From an uncultured Spirochaetota bacterium (lineage in GTDB: Bacteria > Spirochaetota > Brevinematia > Brevinematales > JAOACQ01), in assembly GCA_963835575.1 (NCBI GenBank), contig CAWIGG010000006.1, positions 64,001-128,000 on the forward strand: a stretch of DNA of 64,000 nucleotides, given 5' to 3'. The notes under the pieces are model-generated. The model searched no databases. It saw only the letters and a list, made by a program, of their open reading frames with translations, and had not been told where the DNA came from. Position 1 is the stretch's first letter. The number at the start of each line of letters is the position of its first letter. This document shows positions 1 to 64,000 of this stretch, in pieces. The position numbers and the translations under genes were made by a program.

Positions 1-2
1 TT

Positions 3-866
3 GCCGTATTGAGAGAAATCACTAAATTAAGCGAGGACCTGGACAAACAGCTCTCCAATCAGCTCGCCACGGTGATCATTAATTACAGGAACGGACTGGC
101 TTCGGAGTATGACAGGATCAGCGCGGAAGTACAGTATAAAAACAACCTCCCGAAAATACTGCAGGCAAGGGACGCCTACACCCAGGCGAAAATAGCGCTT
201 TGCAATTCAATAGGCGTTAATGACTATAACACGGTTGAATTTCTCGGCGATCTGATGGATTATACCAATGTGGTACTGACAAATACAAGCGAGTCCAATA
301 TAATGGAAGCGGCCGCGTCGAACAGTTATAATCTGCTCAGCCTGGATTATGCCGTCAAAACACTGGAACTGACCAAGAAGGTCAATGAGGGGAATTATTA
401 CCCGACAGTTTCCGCGGCCTTCAGTTTTCAGGAAAGCTATAAAAGGGATTTTACCGAAACCGACAGAAACTGGTGGCCCAACTGGTCGGCCGCTTTGCAG
501 CTGACTTATGCCCTGGACAGCTTTATTCCCATTTCCAGAACGGCAAAGACAAGCCGGGAATTCCAGGAAACAATTGATAAGACCCGATTTAACCGGCAGA
601 ATTATCTGGACAGCCTCCGGCTTCAAATTAAATCGCTTTTACTATTATTGGACCAGTCCAGGCAGAATATTGTCAGCCAAGAGGACGGTCTGAAGGAAGC
701 GAAGCTCGGTTTGAAGATAGCCAATGATCAATACAGGGTGGGCCAGGCTTCCACGCTGGACCTTACGGATGCGGAAACGGCCTACACCCAGGCCATGGAA
801 AATTATCTCCAGGCTGTTTATACATATTTTTCAAGTATTCTGCAGATAAAACGCCTGACCGAATAA
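3..866 (+). CDS. TolC-family outer membrane efflux protein (5' partial)
   Basis: Helical OEP-like repeats (YYPTVS; YRVGQASTLDLTDAETAY); directly upstream of adaptor and RND genes; frame open from the window start. Confidence 0.85.
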   Translation, partial: AVLREITKLSEDLDKQLSNQLATVIINYRNGLASEYDRISAEVQYKNNLPKILQARDAYTQAKIALCNSIGVNDYNTVEFLGDLMDYTNVVLTNTSESNIMEAAASNSYNLLSLDYAVKTLELTKKVNEGNYYPTVSAAFSFQESYKRDFTETDRNWWPNWSAALQLTYALDSFIPISRTAKTSREFQETIDKTRFNRQNYLDSLRLQIKSLLLLLDQSRQNIVSQEDGLKEAKLGLKIANDQYRVGQASTLDLTDAETAYTQAMENYLQAVYTYFSSILQIKRLTE

Positions 867-896
867 ATATAAAAATAACGAAGAAGGTGTAAATAT

Positions 897-1919
897 ATGG
901 TAAAGGGAAAAAATAAGTCAAAGAGAAACCTCATTATTTTACTTATTGTTATCGGCGCGCTGGTTTTCGGCGTGACGGTCTTCAGGATCGTGACAAGGAT
1001 CATTGAAAACAGCAGAAAACCTGCTCCGCTGGCGTTCAGCGTCGGTTCCCAGATCCTGAAGAAACAGTGGGTGGACGAGGCCCTGACGCTGGAAGGGCTG
1101 GTCGAAGGCGACCCGCAGGTCTTTATCTACTCACAGGTCAGCGGGAAATTCCAGTATAACACGGTCATGGAAGGGGCGCTGGTCTATAAAGACCAGGCGA
1201 TATCCTACATCGACCGCGATATCGTGGGGCAGACATTTGAGCTCGCGCCGGTCCGGTCATCCATTAACGGCATAGTGGCCAAATTGTTTTTTATCGACAG
1301 GGGAGAGCCGGTCACGACGGAAAAGCCTGTCGCCGAAGTGGCCAATCCGAACAGCATCAAAATAGTCCTGAGCCTGGGGATCGACGACCTGATGAAGGTA
1401 AAAAAGGGAATGACAACAAGGATCTATTATGAAAAGGACACGAACTTGAATCTGGATGGAACGGTTTATTCCGTTCCCCCGTATATCGAGAGCGATATCC
1501 TTTCGGGAAACGTAACGGTTAAGGCGGTCAACAAGAATATGACCCTTAAAGTGGGAATGACCGTTGGGGTGGACATCCGCACCGGAAAGGTTTTTTCCTT
1601 TGTCGTGCCGGAGCAGTCCGTCATCACTTCGCTGGATGAAATATATGTCTTTGTTAATAATCATGGGATCGCCAGGCAGGTAAATGTAAACCGCGGTTAC
1701 TCCTGGAACGGCCAGGTGGAAGTCCAGGGCGATCTCAATGAGGGCGATGAAATTATTACAGAAGGGGCGTTCAAACTCAGCGACGGGGACAGGATAAAAA
1801 CCTCTACCCAGCAAAATGGTAGCCAGCAGCCGTCCGTATATAGCCAGCAGTCGTCAGTCACAAACGGCGCGGCGGGCTTGACGAACCGTCATCAGTCCGG
1901 AAAAATGAAAGCGCAATAA
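897..1919 (+). CDS. RND efflux periplasmic adaptor (MFP), apparently lacking the alpha-helical hairpin
   Basis: N-terminal TM anchor; lipoyl half-motifs SQVSGKF and VRSSINGIV joined by a short linker; VPEQSV and GLNEGD-like C-terminal motifs. Confidence 0.85.
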   Translation: MVKGKNKSKRNLIILLIVIGALVFGVTVFRIVTRIIENSRKPAPLAFSVGSQILKKQWVDEALTLEGLVEGDPQVFIYSQVSGKFQYNTVMEGALVYKDQAISYIDRDIVGQTFELAPVRSSINGIVAKLFFIDRGEPVTTEKPVAEVANPNSIKIVLSLGIDDLMKVKKGMTTRIYYEKDTNLNLDGTVYSVPPYIESDILSGNVTVKAVNKNMTLKVGMTVGVDIRTGKVFSFVVPEQSVITSLDEIYVFVNNHGIARQVNVNRGYSWNGQVEVQGDLNEGDEIITEGAFKLSDGDRIKTSTQQNGSQQPSVYSQQSSVTNGAAGLTNRHQSGKMKAQ

Positions 1920-2001
1920 GCTGAGGACTTTTGAATTCTGACTAAAGACGCACGACTGAGCTGCTTCTTTCTGAATTAATTCTCTAAGAAGGAGGAATAT
2001 T

Positions 2002-5000
2002 ATGAGTATAGCAGGCATTGCAATAAAAAGGCCCGTTTTTACCGTGATGATCGTGTTGTCCATCATCACGATCGGGATCGTCGGCTACCTCCGTCTGCCG
2101 GTAGACCTGCTCCCGAATATCGATTTTCCGGTTATCTATGTTGTGACGCAATATCCCGGGGCCTCTTCGGACCAGGTTGAACAGCTTATCACGAAACCTT
2201 TGGAGAATACGCTGGCCGGCGTCGAGGACCTGGACACCCTGGCTTCCATTTCAAGGGAAGGTTCTTCATTGGTGCTGGTCACATTCACTTCATCGGCGGA
2301 CATCAAATTCGCGGAACTGGAAGTCAGGGAAAAAGTGGGGCTGGCCATGAGCACCCTGCCCACGGCCGTGGCCCTGGCCATATCCCAGCCGGTCATAAAC
2401 CGGGCATCCACGGAAGATACACCGATCATTTTCATGTCCATCAACGGCAATAAATCCATGGCGGACCTTCAGGAAATTTTCGAGAATATCGTCCAGCCGA
2501 GGATCCAGGCCGTGGACGGCGTGGGCGAGGTTGACGTTCTTTCATCCCGGCACAAGGTGATCAACCTGACGGTGGATAAAGGCCTTCTGGCGGCAAGCGG
2601 CTTGACTTACAACCAGGTAGTAAATGCATTGTCCCAGAGAAATATTACTTTCCCGGCCGGCGAGATTTATGAATCGGACAAATGGATCAATGTCCGCGTG
2701 CTGGGCCTGGCCCAGAATGTCAAGGAGATGGGCGACATCGCGATGACAACCTCCACCGGCAGGATCATTCATATTAAAGACATCGCGAAAGTCGAAGTAA
2801 AACTGCAAGATGAGGTAACCAAGGCAAAGGTAAACGGCGAGGCCGCATGTATGTTCGCAGTTTATAAGCAAAGCGGAGGAAATACTATCGGCGTTTCGGA
2901 TAATTTGAAAAAGGCATTGCCGGGTATTGTAAAAACTTTACCCAAGGGCATTTCGCTTCACACGGTCAGCGATTCTTCGAAATTCATCATGAGAAGCATC
3001 AACGGCGTTACGCAGGACATCCTTCTCGGGGCCCTGCTCGCGGTCATCATCGTCTGGCTTTTCCTGGGGAATTTTCGTTCCACCATCATTACGGCTATCG
3101 CGCTCCCGAACTCGATCCTGGGGGCTTTTTTCCTTGTATATCTGGCCGGTTTTACATTGAATACGATGACGCTTCTTTCCCTCCAGCTTGCTGTGGGCCT
3201 CTTGATTGACGACTCGATCGTCGTGCGTGAAAATATATTCCGGCATATCGAAATGGGTGAAAAGCCGAAAATCGCCGCGGAAAAAGGGACGAATGAAGTG
3301 GGAATGGCCGTTTTATCGACAACCCTTTCGATCCTGGCGGTTTTCATCCCGATCTCATTTCTCTCCGGGGTAACTGGGCAGTTCTTCCGCGAATTCGGGC
3401 TGACTGTCGCATTTGCCCTAATCGTGTCGCTGATCGACGCTTTCACCTCCGCGCCGATGCTTTCAGCGTACTGGTTCAAAGCAGTGGACAAAACAAAAGC
3501 GAAAGGATTGGCCAGGGTTTTCAACAACCTTTCCGGCGGGTGGAACAGGTTCTATAACTGGCTGAACGGGACTTACCAGGATATTCTCCGCTGGAGCCTG
3601 AACCATAAGTCCATCATCCTTTTCGCTGTCATTGTGCTGATGGCTTTCAGCATTTACAGCGCGCAATATATCGGCCAGAACTTCATGACCTCGACGGACA
3701 GCGGCTCATTCTCGGTTTATCTGGAAACCTATCCGGGAGCGCCCTTGGACAAGATCGATTCCTTTGTCAAGGATGTGGAAACCTTTCTGGTAAAACAGCC
3801 CGCGATTGAGACTTTTTACAGCCAGGTCGGCGCAAACGGCCAGAGCCAGATTTCCTCCATATTCGTGGATATGAAAGACCTGAAGCATAGAAAAATAAGC
3901 ACGGAAGCCCTTATGGCGAATGTTAGGAATTATATCAGGGGCAAGTTCGATAAGGACCTCAGATACAGGATCACGCAATCCAGCTTTTACGGCAGCGGCG
4001 GCGGAGGCGGGAATGGCGGCAGTACGTCGCCCATATACCTGAACATCACCGGCCCGGATCTGGCAACTCTGGGGGACCTGTCCCAGACGATATTCCGGAT
4101 CGTTTCGGAAACACCGGGCGCCGTCGATGTGGCGAGCACATTCAAACCGGGCGCGCCTGAGTATGTTGTCCAGGTGGACAATATCAAAGCCGAGCAGATG
4201 GGAATTTCAGCCCAATCGCTTGGATTAATACTGAGGGACCTGATAGCGGGTAACACTATTTCCGAATTTACATTCGGCGACAGGGATTACGATATCATCA
4301 TCCGGATGGCGGCATCGGAAAGAAAAACGGTAAGCAATATAAGAAACATTATGATACCGACAAGGTCCGGTCAGAAAGTACCGCTTTCAGCCATAGCGAA
4401 TTTCACCTATTCTTCCGCGCCGCTTCTTATTCTCCGCGAAAACAAACAGCGCATAGTGAGGATTTTCGGGAACCTGGCGCAGGGATATTCGCTTTCCGAG
4501 ATGATAACCAGTATTACAAAAAGCATCGACAAATCCGTGGCTTTTCCTCCCGGCTACAGTTATTACTTCGCCGGCCAGCAGAAGCAGTACAGGGAGCTGG
4601 TCCCGCAAATGATCCTGGCGATGCTTCTGGCAATAGTATTCATGTACATGATTCTGGCATCTCTCTACAATTCATTCATCCAGCCTCTGATCATCATGCT
4701 GTCGATACCGCTGGCCATTATCGGGGCCTTCCTGGCGCTTCTCATCACGCATATCGACCTTGATATTTACGGCTATATCGGGCTCCTGCTGGTGCTCGGA
4801 CTCGTGGCCAAGAACGCGATCCTGCTGATAGACTTTACCAATAAGCAGAGAGAGCGGGGGCTTTCCATCCGGGAAGCGCTGCTCCATGCCGGCCCCATCA
4901 GGCTCCGCCCGATCATTATGACAACCTTTGCGCTGATCTTCGGCATGCTGCCGATGGCGCTGGGACTGAACGAAGGCTCGCGCGGAAGACAGGCCCTCCC

Positions 5001-5127
5001 GGTCGGAGTGATCGGCGGGCTTTTGACCTCGACATTCCTCACGCTTGTTGTTGTCCCTGTTGTCTATGAATGGGTTGAGTCCTGGCTTGAAAGAAGACGT
5101 AAAAGAAAACCAGCCGATGCTGATTGA
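2002..5127 (+). CDS. AcrB/AcrD/AcrF-family RND transporter permease
   Basis: 1041 aa; IKRPVF start, GLLIDDSIVVRENI, KNAILLIDF, RLRPIIMTT; AGGAGG RBS. Confidence 0.97.
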   Translation: MSIAGIAIKRPVFTVMIVLSIITIGIVGYLRLPVDLLPNIDFPVIYVVTQYPGASSDQVEQLITKPLENTLAGVEDLDTLASISREGSSLVLVTFTSSADIKFAELEVREKVGLAMSTLPTAVALAISQPVINRASTEDTPIIFMSINGNKSMADLQEIFENIVQPRIQAVDGVGEVDVLSSRHKVINLTVDKGLLAASGLTYNQVVNALSQRNITFPAGEIYESDKWINVRVLGLAQNVKEMGDIAMTTSTGRIIHIKDIAKVEVKLQDEVTKAKVNGEAACMFAVYKQSGGNTIGVSDNLKKALPGIVKTLPKGISLHTVSDSSKFIMRSINGVTQDILLGALLAVIIVWLFLGNFRSTIITAIALPNSILGAFFLVYLAGFTLNTMTLLSLQLAVGLLIDDSIVVRENIFRHIEMGEKPKIAAEKGTNEVGMAVLSTTLSILAVFIPISFLSGVTGQFFREFGLTVAFALIVSLIDAFTSAPMLSAYWFKAVDKTKAKGLARVFNNLSGGWNRFYNWLNGTYQDILRWSLNHKSIILFAVIVLMAFSIYSAQYIGQNFMTSTDSGSFSVYLETYPGAPLDKIDSFVKDVETFLVKQPAIETFYSQVGANGQSQISSIFVDMKDLKHRKISTEALMANVRNYIRGKFDKDLRYRITQSSFYGSGGGGGNGGSTSPIYLNITGPDLATLGDLSQTIFRIVSETPGAVDVASTFKPGAPEYVVQVDNIKAEQMGISAQSLGLILRDLIAGNTISEFTFGDRDYDIIIRMAASERKTVSNIRNIMIPTRSGQKVPLSAIANFTYSSAPLLILRENKQRIVRIFGNLAQGYSLSEMITSITKSIDKSVAFPPGYSYYFAGQQKQYRELVPQMILAMLLAIVFMYMILASLYNSFIQPLIIMLSIPLAIIGAFLALLITHIDLDIYGYIGLLLVLGLVAKNAILLIDFTNKQRERGLSIREALLHAGPIRLRPIIMTTFALIFGMLPMALGLNEGSRGRQALPVGVIGGLLTSTFLTLVVVPVVYEWVESWLERRRKRKPADAD

Positions 5128-5138
5128 AAATAAATTTT

Positions 5139-5175
5139 ATTCAGCCGGCCCTGATCAGGGCCGGCTGAATTTTTA
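5139..5175. terminator. Perfect 32-bp palindrome after the RND gene; likely terminator
   Basis: ATTCAGCCGGCCCTGA|TCAGGGCCGGCTGAAT followed by a T-run. Confidence 0.7.
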
Positions 5176-5210
5176 TATATCTTATTTGAACGCAAGTGTT
5201 AAATAATATA

Positions 5211-5245
5211 AAAAAAGGCTGTCCCGGAAATCTCCGGAACAGCCG
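5211..5245 (-). terminator. Intrinsic terminator of the SPFH gene
   Basis: GGCTGT-CCGGA...TCCGG-ACAGCC stem with an A-run on + (T-run on -). Confidence 0.65.
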
Positions 5246-5257
5246 TCTCTTATATGT

Positions 5258-6148
5258 TTATTCAGATCTTTTCTCTTTCTTTAACGGAAGAACACCAGCC
5301 AGTTCTCCGAGAACATTGACGAGGTCGGAGCCTGTCGGGACGACAATCTTCGCGTTATCCTTGAGAGAATCTTCAACCATCTGGATCCTCCGGAGAATTT
5401 GAGCGTTGCCGACAAAGTATTTGTTCGCGGCCTCGTTCACCAGCTTGATGGCCTGTGATTCGCCTTCGGCTTTGAGTATATTTGCCTGCCTGATACCCTC
5501 GGCTTTTTTGATCTCGGCCCTTTTCTGTCCGTCGGCCGCCGTTTCCGTCGCCGTCGCGAAGTCGATGGCCGCAATCTTCTCGTTCTCGGCCTTGACGACC
5601 TTGTTCATTGTTTCCTGCACGTCCTTCGGCGGGTCGATCTCCTTTAATTCCGTTCTTACAACATCAAGTCCCCAGCTTTTTGTCTCATCCAGAAGGGTTT
5701 TCAGAAGATCGGAGTTGATCCTGCTTCTTTCGCTGTTGGCCGATTTAAGAGTCATAGTACCGATAATGTTTCTAAGCGTTGTCCTGGCCAGATTGACAAT
5801 CTGCAATTGATAATTGAATACATTATACTGGCATCTTTTTACGCTGTCCTCATCGAACCTGACTTTGAAATACACCTGGGCGTCAACCCGGGCGTTTAAG
5901 TTGTCATTTGTAATAATTTCCTGGGGTTCGGCGTTCACCATCTGCTCGGTAATATTGATTAGGTACATTTTTTCAATACTTGGTATGATCCAGTGAAAGC
6001 CCGGCTGAGCGAAACGGACGTATTTTCCGAAGCGTTCGATCAGTCCGCGGTGGGTCGGGCGGACGATCCTGATCCCGGAAAAGAAGAGTATGACGACTAT
6101 AATACTGCCGGTGGTAATAAGCCACCCGTAATTAGCTAACAGATACAT
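5258..6148 (-). CDS. SPFH/Band 7 (stomatin/prohibitin-like) membrane protein
   Basis: N-terminal TM; IERFGKY..PGFHWIIP; ITNDNL; TTLRNIIG; coiled-coil tail. Confidence 0.92.
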   Translation of the reverse strand: MYLLANYGWLITTGSIIVVILFFSGIRIVRPTHRGLIERFGKYVRFAQPGFHWIIPSIEKMYLINITEQMVNAEPQEIITNDNLNARVDAQVYFKVRFDEDSVKRCQYNVFNYQLQIVNLARTTLRNIIGTMTLKSANSERSRINSDLLKTLLDETKSWGLDVVRTELKEIDPPKDVQETMNKVVKAENEKIAAIDFATATETAADGQKRAEIKKAEGIRQANILKAEGESQAIKLVNEAANKYFVGNAQILRRIQMVEDSLKDNAKIVVPTGSDLVNVLGELAGVLPLKKEKRSE

Positions 6149-6178
6149 AATTTTCCTCCTTGTTTTTCATTGATAATT

Positions 6179-6263
6179 AAAGCTTAAAGCGTAAAGCTAA
6201 AAGCTGAAAGCGGTAATGAATTGAGATGAATTTAAAACAGATTTATGCTTTCAGCTTTTTGCT
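6179..6263. repeat. Gene-less inverted element of tandem ~7-mers (AAAGCTn)
   Basis: AAAGCTTAAAGCGTAAAGCTAAAAGCTGAAAGC ... GCTTTCAGCTTTTTGCT. Confidence 0.55.
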
Positions 6264-6265
6264 GA

Positions 6266-7264
6266 TTATAAAGACTGCGCCACAGTAATGGCAGAAACGA
6301 TCATAATGTCTTCCGGCGTCGCTCCCCTGGAAAGGTCGTTCACCGGTTTAGACAGGCCCTGGATCAGCGGGCCGTAAGCCTCGGCCCTGGAAAGCCGCTG
6401 GGTGATTTTATAGCCGATGTTCCCGCAATTGAGGTCGGGAAAGATCATGACATTGGCCTTTCCGGCGGCTTTTGAAAGAGGCGCCTTGAGCTTTGCCACT
6501 GTCGGGTCAACGGCGGCGTCAAACTGCATTTCTCCGTCAAAGAGAAAATCGACATTCCTGGTTTTTAAGATCTCCACAGCGCTGCGCACTTTCAGTACCG
6601 AAGGCGAATCGGCGCTTCCGAGCGTGGAAAATGAGAGCAGGGCGGCGACAGGTTCGATATTGAGAAGTTTGCGGCAGGTCTCGGCGGAAGAGATGGCGAT
6701 ATCCGCCAGCTGTTCGCTCGTCGGTTCCGGTACTATTCCGCTGTCGGCGTATATAAAAGCGCCGTCGCTGCCGTAGGGGCAATCAGGAACGATCATAACA
6801 AAACTGCCGGAGACTGTCTTAATGCCTTCTTTCGGTTTAACAATGATAAGCGACGCCCTGACGGTTTTTGCGGTCGGCGTCAGGCTTCCGGAAACCACGG
6901 CATCAACCTCTCCGGTATGAAGCATCATGGCCCCATGATAAACGACATCCTTCATCAGATTGACCGCTTCTTCCTCTGTCATGCCTTTGGCTTTCCGCGA
7001 TTCAAAAAGATTATGTGTAAAATCATTTAATTGAGGGGAATTTTCCGGGTCCAACAATGTAACGCCTTTAAGCGATATGCCTTCTTTCCTCGCGGTGATT
7101 TCCATTTCAGAAGGCTTTCCCAGCACAAAAAGCTCTGTTGTAAACTTCTCTTTAATGATCATTTCCGCGGCTTTGAGGACCCGCCGGTCTTCGCCTTCAG
7201 GCAGGACAAGCCTGCGTGGTGACGCTTTTACAATATCCAGTATTTTTTTCTTGAAGTCGTACAT
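6266..7264 (-). CDS. pta: Phosphate acetyltransferase
   Basis: VLPEGED, LSFST.GS, DGEMQFDAA, FPDLNCGNIGYK, PVNDLSRG. Confidence 0.97.
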   Translation of the reverse strand: MYDFKKKILDIVKASPRRLVLPEGEDRRVLKAAEMIIKEKFTTELFVLGKPSEMEITARKEGISLKGVTLLDPENSPQLNDFTHNLFESRKAKGMTEEEAVNLMKDVVYHGAMMLHTGEVDAVVSGSLTPTAKTVRASLIIVKPKEGIKTVSGSFVMIVPDCPYGSDGAFIYADSGIVPEPTSEQLADIAISSAETCRKLLNIEPVAALLSFSTLGSADSPSVLKVRSAVEILKTRNVDFLFDGEMQFDAAVDPTVAKLKAPLSKAAGKANVMIFPDLNCGNIGYKITQRLSRAEAYGPLIQGLSKPVNDLSRGATPEDIMIVSAITVAQSL

Positions 7265-7295
7265 AATAAGCCCCTTTTCTATTCCGATTCAGCGT

Positions 7296-7862
7296 TCATT
7301 TTTTTGAGAATTTCTGCTTTAATTTTTGAAGAACAAAAGGATGGACTTTTTGTGAGATATCCCCGCCCAATTTCGCGACTTCTTTGACCATGGAAGAACT
7401 GGTAAAAAGATTTTCATCGCTTGCCATAAAAAACATCGTTTCAGCGGATTTGTTCAGTGAAGAATTCAGCGAAGCAAGCTGAAGCTCATATTCAAAGTCG
7501 GAGATGGCGCGCAGGCCCCTGACTATGGCAACCGCGTTTTCATTTGCCGCGAAGCCGACAAGAAGTCCGGAAAATTTCTTTACAATAATATTTTTTTCGC
7601 CGTCAAACATGGCTTGAAGCATTTCGAGCCTTTCATCAACTGAAAAGAGAGATTCCTTGGCGTCATTTTCCGTTACGCCGATGATCAATTCATCGAAAAT
7701 GCGGGATGCCCTTTTAGCGATATCGCTGTGACCGTTTGTCGGCGGATCGAATGTGCCCGGATAGACGGCCCTCTTGAAATCTTTTAAAAAATCGATTTTG
7801 CCTGCGGAAGGTTTACTTTCATTCTTTTCCATATATGAAGTCCTGTAAGGATATTTTAGCAT
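7296..7862 (-). CDS. coaD: Pantetheine-phosphate adenylyltransferase (true start possibly downstream)
   Basis: AVYPGTFDPPTNGH, RGLRAISDFEYELQ, SSSMVKEVA. Confidence 0.97.
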   Translation of the reverse strand: MLKYPYRTSYMEKNESKPSAGKIDFLKDFKRAVYPGTFDPPTNGHSDIAKRASRIFDELIIGVTENDAKESLFSVDERLEMLQAMFDGEKNIIVKKFSGLLVGFAANENAVAIVRGLRAISDFEYELQLASLNSSLNKSAETMFFMASDENLFTSSSMVKEVAKLGGDISQKVHPFVLQKLKQKFSKK

Positions 7863-8010
7863 ACCGGGGGAAAAAAGGAAAGATTTAGGGGGAACCGTTC
7901 TGATAATGAAAAAGGTATTGAAATTAGCATAAATATGATGTATTATTTTTAAGGTTTAATGATGATTTTATGCGGGGGAGTTTATGTTTATTAGAAATAT
8001 GGTTCTTATA

Positions 8011-9406
8011 GAGTTATAATAGAAAGTTGTGTATAGGAATAAATATTATAAAAAAGATGGCGTACCCTCTATAATTTATTTACGACAATAAACAAAAGGA
8101 GGAATACGCCATATGCCGAAGCACAACGAAGATTTTAAGCTCTTACAGGCTTTTAATCAAGATGAAACAGTAGAATTTTTATGTCTTGAAGAATTGGCAA
8201 GGATCGGGGCCAGGGAAATAATCAAGAAGGCTCTGGAAGATGAAATTAATGGGTTTCTTCAGGAGAGAGAGCATTTAACTATCGAAGACGGGAGAAAGGC
8301 AATAGTAAGAAATGGGTATCATAAAGCCCGTCAGATTCTCATTGGTGGAGGGGCTATTGATGTATGTATTCCGAGAACAAGGAACCGACTCGGAGGCGAC
8401 AATTTTCAAAGCCTAATAGTACCGCCGTATATGAGAAAAAGCCTGAGAATTGAGGAAGCCATTCCATTGTTGTATCTCTATGGAGTCTCAGAGATGGATA
8501 TGGAGAATGCCTTGAGAGGATTGCTTGGTGAAGAAGCGAAAGGATTATCAGCCTCAAGTATAAGCAGAATGAAACAAGGATGGGGTAAAGAATATGATGA
8601 GTGGCGGACATCCGATTTAAGCGATAAAAAGTATTGCTATATATGGGTTGACGGCATTTACTTCAATGTACAGGGCAGCGAAGACCGTTTATGCACTCTT
8701 GTAATGATCGGAGCCAATGAGAATGGTGAAAAGGAGATTATTCTTGTTGAAGAAGGTTACAGAGAGAATTCCGAGACTTGGTTAGGGATATTAAGAAACC
8801 TAAAAGAAAAAGGTTTGAAAGGTCCTATTCTTTTTATCGGAGACGGAAGCCTTGGATTCTGGAAAGCAGCCAAAGAAGTATATCCTGAATCCAGATGGCA
8901 GAGATGCTGGGTTCATAAGATAAAGAACATTCTAAACAAGCTGCCCAAAGTATTACAGTCAAAGGCAAAAGAGATGCTTCATGAGATATGCAATGCTCCT
9001 GATAAGGATAATGCTATCAAAGCTTTTGAATTATTCCAGGCGGTTTTTAATCCTAAATATCCAGCAGCTGTCGAATGTTTAGAAAAGGATTGGGAGCTTA
9101 TGATCGAATTTTATAACTGTCCGGCGGAACATTGGGTACATATCCGTACGACAAACGTAATAGAATCTACCTTCTCTACAGTTCGATTAAGAACTAAAAA
9201 GATGAGAGGCTGCGGAACCAGGGAAACGATTCTAATAATGGTCTATAAATTACTGGATAAGGCATCCAGGCGATGGAGAAAATTAAGAGGTTATGAAAAG
9301 ATTAGCCTTGTATTGGAAGGCGCTGTTTTTGAGAACGGAGAGCTTGTAAAAAAGGCAGCATAAAAAAATGAGAGGGTATGTCATACACAACATTTGACAA
9401 AAACTC
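8011..9406 (+). mobile_element. IS256-family insertion sequence
   Basis: Imperfect IRs GAGTT-N10-GTTGTGTAT; 9-bp target duplication GTTCTTATA at 8002-8010 and 9407-9415. Confidence 0.93.
8113..9363 (+). CDS. IS256-family (Mutator-type) transposase
   Basis: RNGYH, YIWVDGIY, IGDGSLGFW, QRCWVHK, RTTNVIES. Confidence 0.96.
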   Translation: MPKHNEDFKLLQAFNQDETVEFLCLEELARIGAREIIKKALEDEINGFLQEREHLTIEDGRKAIVRNGYHKARQILIGGGAIDVCIPRTRNRLGGDNFQSLIVPPYMRKSLRIEEAIPLLYLYGVSEMDMENALRGLLGEEAKGLSASSISRMKQGWGKEYDEWRTSDLSDKKYCYIWVDGIYFNVQGSEDRLCTLVMIGANENGEKEIILVEEGYRENSETWLGILRNLKEKGLKGPILFIGDGSLGFWKAAKEVYPESRWQRCWVHKIKNILNKLPKVLQSKAKEMLHEICNAPDKDNAIKAFELFQAVFNPKYPAAVECLEKDWELMIEFYNCPAEHWVHIRTTNVIESTFSTVRLRTKKMRGCGTRETILIMVYKLLDKASRRWRKLRGYEKISLVLEGAVFENGELVKKAA

Positions 9407-9877
9407 GTTCTTATATGCTGTTTCGTGTTAATTTTCAGTTCTACGGGTATCTGCCAGGATAAAAATCCGGATAAAACTTCTTATCAGAAATTGATTAAAG
9501 GCAGTGTGTTTCTCAAGGAGAATGCGACTAATATGATGCACCCTTCTGATACTTTTGTAATTGATCTGGAGACGAATCCTACCACAGGATATGACTGGTA
9601 CTATAAGCTCTCCGGTACGAACAGCGTCCTTTTAATAAAAGAAACTGTTTGCCAGACGGCCGGGAAGAAATTGACAGGATCTCCTTCCAGGAAGGCATGG
9701 AAATTCCGGTGCGTTAAAAAAGGGATGGTCACCGTTAATTTAAAATATTACCGTTCCTGGGAAGGCGAGGCTAAAGCTGTCAATACTAAAAAATATTATA
9801 TAATAATTAAATAAGTTATATTTGATTTTCAGGCGGGAATGTTATAATCTATTTTAAGAAGTTTAAAAGAGGTTTTT

Positions 9878-10549
9878 ATGAAAGTAAGTATTTTATTCTT
9901 TATTATGTTTTTAATGACAGGGGCGGCCCTGGCGGACACTAATACTTATGAAGCCTATTTTAGTAAAATAACCGCGGCCGATGCCGAGGTACTGCTCCAG
10001 GCGATGTCGGTCAATGACCTGGACATGGTCTACGGGAGCATAAAAAGGATCGGCGAGCTGAAATTGACCAATACCAGGAAGCAGATATACGAATGGCTTT
10101 CCCAGTCGAATCCGATAGCAAACCAGGGTAAGGAAGAGCGGTCTCAGCAGCTCCGCAGTATATTCCGGATTTCCATCTGGACGATCAGCCGGATCGGCGA
10201 CGAGAGGGACGCTCAGGAGCTTATATCATATATTAAAGATATCAAGGACCGTGATAAGGACTCTCTGAGGGTCCTCATTATAGCTGCTCTGGGTGAAATC
10301 AGGCCTTCAACAGCGGCTGTCAGCGCTTTGAACAGGCTTGTGGAAACCACTATCGATGAACCGATAGCAATGGACCTGCTGAATTCCATCATGAAGCATA
10401 ATAAAAAAGTCTCGGCCAATTACCTGATCATGATGTCCAAAAGGAAATATTTCAGTCCTTCTTTTGTTAAAATGATCGAGGATTCCGCGAATCTGCTCCT
10501 GACCCAGGGAGAGGCAATGCCGTTGGAGACAAAATCGACAAATAACTGA
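9878..10549 (+). CDS. Secreted hypothetical protein, HEAT-repeat-like
   Basis: Signal peptide; helical units (IGEL, ISRIGD, AALGEI). Confidence 0.6.
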   Translation: MKVSILFFIMFLMTGAALADTNTYEAYFSKITAADAEVLLQAMSVNDLDMVYGSIKRIGELKLTNTRKQIYEWLSQSNPIANQGKEERSQQLRSIFRISIWTISRIGDERDAQELISYIKDIKDRDKDSLRVLIIAALGEIRPSTAAVSALNRLVETTIDEPIAMDLLNSIMKHNKKVSANYLIMMSKRKYFSPSFVKMIEDSANLLLTQGEAMPLETKSTNN

Positions 10550-10638
10550 GAATATACAAAACCGGCCTATCAGGGACTTTGTCATTCACATCTCTATTCA
10601 AGGATTACAGATCAGTAAAGATATTCAATGCAAAGTCT

Positions 10639-10782
10639 GTCATTGCGAGCACTCGGCTATATACTTCGCCAAAGATTTAAATGCGAAGCAATCTGTCTGC
10701 AGATAAAGATAACTTAATGAATTGACAGATTGCTTCGCGCGATAGTAATCATCGAAGGATAGAACGGGCCGCTCGCAATGAC
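10639..10782. repeat. 144-bp nested palindromic repeat (GTCATTGCGAG family), copy 1
   Basis: Outer stem GTCATTGCGAGC/GCTCGCAATGAC; inner stem CGAAGCAATCTGT/ACAGATTGCTTCG. Confidence 0.85.
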
Positions 10783-10899
10783 GGCTTAATAAATCCATTT
10801 TCTCTTCTTCTTCCTTTTTCATGTTAAAACAATCAAAAATTGAATAAAAGAGAACAGCTATTTAAAATAATAGGTTATTAATAACAGAGGGGGAGGAGT

Positions 10900-12171
10900 A
10901 TGGATAAAAACTGGCAGCTTTTAAAACAGAACGACCCGGAAGTTTTCAACGCCGTCCTGGGCGAGGAAGAGCGCGAGAGGAAGGGGATTGAGCTCATTCC
11001 TTCGGAAAATTATACATACCCGGAAGTTTTCGCCGCGAACGGCAGTATTTTCACGAATAAATATTCGGAAGGCTACCCGGGCAGAAGATATTACGGCGGG
11101 CAGGAATATACCGATTTTATTGAAAGGCTGGCGATAGAACGCGCCAAAAAAGTCTTCCGGTGCGAGCATGCCAATGTGCAGGCGCTTTCCGGTTCGCCTA
11201 TGAACCAGGCGGTTTATCTGGCTTTCCTGAAACCCGGCGATACCGTTCTGGGGATGGACCTATCCCATGGCGGGCATCTGACGCATGGAGCGCCTGTTTC
11301 CCATATAGGGCGGATCTTCAATTTTGTCCGATATAAAACGGACCCGGATGATAAAGGCAGGATCGATTTTGAGGCGCTGATGAAAACCGCTAAGGAAACA
11401 AAGCCCAAGATCGTTCTGTGCGGCTATACTTCTTATCCCAGGGATTATAATTATGAGGATTTTAAAAGGGTCGCGGACGAGGTCGGCGCCATTACCATGG
11501 CGGACGTGGCGCATATCGGCGGGCTCATCGCCGGGGGAGTGATGAAAAACCCCTTTGATTACGGCTTTGATATCGTGACGACGACAACCCATAAAAGCCT
11601 GAGAGGGCCGAGAGGGGCACTCATCATGTGCAGGGAAAAATACGCTCCGCAGATCGATAAGTCGGTATTTCCCGGCCTTCAGGGCGGGCCCCATATGCAT
11701 ACGATAGCCGCCATAGCTGTCACGCTGGGCAAAGCCCTTCAGCCCGAGTTCAAAGAGTATGCCGTTCAGATACTCAAGAACGCGAAGGCGCTTTCTGAGA
11801 CTTTGATGATAAACAGCGTAAAGCTGATCACAGACGGCACGGATAACCATATGATGGTGGCGGACACTGTCAAAAGCTTCGGTATAGACGGGAAGCTTTC
11901 AGAACAGGTCCTGGACAGAGTTTCAATAACCACAAACAAGCAGATCATCCCGGATGATCCCAATCCGCCTTTAAGGCCGAGCGGCATCCGCCTGGGCACA
12001 CCGGCCGCCACAACGCGCGGCATGAAGGAAGCCGAGATGAAGAAAATAGGGGAATGGATAGCGAGGGCCCTCAAAAACCATCAGGACGAGAAAGCCCTTG
12101 AAGCGATAAAAAAAGAAGTGGAAAAACTCTGCGTGAAATTTCCCGTTCCGGGTCTGGTACTGGCAGGATAA
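10900..12171 (+). CDS. glyA: Serine hydroxymethyltransferase
   Basis: LIPSENY, NKYSEGYPGRRYYGG, GGHLTHG, TTTHKSLRGPRG. Confidence 0.99.
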   Translation: MDKNWQLLKQNDPEVFNAVLGEEERERKGIELIPSENYTYPEVFAANGSIFTNKYSEGYPGRRYYGGQEYTDFIERLAIERAKKVFRCEHANVQALSGSPMNQAVYLAFLKPGDTVLGMDLSHGGHLTHGAPVSHIGRIFNFVRYKTDPDDKGRIDFEALMKTAKETKPKIVLCGYTSYPRDYNYEDFKRVADEVGAITMADVAHIGGLIAGGVMKNPFDYGFDIVTTTTHKSLRGPRGALIMCREKYAPQIDKSVFPGLQGGPHMHTIAAIAVTLGKALQPEFKEYAVQILKNAKALSETLMINSVKLITDGTDNHMMVADTVKSFGIDGKLSEQVLDRVSITTNKQIIPDDPNPPLRPSGIRLGTPAATTRGMKEAEMKKIGEWIARALKNHQDEKALEAIKKEVEKLCVKFPVPGLVLAG

Positions 12172-12188
12172 TTTGTAAATTTTAAATT

Positions 12189-12330
12189 GCCACAGAATTT
12201 CACGGAATAAACACAGAAATATTTTATATTATTCCCTAAGTTAAAGGTTTGGGCATTAGGGTGATTAATCAATAAGAAATAATCCTCAACAAGATATTTT
12301 AATCCGTGAATTTCTGTGTAATTCTGTGGC
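12189..12330. repeat. Gene-less tandem-unit inverted element (CACAGAA type)
   Basis: GCCACAGAATTTCACGGAATAAACACAGAAAT ... ATCCGTGAATTTCTGTGTAATTCTGTGGC. Confidence 0.8.
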
Positions 12331-12350
12331 TGAAAATTGTTGGAGGTAAT

Positions 12351-13532
12351 ATGGAATCGATTTTCGCGGACCGCGTCAGCGATGTGCCCCGTTCTTTCAT
12401 CAGGGAAATACTCAAGGTCACTGTGGACCCGGAGACGATATCCTTCGCCGGCGGGCTTCCCAGCCGCGACTTTTTTCCGATCAATGAAATAAAAGCAGCC
12501 TGCGATAAAGTGCTGGATACGGCCGGAAAGGAAGTGCTGCAGTACAGCACATCGGAAGGGCACCTGCCGCTCAGGCAGTTTATCGCCGGACGATATTTTA
12601 AAACAAAAGGGCTTAAAATAGACCCGGACGAGGTCCTCATTACGAACGGCTCCCAGCAGGGGCTTGACCTGCTCGGCAAGACTTTTTTAAATGAATGCGA
12701 CAGCGTCATCATAGAAAAGCCGGGCTATCTGGGCGCCATTCAGGCATTTTCAATTTACAGGGCAAATTTTCACCCGGTACCGCTTTATGAAGACGGCCCT
12801 GATGTAGAAGCGATCAAAGATATTCTGAGGAAAAACTGCGTCAAGCTGTTTTACGCCGTTCCCAATTTCCAGAACCCTACCGGTATCAGCTATTCGGAAG
12901 AGAAAAGAAAAGCCGTCGCGGAAGCGATGAAGGATTACCCGGCTCTTTTTATCGAGGACGACCCGTACGGCGAGCTCCGCTTTATGGGGAAGGCTATGTC
13001 TTCGATCAAGACATACCTGCCTGAAAACACGGTCCTTCTCGGCTCTTTTTCAAAAATAGTCGTTCCTTCATTCAGGCTCGGCTGGCTCTGCGCCCGGAAA
13101 GACCTGATGGACAGGATTATCGTGGCCAAACAGGCTTCCGATCTGCATACCGATTATTTCGCCCAGCGGATCGTCTATCAATATTTAATCGATAACGATA
13201 TAGACGCCCATATCAGTGAAATAAGGGTTGCTTATAAAAAGCAGCGCGACGCCATGGTGAGAGCGATAAAGGAAAAGCTGCCGGCCGGGATCCGCTGTAC
13301 GGAGCCGGAAGGCGGCATGTTCCTCTGGATGACGCTGCCCGAAGGAGTTTCATCGCTCAAGCTTTTCGATTACGCCATTGAGGAAAAGGTCGCTTTTGTC
13401 CCAGGCAATCCCTTTTACGCGAAAGAAGCGGAAGAAAATACGCTCCGCCTCAACTTTACCAATGCGGATGAAAAGACCATCGATGAAGGGATCGGACGCC
13501 TCGCGCGGGCGATGAAGAAAATGGGGATGTAG
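12351..13532 (+). CDS. PLP-dependent class I/II aminotransferase (LysN/MocR-like domain)
   Basis: ISFAGGLP, FQNPTG, EDDPYGEL, GSFSK, PEGGMFLW; GGAGG RBS before ATG 12351. Confidence 0.93.
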   Translation: MESIFADRVSDVPRSFIREILKVTVDPETISFAGGLPSRDFFPINEIKAACDKVLDTAGKEVLQYSTSEGHLPLRQFIAGRYFKTKGLKIDPDEVLITNGSQQGLDLLGKTFLNECDSVIIEKPGYLGAIQAFSIYRANFHPVPLYEDGPDVEAIKDILRKNCVKLFYAVPNFQNPTGISYSEEKRKAVAEAMKDYPALFIEDDPYGELRFMGKAMSSIKTYLPENTVLLGSFSKIVVPSFRLGWLCARKDLMDRIIVAKQASDLHTDYFAQRIVYQYLIDNDIDAHISEIRVAYKKQRDAMVRAIKEKLPAGIRCTEPEGGMFLWMTLPEGVSSLKLFDYAIEEKVAFVPGNPFYAKEAEENTLRLNFTNADEKTIDEGIGRLARAMKKMGM

Positions 13533-13713
13533 GTGAGGCAATTAGGGTCAGTAAAACAAATGCCGTTTATGAAACCAATATATGTTAATACAATTAAGAT
13601 TTTCTATATTCTCTCGTCATACCCGGTTGTGATAATAATCGATCTGCTATATAATAAATGTGATTTTTTAAATTATAGGAGGAAATAGTAAGCAATTCAA
13701 ACAATGGGGCTTA

Positions 13714-14598
13714 TTGCCGGCTTTTATAATAATTGTTCTTATAGCCGCCTGTTCAACCCAGCCTAATGCCGGGGGCGGCGGAAGCGGCGGCGGTTCAACA
13801 TCATCATCAGTCAACAGCAGTACCGGTGGATCTTCGTCCGCCAGCAGCATAATTGGAGCGCAGTGGGAATGCGCCGTCAATTCAGCGTCTTTTAGAGGAA
13901 GACGCTGGCATACCAGTCTTGTATTTAATAATAAAATCTGGGTTATCGGCGGGCAGAATCCCAGTTATATTGAGACCAATGATGTGTGGTTCTCATCCGA
14001 CGGGACCAACTGGACCTGCGCGACCAATAATGCCGCATTCGGCGACAGGCGGGATTTTACCTGCCTGGTTTATAATAACTCTATCTGGCTTGTGGGCGGG
14101 GTCAGCAGTTCAGGCATTTGCCAAGGTGATTCCTGGTTTACTTCCGATGGGACCAACTGGAATAAGGCTGCCGATTCGGCGGGGTACGATTATCATAACA
14201 GCCATACCATGCTTGGATTCAACGGCAATATGTGGATAATCGCCGGTTCTAACCCTACCGGCGCGCCGGGTTGGACCAATGATGTGTTTTATTCCCCGAA
14301 CGGGACCGGCTGGAACCGCGCGACATATCATGCGGATTTCCATGCCCGCCAGTATCATACGAGCGTGGTTTTTGACAACAAAATGTGGGTCATCGCGGGG
14401 GATTTTGACGGAGGTGCCACAATAACCAATGATGTGTGGTATTCTGCCAACGGCACTAACTGGACGATTGCAACTAACGGCGCCGCTTTTTCAACGAGAT
14501 ATGCCTGTACCAGTGTTGTTTTCAAAAACACGATGTGGGTTATCGGAGGCTATAATTTGAGTGATGGACATTTAAACGATGTCTGGTACGCGAAGTAA
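13714..14598 (+). CDS. Lipoprotein with Kelch-like beta-propeller repeats (start uncertain)
   Basis: Lipobox IAAC, Gly/Ser linker, repeated VFxNKxWVIGG...NDVWYSxDGTNW. Confidence 0.8.
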   Translation: MPAFIIIVLIAACSTQPNAGGGGSGGGSTSSSVNSSTGGSSSASSIIGAQWECAVNSASFRGRRWHTSLVFNNKIWVIGGQNPSYIETNDVWFSSDGTNWTCATNNAAFGDRRDFTCLVYNNSIWLVGGVSSSGICQGDSWFTSDGTNWNKAADSAGYDYHNSHTMLGFNGNMWIIAGSNPTGAPGWTNDVFYSPNGTGWNRATYHADFHARQYHTSVVFDNKMWVIAGDFDGGATITNDVWYSANGTNWTIATNGAAFSTRYACTSVVFKNTMWVIGGYNLSDGHLNDVWYAK

Positions 14599-14616
14599 AA
14601 AAAGTCATTGTATAAC

Positions 14617-14648
14617 GGCCCCGGAAAATGTTCCGGGGCTTTTTTTTG
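14617..14648 (+). terminator. Intrinsic terminator
   Basis: GCCCCGGAA..TTCCGGGGC plus a long T-run. Confidence 0.8.
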
Positions 14649-14721
14649 CTTATAAAGCTTGAGCGCCCCGGCAATAGCGATGATGAAAATGGGAAGTAAA
14701 AATTATTAACTTAATAAGTCT

Positions 14722-14801
14722 TCCGCGAAGCCACGCTAAGGATTCTCTTTTCTAATTCAACCATTCATTACTCTTCGCGTCTATTCGCGTGCATTAGCGG
14801 A
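14722..14801. repeat. Gene-less CGC(G/T)AA-type inverted element next to a GxxExxY element
   Basis: TCCGCGAAGCCACGCTAA ... TTCGCGTCTATTCGCGTGCATTAGCGGA. Confidence 0.8.
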
Positions 14802-14820
14802 TTACCCGGTTCTTCAGTCT

Positions 14821-15292
14821 TCCGCGAAGCCACGCGAATACACGCTAATTCTAATTTTTAGTACTGGCAAATCTTTTCCATTCCAGTTTATTTTTCGAAC
14901 CAAAATTTATTATAAGTCCCAGAGTTAAACCCGTGGCTTTTAAGTAATTTAATAGCTGTGCTTCATCTTTGGAAGTGATCTTTTCTTCAACTTTCAGTTC
15001 AATAATTATTTTATTAAAGCATATTAAATCGGCAATATATTCTTTTTGAAGAACTCTCTCTTTATAATTAATACTTAAACGTTTTTGAGATTCATATGGA
15101 ATATGCCGCATTTTTAATTCAATTTCAAGAGCTTCTTGATAAACCGCCTCTAAAAACCCAATTCCCAGTTCATTCTGAACTTCAATGGCACAACCTATAA
15201 TTTTGAAAACTTCATCTTTAAAAATTAAATCAACCGGCATACAAAAATCCTGTTTTTAATTCATTTTATTTTAATTCGCGTGCCTTAGCGGA
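14821..15292 (-). mobile_element. Putative GxxExxY element (gene flanked by tandem-unit inverted arms)
   Basis: TCCGCGAAGCCACGCGAATACACGCTAA ... ATTCGCGTGCCTTAGCGGA around an AT-rich gene; mobility inferred. Confidence 0.6.
14851..15240 (-). CDS. GxxExxY protein (PD-(D/E)xK-type nuclease family)
   Basis: GFLEAVY, ADLI...IELK, QLLNYLK, LIINFG. Confidence 0.93.
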   Translation of the reverse strand: MPVDLIFKDEVFKIIGCAIEVQNELGIGFLEAVYQEALEIELKMRHIPYESQKRLSINYKERVLQKEYIADLICFNKIIIELKVEEKITSKDEAQLLNYLKATGLTLGLIINFGSKNKLEWKRFASTKN

Positions 15293-15307
15293 CTATCCGA
15301 TTCCTAA

Positions 15308-16165
15308 TTATTTCCTTATCAGAGCTACAATAATCACCAGTGCCGCTAAAAACCATCTGTAATATGCGAAGACGCCTGTGGAGTTCTTCTGCAGAAACCT
15401 CAGAAGGAATTTGATGCAGAAAAAGCCGGTGACCGCCGCGGTCAAAGAACCGGCGATAAAGAACGCCAAGTCATTATGCATAAAATCGGACAGTTTTATG
15501 GTCTTATGAAGATCGTACAGGCCCTTCAGCCCGGCGCCCGCGATGATCGGCGCGGAAAGTAGGAATGAAAAGCGCGCGGCGGACTCGCGCGTGAGGCCCA
15601 GGGCCATTCCGGCGGTGATGGTGCTTCCCGACCGCGACACCCCGGGAAATATCGCCAGCGCCTGCGCGAGGCCGATCAGGGACGCGTCTTTAGCCGTCAT
15701 CTCTTCCATCCGGCGGGTGTGCTTGATCAGTCTGTCGGCCGCGAAAAGAAGCCCGCCCATCAGGGCTATGATGATCCCCATCGCGATCATCGCGGAGGGA
15801 TTGATGGGGGTTGTATGAAAGAGCTTATCAATTTTGCTTTCAAAAAATACCCCGGCCAGACCTCCCGGTATACAGCCGATGATCAAAAACCAGACAAGAC
15901 GCCGGTCGAATATGCCTTTTATTTTGCGTTCGGCAATGCTCTGCACGCCGGCTTTGATCAGCCGCGCCCAATCCGGGGCGAAGAAGACGATCAACGCGAG
16001 AAGCGTCCCCATATGAAGGGCGATGTCGAAAGAAAGGCCCGTCAGGACCGGGTCATTCCAGCCGAAAAGCCAGCGTATGATGACCAGATGTGCCGAGCTG
16101 GAGATGGGGATAAATTCCGTCAAGCCCTGAACTATGCCGAGGATGACCGCCTGTAAAAAAGTCAT
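15308..16165 (-). CDS. uppP: Undecaprenyl-diphosphatase
   Basis: GIVQGLTEFIPISSSAH, PGVSRSGSTI, ARFSFLLS. Confidence 0.97.
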   Translation of the reverse strand: MTFLQAVILGIVQGLTEFIPISSSAHLVIIRWLFGWNDPVLTGLSFDIALHMGTLLALIVFFAPDWARLIKAGVQSIAERKIKGIFDRRLVWFLIIGCIPGGLAGVFFESKIDKLFHTTPINPSAMIAMGIIIALMGGLLFAADRLIKHTRRMEEMTAKDASLIGLAQALAIFPGVSRSGSTITAGMALGLTRESAARFSFLLSAPIIAGAGLKGLYDLHKTIKLSDFMHNDLAFFIAGSLTAAVTGFFCIKFLLRFLQKNSTGVFAYYRWFLAALVIIVALIRK

Positions 16166-16295
16166 GTTAAACTCCCTGATTTTTTTTTAAGGTGATATTA
16201 TATTGTGTTTCTGATTAAAAATCAAAACATCCCGGTCTATTGCTTTTATTGTGGATTTTTTTGCCCTAAACTAAAATATGCCCGGATTGATTTAT

Positions 16296-16354
16296 GGGCA
16301 GTTCCAAAAACTAAAAATTTATCAGATATTTCCACAATAAGTTTTGGAACTGCC
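16296..16354. repeat. 59-bp GGCAGTTCCAAAA hairpin repeat
   Basis: Near-identical to 32075-32133; 13-bp terminal inverted repeat. Confidence 0.85.
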
Positions 16355-16391
16355 ACTATATAAAAGAGAAATAGCAATCCGGATAAATGAT

Positions 16392-17711
16392 ATGCGGGAA
16401 ATATTAGTGAAAAGAAATGCTGTATTATTTTACATTTTATTATCTTTTTTATTAACATCACCGGTCCATTCTTATATCATACATTCAATCAGCATTGTCA
16501 GCAACACAAAAACGAAGAATTCCATAATAGAGCAGGAACTGCTTTTTAAGAAGGGTGACACTTATTCCACTTTAGAGCTTCCGGCCGTCATCAGCAACAG
16601 CGCTCAGAATATTAAAAACCTGGGCATCTTCAGCGAAGTTAAAATAGGTTATATTATAATCTCAAATTCCGCGGCTGATAATGCCGCGGACTGTCCGGTC
16701 GATGTTATAGTCGCGGCCGTTGACAAATGGACTTTGTTCCCGGTCCCCTATTATTTTTATGATAATAAAACCGGGCATATGATCGGATTTCTGATCGAGG
16801 AGGGCAATCTATTCGGCCTGAACCAGCAGCTCGATCTGGAAGGCCAGTATGTGACAGTCCCGGATTTTAAAGACATTGAAATAACTTATGATTATCCCAG
16901 GGTCTCGGGTAGTTATTATAATTTTGAGGTTAAGCTGGCCTATCAGGATTTTCTGGATTCGCATTATGATAATAATACGCTTGATTATCTTTCAAGGACC
17001 GTGGAGTGGGATTTTTATACGAAAGCGGACCGCGTTTTCCCGGTCAGCGGCAGCCGGTGGGATATTTACGGGGATATTACCGTCAATCTTATTACCAATA
17101 AAGTCGGCTTAAACAGCATCAATACCGTTCCGGTAAATAGGACCCTGACGTATCTCGGGATCGGCGCCGGTCAGGGCCTGATCAACAGGGACGGCGGCAC
17201 CGTCTGGGGCGATGATAATTATATCTGGTTCGGCCTGTCACCGCTGGATTCCGGCTGGAAAACGGAATTACAGCACAGTAAGTTCTTCGCCGTTTTTAAT
17301 AAAAGCGTTATCGGATACAGGCTGAGGGCCCGCCTCAGCCCGACCGAGGACTCGCCGCTGGATCTGGATTCGATCAGGGGAATAAAACTGGGGGATGTCA
17401 GGGGAAATTACATTTTTTACGGGAATATAGATTTCCGTATTTATATTCTGACTTTTGACTGGCCGACAAAACTTGAATTTTTTATCCCGCTGTTTTTCGA
17501 TTTCGGCAGCGGCTTCAGGAACGGCGAGGCCGCTGATATTTCAAAAACAATTTATACTATCGGGGCCGGGGTCCGGTTTTATCCCCTGGAACTGGGCGAT
17601 AAAGATTCGGCGTTCAGGTTCGATATCGGCGTTAATATGCCTGACCTTTTAAGCGGGGAAAGTTTCGAGAATTACATTTATATCGCCTTCAGTTTTTCCG
17701 AATATTTTTAA
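16392..17711 (+). CDS. POTRA-domain BamA/TamA-like outer membrane protein
   Basis: Signal peptide; POTRA motifs (NTKTKNSII; NLGIFSEV); EGNLFG; IRG; C-terminal Phe; the TTG start in the ORF track lies inside a repeat. Confidence 0.75.
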   Translation: MREILVKRNAVLFYILLSFLLTSPVHSYIIHSISIVSNTKTKNSIIEQELLFKKGDTYSTLELPAVISNSAQNIKNLGIFSEVKIGYIIISNSAADNAADCPVDVIVAAVDKWTLFPVPYYFYDNKTGHMIGFLIEEGNLFGLNQQLDLEGQYVTVPDFKDIEITYDYPRVSGSYYNFEVKLAYQDFLDSHYDNNTLDYLSRTVEWDFYTKADRVFPVSGSRWDIYGDITVNLITNKVGLNSINTVPVNRTLTYLGIGAGQGLINRDGGTVWGDDNYIWFGLSPLDSGWKTELQHSKFFAVFNKSVIGYRLRARLSPTEDSPLDLDSIRGIKLGDVRGNYIFYGNIDFRIYILTFDWPTKLEFFIPLFFDFGSGFRNGEAADISKTIYTIGAGVRFYPLELGDKDSAFRFDIGVNMPDLLSGESFENYIYIAFSFSEYF

Positions 17712-17721
17712 AGGAGGCCGC

Positions 17722-18587
17722 ATGACGCGCTCGACATGGCTGCACCTCAGGATCCCTTTTTCTTTATTTTTAATGCCCGTCTTTCTTCTTTCAATCACGG
17801 CAGCTCATGATATCGATATCTTTAAGCTCATTCTTTCTTTTGTCATTATCCATCTCTTACTTTATCCGGCGTCCAACGGCTTTAATTCGTATTATGACAG
17901 GGACGAGGAAAGCATCGGCGGCCTGAAAAACCCTCCGGCCGTGACAAAAGACCTCCTCCGGGTCTCGCTTCTGTTTGATCTGGCCGCTCTACTGTTCGGT
18001 TTTTTCATCAGCGCGCAGTTTGTCCTGTGTTTATTCATTTACGGCCTCGCCTCGAAGGCCTACAGTCATGATAAAATCCGCTTGAAAAAAAGGCCCATCG
18101 CGGGCTGGCTCGGCACGGGTATTGTCCAGGGCGCCTTTACATTTCTTATGGCATACGGCGCGTTTGATAAAACCGGGTATAATGATCTTTTCAGGCCGGA
18201 AATTATCCAGCTGGCGGCTTTGACAAGCGTTTTTCTGCTGGCTTCCTATCCTATGACACAGGTCTATCAGCACGGCGAGGACGGCCGGCGGGGGACAGGA
18301 CCATATCCCTTGTTTTAGGCATAAAAGGGACTTTTATCTTTACGGCCGTTTTATTCGCCGCCGTGACATTGTGCTTCTTCGCTTATTATTATTTTTTTAA
18401 GGGGCTTTTGCCTGCTTTCATTTTTATCTGCTTTCAACTGCCGGTCATTATTTATTTTTTGTTCTGGCTCAGGCGGGTTTACCGGAATGAGAAAGGGGCC
18501 GATTTTGCATCAGCCATGAAGCTGAATATTATTTCCTCGGCCTCGATGAGTTTATTCTGCGCTGTCCTGTTGATTTTTTTCCGTTAG
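17722..18587 (+). pseudogene. UbiA prenyltransferase family protein with a -1 frameshift (possible sequencing error)
   Basis: NSYYDRDE and YQHGED motifs; one extra G in the G5 run 18290-18294 restores RRGDRTISLVLG in frame with ORF 18363-18587. Confidence 0.8.
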
Positions 18588-18769
18588 CAGGATATTTAAA
18601 ATTCCCGGCGGATTCTTAACCATGATCATTGACTATCTTTTTTCCTGTGATAAAATATTGGACTTTATAGAATAATTTTGATTATATTTTAATTACTATT
18701 AAGAATAAAGAGCAGATAAATCCGTTTGACGGCTGATATATGAAAACATAAAGAAGAGGATATTTATTT

Positions 18770-19333
18770 ATGAAAGAACTGGTTAAATGCAAATCATGCG
18801 GCTATATTATGGAAAAAGGAAAACTCAAGGATAAATGCCCCGCCTGCGGTGTCCCCGCCGCCATGTTTGAGCCTTATGCGGAAAAGATTTCTTCTCCCCG
18901 GCGGAAATTCATCCTTTCGCTCGACATCCATCCCGTTATCGTGCATTTTCCTCAGGCGTTTACAGTTACTATTCTGGTATTGTCAATAATAGCCGCTTTG
19001 ATAAAAGGCGGCGTACAGGCTTCACTTTTGACGACTGTCGGCGTTCTGTCCTGCTGTCTGCCGCTGGTCGTACTGGGGGCTTTCCTGGCCGGCCTAATGG
19101 ACGGAAAAATCCGCTTCCGGAGGGTAACGACGCCGATCCTGGTCAAAAAGATAATTTTAGCGGGCCTTTTCTTCCTGCTTTCAATCGCCATTCTTTTACT
19201 CAATATATTTTATAAGCTGGATAATCCGGCAGTCCTGTACGCGGTTATAATACTGAGCGCGGGATGCCTGGTTTGCGGCAGTATTTTGGCGAAGTATGGA
19301 GTCAGCCTGCTCGAGGCGAAATTCCCGGGATAA
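18770..19333 (+). CDS. Rubredoxin-like domain fused to a membrane domain (DUF2231-like)
   Basis: CKSCGY..CPACG; HPVIVHFP; four TM segments. Confidence 0.75.
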   Translation: MKELVKCKSCGYIMEKGKLKDKCPACGVPAAMFEPYAEKISSPRRKFILSLDIHPVIVHFPQAFTVTILVLSIIAALIKGGVQASLLTTVGVLSCCLPLVVLGAFLAGLMDGKIRFRRVTTPILVKKIILAGLFFLLSIAILLLNIFYKLDNPAVLYAVIILSAGCLVCGSILAKYGVSLLEAKFPG

Positions 19334-19346
19334 TGCCAAATAAATA

Positions 19347-19448
19347 GCCACAGAATGACACGGAAACGCACTGAAATATTAATTGGTGTAATAAAAAATT
19401 CTGCCTATGCTTTTTTTTATTTCTGTGTTTTTCCGTGAAACTTGTGGC
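19347..19448. repeat. Gene-less tandem-unit inverted element (CACAGAA type)
   Basis: GCCACAGAATGACACGGAAACGCACTGAAAT ... ATTTCTGTGTTTTTCCGTGAAACTTGTGGC. Confidence 0.75.
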
Positions 19449-19497
19449 GAGCCTGCCGAATCCATTCTGAGGCAGAATATTATAAAAGGAGATATAT

Positions 19498-19746
19498 ATG
19501 AAGAATTCCATCACTCTGGGCATCGTTCTATTAATCATCGGGCTCATCGTTGGATATATCATTTTCGGAAAAGTCGCCGGCCAGTATATTTCCATCCTGA
19601 ATCTTCTGGGTTTAAAAACCGATTTCGGGCATAAGGTTTTAAATGCTGTCATAGGCATTGAAACGATCAGGATCAATATACTTCTCTGCGGGGCGGGCGG
19701 GTTTGCGGCCGGGTTTCTACTGGGCACGCTTGGAAAGAAAAGATAG
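19498..19746 (+). CDS. Small membrane protein
   Basis: AGGAG RBS; two hydrophobic segments. Confidence 0.65.
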   Translation: MKNSITLGIVLLIIGLIVGYIIFGKVAGQYISILNLLGLKTDFGHKVLNAVIGIETIRINILLCGAGGFAAGFLLGTLGKKR

Positions 19747-19800
19747 CGGAGAGCTGTGCTGCTTCGCAGCGCAGCCGTGATCGAGAATGTCCCCGGCGAC

Positions 19801-19993
19801 CAGACTGTGTAAAAAGAGCGTTCCCTGAGCGCCGCACTGAGTTTATCGAAGTGTGATTTGCCGAAGGCAAATTGTATCGAAGGGGACCCTATGTTATGCT
19901 CCCTTCGATGGTTCTGCAAGCTCACCACGAGTACAAGCGTAAAAGCAGGGAGAACGTACTCAGGGAGCGTTTTTTTACTTTTTACACAGTCTG
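19801..19993. mobile_element. MITE with IS1182-like ends
   Basis: CAGACTGTGTAAAAAG ... CTTTTTACACAGTCTG, matching the ends of the IS at 51052-52752. Confidence 0.75.
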
Positions 19994-20278
19994 GTCGCAT
20001 TCCATAAATACCTGTTTTCAACCATCTGCATACGGCATTTCACCGAGTAAAAGTTAAAGATGTCTTAATGAATGACTAAATCCTATAAAATCCGCCTCAT
20101 CCGTGAAAATCCGCGTGAACAATCGGATATTACAAAAATGCTTCTTCATTTCAAGTCTTTAATTGTTAAATCATGACTTCGTTAATATTTCCGCGGCTGA
20201 TTCCCCGCCGATTCTTGAACTTTATCTTCCATTATAATAAAATAATGCGATATCATAACAGAGGAGAAAAAGCGTTTT

Positions 20279-21178
20279 ATGAAAGTCTTTATGACAGGCG
20301 GTATGGGTTTTATCGGTTCATCAATTGTTATGACGCTGGTCAAAGCCGGGCACGAAGTAACGGTCCTTGCCAGGAACCCGGATAAAATCCCTCTTTTTAA
20401 AAAAACAGAAGGGATCAGGGTCATCAAAGGCGGTATGGAGGATTTGAACATAATTGAGAAAAATCTCCCCGGCCATGACGCCTGCATCCACAACGCCCTT
20501 TACTGGGGTAATTCCGCCGTGGAAATGCTGCAGAAGGACACGTTTTCCTCCGTCTGGCTTTTTGAGAAATCAGCCGGGGCCGGCGTCAAGCGCCTTATTT
20601 ATACTTCATCCACAGCCGCGCTGGGGGATTTCAGGCCTGACATGAACGAGGAGATGAAATCAAAACCCAACAATTATTACTGCGCGACAAAGGCGGCAAG
20701 CGAGGAATACCTTCTGGCGCTTTCTTATCAGCACCCCATGCGCTGCAATATTATCCGCCCCGGTTATACCGTGGGAAATCCCGTTGTCGAGGGCGCGCCG
20801 ATTGAGAACGACTCCCGCTTCCGTGACATTGTGAAAGCCGCGCTGGCTGGAAATGATATCCGCCTGGTCAAACAGGACGGGACGCAGTTTATCTGGGCCG
20901 GCGACCTCGCGCGGATCTATCTGGCTGTCCTGGAATCGAAAGTCAACAGGGAAATCTATTTCGGCCTGGGAAGCGAATGGGTTTCGTGGGAGAGGATAGC
21001 GCAAAAAGCCATAGAGTTTACCGGGTCAAAAAGCAGGATCGTTCTGGAGGACAAAGGATACGGCAAAGATCCTTACCTGTTTGATCTCAGCAAAATAAAG
21101 AAAGAGTTCGGCTTTTCATTTAAATCCTGGGATATCATAACGAAACATCTGGAATATCTGGCGCAGGTTTTAAGGTAA
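20279..21178 (+). CDS. NAD-dependent epimerase/dehydratase (extended SDR)
   Basis: TGGMGFIG, YTSS, YCATK (YxxxK). Confidence 0.9.
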   Translation: MKVFMTGGMGFIGSSIVMTLVKAGHEVTVLARNPDKIPLFKKTEGIRVIKGGMEDLNIIEKNLPGHDACIHNALYWGNSAVEMLQKDTFSSVWLFEKSAGAGVKRLIYTSSTAALGDFRPDMNEEMKSKPNNYYCATKAASEEYLLALSYQHPMRCNIIRPGYTVGNPVVEGAPIENDSRFRDIVKAALAGNDIRLVKQDGTQFIWAGDLARIYLAVLESKVNREIYFGLGSEWVSWERIAQKAIEFTGSKSRIVLEDKGYGKDPYLFDLSKIKKEFGFSFKSWDIITKHLEYLAQVLR

Positions 21179-21244
21179 TATGTATAAAATAACTAATAGT
21201 GTAAAAATGAGGCATGGAAAAAAATAAGTTTGCATAAAAAGGTT

Positions 21245-21333
21245 GTCATAGCGAGCATGCCGCTTTGGTGTGCAGACAGATTGCTTCGCGCTATGGTCAG
21301 AAGCGAAGGAGAAGGCATGACGCTCGCAAAGAC
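21245..21333. repeat. Degenerate GTCATTGCGAG-family repeat
   Basis: GTCATAGCGAGC...CAGATTGCTTCG...GCTCGCAAAGAC; lacks the first inner arm. Confidence 0.65.
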
Positions 21334-21363
21334 GCGCTATGAATGGAGAGGGAGTACGAAAGC

Positions 21364-21508
21364 GTCATTGCGAGGGGATGGATTTCTACTATGACGAAAG
21401 TCATAGTCCGAAGCAATCTGTATGCGCATTTAGGCATGTTTGGTGTGCAGGCAGATTGCCTCGTATTATAAATAATGGCGAGGTTTAATTTCTGTGACTC
21501 GCAATGAC
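21364..21508. repeat. 145-bp GTCATTGCGAG-family palindromic repeat
   Basis: GTCATTGCGAG..CGAAGCAATCTG..CAGATTGCCTCG..CTCGCAATGAC. Confidence 0.85.
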
Positions 21509-21530
21509 AGCTTTGTAACAGGAGAATGTA

Positions 21531-23249
21531 ATGTTAAAACCGCTCGATAAAATATTGGAGGAGATCTTTTTAAAATCTCTCAAGGATAAATTCGCCGGAT
21601 TCAATGACTGGGACAAACTGTTCATTCAAAAAACCAATAATGAGGAATTCGGCGACTATCAGACTAATTTTGCCATGGTCACGGCGAAGTATTTTCAGAA
21701 AAATCCCCGGCAGCTGGCCCTGGAAATTATTGAGGCGGTTGGGAGCCATCCGGAAATCCGGAAACTGGAGACTGCGGGCCCCGGCTTTATCAATATTTTC
21801 CTGGACGATGATTATTTGGGCGAGGTCCTGAGAAAGACAGGCGATGAGAAATACGATTTCTCTTTTATCAGCCGTGAGGGAGATATCATCATCGATTATT
21901 CCTCGCCGAATATCGCCAAGAGGATGCATATCGGCCACCTCAGGAGCACCGTCATCGGCGATTCGATAAAAAGGATTTATTCCTTTCTCGGCTATCATGT
22001 GACCGGCGACAACCATCTCGGGGATTGGGGCACGCAGTTCGGAAAGCTGATAGTCGGGTACCGGAACTGGCTGGACAATGCGGCATATCGGGAAAACCCG
22101 ATAGAGGAACTGGAAAGGATCTATGTGGAGTTTGAGAAGCGCTCTGAAAACAATCCTGAACTTATTGAAAGCGCCCGCGAAGAACTCAAAAAACTGCAGG
22201 ACGGGGAAAAAGAAAACACAAAGCTCTGGAAGGAATTCATCGATGTCTCGATGAAGGAATATGATATTATTTATAAAAGGCTTGACATTACATTCGATAC
22301 TTTTTACGGCGAGTCCTTTTATCATGAAATGATGCCGTCGGTGGTACGGGAGCTTGTTGACAAAGGAATAGCCAAAAAGTCAGAAGAAGCCCTGGTCGTG
22401 TTTTTTGATGAAAAGGAAAACCTGCCGGTCTGCATTATTCAGAAGAAAGACGGCGCGTATCTGTATGCCACTTCTGACCTGGCCTGCCTGAAATACAGAA
22501 GGGAAAACTATAAGCTTAACCGCATCATCTATGTGACGGACGACCGTCAGCAGACGCATTTCCGCCAGTTCTTCCGGATTTCCGAATTACTGGGCTGGGA
22601 TATCAAAAAAGAGCATGTCTGGTTCGGGGTGATGCGTTTTCCGGACGGGATCTTCTCGTCGCGCAAGGGCAATGTGATCAGACTGGAGGACCTTTTAAAC
22701 GAGGCGAAAACCCGCGCCAGGACGATCATCGAGGAAAAAAATCCCGGCCTGCCGGAAGATGAAAAGGACATGGTCGCCGAAGCTGTCGGGACGGGCTCCG
22801 TCAAATATTTTGATCTCAGCCAGAACCGCGCCAGTACGCTTGTATTTGAATGGGACAGGGCTCTTAATTTTGAGGGCAACACAGCGCCCTATCTTCAGTA
22901 CACTTATGCCAGGATCAAATCGATCCTGCGCAAGGCAGAGGAACTGAACAAAGATTTAAAAAATGACGCGAAGATCCTGTTTACCGGAAAGATCGAGCGG
23001 TCGCTTGCTGTTATTCTTTCTCAATTCCCGAATGTAGTCATGAACGCGGCGGAAAATTATACGCCGAATTTTATAGCGGATTATCTTTTTAACCTGGCGC
23101 AGAATTTCAACAGCTTTTATAACTCCATGCCGGTCCTCAAGGAAAAAGATGAAATTTTATATTCCCGGCTTCTTCTGGCCGAAAGGACTTCCAGGATCAT
23201 AAAAGAAGGCCTGAATCTTCTCGGTATTAAAGCGGTGGAAAGGATGTAA
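21531..23249 (+). CDS. argS: Arginine--tRNA ligase
   Basis: FGDYQ, AGPGFIN, DYSSPNIAKRMHIGH, GDWGTQFG, FSSRKG, GNTAPYLQY. Confidence 0.99.
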   Translation: MLKPLDKILEEIFLKSLKDKFAGFNDWDKLFIQKTNNEEFGDYQTNFAMVTAKYFQKNPRQLALEIIEAVGSHPEIRKLETAGPGFINIFLDDDYLGEVLRKTGDEKYDFSFISREGDIIIDYSSPNIAKRMHIGHLRSTVIGDSIKRIYSFLGYHVTGDNHLGDWGTQFGKLIVGYRNWLDNAAYRENPIEELERIYVEFEKRSENNPELIESAREELKKLQDGEKENTKLWKEFIDVSMKEYDIIYKRLDITFDTFYGESFYHEMMPSVVRELVDKGIAKKSEEALVVFFDEKENLPVCIIQKKDGAYLYATSDLACLKYRRENYKLNRIIYVTDDRQQTHFRQFFRISELLGWDIKKEHVWFGVMRFPDGIFSSRKGNVIRLEDLLNEAKTRARTIIEEKNPGLPEDEKDMVAEAVGTGSVKYFDLSQNRASTLVFEWDRALNFEGNTAPYLQYTYARIKSILRKAEELNKDLKNDAKILFTGKIERSLAVILSQFPNVVMNAAENYTPNFIADYLFNLAQNFNSFYNSMPVLKEKDEILYSRLLLAERTSRIIKEGLNLLGIKAVERM

Positions 23250-23381
23250 GCGGCAGTTTTAAAAGCAGAGGCAAATCCATACCTTGTTTACAGGGAAAGA
23301 GAACTATGTTATAATCCATAATAGTTTGAGGTTTCAATATTTGAAAAAATATTATTATAATAATAAAAGGAGGGATTATTT

Positions 23382-24263
23382 ATGAAAACAAAAATATTGG
23401 TCATCATTCTACTGCTTCTCTCATGTGTGATGTATGCGAAGAAGCCCAGGATCGCCATTATCACTTTTGAGTACAAAGCCGGTTCCGCAGAGGGCAGTTG
23501 GGCAGTCGGGGACGGCATTTCAGACATGCTGGCAACCGCGCTTTTTAAATCAGGAAAGTTTGACGTTATGGAGCGGGCCAAGATGGAGAGCATGCTGGAA
23601 GAGCAGAAACTCGGGATGACCGGCATGGTCACCCCTGAATCCGCGGCAAAAATGGGCAAGATACTGGGCGTGCAGTTTATTGTAGTCGGCAGCGTCAATC
23701 AATTCGGACAGAAAACAGATAAAACAAAAGCCTTGGGCATCGAGGTCAATACCACAACCGCAAGGGTGGCGACGGATGTCAGGATCATAAATGTGGAAAC
23801 AGGCAGGCTCCTGGGCGCTGAAAGCGGAAAGGGGGAAGAGACTGCCGTAGGCGGATCCATTGAAAACGCCGATCTGCTTCCCACAGACGTCGCATTCGGT
23901 TCCACCGGCTTTGATGAGACCATAATCGGTAAAGCGACAAAGAAATGCGTGGATGATCTTGTGGACCAGTTCGGCAAATCATTCGCCAATCAGACCCTGG
24001 AAGGAAAAATCATGAAAGTATCTGAAGACAAGGTTTATATCAATCTGGGTAAAGATTCCGGAATTGCGGTCGGCCAGGTGTTTGACGTGATGCAGAAGGG
24101 AGAGGAATTGATCGATCCCGATACAGGCGAGAGCCTGGGAAGCGAGGACAAAAAAATCGGTTCTGTAAAAGTTACGGAAGTTAAGGAAAAATTAGCTCTT
24201 GCGGATATTGTCGACGGCAAAGACAAGATCAAACAGAATGACATCGTAGTTCAGAAAAAATAA
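23382..24263 (+). CDS. CsgG/HfaB-family protein with a FlgT-like C-terminal domain
   Basis: Signal peptide; F.V.ER..LEEQ; GKILGV; VYINLG; DPDTGESLG. Confidence 0.8.
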   Translation: MKTKILVIILLLLSCVMYAKKPRIAIITFEYKAGSAEGSWAVGDGISDMLATALFKSGKFDVMERAKMESMLEEQKLGMTGMVTPESAAKMGKILGVQFIVVGSVNQFGQKTDKTKALGIEVNTTTARVATDVRIINVETGRLLGAESGKGEETAVGGSIENADLLPTDVAFGSTGFDETIIGKATKKCVDDLVDQFGKSFANQTLEGKIMKVSEDKVYINLGKDSGIAVGQVFDVMQKGEELIDPDTGESLGSEDKKIGSVKVTEVKEKLALADIVDGKDKIKQNDIVVQKK

Positions 24264-24523
24264 AAAAACAGACCAATTAATTCTTTATCACGAAAGCTGA
24301 TGTTCCCCGGCCGCTGACCAGGGTTTCTCCGGGAGGCAGTGCCGGGGATCATCAGGCCTTTAATTAAACCGCAGGTCAAAGAATAGTCAAAACAAAAATC
24401 TATCTTCTGGATTTGACTTTTGTGTTGATTTTAATTATTTTGAGGTAAAAGACATTAATTTATTATTCATCATAATAAGATTATAGCTATGCCAACTATT
24501 TTATGGAGAAGGAGTAACGAAAT

Positions 24524-24940
24524 GGAACCACAGATTTCACAGACTTGTAGTGAGCTTGCCGAACTATGACACAGATTATAATTTTGTAAATATAAACGGA
24601 AAGCTTGGTTGGTTAGCCCGATGAACCACACTACAAGTCAGTGAAATCATTATGTAATTATGATTATGGAAAAAGAAAAGAAGAGTGATGAGCAAGCATA
24701 TGAAGTTATTGGAACGGCACAGTATACCTGTTAACCAAAACGTAGTACATAAGATGAGAAATGATCCTATAGGTTTTATGGTTTTTGTTTTCAGAAAAAA
24801 TTTAACCGATTCCAGTTAGTATTTTTAGTAAAAAACAGAAAATATATTATTCGCGCAATAATTCTGTATAGATTTTACAGAAAATATCTGTGAAATCAGT
24901 GTAATGGTTCGACTGACGCTCACCACGGCGTCTGTGGTTT
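24524..24940. repeat. CACAGAT-type element carrying a GxxExxY N-terminal remnant
   Basis: AACCACAGATTTCACAGA..ACACAGAT / ATCTGTGAAATCAGTGTAA..TCTGTGGTT arms; 24666-24734 encodes MEKEKKSDEQAYEVIGTA, similar to the N-terminus at 43875. Confidence 0.75.
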
Positions 24941-24998
24941 CAACTCGTAAAATTGAAATTCCTGAAAACACTTTAAATAATAATACAATGAGGAATTT

Positions 24999-26051
24999 AT
25001 GAAAAACAACTCTTTAAAATTTGTATCTCTGGACGGTTCTCCCTACCAGAGCGCGGGCAAGAAAAGCGAACAGAATATAAAGGACATTGAGCTTTTAGAC
25101 GCTTATTCCAGAACGGTCGTATCGGTGTCAAAAAAAATCAGCGCATCGGTTGTTCATATCAAGGTCGGACAGAACCATAATCATAATCATTCCCAATCGG
25201 CCCGCAATTACGGTGTGCCGGAAGCAGGCGGCAGCGGGTCCGGTTTTATTTTTACTCCGGACGGCTTTATTTTGACCAACAGCCATGTTGTTCATAATGA
25301 AGAGCATATAGAAGTGGTCCTTACAGACGGGCGGCGTTATGAAGCCGGCCCGGTCGGCGACGATCCGGACACGGACCTAGCCGTTATCAGGATTTCAGAG
25401 TCGGGCCTGGACGCGGCCGTTTTCGGGGATTCATCCCGGCTTACGGTCGGACAGCTGGCCGTAGCGGTCGGGAACCCTTACGGCTTTCAAAATACATTGA
25501 CCGCAGGCGTTATCAGCGCGCTCGGCCGCTCTTTTTATTCTTCGAACGGCCGCCTGATAGATAATGTAATACAGACGGACGCCGCGCTCAATCCGGGAAA
25601 TTCCGGCGGGCCTCTTCTGAACTCATTGGGCGAAGTGATCGGCGTGAATACGGCAGTTATTCTTCAGGCGCAGGGTCTCTGCTTTTCCATTCCCAGCAAT
25701 ACGGCGCAGTATGTCGCTTCTTTATTGATGAAGGACGGGAAAATCCGAAGGGGTTATATCGGGATCGGCGGGCAGAATGTGGAACTGCACCGTAAACTCG
25801 CGCATTATTACAAGCTGCCCAGGGACACGGGCTTCCTTGTCATAAATGTGAGGAAAGAAAGTCCCGCCGAAGCGGCCGGTATAATGGAAGGGGATATTAT
25901 TGTGGAGTTTGACGGGAAGCCCATCGGCTCGATGGACGACCTCCACCGCCTTCTGACGGAAGAAAGCATCGGGCATAAAAAAGAGATAACCGTTATCCGC
26001 TTTACTGAAAAAAAGACCATGGAAATCCTGCCCGGTAATCAGCCTGATTGA
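24999..26051 (+). CDS. HtrA/DegP-family trypsin-like serine protease with one PDZ domain
   Basis: GSGF, LTNSHVV, DLAV, QTDAALNPGNSGGP, PDZ; no evident signal peptide. Confidence 0.93.
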   Translation: MKNNSLKFVSLDGSPYQSAGKKSEQNIKDIELLDAYSRTVVSVSKKISASVVHIKVGQNHNHNHSQSARNYGVPEAGGSGSGFIFTPDGFILTNSHVVHNEEHIEVVLTDGRRYEAGPVGDDPDTDLAVIRISESGLDAAVFGDSSRLTVGQLAVAVGNPYGFQNTLTAGVISALGRSFYSSNGRLIDNVIQTDAALNPGNSGGPLLNSLGEVIGVNTAVILQAQGLCFSIPSNTAQYVASLLMKDGKIRRGYIGIGGQNVELHRKLAHYYKLPRDTGFLVINVRKESPAEAAGIMEGDIIVEFDGKPIGSMDDLHRLLTEESIGHKKEITVIRFTEKKTMEILPGNQPD

Positions 26052-26083
26052 CGGCCAAAAAGATTAAATTGGAATAAGGAAAC

Positions 26084-26321
26084 GGAACCACAGATTTCAC
26101 AGATAGCACAGATTATATTTTTGAAATAGTGAAAGCAAGTTCGCGATGAGTTTCTTGGCAATATTGACTAGGATGAAACTTAATTCAGAATAGGAACCAT
26201 TGAAGGAAATTCAGTTTACTGATTTAATTTGGGTAAATGTTAATAAATTCAAATTATTCTACTATAATTCCATATGGATTTCACAGAAAGTATCTGTGAA
26301 ATCAGTGTAATCTGTGGTTCC
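26084..26321. repeat. Gene-less CACAGAT-type element
   Basis: GGAACCACAGATTTCACAGATAGCACAGAT ... ATCTGTGAAATCAGTGTAATCTGTGGTTCC. Confidence 0.85.
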
Positions 26322-26435
26322 AGCCCGTAAGATTGAATTTCCTGGATAGTAAAAAGGCAGAGTTTTTTTGAATGCCTTTTGATTGCCCTCGTTTATAAAG
26401 GCTGGAGCCGTAAGCCCCAGCCCTTTTAATATTTT

Positions 26436-27286
26436 CTATTGTTCGGCCAATTCCACACGGCGGTTTTTCGCGCGGCCTTCTTCGGTCTGGTTTGAGGCCG
26501 CCGGGGAAACCGGTCCGGCCCCGAAAGCCTGAAGGCGGGCAGCGGCGATTTTGTATGTGCTGACCAGCGCCTTGACCACAGCTTCCGCCCGGTCCTTTGA
26601 CAGTTTAATGTTATATTCAAAAGTTCCTTCATTATCGGTATGGCCAACCACATAAAGCTTTAGTTTGGGATCTGCCTGAAGCAGTTTGGCGCTCTCTTTT
26701 AAAGAAGGTTCCGATTCAGGTTTAATCACGGCCTTGCCGGTATCAAAATAAATGCCGTATACCGCGCGGCCTTGCCTGTTTCCTTGATATTCTGGGCCAG
26801 GCTGTTCGCGTCAGCCGTGACATCCTGCACCATGGCCTGCTTTTCGATGATCGTGAGCTCATAAATGCCGTTCGACCCCGCACGCACATATACCCACACC
26901 TCTGCGCCGTTTTTGACCACTTTCAGCGTCACATCCGCCTCGGGATCCTGCCATTGATAAACGACTTTTCCGCCGATCGCCTTGACTGCGTTGATATAAT
27001 TACGGATGATCTGAAGAGGGCTGGGCTGCTGGGCGCCTGATTTTAAATAATACTGAATGAAATAACGATGGCCTTCCACTGTCTGTGTTTTCCCGGAGCC
27101 GGTTTGAAAATCATATTTGTCAAATTCAATATCATCATAGCGGGAAATAAAAAAACCGGGTATGCGGTTGAATAACGCCGGGTCCTTGCTGCCCTCTTTA
27201 TCATCAGGGTCGGCGGCCGCAAAAAGGCTTCCGGATAACAGGAACAGTGTTAATAAAGAAAAAAAGATTCCGATTAGTTTCTTCAT
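26436..27286 (-). pseudogene. OmpA-family (DUF4892-like) protein with a +2 frameshift
   Basis: Signal peptide; removing one CG at ~26763-26768 restores GKAAVYGIYFD joined to the GHTD...LSKDRA...NRRVE OmpA domain. Confidence 0.8.
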
Positions 27287-27538
27287 ATAAAAACCTCCTT
27301 AGATATTTAAACAGGCAGGGGCTGTTCAGTAAATGGAGTAATTAAAAACTGTCAGAATGCTCTCATTGGAAATAAATATAGCATTTTTATCTGGATAAAT
27401 CAAAGTTTATGAAATATCTGAGATGAAAAACCGGGATGATATTTAATCCGGGCTGACAATTAGAAATTTATATGTAAACACGGCTGATGATATCCAGCGC
27501 TTATGTGCGGGACACCTTCATATATAAGCATAAATTAT

Positions 27539-28384
27539 TCAAACCTGTTTGCTGAACTTCGATATTACCGCGGTCCCGGCTATGACCATAATAAATCCCG
27601 CGATCTGCATAGCCGTTACAAGCGGATCTGCCGAAAGCCTTTCGGAAAAAGCGAGCAGTCCGCCGATAACTGGTATTACCCCGTTGAGCACAGATTGGGT
27701 GGAAAGAACAATAATAGCGGTCCCGGTCTGAAAACCGCGCTGCATTGCCAGAAGACCCGCGATATTGACCAGTATGACAACGGGTAGATATATTGCAAAC
27801 GCTGTAAAAAAATCATTATTGCCGGCACAGGTGAGCATGGCTTTTGTGAATAAAGCGGCAATGCCCATTATCGAACCGGATACTATCCCCCAGAAGGCTT
27901 CAATCCTGATGCCTTTCAATGTTCCTGTTTTCATCAAGAAGTAAAGGATTATCAGCAGAAGAAAAAGAAAAAGATTCAGCGCCAATAACGGCGCCGGCTT
28001 AAAATCTCCCTGCCCCGCGCCGCCGGATGTGCTGATGCCGAGAATGATAATGCCGATGAGCATGCAGGCGACGGCAGCCCAGTCTGCCGGGCTGATGCGT
28101 TCATGAAGATAAAATATGCTGAAGGCCGCAAACACAAGAAATCCGAAGCCCTGAAGCGGCTGGATTATGGAGATCGGGGCATAACGCATCGAAGCAAGAT
28201 AAAAAACCCATCCAACCGTCATAAGGGCAAGGCCGGATATCCATGTGCCGTTTGTCAGGTATTTAAAGGCCGCTTTTTTGCTCTTTCCTGAAACGGCGTT
28301 TACGCCTTTCTTCTGGAAAATAATGCCTATATTGGACACGGCTGAAGCAAGCATCGAGATGATTAAAGCGATTAAAACCGGCAT
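27539..28384 (-). CDS. DMT/EamA-superfamily (NIPA-like) transporter
   Basis: About 9-10 TM segments; APISIIQPL; LHERIS; ATG 28384 after AAGGA. Confidence 0.8.
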   Translation of the reverse strand: MPVLIALIISMLASAVSNIGIIFQKKGVNAVSGKSKKAAFKYLTNGTWISGLALMTVGWVFYLASMRYAPISIIQPLQGFGFLVFAAFSIFYLHERISPADWAAVACMLIGIIILGISTSGGAGQGDFKPAPLLALNLFLFLLLIILYFLMKTGTLKGIRIEAFWGIVSGSIMGIAALFTKAMLTCAGNNDFFTAFAIYLPVVILVNIAGLLAMQRGFQTGTAIIVLSTQSVLNGVIPVIGGLLAFSERLSADPLVTAMQIAGFIMVIAGTAVISKFSKQV

Positions 28385-28398
28385 ATTAGCATCCTTAA
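28381..28398. repeat. 18-bp direct repeat, left copy
   Basis: GCATATTAGCATCCTTAA, identical at 31359-31376. Confidence 0.85.
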
Positions 28399-28907
28399 CT
28401 TTTTTTATATATGTATGGAATTTTCCAGAAAACAAATTTTTATAAACGAGTTTTATTTTAAGCCTTAAAAGAAATATCGGCAAGAAAATATTCCGGGAAG
28501 AGAAATCATTCAGACACTGGGGGAGAATAAATTTTCATGCATGGATTTTTTATAAGAAGTTGCTCATCGGCAGCATTCAAGGCAAAACCCCGATTCGATC
28601 AGGGTAAACACTGAAACAAAATTTTGGGTGGCGTTGGGGAGATTTCAAGGCGGATATTCTGTAACCGGTATTGTATAAAAAAGATTATACTATTTTTGAG
28701 GTCAGAAAACCTTATGTTGAAAAAAATTGAGTTATTGTATTAACCTGCCGGATTATGGTTTGAAATTATTATAGCAATTTCTATAAGTCTTGAAGTCAGG
28801 CCGTCGGCTTTAAGACAAATTATTTTTCTAAACTCTTCACCGGTATTCAAGATTGCTTTGTTTTGAGGTATGTTTAAATAGTCACTAAAAAATATTTTTA
28901 AAAATAC

Positions 28908-28944
28908 TTGATATTTCACAGAATAGTCTGTATAATAGACTATT
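28908..28944 (+). promoter_or_regulatory. Sigma70-type promoter with an overlapping palindromic operator
   Basis: TTGATA-17-TATAAT; AATAGTCT-N7-AGACTATT centred on the -10 box. Confidence 0.7.
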
Positions 28945-28993
28945 ATATATTTCATAGTGTTCTAAATAATAGAAATTATAGGAGGATTATTTT

Positions 28994-29581
28994 ATGACTG
29001 GATCAGACTTGACCTTGAAACAGGGGGAGGCCCTGGAACAGATCGCTTATTTAAAAAAGCTGACTGAGCAGACAAGGCTGCGGGCCGCGGATTGGTACCC
29101 ATACTTCCTTTTATGGGGAGTTATCTGGATAATAGGCAACGCGGCCGGTCCGTGGGTGAAGGATTGGAAATACGGTCTGTTATGGTTAGCCCTTTGCGTT
29201 GCTGGTATGGCAATTTCATTTATAATAGGATTCAGCAGGCGTGCTAATTCAAAAAAAGCTCCCCCGCTCCTTAAAAAATTAGGTCTCTTAAGCCTGACTA
29301 TAACTGCCGCCGCGGGACTGTTTTTCCCCTTTGTAATCATGGCGTTGGGTGAAAAAATCATTACCCTATACTGGCCTTTCTGGATAGGAGTCGTCTATAT
29401 TGCCAATAGTGTTTTTATCGGGAGGCAATTGGCCTGGATAGGATTATGGATTGTATTCGAAGCCGTGATTGCACTGATTATTCCTATGCCTTATTTTTAT
29501 TTCTGGCTTTCTTTGGCTGGGGGCGGATCGCTTCTGGCGACGGGATTAATCTTCAAGAAACAGGCGAAATCCCATGAATAG
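28994..29581 (+). CDS. Membrane protein co-transcribed with a wHTH regulator
   Basis: About 6 TM segments; AGGAGG RBS; overlaps the next gene. Confidence 0.75.
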   Translation: MTGSDLTLKQGEALEQIAYLKKLTEQTRLRAADWYPYFLLWGVIWIIGNAAGPWVKDWKYGLLWLALCVAGMAISFIIGFSRRANSKKAPPLLKKLGLLSLTITAAAGLFFPFVIMALGEKIITLYWPFWIGVVYIANSVFIGRQLAWIGLWIVFEAVIALIIPMPYFYFWLSLAGGGSLLATGLIFKKQAKSHE

Positions 29582-29885
29582 CATCAAAATTCCCGATCTT
29601 GATGAAATTTTCCAGGCCAGGGCGCGCATAGGCATAATGACCATACTGGTTTCATCTGGGGATACCGATTTTACAATTCTTAAGGAGCAGTCTGGTCTGA
29701 CCGGCGGTAATTTGGGGGCGCATATCAGGGTACTTGAGGACGCGGGCTACATAGAAGTACTTAAAGGTTATGCAGGACGGCGGCCGAGGACCACCTGCCG
29801 GGTTACCTCTGCGGGGCGGGATGCCTTTTTGAAATATTTAAATCAGATTGAAGAAATTTTGAGGATTGTCAGGCCGGAACATTGA
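29574..29885 (+). CDS. Winged-helix transcriptional regulator (MarR/ArsR-like, HTH_34)
   Basis: RIGIM..L, LTGGNLGAH..LEDAGY, RPRT..T.AGR. Confidence 0.88.
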   Translation: MNSIKIPDLDEIFQARARIGIMTILVSSGDTDFTILKEQSGLTGGNLGAHIRVLEDAGYIEVLKGYAGRRPRTTCRVTSAGRDAFLKYLNQIEEILRIVRPEH

Positions 29886-30061
29886 TCCATAAGACATACC
29901 GCCGGATGTTCCTGTCTGCTGGTACGGTTAAAATGCCCTAAAGGAAAAAATAAGCCGGATACCGACAAAATCGAAGTATGATTTTTTATTTGATGGTTAT
30001 TTCCATATGCTCATATAGAATTACTTACTTTTCATAATTTGTTAAAAGATAGGAGGATAAA

Positions 30062-31243
30062 ATGAACATAAAAGTAATTTTTAAAATGGTTTGCCTTTTA
30101 TTTTTCGGCGTTTTCTGTATATCGGTAATGTTTGGCGGTTCCGGCGGCAGTGAATCCGGTACGCCGGGAAAAAATCTGATTGTTGCGACAAATACCCTGG
30201 CCGTTTATCAGAAGGATTCAGCCGCACAAAATATAATTTTACCTTTTTATCCCGTCAGCTATTGTGCGGAAAAACACATCATGGCATTCTTTAAAGGCGA
30301 TCCGGATTATGAATCGGTTGAGGCGTTTATTTTTGGGAAAAAACTCGAAAATGGAAAACCTTATATCATGGCTATTATGACTTACCATGATAAGCATCAG
30401 GAAGATTATATTAATGACACAAATGTATTACATTACATTCATGGTTCAAGAAAAGAGCGGCCTCTGTTTGTTTCAGGCATGGACTGGGAATCAAAACCCA
30501 ATAATCAGGATCAGAGGTTGAAATTTAAACTGAAGGATGGTAGGGATATTGAGCTTGTTTATTTAAGTGATTATGGAGTTTCGGCTCAATATGGCGGGAT
30601 CACTGATATCGGGAAACACAGCCCTGATGGAGGGTTTCCCCTGTTCTGCAGAGATTCCAGCGGTATGGCGGGCGGTAAGAGCTATGTAATGATACAGGGT
30701 AAAAAGTATTCAATTCCGGAAGATGAAGAAAGCTCAAAAAAGCCTTTTTTTACGGGTTATAAATCTTATTTTACATGCGGCATGCATTCAATGATCCTGC
30801 CAATATTCAAACTTGTGAAAAATTTTCCGCCTTCCTTTGTTTCTGATAGTAACAGTATGGAAGAAAAATATGACGGAATATTCAGTCAAAAAATTCTTCT
30901 GGAAAAGCGGGACGGTGTAAAGGAAATTACAGAGGCTTATTTTTCAAGTCCTCAACTATCGCCAGCTGACTCAGTAAGGCTCCGGTTCAGCCCATCTTTC
31001 CCGAATCTTAAGGCAATGGAATTGAACCAAGTTTGTCCCGTTCGTTTTGATGTGTATTTCAACGGTTCTGAAAAAGAGCAGGCTTCCGGTGTAATGTTAA
31101 TCCGGAAAACGGAAGCTGATTCGGCTGTTGTCGAATTAAATCCATTAAAGCCTGAATATTTCAAAAATGATAGGCGGATGATTTATTTTCTGAAATGGGA
31201 TAATAAGGCAGTTAAAATTGAGTCTCGGATGAATAACAATTAA
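30062..31243 (+). CDS. Hypothetical secreted protein
   Basis: AGGAGG RBS; N-terminal hydrophobic segment; 393 aa. Confidence 0.7.
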   Translation: MNIKVIFKMVCLLFFGVFCISVMFGGSGGSESGTPGKNLIVATNTLAVYQKDSAAQNIILPFYPVSYCAEKHIMAFFKGDPDYESVEAFIFGKKLENGKPYIMAIMTYHDKHQEDYINDTNVLHYIHGSRKERPLFVSGMDWESKPNNQDQRLKFKLKDGRDIELVYLSDYGVSAQYGGITDIGKHSPDGGFPLFCRDSSGMAGGKSYVMIQGKKYSIPEDEESSKKPFFTGYKSYFTCGMHSMILPIFKLVKNFPPSFVSDSNSMEEKYDGIFSQKILLEKRDGVKEITEAYFSSPQLSPADSVRLRFSPSFPNLKAMELNQVCPVRFDVYFNGSEKEQASGVMLIRKTEADSAVVELNPLKPEYFKNDRRMIYFLKWDNKAVKIESRMNNN

Positions 31244-31325
31244 AAAGCTTCAATTCTTAAAAAATTGGTAAATAGATATGAATCCCGTAACCGTAAATTT
31301 ACTCTTTAATAAACAATAGATATTT

Positions 31326-31352
31326 AAAGGCGGCGGCAATGCCGCCTTTTTT
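31326..31352. terminator. Bidirectional intrinsic terminator
   Basis: AAAGGCGGC..GCCGCCTTTTTT between convergent genes. Confidence 0.75.
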
Positions 31353-31358
31353 ATGCCA

Positions 31359-31376
31359 GCATATTAGCATCCTTAA
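31359..31376. repeat. 18-bp direct repeat, right copy
   Basis: GCATATTAGCATCCTTAA. Confidence 0.85.
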
Positions 31377-31452
31377 TCTTCAGAAGGAACATCTCCATCA
31401 GCTGGAGAAAAAATCCTGTCAGTTTTGTTTCATGGACTGGCCATGTTTTATT

Positions 31453-32037
31453 TTATTCCCCTTTCCGGGCTTCCATAAAAGCCCGGATACATGCTGTCTT
31501 AAAGCGATAGAGAGACTCAGTTGCGCCGGTGACTGCGTCCAGATGATAAACTTCCTGATCTCTCATCAGTCCGTCCTGGAGCATCCCGAATATCTCATCC
31601 GCACTCAAACCTGTCCCTGCCAGGTATGGCAGGGTCATACCATACTTCATATTGCGGTTGTACATTTCATCATTCCTTTTACTTCCATACCCGTTTGTTT
31701 CATCATAGAATACCGATTTGATCCTGCCCTGTTTTATTTCAATGATTATAACATCATCATAATACCGGCTGGTGCTCATAGTGCCTTTTTCCTGATGTTT
31801 TGCCGCCGCTTTGATTATTCCATCCCTGCAATCAGCCGGAGAAACAGGAAGCCGGTATTCCCTTACCATATCCTCAAACGTTTTACGGATATATTTCTTG
31901 GTGCCGAGAAAACCGTTGGACAGGTTCTTGTCAAAATGATCAAGGGCTTCCTTCTTCTGATCTAGTGAATATTTTTCTCCGGCAGAACAGGCTGAAAAGT
32001 ATAATAAGGGAAGCAGTATGAAAAGTGCTGTTTTCAT
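31453..32037 (-). CDS. FMN-binding domain lipoprotein
   Basis: Lipobox FSAC; DAVTGATES flavinylation-type motif. Confidence 0.75.
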   Translation of the reverse strand: MKTALFILLPLLYFSACSAGEKYSLDQKKEALDHFDKNLSNGFLGTKKYIRKTFEDMVREYRLPVSPADCRDGIIKAAAKHQEKGTMSTSRYYDDVIIIEIKQGRIKSVFYDETNGYGSKRNDEMYNRNMKYGMTLPYLAGTGLSADEIFGMLQDGLMRDQEVYHLDAVTGATESLYRFKTACIRAFMEARKGE

Positions 32038-32072
32038 TACATTATCTCCTTTTTTATGGGAATAATCGTATT

Positions 32073-32280
32073 AAGGGCAGTTCCAAAAACTAAAAATTTA
32101 TCAGATATTTCCACAACAGGTTTTGGAACTGCCCCGATTAAAAAATTCCTTGTGAATGCAAATGGCGCTACCGTATAGAGTTCGCTGGTCGGCTTTCTTT
32201 TCAGACAGCGAACTCGAGCGGTAGCATGAACTCATACAATAGCGGCAGTTCTAAATATTTGAGTTTTTAGAACTGCCCTT
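32073..32280. mobile_element. MITE-like composite of GGCAGTTC hairpins
   Basis: AAGGGCAGTTCCAAAAACT ... AGTTTTTAGAACTGCCCTT, with hairpin units at both ends and an internal stem. Confidence 0.65.
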
Positions 32281-32560
32281 TAATAATTATGATCTATATG
32301 GGGAAAATTATACTTGAGGTCAAGATTAAAATCAAAAATCGATGTTTAATCAAAATAGAGCTTCCGGTTTTTATTAAATAAATTCCCGGTTCAGCCTGAA
32401 ATTGTCAAAATAGAGTTGAATGATACGGATTTAAAAAAAAGACGGGAACTGATCGTTCAAACAGGGCCGGGAAAGCGGTTCTTCAGACGGCCTGCAAGTG
32501 AAAGTAAATTTAAATTCTTTCTTATGTTTTCAATATTTTAATAATTAGAAAACATTCTCT

Positions 32561-33067
32561 TTAAAAAGTCAATGCGAACACGGTCGCGCTCACGTTCATA
32601 TTCTGTGTCGACGTGCCGTCCCAGGTGGAAATAGCCCAGACCTCCGCCATTGACAATAATACGGAATAGATATAATAGAGATCATCATCGCTGTAAATTA
32701 AATAATTAAAAACATTCGCGCTGATAAAAGCGAGGTCCCATAAATTGTTTTTAAAAAACAGATTTGCCACAGGATTCATTTCATTGTTTCTGATATCCAA
32801 ACCGTCGACGATATGGGTTTTGTAGAGGCCCGGTTTTGTATATACATAAATGTCCTGATATATAAGATAAACCGCCTGGCTGTAATTGAACATCTTCAGA
32901 AGCTGATAGTCGCTCCGGGTTTCGCTTTTTTGTACCGGAGGTTCGGCCAAAGTTTCCATTATTGCTGTCTGATTATCGCTTAAAATACCAATATCTTCTA
33001 ATAAGAACCCGTTTTGAACGGGATGAAGCGTTAAAAGGGAATTTATAATCAAATTTGTAACCGCCAT
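32561..33067 (-). CDS. Hypothetical protein
   Basis: 168-aa ORF with GGAG RBS; C-terminal Phe. Confidence 0.55.
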   Translation of the reverse strand: MAVTNLIINSLLTLHPVQNGFLLEDIGILSDNQTAIMETLAEPPVQKSETRSDYQLLKMFNYSQAVYLIYQDIYVYTKPGLYKTHIVDGLDIRNNEMNPVANLFFKNNLWDLAFISANVFNYLIYSDDDLYYIYSVLLSMAEVWAISTWDGTSTQNMNVSATVFALTF

Positions 33068-33218
33068 AAAAGGCTCCCCGAAAACCTTCCTTAATTTGAT
33101 TAAAATTCCTTTCGCGGCTGTTAGTAAAACTCATTTACATTTGAGAGGATTTTCTATACTATATACGCATAAAACAGTCCATTGACGAATTATGTGATAA
33201 AAGAAACAGATAATGATA

Positions 33219-34863
33219 CCCGGATTATTCACCTGAAAAAAAGTATAAAAAAAGCCGCGTAACTTTACTCTTTATGATATAATTAATTGCGACCTAAAAA
33301 TACCCCAAAGAGGAGATACGCGGTGAAAACAGTATGTCATAAACAAGAAGAAAAATCAAGCGGTTTTGCCTTTTTAGGCAAGACTATTGAGATGGACTGG
33401 AACGGCGGCGACATATCCACTGACGGCGGGCTGTTTCTGGTATCCGGGCTCTTAAAAAAGACCGGAATTATCAATAGAATATCCGGTTGTATTGAGGATT
33501 GCAGGGACCAGGACCGGATAATTCATGAAATGAGTGAATTGATCGGACAACGGGTCAGCCAAATGATCATGGGGTATGAAGACACCAACGACGCGGGAGT
33601 ATTACGGTATGACCCGATGTTTAAATTCGCGGCAGGGCGTTTACCTGAAAGCGGAGATACCCTGTCCAGCCAGCCGACGCTGTCCAGGCTTGAGAACAGC
33701 ATAAACCTTCGGGATATAACGAAGCTTGATTTCTGTATGACGGACTGGTACATTGACAGCTTGATAGAGCGTAAAGCGGAAAGTGTTGTTCTTGACATAG
33801 ACGGCACGGATGATCCGACGCATGGTAAACAGGAAGGAAGCCTGTTCAACGGTTTTTATGAACAAACGATGTACTCACCGCTGATTGTTTGTGACGGAGA
33901 TACCGGAGACCTTGCGGCGATTAAACTGCGGCAGGGAAACGCGGGTCCGGCAAAGGACGCGCTTGCTATGATCAGGAGAATTGTTTTGGCAATAAGGAGG
34001 CGACAACCGGAGATCCGGATAATCCTGCGAGGTGACGCCGGATTTGAAAACCCGAAGATATACGAATATTGCGAACAAAATGATCTCCATTATATTCTGG
34101 GAATAAAGGGTTACCGGAGATTGGAGAAGAGGACAAGAAAGCTATCCCGCAGGGCAAAGACATATTTTCAAAAAAGCGGGAAAGAAAAGACGCTTCATAC
34201 GAATTTCAAATACCGTGCACAAAGCTGGGAAAAAGAACGAATGATTATCGCCCGGATACGCTGCAATGAATTGGGACAGGACACCCGTTATCTGATAACC
34301 AATTGGAAATTTTCAAAGGCAAGGTATGCATACAGATTCTATGCGAAGCGTGGAGATATGGAAAACCGGATCAAGGAACTGAAAAAGGATATGAATCTTG
34401 ACCGTTTGAGCTGCCATCGATATATGGCAAATTATTTCCGGCTGATTCTTGCGGGTTTTGCCTATCAATGCATGCAGCGCTTAAGGAAGGGATTGAAAGG
34501 TACAGAATATGAGAAAGCGCAAGCCGACACTATACGGTTAAAAATTCTGAAAGTTGCTGTACAGGTAAAAGAAACAGTCCGGAGAGTATGGCTGCATTTT
34601 TGCTCAAGTTTCACTGAAAAAGCGGTATTTCAAAGGCTCTCGGACAGCTTTGCGTAATGAAAGCCTTTCTGGATGTTTTTGACTCCGCTTAAAGAAGGGG
34701 GAAACTGCGCCCTTGTAACTGCAAAAAACAGATTTTTGAAAAGTTAGAAAGGATTGGACGGAAAAACGGAAGGTTAACTGACAAATTTATGCGGCCGCTT
34801 GAACAGCCGGGCAGTTTTTTATAGAAAATACACCCTCTGTGGGGGTGAGATGAATAATGCGGG
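33219..34863 (+). mobile_element. IS1380-family insertion sequence
   Basis: IRs CCCGGATTATTCACCT / AGATGAATAATGCGGG; short (G)ATA flank duplication, exact boundary ambiguous. Confidence 0.9.
33323..34657 (+). CDS. IS1380-family transposase
   Basis: STDGGL, GYEDTND, SQPTLSRLEN, LDIDGT, RGDAGF, YAKRGDMENRIKE; GTG start after AGGAG. Confidence 0.96.
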   Translation: MKTVCHKQEEKSSGFAFLGKTIEMDWNGGDISTDGGLFLVSGLLKKTGIINRISGCIEDCRDQDRIIHEMSELIGQRVSQMIMGYEDTNDAGVLRYDPMFKFAAGRLPESGDTLSSQPTLSRLENSINLRDITKLDFCMTDWYIDSLIERKAESVVLDIDGTDDPTHGKQEGSLFNGFYEQTMYSPLIVCDGDTGDLAAIKLRQGNAGPAKDALAMIRRIVLAIRRRQPEIRIILRGDAGFENPKIYEYCEQNDLHYILGIKGYRRLEKRTRKLSRRAKTYFQKSGKEKTLHTNFKYRAQSWEKERMIIARIRCNELGQDTRYLITNWKFSKARYAYRFYAKRGDMENRIKELKKDMNLDRLSCHRYMANYFRLILAGFAYQCMQRLRKGLKGTEYEKAQADTIRLKILKVAVQVKETVRRVWLHFCSSFTEKAVFQRLSDSFA

Positions 34864-35026
34864 ATAAAAGTCCAATATTCTGAAAATTAACTTATGAAAT
34901 CAATTAAGAAAGGGAAACTTGAAAAACGCTCAGTTTAACATGAGAAGTGCGTCAATATGCCGCAGGTCCCATGAAAAACATCGAAAATCTGTATGCCAGT
35001 TATGCCTGAAATACCGGGTAAGGCTA

Positions 35027-35945
35027 TCAATCCAGGTCTTTTTTATTCACCTCAAAGATCAATGTCTTTTCCGCGATCTGCTTGACGGTTTTTCCCACGC
35101 AGCCGCGGGGGATCAGCCAGCAGACAGCCCTTTCGCCTTTAAAATACTTCATCGCCGAAGTCAGGGCTTTTTTAAGCGAATAAGGTTTGGTCGAGACAAT
35201 ATTGGTCATGATCATCAGCCAGTTGACGGAGTAGTGGCTGATGTTTGAGCCCTGCTTTAAAAGCTGCGTGACGGAAGGGCCGGACGTCTTCTTTTTCGCG
35301 TGGCCGAAATCAGGCGCTTCCGCTTTCCCGACAGGGTTGAGCTTTACCGCCCTGCAGAAATCGGAGGATGCCCACTCTGCGACAGCTTTAGAAGAAGCGA
35401 TTTTGGAATAATTACAGCCGTATATATCGATGATCAACTCAAAAGCGGACGAAAAACCCTCTTCCACTGGAAGCTTGAAATCTTTTGAAAAGACTTTTGA
35501 GACTTCTGTCATTTTAGGGAGCAGAACAGTGCCGGCGGGCAGAAGCTTTTTATTGTCCTTAGCAAGACAGGCTTCATATATAAAGCTTTTCTTGCGGATC
35601 TCCCTGACATCTGAAAACGACCCGCGGGGAACATGCCAGCAAATGCCGTTCATGGCCCCGTAATAAGACAGTGTATAGGAAACGGCGTCTTCAACCGGAA
35701 GATAGGCGCATGTAAAACAGTTCGCGCATCCTGTCGCTCCATACTGCCTGTAATTGATGGCGCTAGTCTCTATATACTGAACGAGCGTATCGCCCTCGCC
35801 GAATTCCCGGTTTGAGACCATGGGCTCGCCGTAGGCGATCATATTGATGGCCTCGCATGTTTCTCTGCTCCATCTCGCTATTCTGGAGACGGAAGGGATT
35901 TTTTTGCTGCCGAGCGCGATGTCCATGACGGCTTCCTCGCCATAT

Positions 35946-35953
<8 letters not shown>
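35027..35953 (-). CDS. Tandem S-adenosylmethionine decarboxylase-like (SpeD-fold) domains, probably the C-terminal part of a SpeE fusion
   Basis: Domain 1 QYIETSAI...FTC; domain 2 ELIIDIYGC...GPSVTQLL..SNISH; removing one G at 35954-35955 joins it to speE. Confidence 0.7.
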
Positions 35954-36818
<865 letters not shown>

Positions 36819-37136
36819 TTTATTTTCCTTTTCAAAGCCTTTCCAGCCGGTTTAAACAAAAAACCCGGTTTAAAAGGCCGTATTAAACGGCTTGATGAAA
36901 ATGAGATAATTCATTTACTCATCATCAAAAAAGCCGGACATAATTTTATTATAATAAGCGGAGAATGTCAAGAAGGGGGAATTGAAGGGTAAATTGATAT
37001 TGTGAATAAAATTTCATTTTTTCTTTTTGGAGATGGATCAGAAGGATATATAAAAAATAAATTTGAAAATATTTTCACAGTTAATTAAAATAAATATAAA
37101 TGATTTATCTATGATCAATTAAAAAGGAGGGAATTT

Positions 37137-38552
37137 ATGCGTATTATTATTTTGAGTTTTCTTACGTTTATGTTTCTCCTTGTCCTGGGCGGTTGTTCCC
37201 TGAAGTCCGGGGGCGGCGGGAACTCGGGCGGAACGGGTACACAGAATTCTTCATCGAGCGTAGTTTCTCTGTCTTTTCCGGCCGGAACGGCCGGTGTTTC
37301 CACTAATATCGGAAGCCTGACAATTTCAATTCCCTCAGGCGCGCTGGACCACAACGAAACAATAACGGTCATTCCGTATTTTTATTCTTCAGAACTGGCG
37401 GCGGTCAGGGGGATCAGCCCGTTCCCTTCCGGAGTGCAGTTCCTGCCCGACGGCCTTTCCTTCCTGAAGCCGGTAACCATTGAGATACCGACCGAACTCC
37501 CCATGGCCACAAACTCGAATTACGGGATTTTTCTATTTAACAGCCTTTCCAACCGGTGGGAACAGCAGACAAATTCAGGGTTCTGCTTTGATACCGAAAT
37601 AGTCCGTTATCAGATAAGCCATTTCTGCACATACGGCGTTTCCCCATGGACCGGTGAAGGTCTCGGGACTTTCGGCCAGGTTCTTGAAACCTCCGGCGGG
37701 GATGCGGCCTATGCCGCGTTAAAGGCTTCCATTCTTCAGGGCGGAGCGATCTTCCAGATGAAAAAGAAAGTCGGCGGGGACACCTACCAGGTCTGCGGCG
37801 TCGGGTTTGACGTCCAGTACAGCTACAACGGCGACGAAGACCAGTATCTTGAAACAGTGGGCGACACCTCTTCGACAACCACCTATCTGAACTACAGCGA
37901 GGACCGTATTGCTTCCGGAGGCCAGCTGGTCTATACCGCCCTGGTGACGCTTTACTGGAAAAAAGTCGATCTGGAAAAATACAAGGTTGATATGACGTTT
38001 AGTGTTACCAGCTCGACTTTCGACCTGGGGGGCGGAGACAGCACCACGCTTTCGGGATACAGCGCCTCATTGAGCTTTACCGTCACGGTCGACCCTTCGA
38101 CAAACGGCGTGTTTGTCATCGGCATGGACCCGAACTATCCGGCGCTGGAATACAGTCCTATGAATCAAAGCCTGGGAGGCTGGACGCTGTCGACGTCGGA
38201 TTCCGATTTGTGGTTCCAGAACCTCCAGTGCCCTTCAACCCTGGACCTGGAGGATGGAATATTCGGGGAAATCACCACGGCCCCCGGAACCAGTTATTTT
38301 TTTATTTTTCCTGATGATAACATTGCCTCGGTGGAGATGTGGAGCGCTGATGAGCATGGAAATCCGGTGTATGCCACGAGTCTTTACCTGTGGGCAATAT
38401 TAAGGCAGTTTACCGACGAAACAATTGAAAACGACGGGTTCCCCATGGTTCTTTCCGACGGCTGGAGTTCAAGCGGGTCCGGCGTCATGTACGGGGATAT
38501 GGGAAGTATTTTTAACGGCAGTTATACGATCAATGTCTCCAAAGTGCAGTAA
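37137..38552 (+). CDS. Lipoprotein with a ZU5-like N-terminal domain
   Basis: Lipobox LGGC; LTISIPSGAL, FLPDGLSFLKPVTIEIP, ISHF. Confidence 0.7.
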   Translation: MRIIILSFLTFMFLLVLGGCSLKSGGGGNSGGTGTQNSSSSVVSLSFPAGTAGVSTNIGSLTISIPSGALDHNETITVIPYFYSSELAAVRGISPFPSGVQFLPDGLSFLKPVTIEIPTELPMATNSNYGIFLFNSLSNRWEQQTNSGFCFDTEIVRYQISHFCTYGVSPWTGEGLGTFGQVLETSGGDAAYAALKASILQGGAIFQMKKKVGGDTYQVCGVGFDVQYSYNGDEDQYLETVGDTSSTTTYLNYSEDRIASGGQLVYTALVTLYWKKVDLEKYKVDMTFSVTSSTFDLGGGDSTTLSGYSASLSFTVTVDPSTNGVFVIGMDPNYPALEYSPMNQSLGGWTLSTSDSDLWFQNLQCPSTLDLEDGIFGEITTAPGTSYFFIFPDDNIASVEMWSADEHGNPVYATSLYLWAILRQFTDETIENDGFPMVLSDGWSSSGSGVMYGDMGSIFNGSYTINVSKVQ

Positions 38553-38643
38553 AGCATCCGGAGAATGTGACATAAATTCAAGGCTTCATATCCTTCTGTC
38601 ATTAAAACGGCTTGACCGGCCAATATTATAGCCTTTGCTTAAT

Positions 38644-38672
38644 TTGACAATTTACTACAAGTGTAGTATATT
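38644..38672 (+). promoter_or_regulatory. Promoter with a BlaI/MecI/CopY-type operator
   Basis: TTGACA-17-TATATT overlapping TACTAC-AAGT-GTAGTA (38653-38668). Confidence 0.75.
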
Positions 38673-38696
38673 TTATCCTATTTTGAAGGAGAAAAA

Positions 38697-39455
38697 ATGC
38701 ATAGATATTTGAGGAAGGGGATTTTATTATTGATTCCATTATTGCTTGTTGTCTTCGGATTGTCATTCGGCGAAAGCCCCGGTACCGATCCTCTCTGGCA
38801 GAAAGCCGTTGAAATTGCCGGTAAAAACACAAACTGGATCCCCGGAAGTATGGTTATAAAAAACTATGTGCTGGAAGACAATGGTAATGTCAAGAAAGCC
38901 GAGGAAATAACAATGAAAGTATACCTGGATGAGAGCAATCAGCTTAAATCGGATATGGTAAAATATCTGGAAAACGGTGTTGACGTGACGGAAAGAAAGA
39001 AAAATGATATTGAGCAGGCGCAGAGGAGAAATAGGAGTACCAATCAAGGTCAGGGGATGGTTGTGGGCTTTGATAATTTGATTCCTTTCATGCCGGGCGA
39101 ACAGACAAATATCTCGCTCAGCAATACCGGCCGGAAAGTGACCTATGAAAACAGGGAATTCATCATTTACGACTATAAAAGAATAATGATTAGAGGCGAA
39201 AGACAGATTGGCAGGGCCTGGCTCGATTCTGTAACAGGCATACCTCTGAAAATCGTTTATACCGTCGATCCGCTTCCGCAGTATGTATTCAGGATAACGA
39301 ACGAGGTGGTGTTTCAGACCGGCAGAAAAGGCGGATGGTATCCCGAAAGACTGACCGTGGACGGCTCCGGAGGATTCATTCTGTTTAAAATGAATATGAA
39401 CAGCACGACATTCTTCTCAGATTTCTGGAACCAGGATAAAGTTAAGAAGAAATAA
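38697..39455 (+). CDS. Hypothetical secreted beta-rich protein
   Basis: AAGGAG RBS; signal peptide. Confidence 0.7.
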   Translation: MHRYLRKGILLLIPLLLVVFGLSFGESPGTDPLWQKAVEIAGKNTNWIPGSMVIKNYVLEDNGNVKKAEEITMKVYLDESNQLKSDMVKYLENGVDVTERKKNDIEQAQRRNRSTNQGQGMVVGFDNLIPFMPGEQTNISLSNTGRKVTYENREFIIYDYKRIMIRGERQIGRAWLDSVTGIPLKIVYTVDPLPQYVFRITNEVVFQTGRKGGWYPERLTVDGSGGFILFKMNMNSTTFFSDFWNQDKVKKK

Positions 39456-39602
39456 TCAGGGCAAAAGTTAATAACCAAAGAGATGTGAATTTCACCAAGA
39501 AGAACGGACCAATTTTTCCTGGTGCCGCTTCAATATTGAATCTTCCGCTAAGCCGCGCGAAGTCACGCCAATAATTAAAAAGTATTCTTGAAAAATTAAT
39601 AA

Positions 39603-39685
39603 TTTCACACAGGGCCCACAGAGTTCGCGGAGCTATAATAAAGATTAACTTGAAAACTCTGTGTCCTCTGTGAACTCTGTATGAA
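39603..39685. repeat. Gene-less CACAGAG-type element, preceded by an orphan CGCTAA arm at 39541-39573
   Basis: TTTCACACAGGGCCCACAGAG ... CTCTGTGTCCTCTGTGAACTCTGTATGAAA. Confidence 0.75.
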
Positions 39686-39713
39686 AAACAAATACCAATC
39701 TATCCTTCTTTTA

Positions 39714-41641
39714 CTAATAGTTGGAAATCCATTCCGCGCAGCAGATGTTGCTGTTGGAAAGATTGGTCCCGTACATTGCGATAATATTATCGTAAATCGC
39801 TTTTGCCGCGGCAGAAGAATTATGGTATGGGCACAGGCAGATCCCTTCATCTTCCTTTACTATGATAATATGGACAGCCGTACGGCCCGACCAATAGATC
39901 GCCGATTACGGTCCCGGGGCTGACCTCCTGGCCGGCTGAAACTTTGATCGCGTTCAATTGATTTGTCAGGAACCCTATCGCCGCGCTTGGTTCGAAGACC
40001 AGGCTGACTGTATAGGAACTGTTAATATAAATATTCACTGAAACCATAATCTGGTAAGGCGGAGTGGAAAGGCTGTTGGTATTGTAATTGATATATTGTA
40101 TAGTCCCGTAAGTCGGCGATATGATAGCGCTTTTTGTCAGATTGGTTTTAATTTTGAGGTCGATGCCGTTATGCGGCTTGCCCGGGCCGCTCCAGTCCGG
40201 GGTCGCGAACGCGGCCACGTAATCAATATCATCCGGGTGCGCGTAATGAAATTCCAGCGGCATAAATGTGAATTCCTTAAAGCCGCCGGGAACATCTGGC
40301 AGATTGTTCGTGTCCCTGCCGAAGGCTAAAACGGTACCGTTTGTTACGCTGAAGTCGGAAGGCCTCGGTATGTCTCCCGGCTGGTTGACTTTATAGAGTA
40401 AAACGCCGTTTGACAGCTGGTAGATCCCCGGAAATGTTTTGCCGTTATAATTTGTGTCGCTCGCGGATGTTATTGTAAAATTTATTATTTTCGGGACGGT
40501 GTTCGTGTTTAAGTTTATTATTCCCGCGAAGAGCATCGTATTCGCGTTATTTCCCAATAGACAGTAATTTCCGGAAAGCGTCATATGCCAGGTTTTACCG
40601 TACCAAACGCCTTCCAGTTCTGTTTCAGACGCCGGCTTCATATTTCCCATGCCGTTGCCATGGAATTGAGAGGCCGAGCTGGGGATTTCCGATTCGGCGG
40701 GAGTGTCGGTAATGATGTCGAAATATTCCCCTCCGGCGACCATGGCGTCAACATCCCCTTGATAAAGAGAAGAAGTTGAATTACTGCCTGCGTCGCTCAT
40801 GCCCTGTAATGTTGATACGTCCGCGTCCGACGGGAAATCGAAGTATTTTTCAGCAGGGACAGAGTTATTATCCTTGATTTTAAACAGGAAGGTATTGCCG
40901 CTTCCCTTTGATATGCCGCTGCCTGCAAACCATGCCCGGTAGGAAGCGGCGCCGCCGTTCCATTTGCCTGTCAGGAGTTTGGTGAACCGGTGAGTATTTG
41001 TGTTCCCCTCCAGGTGTGTTCTTTGGGAATAAGCTGAATTCGTATATTCCACATAGCATACCAGGTCTATGTTTATATTGCCCGTTCCTTCATCAAAGTA
41101 TCCCTGCATGATGCCGCGCTCCCTCTGGCTGGAGGAATATTCACGGTACCAGCTGAGAAGGCAGTAATCAACGGTCCCGTCTTTTTTACCAGCGAAATAG
41201 TTCGCCTGGTCAGCGCTTTCCCGGTTCAGGATTTTATTATAAGTATTATCGGTCCTTCAAAAATTATAAGGAGATGTGAGTTTGATGTCCCCTGCTGAAG
41301 TGCCGCCGGTCATACATTCGTTATAAAATGATCCGGCCTGATAGAGGAATTTGTAGATGTTGTCCAGCCCGGTTTTGTTTGTGCCGCTGTCGGTACCGGG
41401 ATCATAGTCTTTAAATGTATTGTATAGTTCAAAGATCGGTCCTCCCCAATTCCAGTTTGCTCTCGACGCTTTTGATGAGCCTTCTTGAAAATCAGGAGCG
41501 GCGTTTTTAGCGGCCTCAAAAAAAATATTTTTCTGCGTATTATTATTGCCGCTGGTGCCGGTATTATTGATATTGTTTTATGCATCCTGTAAAACAAAAT
41601 GTAATTAACGCCGGAATAATCAGAGAAAGGGATTTTTTCAT
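39714..41641 (-). pseudogene. Large lipoprotein with a C-terminal M23-like domain; multiple frameshifts
   Basis: MKKSLSLIIPALITFCFTGC lipobox at 41641; frameshifts near 41575 and 41255, probably also 39870; HNGID and V.AGQ.V..G..IG M23-like motifs. Confidence 0.6.
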
Positions 41642-41850
41642 ATTCAGCCCCTCTATTAAATTGTATATCAGATAAATTACACAGACGTATGATGGAAGAG
41701 TAATTTATAGACATTTTATTATATAATAATAATCCCGGCGAAACAATAAAAAAACAGGAATGTTTAAAAACAATTTTAAATCAAATTTCCATTTTATTTA
41801 CTTTCCTTTATGACTTTATTAAAATTATGCCTGAAAGATGGGGTTTTATT

Positions 41851-43746
41851 ATGCGGTTGAAACATATTAATAAACACGTCCGGTTTTTTCATCTGATTAT
41901 TTTATGCTTTTTTTTAACGGGATTATCTTTCGGCGATGCCTGGAAGCTGGTCTGGAGCGATGAATTCAACAGCAATCAGATCGACAGGACAAAATGGAAT
42001 TTCGCGCTCGGGGGCATCGGCTTCGGAAATAATGAGCTGGAGTATTATACCGACAGGCCGCAGAACGCCTCTGTGGAAAACGGCAGTCTGATCATAAAAG
42101 CCGTAAAAGAACCCTATATGAGCTGTTCTTATACTTCGGCAAAAATGACGACGCAGAGGAAAGCATTCTGGACATACGGCCGGTTTGAGATAAGAGCGAA
42201 GCTTCCCTCGGGCAAAGGCATCTGGCCGGCATTCTGGCTGATGCCGGAGGATTGGGAAAGCCCGAATAGCGAATACGGCGGATGGCCTTCATGCGGCGAG
42301 GCTGACATTATGGAGCTGATCGGAAGCGATCCTTCGACTGTATTCGGGACCCTTCATTATGGGGTTCCCTGGACTCACACGGGAGGTTCAAACACATTGC
42401 CCGCCGGGATGAGCTTTTCCGATGATTATCATATCTTCGCCCTGGAATGGGAACCGGGAGAATTCCGCTGGTATGTTGACGGCAGGCTTTACCTGACGCA
42501 GAACAGCTGGTTCGGCAGGAGGGAGACGGAAGCTTATGAATACACATACCCGGCCCCTTTTGACCGGGATTTCTTCCTTCAGCTTAACCTGGCCGTCGGC
42601 GGGAACTGGCCGGGCAGTCCCGGCAGTAATACGCGGTTTCCTCAAACATTAGCAATTGATTATGTCCGTGTGTACCGGAAGGACAATTACCCGCCGCTGA
42701 AGGAAAGGAAGGCGCCGGTTATCACTGAAAGCGTTGTACCGCTGAGGCCGGCGCTGCCTGATGGAAATCTTATCTATAACGGGAATTTCGATGAGACAAA
42801 CATAAAAGAATACCCTCTTTACAGTGTTGTCGAGGATTCCATGATTTCGGACACAGCGGCAAACGGTTACTGGCAGTTCCTGACCGGCTTCGCGGGCGAG
42901 GGGACTTTTTCGATTAATAAAGGCGAATTCAGGGCCGGCATAAAACTGCCGGGCAGGGAAAGCTATTCCATCCAGCTTGTCCAGATCCCCATCCTGCTTG
43001 AGAAGGAAGCGGCATATAAGCTGTCCTTTGACGCCCGGGGGGAAAAACCGCGTACGATCATGGTCAAGCTGACGGAAATCGGCGGTTCCTGGACGGCTTA
43101 TTCAGGCCTGAAATTTTTCAACCTGACAACTAAAATGGAAAATTACAGCTTTGTCTTTACCATGAAAGGGGAAACGGATAAAAGGGCGCGCCTGGAATTC
43201 AATATGGGCCTGGACCTGTCATCCGTTTATCTTGATAATATCAGTTTTACAAAGATAAACAGCGCGAAGCTGGAAAAAACGCCTTTACCGGACGGCAATT
43301 ATATTTACAACGGCACGTTTGACCAGGGATCAAACAGGATGGTTGAGTGGCATTTGACGGCAGACGGCGGAGCTTCAGCAGAAGCTTCTGTTGGAAGTGA
43401 AATTCAGGAACGGAACGCAAAAATCACGATAAAAGATCCGGGGAAGGAAGCATCTTCCATAATGTTCTATCAGGAAGGACTGAGAATTGAAAAGGGAAAA
43501 TCGTATATCGTCCGGTTTTCCGCGAGGTCTTCAGAGAAGAGGAGCATCCAGGCCGGGTTAACCGGGAGCGGCAATGATCCGCGGTCTTATTACAATCAGA
43601 CGGTAATTCTTTCGCCCGATATGGAAATATACGCGCTTGAATTTAAAATGAAACAGGAGACCGATAAAAACGCGCGGCTGGTTTTCCGGCTGGGAAAAGA
43701 AAACCCGCAGGTTATTATTGACGATGTCAGTATGTTTGTAAAATAG
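41851..43746 (+). CDS. GH16 beta-1,3-glucanase-like enzyme with two CBM4/9-like modules
   Basis: WSDEF, GIWPAFW, GEADIME (ExDxxE), NLAVGG, DYVRVY; two NG.FD...IDD/LDN modules. Confidence 0.92.
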   Translation: MRLKHINKHVRFFHLIILCFFLTGLSFGDAWKLVWSDEFNSNQIDRTKWNFALGGIGFGNNELEYYTDRPQNASVENGSLIIKAVKEPYMSCSYTSAKMTTQRKAFWTYGRFEIRAKLPSGKGIWPAFWLMPEDWESPNSEYGGWPSCGEADIMELIGSDPSTVFGTLHYGVPWTHTGGSNTLPAGMSFSDDYHIFALEWEPGEFRWYVDGRLYLTQNSWFGRRETEAYEYTYPAPFDRDFFLQLNLAVGGNWPGSPGSNTRFPQTLAIDYVRVYRKDNYPPLKERKAPVITESVVPLRPALPDGNLIYNGNFDETNIKEYPLYSVVEDSMISDTAANGYWQFLTGFAGEGTFSINKGEFRAGIKLPGRESYSIQLVQIPILLEKEAAYKLSFDARGEKPRTIMVKLTEIGGSWTAYSGLKFFNLTTKMENYSFVFTMKGETDKRARLEFNMGLDLSSVYLDNISFTKINSAKLEKTPLPDGNYIYNGTFDQGSNRMVEWHLTADGGASAEASVGSEIQERNAKITIKDPGKEASSIMFYQEGLRIEKGKSYIVRFSARSSEKRSIQAGLTGSGNDPRSYYNQTVILSPDMEIYALEFKMKQETDKNARLVFRLGKENPQVIIDDVSMFVK

Positions 43747-43802
43747 TTTTTTTATTAGAAATAACTAATCATAGAGTATAATTCTTAAGTAATATGTGTT
43801 GT

Positions 43803-44354
43803 AACCACAGATTACACAGATGTCACAGATGATAATTTTGAAAGTATCAGTGTAATTATGCTATAATTGTGAATATGAAAAAAGAAGAAAGTAAAGATCG
43901 TCGGGCTTATGGGATTATTGGTGCGGCTATTGAGGCACACAAAGAATTAGGATCAGGATATCTGGAAGCAGTATATTAGGAAAGCCTTGAATTAGAATTT
44001 AAACTCAGAAAAATCCCTTATATATCTCACCCCATTCTTAAGGTTTTTTATAAAGATATTGAACTGAAAAAATATTATGTGCCTGATTTTATCGTATATA
44101 ATGAAGTGATTCTGGAAATTAAAGCGGAAAGATGTTTGACGAGAGTAGATGAGGCGCAAATAATAAACAGTTTAAAGAATTCGGGAATGAAAGTAGGTTT
44201 GCCGATTAATTTTGGTGAAAGCTCATTAAAATTCAAACGTTTTGTTTACTGAAACATATTTCATATTTCGTTTATTGTTAATAGAATGAATTCGAATTGA
44301 GATTTAATATTGATACCACAGAAATAATCTGTGAAATCAGTGAAATCTGTGGTT
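43803..44354 (+). mobile_element. Putative GxxExxY element, CACAGAT arm type
   Basis: AACCACAGATTACACAGATGTCACAGAT ... ATCTGTGAAATCAGTGAAATCTGTGGTT. Confidence 0.6.
43875..44252 (+). pseudogene. GxxExxY protein with an in-frame TAG (absent from the ORF track)
   Basis: MKKEESKDRRAYGIIGAAIEAHKELGSGYLEAVY*ESL...PDFI..ILEIKA..INFG..KRFVY; TAG at 43977 where the paralogues have Gln (CAR). Confidence 0.9.
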
Positions 44355-44444
44355 TCAGCCAAAAAAATTAAAAACTGAAAAAGTATACTATATAAGGATA
44401 TAATTCTATATCTTTTTCTGCCGATTCTATAACAGGAGTAGAAA

Positions 44445-46247
44445 ATGGCAAACGGTCAGGAAAACGGGATACTGGAAGCCTCGCAGGAATATTCCAGGAT
44501 GGCTGAGCTTCTCAAGGCGGAACGGGAGCCGGAAGCGGCCGCAATGGTCAAGCAGATCCTGGAATCCGGCGACAGCCTGCAGGACAAGATCCGCAAGATC
44601 GAGCTTATTGACGCGCAGGAAATCGGCAAAGTCATCGATGAAGCCCCTCTCAGTAAAGAGGAGGTTCAGGAGATCATCCGGAATAAGCATGTTTCCACCG
44701 ATGAGGTTGCCCAGAAGAACAGTGAAAAGATCAAGATAAAGCAGATGAGGAACCCATTTTTCTTCTATTTCTTCAAGGATTATAAGAAGATCCGTGAATT
44801 CGGGAAATATTCGGGATTTATCCGTTTCGGATTGAATATCTCGGGGATCAAATTTAATTATAATCCCGTAAAATCCCTTTTTGCCGGATTGAAGAAGGAC
44901 GCCGGCGAACTGATCAATGTTTTGAACTTTGTGCTGGACAAGGGCTGGATGGATCTGGACAAGCTTGATTACAACCTGATCATCGTATTCAAACGCCTCT
45001 GCGAAGCCTTAACCGCGGTAAAAGCGCCGAAGTCTTCCTATTCATTGAAGCAGATGCTGGAGAATTATAAAGAGATTGAAACGTATTTTTTAACCTGTCA
45101 ATACCAGGTTGAATATCCCGATATCATCCGTTCCAGCATTATCCAGGTTCTGGAAAAACAGCACAGGCCGGCCGGACTAGTCGAGCTGGCGGAAATTCAG
45201 GTGCGGCGGATTTTGTTTCAGGACGATGCGCCCTGCCTTTATAATTGTATCCTTGCCCTGAATATGAGCGAATACCGGCGTTTTATAAAAATAGGCGATA
45301 TGATCCGAAACCAGCAGGGCGGCGTTATCAATACGTTTTCTTTTGACTGCACGGCCCTTATTCAGCAGAAGATCAACGTTTATATTAATGATAAAACAAA
45401 GGCCTGGCAGAACCTTCTCCAGGAAAAGGCCGAGATCGGCAAAATCCAGTATTTTCTCAAGCATTTCATCCGGCAGGATTCCTCGGGCTACAGAAGCTAC
45501 AGCTTCACCCTGCTGACGGATTTTTATGATTTTTCCTTCTATGAAGTAAAAGAAGAGAGCTTTAGTTATGATAAGAACAATACCGCCAGGCTTGCCCTGA
45601 AATTTTTCGGCAAGTTTATGAGCGAGTTTGAGAATTTCTTTATTGACAGGATCGATATAGAGGGTTACGGGCCCGTCAGGGTTTTCAGCAGGGAGGTTTT
45701 CCAGCTGGAGATCGACAAGCTGAAGCGCGGGCTCGGCAAATTTTCGGACGCGAGCTATACATATCCCATCATTTCGAGGCGCGAGTTTTTTGAGCAGAAG
45801 ACCTCCAAGAAGGAAGTCATGCCGCCGCCGCCGGTGCTCACTTTGATACAGACAGCGGATTCCCTTTCCGATATACTGGTCGGCATCGGCACCAAGCTGG
45901 GAAATATCCATATCAACCAGAAAAAAGGCCCTTCCGCCAACGGTTCTCAGAGCAGTCTCGCCCCTCTCGAGATTTCCGTAACACGGTCGCATAATGTCAG
46001 TATTCCCTACTGGTCCAACAGGATCCTCAGCGCGGGATTTTTAAAAGACAAGTTTTTTTCCGACGCCGTGGCTACAATAGCCAGCTTATGCTTCCTCTCC
46101 GCCATATACTTTTATAATATGCGTCTCTATTCCATTCTGGAAAAAGAAATGAAGATAAGCAATATGATCGCTGAAACGCGAAAAAGCCTCGAGAGGCTGG
46201 CCGATGTGGTGACGTTTGAAAAAATCAGGAAAACGCAGTCGATTTAA
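44445..46247 (+). CDS. Hypothetical alpha-helical protein
   Basis: 600-aa ORF with AGGAG RBS; no motif recognised. Confidence 0.75.
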   Translation: MANGQENGILEASQEYSRMAELLKAEREPEAAAMVKQILESGDSLQDKIRKIELIDAQEIGKVIDEAPLSKEEVQEIIRNKHVSTDEVAQKNSEKIKIKQMRNPFFFYFFKDYKKIREFGKYSGFIRFGLNISGIKFNYNPVKSLFAGLKKDAGELINVLNFVLDKGWMDLDKLDYNLIIVFKRLCEALTAVKAPKSSYSLKQMLENYKEIETYFLTCQYQVEYPDIIRSSIIQVLEKQHRPAGLVELAEIQVRRILFQDDAPCLYNCILALNMSEYRRFIKIGDMIRNQQGGVINTFSFDCTALIQQKINVYINDKTKAWQNLLQEKAEIGKIQYFLKHFIRQDSSGYRSYSFTLLTDFYDFSFYEVKEESFSYDKNNTARLALKFFGKFMSEFENFFIDRIDIEGYGPVRVFSREVFQLEIDKLKRGLGKFSDASYTYPIISRREFFEQKTSKKEVMPPPPVLTLIQTADSLSDILVGIGTKLGNIHINQKKGPSANGSQSSLAPLEISVTRSHNVSIPYWSNRILSAGFLKDKFFSDAVATIASLCFLSAIYFYNMRLYSILEKEMKISNMIAETRKSLERLADVVTFEKIRKTQSI

Positions 46248-46536
46248 TTGATCATATTAAAATGAAGTTTCTGCGGACGCGGAATAATTTAAAACAGAAC
46301 TTTCTTATATTCAGGCCCGTTTTATAATATCTTCTTTCCTGCGGCAGGACAAATCATCCTTTTCTTGTATTGCGTGAATCATTTATTCTATACCTGATTG
46401 GTGCCCGATAATAAAAACAGGCGGCTCAACGGGAGGGTATCCGTCCGGCCGCCTGTCTATAGAGAGGTACTTTCTGATGAAGAGAATCGCGGTTTTCTAA
46501 TTATTAATTAATGGAGATTAATTGTATGAAGACGAG

Positions 46537-46655
46537 GGGGTTGTCCCTGTAAAGCCGTAATGGAATCCCGCCGGCGCATCGGTTCTGCTTCGCGGCGGGC
46601 TAAGTATAGGCTTTTGCCGCCGGCGGGTATCTATATAAAATTTTGGGGCAACCCC
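46537..46655. repeat. Small palindromic MITE-like element
   Basis: GGGGTTGTCCC ... GGGGCAACCCC with an internal CCCGCCGGCG/CGCCGGCGGG stem. Confidence 0.5.
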
Positions 46656-46712
46656 ATGAGACCCTGAAAAAAACCTCCTTTGTTTATTTGTTTTATAGGA
46701 AAGATTTTCAAA

Positions 46713-46762
46713 TACTACATTCGTAGTACATATAATATACTACGCGTGTAGTATTATGTCAA
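46713..46762 (-). promoter_or_regulatory. Minus-strand promoter with two BlaI/MecI-type operators
   Basis: TTGACA-17-TATATT on the minus strand; TACTAC-N4-GTAGTA at 46713-46728 and 46738-46753. Confidence 0.75.
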
Positions 46763-46900
46763 GTGTTTTTGAAAATATTTTTTCCTCCGGTATTGACAAA
46801 ATTGAATATTGCTTTTAAATAAATGTAATTAAATTAATGGACGCGGATTATCGGAAGACCGGATAATCTGCAAAATTATTAATATTCGGGAAACTGTTTT

Positions 46901-47491
46901 ATGTGTAAGGAATTTAGGTATTCAATACTTCATCTTTTAGCTGTGTTTTCATTAATTTTATTAATACTGAGCGCCTGCGATCTGCTTCAAGACCCCCCTT
47001 CCGACCGGCAGAAGACGCTGGGAGAATGGATGTATAACAGGGTAGTTTACATTGACGGCAGTTTTCAGACATATAACGGCAATATTATTACAATTACCTC
47101 CAGCGGCGGATCGGTCACAGTTTATACCAATTCTTCTTACACAGCTGTTGTTTTTAATGAAAAAAATTCATGTCTCTGGGAGACCTGTAATACAAACGGG
47201 AATATTATAACAAATACGGGAACCTGGTCCATAAAAGAAACGGACAAATTGCTGACTTTAACGAAGGTTAATTACACGAATATCCTTTTTATTTTTACTA
47301 ATGTTTATTTCGTTTATAATTATGCCTATACCTATGACTTTATTGATGATAATACTATAAAAATTACTGCTGAAATTGACAGCTATAACTGCATCTTTGA
47401 GAATAATACGCCGACAAATTATTCGACAAATAATATTGATATCTTTGCCGCCGCCGGGGTGAATTATGTTGAGATCGGAAAGATAAGATAG
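46901..47491 (+). CDS. Lipoprotein, lipocalin-like beta fold possible
   Basis: Lipobox LSAC; LGEW, TGTWS. Confidence 0.65.
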   Translation: MCKEFRYSILHLLAVFSLILLILSACDLLQDPPSDRQKTLGEWMYNRVVYIDGSFQTYNGNIITITSSGGSVTVYTNSSYTAVVFNEKNSCLWETCNTNGNIITNTGTWSIKETDKLLTLTKVNYTNILFIFTNVYFVYNYAYTYDFIDDNTIKITAEIDSYNCIFENNTPTNYSTNNIDIFAAAGVNYVEIGKIR

Positions 47492-47539
47492 GATCCGGTA
47501 TAATATAGTAAAGCGGATTAAAAAAATAAAACGGGAGAA

Positions 47540-47952
47540 ATGTTATTTTAGAGATAATTATTTCCGTCATCATCGCTATCTTTGTTCTGGCAGTGGTTAA
47601 TTTTGTGGTCAGGAAAAACATCTCCTTTGCCAGGAGGAATTATAAAACAAAAAACGTGGAGATCAATCTAAGCAGGACCCCATGCCCGGTCTGCGGCACA
47701 ATTATAAAGGAAGGGGAAAGGGTCAAAACAACCGCTTATTCCCTGGGAAAGGAAAAGCTGGTCCTTGTTTACGGCTGTCCCGCCTGTTATCCCCCCGGTA
47801 AAGTCATAAAAAGAATATGCCCGGTCTGCAAAAATGAATTGAGAAATAAGGATTATATCCTGGCCAAAATGTGGGAAGAGGAAAACAAACTCCGTCTTCA
47901 TATCATGGGCTGTTCGATATGCAAACCGAATTCTTTTGTTGTAAAAAGCTGA
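47540..47952 (+). pseudogene. Membrane-anchored double zinc-ribbon protein with a -1 slip just after the ATG
   Basis: Four CxxC pairs; GGAG-ATG 47540; one more T in 47546-47549 puts the TM segment in frame with ORF 47593. Confidence 0.6.
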
Positions 47953-48103
47953 ATTCCCCCGTTCCGCGGACAGTAAAAAATTAAACTTCAGGGCTGGCAA
48001 TTTTTCCAAACTATAATATAATTATTGGGCTTTTGAATTATTGATTAAAAAAAATATATTCAATCTGGCTGTCATTTTTCTGTAAGGATAGAGGAGGCTT
48101 TTT

Positions 48104-48655
48104 ATGCTAGTACCGGCTGTATTAGGCGGCATTGTTGTAGTGATATTGCTCTGGGTGATGATGGCTTATAACGGTTTTATCAAGCTGAGGAACCAGGCGG
48201 ATGAATCCTGGAGCGGTATAGACGTCCAGCTCAAGCGGCGCTATGACCTGATCCCGAACCTTGTGGAAACCGTCAAAGGCTACGCCAAGCATGAGCAGTC
48301 CACTTTCGAGAAAGTGGTCCAGGCCAGGAACGCGGCCATGAGCGCCCAGAAAGTGGAAGATAAAGCCCAGGCGGAGAACATGCTTTCAGGCGCCCTGAAA
48401 TCTATTTTTGCCCTCGCTGAAAACTATCCGGAGCTCAAGGCGAACCAGAATTTCCTCGATCTGCAGAAGAACCTGGCGGAAATTGAGGACCAGCTCCAGA
48501 ACGCCAGAAGATATTACAACGCCGTTGTCCGCGACTATAATATCCAGTGCGAAAGCTTCCCGTCTGTCATACTTGCCGGCATGTTCGGCTTCAAAAAACG
48601 GGCCTTCTTTGAAATAGCGGAAGCCGAAAAGCAGAATGTCAAGGTGCAGTTTTAA
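48104..48655 (+). CDS. lemA: LemA family protein
   Basis: IDVQLKRRYDLIPNLVETVKGYA.HE, AENYPELKANQNF, ARRYYN. Confidence 0.96.
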   Translation: MLVPAVLGGIVVVILLWVMMAYNGFIKLRNQADESWSGIDVQLKRRYDLIPNLVETVKGYAKHEQSTFEKVVQARNAAMSAQKVEDKAQAENMLSGALKSIFALAENYPELKANQNFLDLQKNLAEIEDQLQNARRYYNAVVRDYNIQCESFPSVILAGMFGFKKRAFFEIAEAEKQNVKVQF

Positions 48656-48669
48656 AGGGAACTGGGTTA

Positions 48670-49141
48670 TCCGCTAAGCCACGCCAAGGAACGCTAAGAA
48701 GAATATATAATTGGTAAAAAAAATGGCTGAAGATTTATTATTTAAGGAAGAAGTTTTTAAAATCATGGGTTGTGCTATGAAAGTGCAGGATGAGTTAGGG
48801 AACGGTTTTCTGGAAGCGGTTTATCAGGAAGCTTTAGAAATTGAATTAAAGCTCATGCAAATCCCTTTTGAATCTCAGAAAAGACTGAGAATTAATTATA
48901 AAGGACAGCTGCTTCAAAAAGAATATATTGCCGATTTAATATGCTTTGACAAAATAATATTGGAATTGAAAGTTGAAGAGAAGCTGACTTCTATTGATGA
49001 AGCTCAGATTTTAAATTATTTGAAAGTTACGGGTTTATCGCTTGGACTCATTATAAATTTCGGATCAAAGAAGAAACTTGAGTGGAAACGTTTTGCAAAC
49101 ACTCAACAATAACCTTAGCGTATCTTCGCGATCCTTAGCGG
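48670..49141 (+). mobile_element. Putative GxxExxY element, CGCTAA arm type, between lemA and DUF2207
   Basis: TCCGCTAAGCCACGCCAAGGAACGCTAAG ... CTTAGCGTATCTTCGCGATCCTTAGCGG. Confidence 0.65.
48723..49112 (+). CDS. GxxExxY protein
   Basis: GFLEAVY motif; 101/129 aa identical to the 14851-15240 protein by manual count. Confidence 0.93.
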   Translation: MAEDLLFKEEVFKIMGCAMKVQDELGNGFLEAVYQEALEIELKLMQIPFESQKRLRINYKGQLLQKEYIADLICFDKIILELKVEEKLTSIDEAQILNYLKVTGLSLGLIINFGSKKKLEWKRFANTQQ

Positions 49142-49175
49142 GAGCCCCGAAAGTGTTATAGGGAAGGAGTTGTTT

Positions 49176-50900
49176 ATGAAAAGATTTTTTATATTTATAT
49201 TTCTGTTTCTTTCAATATCCCTTTCTTACGGCGAATATTTCAGCATTAAAGATTACAATATCCATGTCAAAGTCCTGAAAGACGGTGTACTGGACATTAA
49301 CGAAAGAATTTCCGTCACTTTTACCGAGCCCAGGCATGGTATTTTCAGGGATATTCCATACGGCTATACTATCACAAAGGCGCAAGGAGGCGAATCGGCC
49401 GAATATCCACTTCTTTTCGGGGATCGATATCAGGACCTTCTTTATGACATTTCGGTCCAGAACTTTCATTATCAGGTGGAAAAAAACAATGCCATGATCC
49501 GCATCCGGATCGGTTCCAAAAACGCTTATGTGGAGGGCGACCAGGTTTATATTATCAATTATAAAGTTTATGGAGAGGTCCGGAGATTCAACGATTATTC
49601 CGTAATTTACTGGAACCTGACCGGCAATGAATGGCCGGTTGAAATAGATTATGCGGTGTTCTCAATGGAACTGCCTTCCTCAGTCCCGTTAAGCTCAAAG
49701 GATTATAGAATTTATTCCGGGGTATACGGCTCGAAGGAAAACGACGCCTGCTATTATAAATATGAAGCGGATGAGCTTTCCGGAAGGACAATCCGGGCTT
49801 TAAATCCGAATGAGGGAATAACCGCCTGGATCAAGCTTCCGAAGGATTATTTTGTAAAAAATGATATACTGGACAAACTTTTATGGCTTCAGAACAACTC
49901 GGGGCTGTTCGCTATCATTATACCTTTTTTAGTGCTGATCATCGCGTTTCTGGTCTGGAACAAATACGGGCGCGATGTAAAGATCGTGAAAATGGTCCAG
50001 TTCAAACCGCCGGAAGATATGACGCCTGCGGAGGCGGGGGTCATCATCGATGATGTGACGGATAACAGGGATGTTCTGTGCCTGATCTATTACTGGGCGG
50101 CGGCCGGGTATCTGGAAATAGAAGAGCTGGAGAAGGGGACGCTCTTCAAATCAAAAGACTTCAAATTGATTAAAAAGAAAGAACTGCCGGACAACGCTAA
50201 AGAATACGAGAAAACCATGTTCAATGGGCTTTTTGAGGGAAAAGAGACGGAAGTCCTGATCAGTTCGCTCAAAGACACTTTTTATACGACTTTCGACAGC
50301 GTTAAAAGCCAGCTCAATGATTATATCGGCAGTCAGGCTTTTTATACGCCGGGTTCGCGCGGCCTCCGCGCTCTCTTTATATTCCTTGCCATGGTCTTTG
50401 TTTTCGGCGGATTTTTCCTGACGTTTTTTGCCGGATGGAGCGCTCTTTATATCGCTTCGGGTATTGTATCGGCGGTCATTTTAATTATTTTCGGGATTTA
50501 TATGCCAAAGAAGACAGCTAAAGGCCTTGAGAAATACAAAGTCCTTGAAGGTTTCAAACTTTTTATTGAAAAGGCTGAAAAGCCGAAGCTCGAGGCCCTT
50601 ATGAAAGAAGACCCGAATTATTTTGACAGGACGCTTTCCTATGCCATAGCGTTCGGAATGGGCGATAAATGGGCCGCGAAATTCGCCGGCATTATCACGC
50701 AGCCGCCTTCGTGGTACCATGGGCACAGCTTTACCGCTTTCTCCACGGCGTATTTTATCAGCTCGCTGAACTCGAGCATCTCCGGTATGAGCTCGACGAT
50801 GACATCCCGCCCTTCCAGCAGCGGCTCAAGCGGCGGCGGCGGATTTTCCGGCGGAGGAGGCGGGGGCGGGGGCGGGGGCGGGGGCGGAGGCAGCTGGTAG
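49176..50900 (+). CDS. DUF2207 membrane protein
   Basis: HGIFRDIP, YWNLTGNEW, PAEAG, YAIAFG..W, Gly-rich GGGGSW tail. Confidence 0.92.
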   Translation: MKRFFIFIFLFLSISLSYGEYFSIKDYNIHVKVLKDGVLDINERISVTFTEPRHGIFRDIPYGYTITKAQGGESAEYPLLFGDRYQDLLYDISVQNFHYQVEKNNAMIRIRIGSKNAYVEGDQVYIINYKVYGEVRRFNDYSVIYWNLTGNEWPVEIDYAVFSMELPSSVPLSSKDYRIYSGVYGSKENDACYYKYEADELSGRTIRALNPNEGITAWIKLPKDYFVKNDILDKLLWLQNNSGLFAIIIPFLVLIIAFLVWNKYGRDVKIVKMVQFKPPEDMTPAEAGVIIDDVTDNRDVLCLIYYWAAAGYLEIEELEKGTLFKSKDFKLIKKKELPDNAKEYEKTMFNGLFEGKETEVLISSLKDTFYTTFDSVKSQLNDYIGSQAFYTPGSRGLRALFIFLAMVFVFGGFFLTFFAGWSALYIASGIVSAVILIIFGIYMPKKTAKGLEKYKVLEGFKLFIEKAEKPKLEALMKEDPNYFDRTLSYAIAFGMGDKWAAKFAGIITQPPSWYHGHSFTAFSTAYFISSLNSSISGMSSTMTSRPSSSGSSGGGGFSGGGGGGGGGGGGGGSW

Positions 50901-51051
50901 AAAGAAATAATTCACAGGAAGGCGGGAAGACGGGAAGACGGGAAGGTTTTTAATGATTTATTTATTTTCATTGCCGTTCAAGTTATAAATTTATTAAACT
51001 GTGATTTGCTAGAAATTTGAAAGAACCGGAATTTCACACAGAGTGCACAGA

Positions 51052-52752
51052 CAGACTGTGTGAAAAAGGCGGTGTAAGACAATAAAGGCGGAGAAAAATC
51101 CTCAAATTTATTTTAATAAGGTATAATATGTAATCAAATTTGAGGTGTGTAAGATGAACCATATAACAGGAGAGCCAAGAGACCAGATAGTACTTTACGC
51201 GGAAACTATTGATGGTTTGATAGAAGAGAAGAACCCTGTAAGAATTATAGACGCATATGTGAGCAGACTAAACATCAGGAGGTTGGGATTCAAAATTAAA
51301 GAGGCGAAAAAAGGGCGTCCATCCTACACAGCGGATGTATTGTTGAAAATATATATTTACGGATATTTGAACAAAGTCAGGACCACGAGGAAATTAGAAA
51401 ACGAATGTAAAAGGAATACGGAACTGATATGGCTGACCTGCCGCTTAGCGCCTGATTTTAAGACCATAGCGGATTTCAGAAGGGATAATATTAAGGGCAT
51501 AAAAAACATTTTCAAAGAGTTTTTGAAAGTATGCCGCAAATTAGAACTGCTGACATTTAAATTAACAGCGACAGATGGAACGAAAATAAGTGGGCAAAAC
51601 AGTCTGGGTAATATTTATAGGCGGGAAAGCATTGAAGGAGTTGAGAAAAAGATTAATGAAAAAATAGACAAATATCTTTTGGAATTGGATAAAAATGATA
51701 AATCGGAAGAAAACGAGTTTGAGTTTTTATCCAGCAACATTGAAAAAAAGCTGGACAGCCTCAAGACAAGAAAAGAAAAAGTAGAAGCGATAAAAAAAAT
51801 GTTTGAGGCCGATCCGGAACTTGAAATCGTTTACGGGAATGATCCCGACGGCAGAATTGGGAAAGATAAAGGGAAAACGGATGTTTTGTACAACGCGCAG
51901 ATAGCAGTGGACGAAAAGAATAAATTGATTGTCGCGGTGGATGTAACCAATGAAAGTAATGATGTTCATCAAGCGGGAAATATGGTTAATAAAGTTGAAG
52001 AAATAAAGAAAGAACTTGAAGCCGAACCGGGATTAAAAACCATACATGTCCTGGATGCCGGATATTATTGCGAAAGTGAGATATTACCGCTTACAGACGG
52101 GGGTCATGAAATCTATATTCCAAGCCCGCGCGATGAAAAAGAAAAAAAGTCCAGGTACAAAGAGCAGCAGAAAGAAAGTATCCCGGCAAAAGGATATCTG
52201 GCAGAAGATTTCAAGATTGATAAAGAGAAGAACCAGTTGATTTGTCCGCAAGGATTACGATTAAATAATCAAAGTGTATATCAGGATAAAAACACGGGGA
52301 TTACTGTAGCGGAATTCAAGTGCAGGAACGAGAATTGTGAGAAGAAGCATTTATGCACAAAAAGCAAAGAAGGCAGGACGGTAAAGTTATCGGTGCGAAA
52401 GGAAGATATGGATAAATTCGATGAGAAGGTCCGAAGTGAATTGGGGCAAAAGATTGTTGCAATCAGAAAAGAGTTGGCAGAACATCCATTTGGAACAATA
52501 AAAGGAAATTTTGGTTATAATAATTTCTTGCTGAAGGGGATTGATAAAGTAAAAAGCGAGTTTAATTTCACGGCATTTATCTATAATTTTAAAAGAGTTC
52601 TGAATATTGCTGGTTTTGATAAGTTATTAGCCGCAATATAGTCTGAATTTCAATGATTATCAGTAATTTTTTATTCAGGCTCTTCTTTAAAGTAAGCAGG
52701 AACCTTTAGATGCCTGATCTTATAAATGTATTCTCTTTTTTCACACAGTCTG
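51052..52752 (+). mobile_element. IS1182-family insertion sequence
   Basis: IRs CAGACTGTGTGAAAAA / TTTTTCACACAGTCTG; AGA duplication at 51049-51051 and 52753-52755. Confidence 0.92.
51154..52641 (+). CDS. IS1182-family transposase
   Basis: GRPSY, LLKIYIYGY, PDFKTIADFR, DGTKI, YNAQ, DAGY, EHPFGTIK. Confidence 0.96.
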   Translation: MNHITGEPRDQIVLYAETIDGLIEEKNPVRIIDAYVSRLNIRRLGFKIKEAKKGRPSYTADVLLKIYIYGYLNKVRTTRKLENECKRNTELIWLTCRLAPDFKTIADFRRDNIKGIKNIFKEFLKVCRKLELLTFKLTATDGTKISGQNSLGNIYRRESIEGVEKKINEKIDKYLLELDKNDKSEENEFEFLSSNIEKKLDSLKTRKEKVEAIKKMFEADPELEIVYGNDPDGRIGKDKGKTDVLYNAQIAVDEKNKLIVAVDVTNESNDVHQAGNMVNKVEEIKKELEAEPGLKTIHVLDAGYYCESEILPLTDGGHEIYIPSPRDEKEKKSRYKEQQKESIPAKGYLAEDFKIDKEKNQLICPQGLRLNNQSVYQDKNTGITVAEFKCRNENCEKKHLCTKSKEGRTVKLSVRKEDMDKFDEKVRSELGQKIVAIRKELAEHPFGTIKGNFGYNNFLLKGIDKVKSEFNFTAFIYNFKRVLNIAGFDKLLAAI

Positions 52753-52967
52753 AGAGAGCACAGAGTAAGCTATAATTCTTTATCTGCATAAGATTAAACA
52801 ATATCCCTTTGTACTCCGTGTTCTCTGTGCGGGAAAAATAATTTTTTAGGATTCTGAAACATTATTTTTTTGCTGTCTAAATTGCAATTTCAAATCTGGA
52901 AATTAAATTTTATTTCTAAAATCTCCAGATTTTTCTTCGTGTCTTCCCGCCTTCCTGTAAAACCCGT

Positions 52968-53363
52968 CTATTTTTCTTCGACCTTTTTTATGATGATGTA
53001 AATTCCCGCTCCGATGATCAGCTCGGTAAAGAGAAGAAGGAGCCAGTTCAGGAGCGCCGGATAGCTTCCGGGAAGGCCCACGGCGAATTTCGAGAGAATA
53101 ATGCGGGCAATCCAGAAGATCAGGATAATGTACATTGAGGTCCGGAGAAGCTTCTTATCGACGGCGGTAAACATGCTGACAAGCAGTATGATGCCGGCGA
53201 AAAGCTCCACAATACCGAAGATCACTTCAAGGGCCAGGGTGTATCTGAGCGTGAAATAACTTTCCTCAATGCCTGGAATGATCCCCAGGAGCCCTAATAT
53301 CAGAAAGAACACCGCGATGAGAAAAATGAGAAGGTTGATGGGAGTGACTTTGTGTTTAGCCAT
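52968..53363 (-). CDS. Four-TM membrane protein
   Basis: AGGAGG RBS; four hydrophobic segments. Confidence 0.75.
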   Translation of the reverse strand: MAKHKVTPINLLIFLIAVFFLILGLLGIIPGIEESYFTLRYTLALEVIFGIVELFAGIILLVSMFTAVDKKLLRTSMYIILIFWIARIILSKFAVGLPGSYPALLNWLLLLFTELIIGAGIYIIIKKVEEK

Positions 53364-53411
53364 GACGGCCTCCTTTTTATTTATTGCCTATTAATCTAAT
53401 CTAATCTAATC

Positions 53412-54125
53412 TTAATCTAAATACTTCTTCCTGTCCGTTAAAAAATCCCTGTACACTTTGTAGTAATCCGTTTCCTCATAAACAATTTTCTGTATCGGAG
53501 CGCCGTTAAAGCTGTAAATCTCGGCGCCGGGATAGGCCAGGATGATGGGGGAATGCGTCGCGATGATGTACTGGACATTCCCGGTATTGACGGTCTCTTT
53601 CATTATCTTCAGGAGTTCGATTTGCCGTTTGGGCGAGAGGGCGTTTTCGGGCTCGTCCAGGAGGTACAGCCCCTTCCTCTGGTAGCGGCTTTTAAAGAAA
53701 GCCAGGTGGCGCTCGCCATGCGAGCGGGTGATCAGGGAATCGCCGCCGAAATAATCGAACATCGCTTTGTCGGAGCGGGCCCATTCGTCCAGGTACTCGG
53801 CGAAGTATTGAAAGATCTCCGAGGCGAAGAAAGAGCCGGGCACTTTATCCTTTTCCCATTCGATGTCGATGTAGCGGTATAGTTCCTCGGCGTATTTATT
53901 ATAATAGAAGGTCGGGCGTTCCTCGTCCCTCCAGATATGGATGCCGCATTTTTTGGCCAGCGCCTTGAGCATCGTGGATTTGCCGGTCCCGTTTTCTCCG
54001 ATGAAAAAAGTCACCGGCGTCTCAAATGCCATGGAATGGGTGTGGTTGAAGATGTCCAGGTTAAAGGGATAGACATTATTGACAGGGTATCTTTCGCTGT
54101 GGATATGGACTTTCTTCAGGTGCAT
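53412..54125 (-). CDS. Stand-alone ABC/AAA_21-type ATPase (COG3910-like)
   Basis: GENGTGKS, SHGE, LLDEPE.ALSP.RQ, IATHSP. Confidence 0.9.
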   Translation of the reverse strand: MHLKKVHIHSERYPVNNVYPFNLDIFNHTHSMAFETPVTFFIGENGTGKSTMLKALAKKCGIHIWRDEERPTFYYNKYAEELYRYIDIEWEKDKVPGSFFASEIFQYFAEYLDEWARSDKAMFDYFGGDSLITRSHGERHLAFFKSRYQRKGLYLLDEPENALSPKRQIELLKIMKETVNTGNVQYIIATHSPIILAYPGAEIYSFNGAPIQKIVYEETDYYKVYRDFLTDRKKYLD

Positions 54126-54189
54126 GGAGGCTCCTTCTAATCGGAAAAGTATTGTTAGTCGAATAACTTATAACTTTAACAAAAGGCCC

Positions 54190-54333
54190 GTCATTGCGAG
54201 CATCAATTTATCTTCTTTGCCGCTGATTATCGTGCGAAGCAATCTGTAATTTCATAAAGTCATCTTTATTTGCAGACAGTTTGCTTCGCTCTAAAATTAT
54301 CAGCAAGGCATAAAACAGGATGCTCGCAATGAC
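54190..54333. repeat. 144-bp GTCATTGCGAG-family palindromic repeat
   Basis: Same outer and inner stems as 10639-10782. Confidence 0.85.
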
Positions 54334-54373
54334 GGCTTTTATTTAACATAATCATTTTACGTTCGAAAATCCT

Positions 54374-55864
54374 TTATTGATTTAAGAATTCCTTTTTGAT
54401 TTTCCCGAATTCGTCCTTGCCGCAGGCCAGGGCCGCCGTGGCCGGCGCCGCTTTTTTTACGGCCTTTACCATTTCGGCTGAAATTTCCCTGATGTCCCAC
54501 TGGGCGTGGCTGTCCATGCGCAGCCTTGCGATATGATATATTTCCCTCAGGCTCGCTTTAACCAGAATTCTCCGCCTGTGCGCGTTTGTCAGAATATATT
54601 CCGCGGCGGTGCCATTATCTTTATTGAGACTGTCATACGCCTTTTCAGTTTCTTCCATAACTCGGGTAAAAAGGCCTTCCTGCCCTGTTTCCTTTATTGA
54701 GGGCGGGATTGTGAAGCCCAGCGAGGGATCGTAAGGCTGTTTAAGCAGGGTCATCATCCGGTGCCGCTTCATCTGGGCGAAGGCGCTGGAGCTGATTATG
54801 ATCTCAAAAAGAAAATCGGCCGCCTCAAATTCCCTGAAGAGCGTGTCATGTTCGCCCAGGCCGCTTAAAAGCTCTTTTATAAATTTCATCTGCCCGGCCT
54901 GTCCCATTTTTTTTGCCCCGGCCAGACAGAGGCTGTAGGGCTTGCCGGAAGAGGTATGCAGAAGCGCCGCGATGATTTTCGAATCAGGGTCTTCCGTATG
55001 GTCCAGAAGCGTTACGGCGGGATTTTCTTTCTGCCCGCTGTCCGGTATTATTTTTCCCGCCAGGTCTGCGAGCTTCTGCCGGCCGTCTTCAAGAAGTCCG
55101 TCGGATACTTCCATGCCGAACTGCTTTTTAAAAGCTTCCGGATCGGACAGTATGATGAGCGAGGGAACGATGCCCCGGGCGTTCTCGTAAAGTTTATTGA
55201 CGAGTTCGCGGACTTCGCTTAATGGATGGTATTTGAGCTTCCTGATGATGTATTCAAGGTTCCTCGCGTTCGCCGAAAAACCGAGCTGGCATTCCGTGGC
55301 CATCGGCAGGGCATAGCGCGCGTCTTCCTTGGCCCATCCTTCTATTATATTCTGCCCGGATTTTGACTCGAGCATTTCCGGGCTCTGTTTTTTCTGAAAT
55401 TCATGCAGGACTGGAAAAAGCTTTTTATAGGCCTCAACCTGATTGACGACTGTATTTCTGAAAAGTTTTTCGGCATCCTTATTGAACTCGGCCGGCATGA
55501 CGTAATCGCCTTCCAGCGTGATGTACCGCTGGGACTTTTCCGTGTAGGAACAGAGGCGGGCTTCCTCCAGCGCTTCGACAGCGAGCCTGGAAAGCCCGAG
55601 TATGTCAAAATTAAGCATTGCATGCTCGGCCACGGAATGATGTCCCATCTTAAAAACGATATTTTCGTTCGATTTTCTGGCCTTGTCCACTTCCTCCCGG
55701 GAATCGGCGCGGAGCTCGGTCACAGGGCGCGGGTCCCTGCTGATCCTGGCGTATGCCGCCGAGATGGTTTCGGGAGTGATGTTATTTTTTCCGTCCCATC
55801 CGTCTGTTTTAAGCTTTTCCAGAACGGTTGTGTCCACATTATATCCGGCCAGCTTTACTTCCAT
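54374..55864 (-). CDS. thyX: FAD-dependent thymidylate synthase, tandem two-domain form
   Basis: GHHSVAEHA, SYTEKSQRY, EDARYALP; second domain RHR and LRMDSHAQWDIR. Confidence 0.88.
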   Translation of the reverse strand: MEVKLAGYNVDTTVLEKLKTDGWDGKNNITPETISAAYARISRDPRPVTELRADSREEVDKARKSNENIVFKMGHHSVAEHAMLNFDILGLSRLAVEALEEARLCSYTEKSQRYITLEGDYVMPAEFNKDAEKLFRNTVVNQVEAYKKLFPVLHEFQKKQSPEMLESKSGQNIIEGWAKEDARYALPMATECQLGFSANARNLEYIIRKLKYHPLSEVRELVNKLYENARGIVPSLIILSDPEAFKKQFGMEVSDGLLEDGRQKLADLAGKIIPDSGQKENPAVTLLDHTEDPDSKIIAALLHTSSGKPYSLCLAGAKKMGQAGQMKFIKELLSGLGEHDTLFREFEAADFLFEIIISSSAFAQMKRHRMMTLLKQPYDPSLGFTIPPSIKETGQEGLFTRVMEETEKAYDSLNKDNGTAAEYILTNAHRRRILVKASLREIYHIARLRMDSHAQWDIREISAEMVKAVKKAAPATAALACGKDEFGKIKKEFLNQ

Positions 55865-55974
55865 TATTTTCCTCACATATGATGTTCTTATTAAGCGGAT
55901 TATTATTTATAGATTTTAGAAGCTTCTGGGTTTATCAGCATGATAATAAAATTTTACTTTAAAACGCCGTCCGG

Positions 55975-57003
55975 TTAATCCAGCGCTGTGATATTTAAAG
56001 GCGGTTTATCAATGACTTCAAAATGCACGCTCGTTTCCTTGAATAAATCCTCGTATGTTTTATCCGGATAATAGGTGCAGGTAATAAACCTTTTTATTCT
56101 TGCGTTGACAACCATCTTCGCGCAGATGATGCAGGGCGAATGGGTGCTGTAAAGCGTCGCGTCTTCCGTGCTTGAGCCATGAAGCGCCGCGTGGATGATG
56201 GCGTTCTGCTCGGCGTGGACCGCGCGGCAGACTTCATGCTGTGTGCCGGATTTGATCCCCATCTGGTCACGGAGGCATCCCAGCTCGATGCAGTCCTTGA
56301 CGCCTGAAGGGGCGCCGTTATAACCCGAGCTGATGATATGGTTGTTTTTGACGATGATGGCGCCGATATGGTGCCTGATGCATGTGGAGCGCTCCGCGAC
56401 AAGAAAGGCCATTTTCATAAAATACTCGTCCCATGTCGGCCTCTTGTAAGGCTGGTAATTCAGCTCAGTCAGGATGCCGTCAATCTTTTTATAAAGGTCT
56501 TTAATAGTACCGTCGTTATCTAATTTATAATCGGCGAGTTCGAAGCATTTGCCGAGCTGCTGGGCTTTATCGTCCCTGGAGTTTTCCCTTTCCTCTTTCT
56601 GGATAAATTCTTTTATTGTCGATCCGTCGCCGGCCCTGCCTCGTTTGAGGGCCCGTTCAAACCTTTTATTGATATCAGCCGTCACTCCGATGAGCTTAAA
56701 ATCGGCCAGGTTATTCCTGAGCACCTCGATCTCATAAGTATTCCTGATGCTGTCGACAATGGCCTGGGGCGAATTTTTTATTTTAGTGATTGTCCTCTTG
56801 GCCAGAATGGAGGGGCCTTCCTTTTCCCTCAGGTCATTTCCGATGGCGATAAGGTTGTCGCGCGTCGGTTCCATGCCCCTGTGTTTTGCCTCTTCCCGTA
56901 TGATATCGGACAATGAAAACGCGATAAACTTCTTTTTTTCAACCAGGTATTTTATCGCTTCGCCTTTTCCTGCCGCGTTCGGCCCTGTAAAACCTAAAAA
57001 CAT
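55975..57003 (-). CDS. P-loop nucleotide kinase-like domain fused to dCMP deaminase
   Basis: TGPNAAGK; RPTWDEYFM, GYNG, HAEQNA, PCIIC. Confidence 0.9.
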   Translation of the reverse strand: MFLGFTGPNAAGKGEAIKYLVEKKKFIAFSLSDIIREEAKHRGMEPTRDNLIAIGNDLREKEGPSILAKRTITKIKNSPQAIVDSIRNTYEIEVLRNNLADFKLIGVTADINKRFERALKRGRAGDGSTIKEFIQKEERENSRDDKAQQLGKCFELADYKLDNDGTIKDLYKKIDGILTELNYQPYKRPTWDEYFMKMAFLVAERSTCIRHHIGAIIVKNNHIISSGYNGAPSGVKDCIELGCLRDQMGIKSGTQHEVCRAVHAEQNAIIHAALHGSSTEDATLYSTHSPCIICAKMVVNARIKRFITCTYYPDKTYEDLFKETSVHFEVIDKPPLNITALD

Positions 57004-57249
57004 GCCGTCCTCCAGATTTTTAAATATTTAGTGTAGTTCTAAAAACTGACAAAAACATAAGAATTAAAAATGTATTATTCCACAAGTAAAATATTTTTGG
57101 TATTTCCCAAAACACCAATTTGATATATTGGTGGTTTTTGGGAATGCCCTTAATAAAAACGGGAATTATTAAGAGATATTTTATAGTGCGGAATGGAATT
57201 TTACAAAATAATCGAATGGTTTTTATTAAAAAAATAATAAATAGGAAAA

Positions 57250-59569
57250 CTATTGAGACGCGGCTTTTTTCTTTTTTTCTTTTTTTGCCTTTTTTTCCAG
57301 ATAAAGCTTGGAATCGGCTTCTTCCATCATTTCTTCAATGGAATAATACTTTCCGGGCAAATAAGGCGCCGAGCCGACGGAAAAGTCAAGCGTATACGGC
57401 TTGCCGGAATTTTGATTATAGTCTTTAATGAATTCCAACATTCTTTTTCTGATCTGAGAAAATTCCTGGATGGTTGAATCAATTGCAAGAACAGCGAATT
57501 CGTCTCCGCCCCACCGGCCTATGATATCTGTCTGGCGGAATGTTTTGATAAAAATTTTCGCTGTTTCATGGATAATGGAATCCCCTTCTTTATGACCGTA
57601 TGTGTCATTAATAAATTTTAAGCTGTCGATGTCGATGAAAAAAAACAGGAATTCGCGGGGTCTCCTCTTCGAAAGATCAAGGTGCTGTCGGGCCAGAGTC
57701 ATAAATCCCCTACGGTTGTATAGGCCGGTCAATTCGTCCAGAACGGAAAGCTGTTCGAGTTTTTTATAGGAGTTTTCAAGGGCCTGGAGTGTTTTTTTAA
57801 GCTCTTCTGAGATTTCATTTTCATGCTCGAGGAGCAAAGCGCCTTTTATGGCTCCGGAAATCTGGCTCCGTAATTCTTCATAGATAATATCATTGTTCTT
57901 GATCATGCTGAGCACAATGTAGCCGAAATGCTCGTTTCTCAGGAAAAGCGGCATAACAGCCGCGCTTACCTGCTCATTTGAATTTATAAACCCGGGCGGT
58001 ATTATTTTATTTGTCTGAATAACCGGGTTTGAATGATTGACATGCTTGCCGCCGCGATAGTCAAGCAGTATTTTAGACTCCTGCGGGATTTCCCATTTCA
58101 GCTTGCCGTCCCACCGGATATCGCTTTTATATAAACATAATAAAAATTTCTCTATTCCAAGAATGTCGAACTGGGAAGTCAGAACTTTGATCAATTCTTG
58201 AATATTAAGAGTTGACATAATGGATTGACTGATCGAATAAATCAGGAGTTCCTGATTTCCTCTCTTTTTTAATATATTATACTGAACACGGTTCAGAAAT
58301 GTGCTGTAGAGAACCTGGGCTTTAAGAAAAATATCCTCTGTTTTATTTAATTGTTTAATATCCTTGAGATAAGGGATAATAAGCTTGCGGATAATGATTA
58401 ATGCCTTTTGCAAGAAGGAGATGTCGACATCCTCTTTTATAAGCTGTTTGAGGATCTCCTCCATGCCCAGAAGAAAAAAGCTGCTTTCCGAAGGAGCGGT
58501 GATATCCTGTTTTAATTTTTTTAAAAGCCGGCCTATCAGGGCAGTATGCGACTGATTATCAGCAAAGAAATCCTGAATTTCTTCGAAAATCTCACTGAAA
58601 ATTGCCGGATCAAACTCATTCGGAATTTTACCCTGTATTTCTTCCCGGGAATCTTCTTTTTGATCTGTTTCAAGAGAAACACTGTTCAAAAGTTCATCAG
58701 AACATCCGCAGGACTGCCGGATAACCAGTTCGGGTTGGAAGGGAAACGATTTCAGGAACATCCCGGCCCTCCATGAGGTCTAATAAAAGATCAACGGCTG
58801 TTTCTACCTCTTTTTTAAACGGCTGGCGGACAGTAGTGGCCGGCGGATGCGTAAATTTTATTTCCTCAATATCGTCAAATCCGGTCACTTTAATGTCCCT
58901 CGGAATTTGATAATTCATTTTATCAAGCGCCGTCATAATTCCCAGCAGCATCTCATCGTTGGCCGCCATGATCACATCCGGTTTTACTTTACGCTTTTTC
59001 AGCAGTTCTTCAACCGCGCGGAAGCCTGAATCAAACACAAAATTTCCCGGAGCGACAAGGGAAGGATCAAAATCAATATTATTTTCTTTCAGGGCTTGTT
59101 TATAGGCCTCAAATCTGTTATCGGCTTCCTGGAATTTTTCAGGGCCTCTTACAAAAGCGATTTTTTTTGCGCCATGCTCTTTGATAAGATGATGAACGAC
59201 TTTTTTGATGCCGATCGATTCGTCAATGATCACGCTGGGTATTCCGGGGACCTCACTGACTAAATTGACTAAAGGGATCTTTTTGAAGTGGTTGAGAAAT
59301 GAGAAATATTGTTTCAATTCAATATAAACGGATAATGTAGCGTTGGAAATAATTCCATCAACTGAATATTTATTCGCGAGGGAATAAATAATATTAAACT
59401 GGGTATTAAAATTATAAGAATAGCAAAGAGATTTGCCGGGGAAGAAAAGAACATTAATATCTCTTTTCCTGCAGACATCAAACATAAGAGGCCAGATAAC
59501 ACTATGGTAAGACCCATTAAACTGGTTAATGAAAAAAGCAATTGTTTTACGGCCGTTCTTTTTCTTCAT
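57250..59569 (-). pseudogene. LacI-type sugar-binding sensor fused to a GGDEF diguanylate cyclase; +1 frameshift
   Basis: ANDEM, VTGFDD, TTVRQP; removing one C (GGG 58732-58734 on +) restores PTELVIRQSCG; DELTGLYNRR, RQTD I-site, GGDEF. Confidence 0.82.
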
Positions 59570-59783
59570 TGCGGGTTAAATCCCCCTAATTGTATTATAT
59601 TATTTATGTAAAATTAAATCAAGAGCATTTTATTAACTGACACGAATCAATGAACTGTTAATAAAGACTGCTTTTTTTTCATATAAAGATAGTATCATTA
59701 TAAGGATATTATAAAGTTATAAGCAGAACTGGTATAAAAATGTAATTTTAAGAATGATTCTTGATTTAATAAGAGACATTTCG

Positions 59784-60788
59784 TTAGGCGGAAACATTTT
59801 TCAACATATTCATCTGTTCTTCATTCAGATGTATATCCAGCGATTTGAGGTTCTCCTCGAGCTGTGCCCGGCTGCTGACGCCAACAACTGGAATGACCTT
59901 TGGCTGATGATGAAGAAGCCAGGCCAGGACCAGCAGGCTTTTTTTAACTCCCAATTCCAGGGATAAATCATCCAGGGCATTCAGCCGGGCGCCGGTATCC
60001 GGGCCTTCAAAAAAAGGCCAGTGGTCGTATGTCTTCCGTTTTTCGGGATTGTCATAAACGCCTTTCAGAAGCGGCGAGTAAGCGGTTAAGATTATATCAG
60101 GATTTTCCCTGAGGTAGTCCAGAAGCTCATCGCCGGTATGGGGATAGATGCCGAAGTCGGAGCCGGGTTTAGGCCTGAGATAGGAATAGCGGAGCTGGAC
60201 GGCGCAGAAAGCCGCCCATCCGTTTGACCCGCTGATATTCCGGGCCTTTTCAATGCGCCACGCGCGGTAGTTGCTGCACCCTATGTGCCGGATCTTTCCC
60301 TCTTTAACTAGGCTGTTCAGTGTTTCCAGAGTTTCTTCAAGAAGAACGTTCCGGTCGTCTATATGGGTATACAGGAGGTCGATCCTGTCTGTTTGAAGTC
60401 TTTTCAGGCTTCCCTCGACGGCCTTGCGTACCGCTCCGGAGGAAAGGCCTTCGAATTCCTTTGGAAAAAGGTCCCATTTTATTTCTCCTTTTTCATCCCT
60501 TATCGCAGCCGTATCTTTCGGCCTGGCGCCAATTTTTGTCGCCAGGAAAATTTTTTCCCTGCTTTTCCTTTCCTTAATCCATTGTCCGATAACCGTCTCG
60601 CTTTCATCGCCTGAGCCGGCCCACCAGGCGTAGTTATCGGCCGTGTCAATAAAATTCCCGCCCGCGTCCAGAAAGCAATCGAGGATCGAATATGACTCAT
60701 CCTTTTTGACGGATGTTCCCATGATCATGCATCCCAGGCAGATCCGGCTGACCATACGGCCCGTGCGGCCGAGTTCGATTTTATCCAT
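59784..60788 (-). CDS. Aldo/keto reductase
   Basis: GGNFIDTADNY, SLKRLQTDRIDLLY.H, GKIRHIGCSN, YSPL. Confidence 0.94.
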   Translation of the reverse strand: MDKIELGRTGRMVSRICLGCMIMGTSVKKDESYSILDCFLDAGGNFIDTADNYAWWAGSGDESETVIGQWIKERKSREKIFLATKIGARPKDTAAIRDEKGEIKWDLFPKEFEGLSSGAVRKAVEGSLKRLQTDRIDLLYTHIDDRNVLLEETLETLNSLVKEGKIRHIGCSNYRAWRIEKARNISGSNGWAAFCAVQLRYSYLRPKPGSDFGIYPHTGDELLDYLRENPDIILTAYSPLLKGVYDNPEKRKTYDHWPFFEGPDTGARLNALDDLSLELGVKKSLLVLAWLLHHQPKVIPVVGVSSRAQLEENLKSLDIHLNEEQMNMLKNVSA

Positions 60789-60850
60789 ATACACTCCTTT
60801 TCAAACCTTTCCAATAAATTAATTATTCTTCTTTAATATTTTCAATTTTC

Positions 60851-60958
60851 ACAGGAAGACGGGAAGATACAGAGATCAATTTATGACAAACCGCCTTATT
60901 CCTTCCCGCCCCTTCAATGCGCTGCGCTTACTCAGGACATCGCTTCCCTTCTTCCTGT
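60851..60958. repeat. Gene-less GGGAAG-type inverted element
   Basis: ACAGGAAGACGGGAAG ... CTTCCCG[CCCTTCAA..CTCAGG]..CTTCCCTTCTTCCTGT. Confidence 0.7.
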
Positions 60959-61020
60959 TAAATGTTGTAAAGCGGGCAAAAATATAATGGATATTCTTAA
61001 CTTAATAATAACTAATATTC

Positions 61021-62540
61021 GTAACTATCCAGCCACTAAAAAATAGTCACATGAAATATTTGCATTGAGCATGAAACCATGCTATTCTATAGCATGAATG
61101 AAGATAGAAGAGAAAAAGACTGTGCGGCCTGCTTAAAACGATTTGAAGGCATCATTGCTGATTTACAAAACCAGATAAAGGAGCAGGGTTTAATCATTCA
61201 AAGACAAGCGGAAAAGATTAAGAAATTGGAAGAACAGCTTAATAAGGACAGCCATAACAGCAATAAACCGCCGTCTTCCGATAATCCATTCCAAAATACA
61301 GTAAAGAATTTACGGAAAAAGAGCGGTAAAAAACAAGGCGGCCAGTTTGGACATAAGGGAAATACTCTGAAGAAAGTAGAAAGCCCTGATAAGATCATAG
61401 AACATCAGGTTGAAAAATGTTCCTGTTGTGGAATTGATTTAAGTTCCGAATCAGTTAAGCGGACGGAAAGAAGGCAGGTGTTCGATATACCTCCGATAAA
61501 AGTGGAAGTTACCGAACATCGCTCGGAAGTAAAAGATTGTCCGCATTGCGGTGCGAGAGTAACGGCGGAGTTTCCGGAAGGCATAACCAATAAGGCACAG
61601 TATGGAAAAAACATTAAAGCGCATCTGGTCTATATGAAAACATATGGGTTGATACCCTATGAAAGGCTTTCGGAATACGCCGAATGTTTATTGGGAGTGC
61701 CGCTCAGCAAGGCAACGATTGAAGGATTTATCCGGGAGACCTACAATAAATTAGAAGAGTATGAACAGAAAGTCATAGAACTGATACTAAAAGAAGTGGT
61801 TCTTCACTGTGATGAAACCGGTATTCGGATAAAAGGGTTATTAAAATGGCTCCATGTTGCCTCGAATGAACGTTTTACCTATTATTTTTCTCATGACAAA
61901 CGCGGCACAGAGGCGATGCGTGCGATGGACATTCTCACAAGATTTACCGGTATTATTATCCACGATGGATGGAAAAGTTATCTGGAATTCTTATGCCGTC
62001 ATGGATTGTGTAATGTACACCATTTGAGAGAGCTAATCTGGATACATGAGGAAATGGGTCAGGAATGGGCTAAGGAGATGGGTAATCTTCTTATAAGGAT
62101 TAAGAATGATAAAGAGGCAAGTTTTCCAATACCGGCGGAAAGGATTATAGAATATGATACGGAATATGACCGGATCATCGCGAAAGGATTTGCTGTAAAT
62201 CCAACGCCTGAAAAGCCGGAAGGACTTGTTAAACGCGGCAGAAAAAAGCGGGGCAAGGTTTTATGCCTATTAGACCGATTAAGAAAATATAAAGAATCTG
62301 TCCTTTTATTTATGCGGGAAAAAGATGTTCCATTCAGCAACAATTTGGCGGAACGGGATATCAGAATGATAAAAGTCCAGCAGAAAATATCAGGTACATT
62401 CAGAAGCTGGAATGGAGCGGCTGCCTTTTGCAGAATCAGGGGTTATATATCTACAGTAAAAAAGATGGGCGTCAGTGTTTATCAAGCCCTTATTGACGCG
62501 TTGAACGGCTCCGCTATTAAATATGCGGCTGGATAGTTAC
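61021..62540 (+). mobile_element. IS66-family (single-ORF, ISBst12-like) insertion sequence
   Basis: Perfect 14-bp IR GTAACTATCCAGCC; 8-bp TSD TAATATTC at 61013-61020 and 62541-62548. Confidence 0.95.
61079..62536 (+). CDS. IS66-family transposase (start possibly 61094)
   Basis: Leucine zipper, NSNKPPSSD, GGQFGH.G, zinc finger, DETG, HDG, C.VH..REL, NNLAERDIR. Confidence 0.96.
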   Translation: MLFYSMNEDRREKDCAACLKRFEGIIADLQNQIKEQGLIIQRQAEKIKKLEEQLNKDSHNSNKPPSSDNPFQNTVKNLRKKSGKKQGGQFGHKGNTLKKVESPDKIIEHQVEKCSCCGIDLSSESVKRTERRQVFDIPPIKVEVTEHRSEVKDCPHCGARVTAEFPEGITNKAQYGKNIKAHLVYMKTYGLIPYERLSEYAECLLGVPLSKATIEGFIRETYNKLEEYEQKVIELILKEVVLHCDETGIRIKGLLKWLHVASNERFTYYFSHDKRGTEAMRAMDILTRFTGIIIHDGWKSYLEFLCRHGLCNVHHLRELIWIHEEMGQEWAKEMGNLLIRIKNDKEASFPIPAERIIEYDTEYDRIIAKGFAVNPTPEKPEGLVKRGRKKRGKVLCLLDRLRKYKESVLLFMREKDVPFSNNLAERDIRMIKVQQKISGTFRSWNGAAAFCRIRGYISTVKKMGVSVYQALIDALNGSAIKYAAG

Positions 62541-62744
62541 TAATATTCTTTTTATCAGTCAAACTATTCTTTTAAATATATTTCAATGTCAATAGAATTA
62601 AAAAAATGTTTTCATGCAAATTAACACCGCTGCACCTTTCATAAAAAATGACAATTTTGCCGGATTTTGTTATAATACTTCAATTGCGTTATTCCATAAA
62701 GATATAATTGTGTAAGTCTCGATGGAGTACATTCAGAGGACTTT

Positions 62745-64000
62745 ATGCCCAAAAGGACAGATATCCATAAAATCCTGATCATAGGTGCCGGGCCGATCGT
62801 CATCGGCCAGGCCTGCGAATTCGACTATTCAGGCACACAGGCCTGCAAGGCCCTCCGCGAGGAAGGCTTTGAGGTCGTGCTGATCAATTCCAACCCCGCT
62901 ACGATCATGACGGACCCGGAAATGGCCGACAGGACCTATATCGAGCCGATCACGACGGAATATCTCGAGAAGATCATAGAAAAAGAGCGGCCCGACGCGC
63001 TTCTGCCCACGCTGGGCGGCCAGACTGCCCTGAACGCCGCCGTCAAGCTTTATGAAGAAGGGATACTCGATAAATACAAGGTTGAAATGATCGGGGCCAA
63101 TTACGAGGCGATAAAAAAAGGCGAGGACAGGGAGGAGTTCAACAAAGCGATGAAGCGGATCGGGCTCAAGGTGCCGGACAGCTTTATCATTCATTCGCTT
63201 GATGAAGCCCTTGCCGTTGTCGATAAAATCGGGTTCCCGAACGTCATCCGCCCGGCTTATACCCTCGGCGGCACCGGCGGCGGGATCGCGTACAATATTG
63301 ACGAGTTTAAAGAAGTCATAAAAAGAGGACTCGACGCGAGCATCAAGAACGAGGTCCAGATCGATAAATCGCTCCTGGGCTGGAAGGAATATGAGCTCGA
63401 GGTGATGCGCGACAAGATGGACAATGTCGTCATTGTCTGTTCGATCGAGAACTTCGACCCGATGGGCGTCCATACGGGCGATTCCATTACAGTAGCGCCG
63501 GCGCAGACCCTGACGGACAGGGAATACCAGAGGCTCAGGGACTATTCCATCGCCATCATCCGCGAGATCGGCGTCGACACGGGCGGGTCCAATATCCAGT
63601 TTGCCGTCAGCCCGGATAACGGCGATGTGATCGTCATCGAAATGAACCCGCGCGTTTCGCGGAGCTCGGCGCTGGCGTCAAAAGCCACGGGCTTTCCCAT
63701 CGCAAAAATCGCGGCGAAACTCGCCGTCGGCTACACCCTGGATGAGATCCCCAACGACATCACAAAAGAGACGCCGGCCTCGTTCGAGCCGACGCTGGAT
63801 TATGTCGTCGTCAAAATCCCCCGCTTTAATTTTGAGAAATTCAAGGAAACAAAACCCGTCCTCGGCACGCAGATGAAATCTGTGGGCGAGGTGATGGCCA
63901 TCGGGAGGACTTTCAAGGAAGCGCTTCAGAAAGGAATGCGCTCCCTTGAAAATAAATACACGGGATTGAACGACTATCTTTATGGAAAGGGCGATATTTC
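62745..64000 (+). CDS. carB: Carbamoyl-phosphate synthase large subunit (3' partial; absent from the ORF track)
   Basis: [62 protein letters not shown]. Confidence 0.98.

Follow-up and report, generated by a model that had tools for sequence, protein, structure and literature searches.

The window (the whole stretch of 64 000 nt of DNA analysed here) contains three GxxExxY genes, each lying between two arms built of tandem short units. Gene 1 (14851..15240, minus strand) encodes 129 a.a. and belongs to arm family A: its left (upstream) arm (15274..15298, minus strand) has two units of 10 nt with a TAGTC leader, and its right (downstream) arm (14816..14849, plus strand) has three units with a TCTTC leader. 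Gene 2 (43875..44252, plus strand) has arms of family Bt, the left one (43800..43833, plus strand) with three units of 9 nt and the word CACAGAT, the right one at 44324..44357 on the minus strand. Gene 3 (48723..49112, plus strand; 129 a.a.) is neighboured by lemA and a DUF2207 gene, and its arms are at 48664..48698 (plus strand; three units) and 49114..49147 (minus strand), with the same 10-nt period as those of gene 1. A preliminary description of this DNA counted three full-length genes; genes 1 and 3 are intact (their proteins are 78% identical), but gene 2 carries an in-frame TAG at codon 35 and is therefore a pseudogene. The intact proteins score 143–144 bits with the TIGR04256 profile (curated cut-off 35) and 139–140 bits with PF13366 (curated cut-off 22).

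The layout given in that description holds up on measurement. The genes are AT-rich (GC 0.295, 0.328 and 0.326 for genes 1, 2 and 3, vs 0.446 for the window), and the two to three units on one side are matched by their reverse complement on the other, with 89% complementarity for gene 1 (14821–14839/15274–15292), 85% for gene 2 (43800–43833/44324–44357) and 79% for gene 3 (48671–48698/49114–49141). From outer unit to outer unit the cassettes span ∼475, 546 and 469 bp, close to the 470–550 bp first estimated. A transposase was said to be absent, which is true of the cassettes themselves; elsewhere in the window there are four ordinary IS transposases.

The window also contains arm pairs that the preliminary description does not mention. 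A family A gene-less element (14717..14807, minus strand; left arm 14773–14807, right arm 14717–14740) is found directly downstream of the gene 1 cassette. Other arm pairs without a gene belong to family Ba (12191..12328, with the word CACAGAA, and 19349..19437) and to family Bt (26089..26316). Three arms stand alone: one with a CACGGAT-type word (20099..20115, minus strand), one of family Bt (24886..24901, minus strand) and a right-type arm of family A (39546..39572, plus strand).

There are nine GxxExxY loci in the host genome (tblastn and HMM searches agree), three of them apparently broken copies. At all nine the arms face inward and consist of tandem units, and the word varies with the protein clade. 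Searched with a generic arm pattern, the genome yields 503 arms and a third-order Markov simulation of the same length yields 22, so the number of arms exceeds chance. Most of these ∼500 arms are gene-less, paired like with like and located in intergenic gaps (468 out of 503 by crude ORF calls). Among 201 adjacent arm pairs less than 700 bp apart, 114 face inward, 71 are in tandem and 16 face outward, and both arms share a word family in 95 of the 114 inward pairs. Arms favour the 3′ ends of genes: convergent gaps are enriched (145 of 468 arms vs 322 of 2076 gaps) and divergent gaps depleted. In family A the two ends have distinct leaders (left TAATC, right TCTTC), and left arms are more often co-oriented with transcription (38 vs 16); within each GC-skew block left arms are seen, by eye, on either strand, which gives no hint of a replication-strand bias. 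Conservation of the arms peaks at the outer unit. Certain arm words occur in the genome without a cognate gene, and a few arm pairs enclose genes other than GxxExxY.

Some gene-less interiors are gene remnants. Other gene-less elements form subfamilies with common interiors (68–77% identity vs a median of 46%, 630 comparisons) and unrelated flanks, and the similarity between dispersed pairs stops a few bases outside the first unit. Since the interiors are common and the flanks unrelated, it is evident that gene-less units have themselves been copied to unconnected sites. A recent burst is not seen, because no gene-bearing copies in the genome are more than ∼79% identical and gene-less interiors reach 77% at most. 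The absence of a clear target-site duplication (TSD), noted earlier for the three cassettes, extends to 95 arm-bounded elements, whose longest flanking direct repeats equal those of shuffled pairs. Among the matches listed, no clean empty paralogous site was found within the host genome. Free transposition of gene-bearing units in the manner of an IS element is not supported, given the lack of near-identical copies and of any TSD excess; the movement documented here is same-site exchange, inversion and deletion.

Out of 30 relatives, 10 have a GxxExxY gene. All 10 contain at least 14 three-unit arms, vs three of the 20 relatives without the gene (n = 30, with kin that are not independent). The three are G001, G008 and G025, the last of which is 73% complete; G001 and G008 are 96–99% complete and have 17 and 32 arms, and the other 17 gene-less relatives have 0–5. 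For a wider survey a degenerate DNA pattern, biased to one motif spacing, was applied to GTDB genomes, giving at least 122 loci, of which 80 were taken with their flanks and 77 had flanks long enough for the comparison. At 61 of the 77 the upstream flank aligns with the reverse complement of the downstream flank better than with all 60 control windows (for four of these the highest-scoring alignment is to an outward-facing copy). In 47 of the 77 the locus's own downstream flank ranks first among the partners, and 16 have no scoring arm pair. Arms are thus enriched around GxxExxY genes in many bacterial phyla, as the preliminary description had asked to be checked.

The arm word tracks the type of protein. 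A quickly built maximum-likelihood tree of 106 proteins is based on 118 columns and has many unresolved forks. On it the last base of the arm (G vs A or T; 87 labelled rows) changes five times, vs 13–18 times in 300 shuffles, and 15 of the 18 arm types that end in T or A fall into a single clade of 22 rows. At one Flavobacterium slot (slot 1), arm types I–III need two changes on the tree of 23 proteins (6–11 in shuffles) and eight on the tree of host flanks. In these trees arm type follows the protein, not the host flanks, and this co-variation speaks for arm recognition by the enzyme. The idea that the enzyme recognises its own arms, put forward in the preliminary description, is to that extent favoured by the match between arm and protein; the hairpin form proposed for it is not. 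A single arm consists of tandem non-palindromic words, a stem arises only between two arms, fixed transversions distinguish left arms from right ones, and G–U pairing shows no bias to one strand.

The only Pfam match of the GxxExxY protein is PF13366, a family found across many phyla; it has no HUH Y1, GIY-YIG or DDE domain. D71 is present in 106 of 106 alignment rows, although the search pattern did not force it, and in an unforced HMM-derived alignment of 19 rows D71, E81, K83 and Q95 are invariant. No relative with a solved structure was found by sequence search. An AlphaFold model (pLDDT 90.6) has a restriction-endonuclease core; its best Foldseek match is the Cas4 protein SSO0001 (E 6e-5), and a wide structure search gives several PD-(D/E)xK enzymes with Z up to 8.1 (rmsd 3.5, 100 aligned). 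Matches of the fold include Cas4, lambda exonuclease and restriction enzymes, and we take the QxxxY motif of the protein to recall nucleases of the RecB/Cas4/lambda type. The protein is accordingly a predicted PD-(D/E)xK nuclease, a fold that by itself shows no function. Among the host's own paralogues about half of the fourfold sites differ, vs 20–27% of residues, which indicates purifying selection. PF13366 is listed as a family of unknown function in the accessible part of its source (PMC3424549).

Orthologous sites were compared for filled and empty alleles, as had been suggested, and empty, gene-less and replaced alleles were all found; like the enrichment of arms around GxxExxY genes elsewhere, this outcome favours the preliminary description. 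In the relative G005 lemA and the DUF2207 gene, which flank gene 3 in the window, are adjacent with no cassette between them. The gap downstream of bacA in G004 also lacks arms, but it has a different neighbour and was left out of the count. Four orthologous slots in three other genera have filled, gene-less, single-armed or empty alleles. At Flavobacterium slot 1, where the 30 loci were ranked by similarity to a filled query and are hence biased to filled alleles, 24 have a cassette (arm type I, II or III) and six a different repeat. At slot 2 (the best 30 of 251 genomes, chosen by the left flank only) the gene is forward in six and reversed in 11, four have a gene-less hairpin and nine the left arm only. 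Between L207 and L216, two sister genomes, a segment of 649 bp is inverted at 93% identity, and both breakpoints lie inside ∼85-bp arms. Nine of the 30 loci of a Chryseobacterium slot are filled, all forward; two alleles there (L265 and L261) differ by a clean indel of 506 bp, and the first left-arm unit stays behind as the upstream stop codon. A 5-bp repeat bounds this indel and was considered as a TSD; since the first left-arm unit is retained without the gene and the other filled alleles of the slot have no such repeat, the pair reads better as a microhomology deletion. For the genus that contains Nostoc sp. 106C, one slot was compared in all 15 genomes: four have cassettes with one arm word and protein type, five have another, three are empty, two have another repeat and one has another insert. 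Arm-bearing slots are hypervariable.

One cyanobacterial cassette, L242, allows its transfer to be followed. Its flanks group with the three empty alleles of the Nostoc sp. 106C-genus slot, while its cassette shares 99% identity with the L239 and L241 cassettes. At fourfold sites its gene differs from theirs at 2/54 and 2/55 positions (∼4%), vs 74/281 and 69/281 (∼25%) for the flanking genes. On the left, 11 of 13 informative sites match the empty alleles, the closest of them lying at −96, and the site at −276 matches the donors; on the right 16 of 19 match the empty alleles, the closest lying at +62, and three are ambiguous. The co-converted tract is therefore shorter than 100 bp on each side, as read from this one cassette with few informative sites. 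By these comparisons the L242 cassette has evidently been passed between species recently, arriving at the corresponding site together with a short co-converted tract. L231 and L232 show a like synonymous gap (3/56 vs 85/270). The filled and the empty allele of the one pair examined in this way have different final codons in the adjacent gene, which points to replacement, not to a clean insertion.

We give about an even chance to the reading that the cassette is a selfish element whose nuclease likely binds and cuts its own arm words, host recombination then copying, inverting or deleting the cassette. The unit consists of a gene for a putative PD-(D/E)xK enzyme between two inward-facing arms of tandem 8–10-nt words. 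The enzyme would likely recognise the word of its own subfamily, in a sequence-specific binding suggested by the co-variation and by the conservation peak at the outer unit, and is predicted from its invariant catalytic residues and fold to cut at or beside its own arms. Because there is neither a TSD nor a ligating domain, host recombination would likely finish the process, by copying, inversion or deletion of the cassette. The several hundred gene-less pairs would move in trans via the resident genes. Cutting followed by host repair would lead to same-site transfer, inversion, gene loss and single-arm scars. The weakest step is the entry of a cassette into a new site: dispersal to hundreds of new sites is not explained by same-site exchange. 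Other points also count against this reading. The inversion between ∼85-bp repeats and the exchange of alleles between related species can be produced by host recombination alone, a nuclease that cuts its own arms would need some self-protection, G001 and G008 have arms but no gene, some arm words of the host have no cognate gene, and 16 of the 77 GTDB loci have no scoring arm pair. More tentatively, and at somewhat less than an even chance, GxxExxY proteins may mobilise a new class of minimal elements found throughout the bacteria, in which a PD-(D/E)xK nuclease of 130 a.a. reads subfamily-specific arrays of 8–10-nt words and causes DNA between arms, cargo included, to home, invert and disperse.

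Alternatively, the protein may be a true transposase that, in the RAYT/IS200 manner, cuts and joins a single strand folded arm to arm and inserts it without duplication. The dispersed gene-less pairs with common interiors (68–77% vs 46%) and unrelated flanks, the abrupt end of similarity a few bases past the first unit, the lack of a TSD excess and the distinct left and right ends all suit this reading, and a gene-less region folds well as single-stranded DNA (z −3.5), in a stem that joins the arms of two neighbouring elements. We nevertheless consider it unlikely, as the filled/empty pair indicates replacement and we know of no tyrosine or serine linkage chemistry in a PD-(D/E)xK domain of 129 a.a. 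There is a slim chance that gene and repeat are instead a domesticated pair, comparable to SsnA and its NTS repeat, in which cutting of incoming or replicating single-stranded DNA at arm words tunes host recombination and mobility is a by-product; purifying selection among the host's own paralogues and the hypervariability of the slots agree with this, as does the layout, which matches the NTS-ssnA-NTS arrangement in the part of PMC11893778 available. A selfish element would better account for the patchy distribution (10 of 30 relatives), the three broken copies out of nine and the recurrent replacement at one slot.

It is similarly doubtful that the gene is a passenger and that the arms are moved by another enzyme, or are RNA stems like the intervening sequences of rRNA that merely bracket or regulate the gene. 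For this speak the few arm pairs that enclose other genes, the persistence of arms in genomes without the gene, the preference of arms for gene 3′ ends and the 38 to 16 excess of family A left arms that follow transcription. The way in which arm word and protein type segregate closely together at common slots argues against it, and the genome has only two weak matches to a Y1 transposase, neither among the arm-enclosed ORFs listed. The RNA-stem version finds no support: wobble-compatible mismatches show no bias to either strand (90 vs 93), Rfam gives no match, and the entire gene 3 cassette folds no better than shuffled sequences (z −0.62).

The arms provide each PF13366 subfamily with a named candidate substrate, so that a single protein and a handful of oligonucleotides would be enough to test its function. 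Should the movement be driven by the enzyme, this would be a third nuclease superfamily, after HUH and GIY-YIG, that follows the strategy of an enzyme plus dispersed repeats. It would also explain why intergenic slots in Flavobacterium, Chryseobacterium and a cyanobacterial genus are hypervariable, would account for a large class of unannotated repeats (∼500 arms in the host), and would offer very small site-specific nucleases with diverse, predictable targets that can be read from the DNA beside each gene. A literature search, with most subscription articles and supplements outside its reach, found no description of the link between GxxExxY genes and arms; in the full text accessible to it GxxExxY is used as a domain label. 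The gene with its arms is likely an undescribed selfish element.

Several known systems share parts of this organization. MITEs and IS elements with multi-site ends (Tn7, Mu, IS21) have inverted ends made of repeated protein-binding words, and internally deleted derivatives; GxxExxY cassettes likewise have terminal inverted repeats, but they lack a DDE transposase and a TSD excess. Free-standing homing endonucleases, to our knowledge, recognise the empty allele, not their own flanks, and have neither inverted arms nor non-autonomous partners. Like them, the cassettes show same-site transfer with co-conversion of flanks, in the one case resolved (L242). In the accessible parts of the sources, such a nuclease gene enters the same intergenic site of related genomes with its flanks co-converted (PMC2988022, PMC2790892), and PD-(D/E)XK is among the listed families of homing endonucleases (PMC6083498).

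The closest parallels are REPIN/RAYT, REPtrons and TIRtrons, and the Ssn/SRM system. As far as the available text of PMC3116915 and PMC3733652 goes, the former share with the cassettes an enzyme gene that lies between copies of its own repeat, numerous extragenic inverted doublets without the gene, several enzyme/repeat pairs per genome and a low self-mobility of the gene. The doublets of REPIN/RAYT have their counterpart in the 95 of 114 inward pairs of one family and the 468 of 503 arms that are intergenic. RAYT and TIRYT are HUH Y1 transposases, however, and REPs are palindromes with a GTAG tag (same sources), whereas here the enzyme is of the PD-(D/E)xK type and the arms are non-palindromic runs of 8–10-nt words. 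Ssn/SRM (SsnA-NTS; Neisseria and others), as described in the accessible part of PMC11893778, similarly has a small single-domain nuclease gene with the cognate repeat on both sides, hundreds of repeat copies and subfamily-specific sequences; flanking on both sides is seen for GxxExxY at 61 of 77 GTDB loci and at nine of nine loci in the host. Its nuclease is a GIY-YIG enzyme that cuts a 28-nt hairpin as single-stranded DNA, whereas GxxExxY proteins, as predicted nucleases, have no GIY-YIG domain and their arms are tandem words in inward-facing pairs. The enzyme thus differs from those of REPIN/RAYT, TIRtrons and Ssn/SRM, and the repeat structure from that of REPIN/RAYT: in its layout the GxxExxY cassette operates as REPIN/RAYT and Ssn/NTS do, yet it is a member of neither family.

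Arm pairs in the window's own genome (G000) do not all enclose GxxExxY nuclease genes. Other genes, of 140–390 a.a., are found in place of GxxExxY between arms on contigs C4 (357000–357719 and 112503–114165), C3 (96930–98089) and C2 (480176–481037), and these pairs are possibly cargo cassettes. In two different arm pairs, the AT-rich interior holds a 217-bp copy of a MITE-like repeat (98.6% identity), whose end motif, GGGCAGTTCCAAAAAC, has ∼84 matches across the genome. This separate repeat, starting with GGGCAGTTCCAAAAAC, occurs at window positions 16296 and 32075 and at C5:148078 and C5:431974. The genome has one four-helix-bundle gene (TIGR02436; C6:2193–2513), and the window has four ordinary IS transposases: Mutator family (8113–9363), DDE_Tnp_1_4 (33287–34657), DUF772 + DDE (51145–52641) and IS66 (61079–62536).

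At one GxxExxY locus (C2:377388; L030) the left arm seems to contain the start codon, and the protein N-terminus would therefore be arm-encoded. Each arm of the GxxExxY pseudogene gene 2 (window 43811–43856 and 44311–44357) includes a short inner reverse copy of its word, so local folding is possible at each end; similar inner copies are seen at the GxxExxY loci L002, L003 and L011.

GxxExxY genes with arms are also found on viral contigs (L032–L035; arms were recognized by pattern in L033 and L035, and by eye in L032 and L034), which may be a vehicle between hosts. No arms were found beside the GxxExxY gene of L031, a long branch in the protein tree.

The orthologous intergenic slots of GxxExxY cassettes hold other repeats: tandem-word inverted repeats of TGAAAC type in Flavobacterium (L192–L198) and of GGCAGA type in the cyanobacterial genus of Nostoc sp. 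106C (L234 and L237), two of which contain an unrelated gene. In the Chryseobacterium slot (L246–L272), a GTCATTC...GAATGAC hairpin is present in ∼15 of the 21 gene-less alleles, suggesting that two repeat systems take turns there; by eye, this hairpin is similar to NTS/SRM, the repeat cognate to the Ssn (GIY-YIG) nucleases of Neisseria and others.

Follow-up and report, generated by a model that had tools for sequence, protein, structure and literature searches.

A tandem SpeDC-type module fused to bacterial spermidine synthase: a candidate ornithine decarboxylase with the split catalytic residues of class 2 AdoMet decarboxylase

Class 1b AdoMet decarboxylase (AdoMetDC, SpeD) is a homodimer with two active sites, each made of the Ser and Cys of one chain and the Ser and His of the other. 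T. maritima SpeD requires S63, H68 and C83 (PMC10407285), and its S55 is described as analogous to human S229, which serves processing together with H243 (PMC3975893). The sandwich that the class 2 enzyme of eukaryotes builds from one chain is formed in bacteria by two half-enzymes, and in the older model of class 2 origin one gene was duplicated and fused by way of a presumed intermediate carrying a C-terminal extension (Volkov et al. 2016; PMC5201418). As described in the available excerpts of Li et al. 2023 (PMC10407285), SpeDC is a pyruvoyl-dependent L-ornithine decarboxylase derived from class 1b AdoMetDC, and SpeD-SpeDC fusions, some with a degraded second domain, were proposed as a model for class 2. 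The SpeDC clade is reported to include an arginine decarboxylase, and one phage enzyme takes both Arg and Orn (PMC10407285, PMC9992855). [quoted passage not shown] In the excerpts of Li et al. 2023 (PMC10407285), SpeE-SpeDC fusions, duplication within one gene and a reciprocal division of catalytic residues go unmentioned, and no published description of the tandem, SpeE-fused family reported here was found in a literature search that covered subscription journals thinly.

The window, a 64,000-nucleotide stretch of DNA from an uncultured Spirochaetota bacterium, encodes a decarboxylase module of tandem SpeDC-type repeats at 35027..35953; all gene features given below are on the minus strand. 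The two motifs quoted in a preliminary description of this DNA lie inside that one open frame. The frame lacks a proper start at 35953 and continues the upstream SpeE gene past a one-base frameshift; taken alone, the module can be called as 299 aa, starting at Met 35926, or as 319 aa, starting at TTG 35986. It forms the C-terminal half of a ~600-aa SpeE fusion, and the reading of the module as a stand-alone protein is not supported. The N-terminal SpeE (aminopropyltransferase) half, at 35946..36818, has the domains PF17284 and PF01564 and the GGGD and DxxD motifs, matches NF002010 at 288 bits (cut-off 260) and falls just below the cut-off of TIGR00417 (243.7 against 249.55). A sigma-70-like promoter candidate, a consensus match only, lies at 36943..36971, ~125 nt upstream of the SpeE start. 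It has 11/12 consensus matches and a 17-nt spacer, and is the best of five such sites (3.2 +/- 1.5 in shuffled sequence).

The fusion is the general form of the family. A total of 136 long homologs were found, and the 120 that were listed, to which residue counts below refer as full-length homologs, are 580-600 aa long, contain both SpeE Pfam domains and read through the junction in one frame without exception. They are 48-87% identical to the window module. At the level of genomes, SpeE and both repeats share one frame in 53/54 loci; the exception, L069, has internal frameshifts. Another 29 homologs are shorter and mostly fragments from short contigs; two of these, P0008 and P0012, begin at the equivalent of the window copy's Met (35926), and given these starts a stand-alone form of the module may exist. 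The nearest named records belong to Brevinematales/Spirochaetota (64-72%). Most others are from Ca. Aminicenantes/Acidobacteriota and Chrysiogenales, and a few are titled Clostridia/Eubacteriales or Patescibacteria. Source records name the proteins only spermidine synthase or polyamine aminopropyltransferase. The dcSAM-binding motif of the SpeE half reads GGGDCG instead of GGGDGG in 50 of the 120 homologs. Across the family there is no conserved gene neighbourhood, and polyamine genes lie near the fusion at two loci only. At L063:4098-8952, from a Patescibacteria record, the SpeE-tandem fusion is clustered with a SpeD-aminopropyltransferase fusion, an ATP-grasp protein and a third aminopropyltransferase; the L018 neighbourhood contains a carboxynorspermidine decarboxylase-like gene. 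Such a gene, present in some Brevinematales carriers (L122, L123, L018), represents a second route from putrescine to spermidine.

The module consists of two repeats of one domain. The halves match each other by BLASTP with an E value of 4e-9 and 22% identity over 131 aa (21% in a separate comparison), and a SpeDC-type profile based on 26 single-domain relatives detects two domains in every full-length homolog. The tandem of SpeD-like domains proposed in the preliminary description is therefore borne out, although the two PF02675 matches it anticipated reduced to one weak match, of 26.2 bits, in repeat 2. Searches of the module against NCBIfam, TIGR03330 included, gave no match.

Each repeat has kept a different part of the catalytic apparatus. 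Counting Met 35926 as residue 1, repeat 1 (the pyruvoyl half, 35564..35944) retains YGE, IxM, Q50, E53-T54-S55 and F71-T72-C73, and has lost both the PDFGH..KT loop and the His. S55 (35762..35764), the predicted self-cleavage and pyruvoyl serine, and C73 of the FTC motif (35708..35710), the predicted catalytic cysteine, which aligns with the invariant Cys of SpeD and SpeDC, are present in 120/120 homologs; any His within residues 56-66 occurs in one. The place of the His in single-domain enzymes, five residues past S55, is taken by an equally invariant R60 (35747..35749), in a register that is inexact owing to a two-residue deletion nearby. The repeat 1 core is followed by a helix-strand extension (PRG ... 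IY, 35564..35629), also present in the single-domain protein P0153, and by a linker (35450..35563) of 51-62 residues, as measured from PRG to the next EL motif in the 120 homologs.

Repeat 2 (the partner half, 35039..35449) retains ELxxDxYxC, PDFGH..K.T, S218, Q221, H231, S233 and W236, has lost the pyruvoyl Ser and the Cys, and likewise ends in a helix-strand extension (35039..35110). Its PDFGHxKKKT loop (35285..35314), invariant in repeat 2 and absent from repeat 1, is likely the substrate-pocket loop. The GxS serine S218 (35273..35275) and H231 (35234..35236), by motif the counterparts of T. maritima S55/human S229 and of T. maritima H68/human H243, do not vary among the 120 homologs, nor does G226 (35249..35251), the Gly that replaces the pyruvoyl Ser. 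Repeat 1 has Thr at the S218-equivalent place in 113/120. The place of the lost catalytic Cys, T246 in the window copy (35189..35191), is occupied by R, Q, N, S, T, G, E, W, K, Y or A and never by C, and any Cys within residues 241-250 is found in one homolog of 120. A full Ser/His/Cys set is thus present only across both repeats. This is the division of residues that the preliminary description had read from the letters, a first domain with the pyruvoyl Ser and Cys and no His, and a second with the GxS Ser and His and neither of the others, and it holds throughout the family. The same description noted an Asn in place of the ribose-binding Glu; N235 (35222..35224), present in 120/120, aligns with the place of this Glu in AdoMetDC, four residues after the His. 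The doubt over substrate expressed there was justified. The motifs characteristic of true SpeD, ESH and WPE, are missing from the module, WPE from both repeats.

The predicted structure agrees with a single-chain pseudo-dimer. AlphaFold2 with 121 sequences (pLDDT 94.7, pTM 0.93) gave two like repeats, each followed by its extension and packed against each other as in human AdoMetDC. The SpeD fold was recovered, and human and Thermotoga AdoMetDC, the comparisons named in the preliminary description, were both matched. Foldseek placed T. maritima SpeD first (TM 0.84 on target) and class 2 enzymes next. By VIA-align the best match over the whole length was the human proenzyme 1jl0 (Z 16.3, rmsd 3.5, 229 residues aligned), with 1msv at Z 15.9, rmsd 3.3 and 225 aligned; identity in these human class 2 matches is 8-9%. 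T. maritima SpeD (1TLU/1TMI/1VR7; PF02675, TIGR03330) matched at Z 13.4 and rmsd 2.1 A over 116 residues of repeat 2. Class 1b matches stop at model residues 279-283, whereas the human match extends to 296-297 (human 328-329). In the processed human alpha-chains, model residue 56 onward aligns with human residue 69 onward, so that S55 falls on human S68; the equivalences C73/C82, S218/S229 and H231/H243 were drawn by motif through T. maritima and not from distances in the model. The invariant split and the match to the human proenzyme together uphold the suggestion of a single-chain pseudo-dimer with complementary residue loss and a class 2-like layout. A two-copy complex prediction of the module scored 0.01, which is silent either way on dimerisation. 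A PDB sequence search with the module had no match, the family profile matched through its SpeE half alone, and a SpeDC-type profile reached only T. maritima and Aquifex SpeD, so that no solved SpeDC was found by sequence. The ESM Atlas gave no usable match to the module.

The ancestry of the repeats lies with SpeDC rather than SpeD, in disagreement with the preliminary description, which had taken both halves for the SAM-decarboxylase type. The distant relatives found by phmmer are small proteins with a QxIETS..GHF..YIxIFSC pattern, not SpeD, and Fig. S5 of Li et al. 2023, as excerpted (PMC10407285), has this QxIETS-type pattern in assayed ornithine decarboxylase domains. The halves score 38-93 bits on a free SpeDC-type profile and 0.5-15.5 on a class 1b SpeD profile, the latter a narrow one of 15 rows; the SpeDC-type reference rows were chosen by similarity to the query and assigned by motif likeness to the assayed domains. 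In an IQ-TREE phylogeny of 79 domains and 124 columns (LG+G4, no mixture model, bootstrap not fully settled), which sampled 13 of the 120+ family members and 7/13 SpeD rows and left out class 2 sequences, each repeat forms a clade (100/100). Both repeats together with P0153, P0197 and P0199 form a clade (100/99) on the SpeDC-type side, which is separated from true SpeD at 100/99. P0156, P0184, P0190 and P0191 were left out as fragments or chance matches. A 42-row topology test rejected a grouping of repeat 1 with true SpeD (p 0.028) but did not reject a single clade of the two repeats (p 0.23). The clades and topology tests indicate an internal duplication in the SpeE-SpeDC lineage and not a SpeD-SpeDC fusion; on this tree and profile evidence both repeats are of SpeDC (pyruvoyl ornithine decarboxylase) descent. 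Among the SpeDC diagnostic residues, whose positions were inferred from paper text, Gln (Q50, Q221) and Thr (T54) are kept in the composite. The diagnostic Phe is replaced by Tyr in most homologs (Tyr/Phe 114/6), and the diagnostic Tyr is lost, as in several single-domain SpeE fusions.

Living relatives resemble the presumed precursor. Among the distant relatives are 14 SpeE fusions with one such domain (P0153, P0154, P0157, P0159, P0160, P0162, P0170, P0173, P0175, P0197 and P0199-P0202), about 420-470 aa long apart from P0157, a 308-aa fragment. No literature description of these single-domain SpeE-SpeDC fusions was found, and P0175 looks by its tree position like a separate fusion event. 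P0153, which already has the extension, is 34-45% identical to each repeat, at 34% and 41% in one comparison, indicating a lineage-specific duplication; the tree puts P0153 and P0197 closer to repeat 1 and not basal to both repeats. The 14 single-domain fusions share 48 conserved columns; as scored in 27 family members, 11 of these survive in repeat 1 alone, 14 in repeat 2 alone, six in both and four in neither, and 13 are mixed. To give the module, a SpeE-SpeDC fusion would have duplicated its one SpeDC domain internally, in an event separate from that in eukaryotes. The family presents same-gene duplication and reciprocal loss in the SpeD fold in bacteria, with the polarity of the human enzyme, and since single-domain precursors are still alive, each evolutionary step is open to expression and comparison.

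Compared with the described systems, the module is class 2-like in build and SpeDC-like in descent, and stands outside both class 2 and the published SpeD-SpeDC fusions. With SpeDC it shares the QxIETS cleavage motif, the FG loop, IxM-x-x-[FY]G and the His and Cys motifs, but it has two copies per chain with reciprocal loss, placed behind SpeE and each bearing the extension. With class 2 AdoMetDC (1MSV/1JL0, PF01536) it shares the single-chain alpha-beta-beta-alpha pseudo-dimer, an extension on each half, the pyruvoyl Ser and Cys in the first half, the Ser and His in the second, and one cleavage Ser. It differs from class 2 in low identity, in the lack of a PF01536 match at E up to 1, in N235, in an extension that is helix-strand and not helix-strand-strand, in its fusion to SpeE and in a likely substrate of ornithine rather than SAM. 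SpeD-SpeDC fusions (Desulfotignum, Ca. Omnitrophica and the degraded form of Victivallis vadensis, in which only the first domain cleaves) also place two SpeD-fold domains in one bacterial chain. As they are described, these fusions join two different genes, with a first domain that is a complete SpeD (Ser, His, Cys) and a second that is either complete or stripped of everything (PMC10407285). In the module, by contrast, both halves derive from one SpeDC-type domain, neither is complete alone, and the N-terminal repeat has no His, ESH or WPE. SpeD-SpeE fusions and animal spermine synthase likewise join a SpeD-fold domain to an aminopropyltransferase, but there the SpeD-like domain is N-terminal; here SpeE comes first and is followed by two repeats of SpeDC type.

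The genomes that carry the fusion appear to need a source of putrescine. A total of 44 genomes were searched, 12 from the taxonomic family of the window's genome and 32 to which 32 of the 54 loci led; 40 are carriers (eight and 32, respectively). Since many are kin and many assemblies incomplete, the counts describe a pattern and are not a statistic. In the window's taxonomic family, the eight carriers lack SpeA and AguA (each 0/8) and seven have class 1a SpeD, which in the window's own genome scores 458 bits on TIGR03331. The four non-carriers, all without the fusion, have SpeA and AguA (each 4/4) and no SpeD (0/4). SpeA and AguA were each found in none of the 40 carriers. Other potential sources are sparse: an AAT-fold decarboxylase in 2/40 (G061, G066), a ureohydrolase in 6/40, unclassified PLP decarboxylases in G041, G042 and G068 (20/35 PF02784 matches were classed by NCBIfam), and no agmatine-using enzyme in 34/40. 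No pyruvoyl arginine decarboxylase of the PF01862 fold was found in the window's own genome, and none exceeded the cut-off in five carriers. The own genome encodes both ArgJ and ornithine carbamoyltransferase; searches of three non-Brevinematales carriers (G054, G059, G060) found no ArgJ. Apart from these few cases the carriers, incomplete genomes included, lack SpeA/SpeC and the agmatine route, which is the genome setting by which Li et al. recognise SpeDC, according to the excerpts (PMC10407285).

Based on these results, the module is probably a single-chain, one-site, class 2-like ornithine decarboxylase that feeds putrescine to its own SpeE, a reading to which we assign a probability of about 0.65. 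A single self-cleavage at T54-S55 would place the pyruvoyl group on S55; S218 and H231 of repeat 2 would complete the site, with C73 as proton donor. The cut would leave SpeE and the first strands (~38-39 kDa) bound to a ~27-28 kDa pyruvoyl chain. The module would convert L-ornithine to putrescine and may channel it to the fused SpeE, which would make spermidine with decarboxylated SAM supplied by a separate AdoMetDC. That the tethering of a class 2-type ornithine decarboxylase to spermidine synthase makes one chain a two-step machine passing putrescine on to spermidine is put at slightly better than even odds. If true, polyamine metabolism would gain a bifunctional SpeE-ornithine decarboxylase, and the putrescine gap in Aminicenantes and Brevinematales genomes would be filled.

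The strongest alternative, and an unlikely one, is that the one-site pseudo-dimer acts on another basic amino acid, arginine, lysine or 2,4-diaminobutyrate, leading to N1-aminopropylagmatine, aminopropylcadaverine or norspermidine. In its favour are the changes at two of the four diagnostic positions of SpeDC, the invariant PDFGHxKKKT loop and R60, both peculiar to the subfamily, and the substrate switches described within the clade (PMC10407285, PMC9992855). However, most carriers are without an agmatine-using enzyme, the fusion takes the place of the SpeA and AguA route in the window's taxonomic family, and no lysine activity is reported for the homologs assayed by Li et al. in the excerpts available (PMC10407285).

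That the module is an AdoMetDC or a dual AdoMet/ornithine enzyme, supplying decarboxylated SAM to the fused SpeE, is improbable. Its build and top structural match are those of human AdoMetDC, and SpeD-SpeE fusions are described as common (PMC11107197). Class 1b SpeD was found in only 13 of the 32 carriers outside the window's taxonomic family, and three models detected no class 1 SpeD in the other 19. All 19, however, encode a 407-aa protein that is a candidate for a divergent class 2-like AdoMetDC (L184:664-1884, plus strand, and homologs L185-L251 in Aminicenantes-related genomes), so that 39/40 carriers have a separate candidate; only G006 has none. The SpeDC-type ancestry and the missing WPE motif also argue against AdoMetDC activity, which would moreover leave most carriers with no putrescine source.

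The 407-aa protein barely exceeds the cut-off for PF01536 (E 4e-5), its nearest Atlas cluster is PF01536 (score 0.90), and it has conserved IEES, NTCG, PxGYT and HVT motifs, which suggest AdoMetDC activity and possibly a deep bacterial class 2 enzyme. A PF01536 search found it in 5/5 genomes first tested. Its distribution is complementary to class 1 SpeD: it occurs in the 19/19 carriers mentioned (one copy partial, one frameshifted), in 0/25 of the remaining genomes and in 31/201 genomes of the Aminicenantes-related class. Among 14 further genomes chosen by this protein, ten have the tandem module and none class 1b SpeD. Its single-sequence fold had a pLDDT of 38, a PDB search gave chance matches only, and a profile comparison with SpeDC was not significant (probability 3%).

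That the site is not composite at all is, if anything, less likely than AdoMetDC activity. Repeat 1 would then be self-sufficient and repeat 2 a scaffold or allosteric polyamine sensor, with R60 in the role of the His, or repeat 1 pairing with repeat 1 of another chain. R60 is indeed invariant, the T. maritima S55A mutant is reported still to process (PMC3975893), and published fusions with a dead second domain act via the first (PMC10407285). Yet repeat 2 is the better conserved of the two and holds, all invariant, exactly what repeat 1 has lost, and the repeats are packed together in the model. The degraded V. vadensis domain differs in that, as described, Ser, His and Cys were lost together (PMC10407285).

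A purely oligomeric or regulatory domain of SpeE has a precedent in the SpeD-like domain of animal spermine synthase (PMC12803844, as excerpted), which is also the best structural match outside AdoMetDC (Z 7.1-7.3). This is highly improbable given one full catalytic set invariant in 120 homologs as divergent as 48-87% identity to the window module, and a pathway gap that is filled only if the module is active. Least probable of all is that the duplication is shared with the eukaryotic class 2 enzyme, for which one could cite the whole-length match including the C-terminal extension, and the extensions borne by both halves, a feature shared with the intermediate presumed by Volkov et al. 2016 (PMC5201418), but against which stand the 8-9% identity, the lack of a PF01536 match and the closeness of each half to the living single-domain P0153.

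Finally, the frame of the window copy is broken by an extra base (GG pair, 35954..35955) at the junction of SpeE and decarboxylase, relative to two intact paralogs in the same genome (C2:1625755-1627554 and C5:264918-266717; P0031, 600 aa) that are identical to each other; the frameshift creates the TAG at which the window SpeE half ends. This half is 89% identical to residues 1-289 of P0031. The window copy and the paralogs are 87% identical in DNA. With dN/dS at 0.11 in the SpeE half and 0.13 in the module, purifying selection acts on both parts of the window copy, and the break is recent or an assembly error. IS copies in the same assembly differ by 7 gap openings per about 82 kb, which makes an assembly error plausible without proving it, and none of three public DNA runs checked spans the junction. 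An assembly error is the likelier explanation, and a recent real break the less likely though still quite possible one. Programmed frameshifting was ruled out, as homologs and both paralogs cross the junction in a single frame. A strain-duplicate contig was also ruled out, as the gene alone matches C2 and C5 and its flanks do not. At the last codons, the paralogs are set apart from the window copy by a shift of one base within a run of A. The paralogs lie within a duplicated segment of 6.3 kb and 97.8% identity (G000:C2:1622135-1628445 and C5:261299-267608), and G006 likewise carries a pair of copies, of which one contains an internal TGA. Insertion sequences are present in the window at 33287-34657, 8010-9406, 51052-52752 and 61021-62540. 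One, with a DDE_Tnp_1_4 transposase, lies 370 bp downstream of the window gene, and the other three have 7-32 near-identical genome copies each. An intergenic repeat of ~210 bp at 32070-32280 has >30 copies genome-wide at 85-99% identity.
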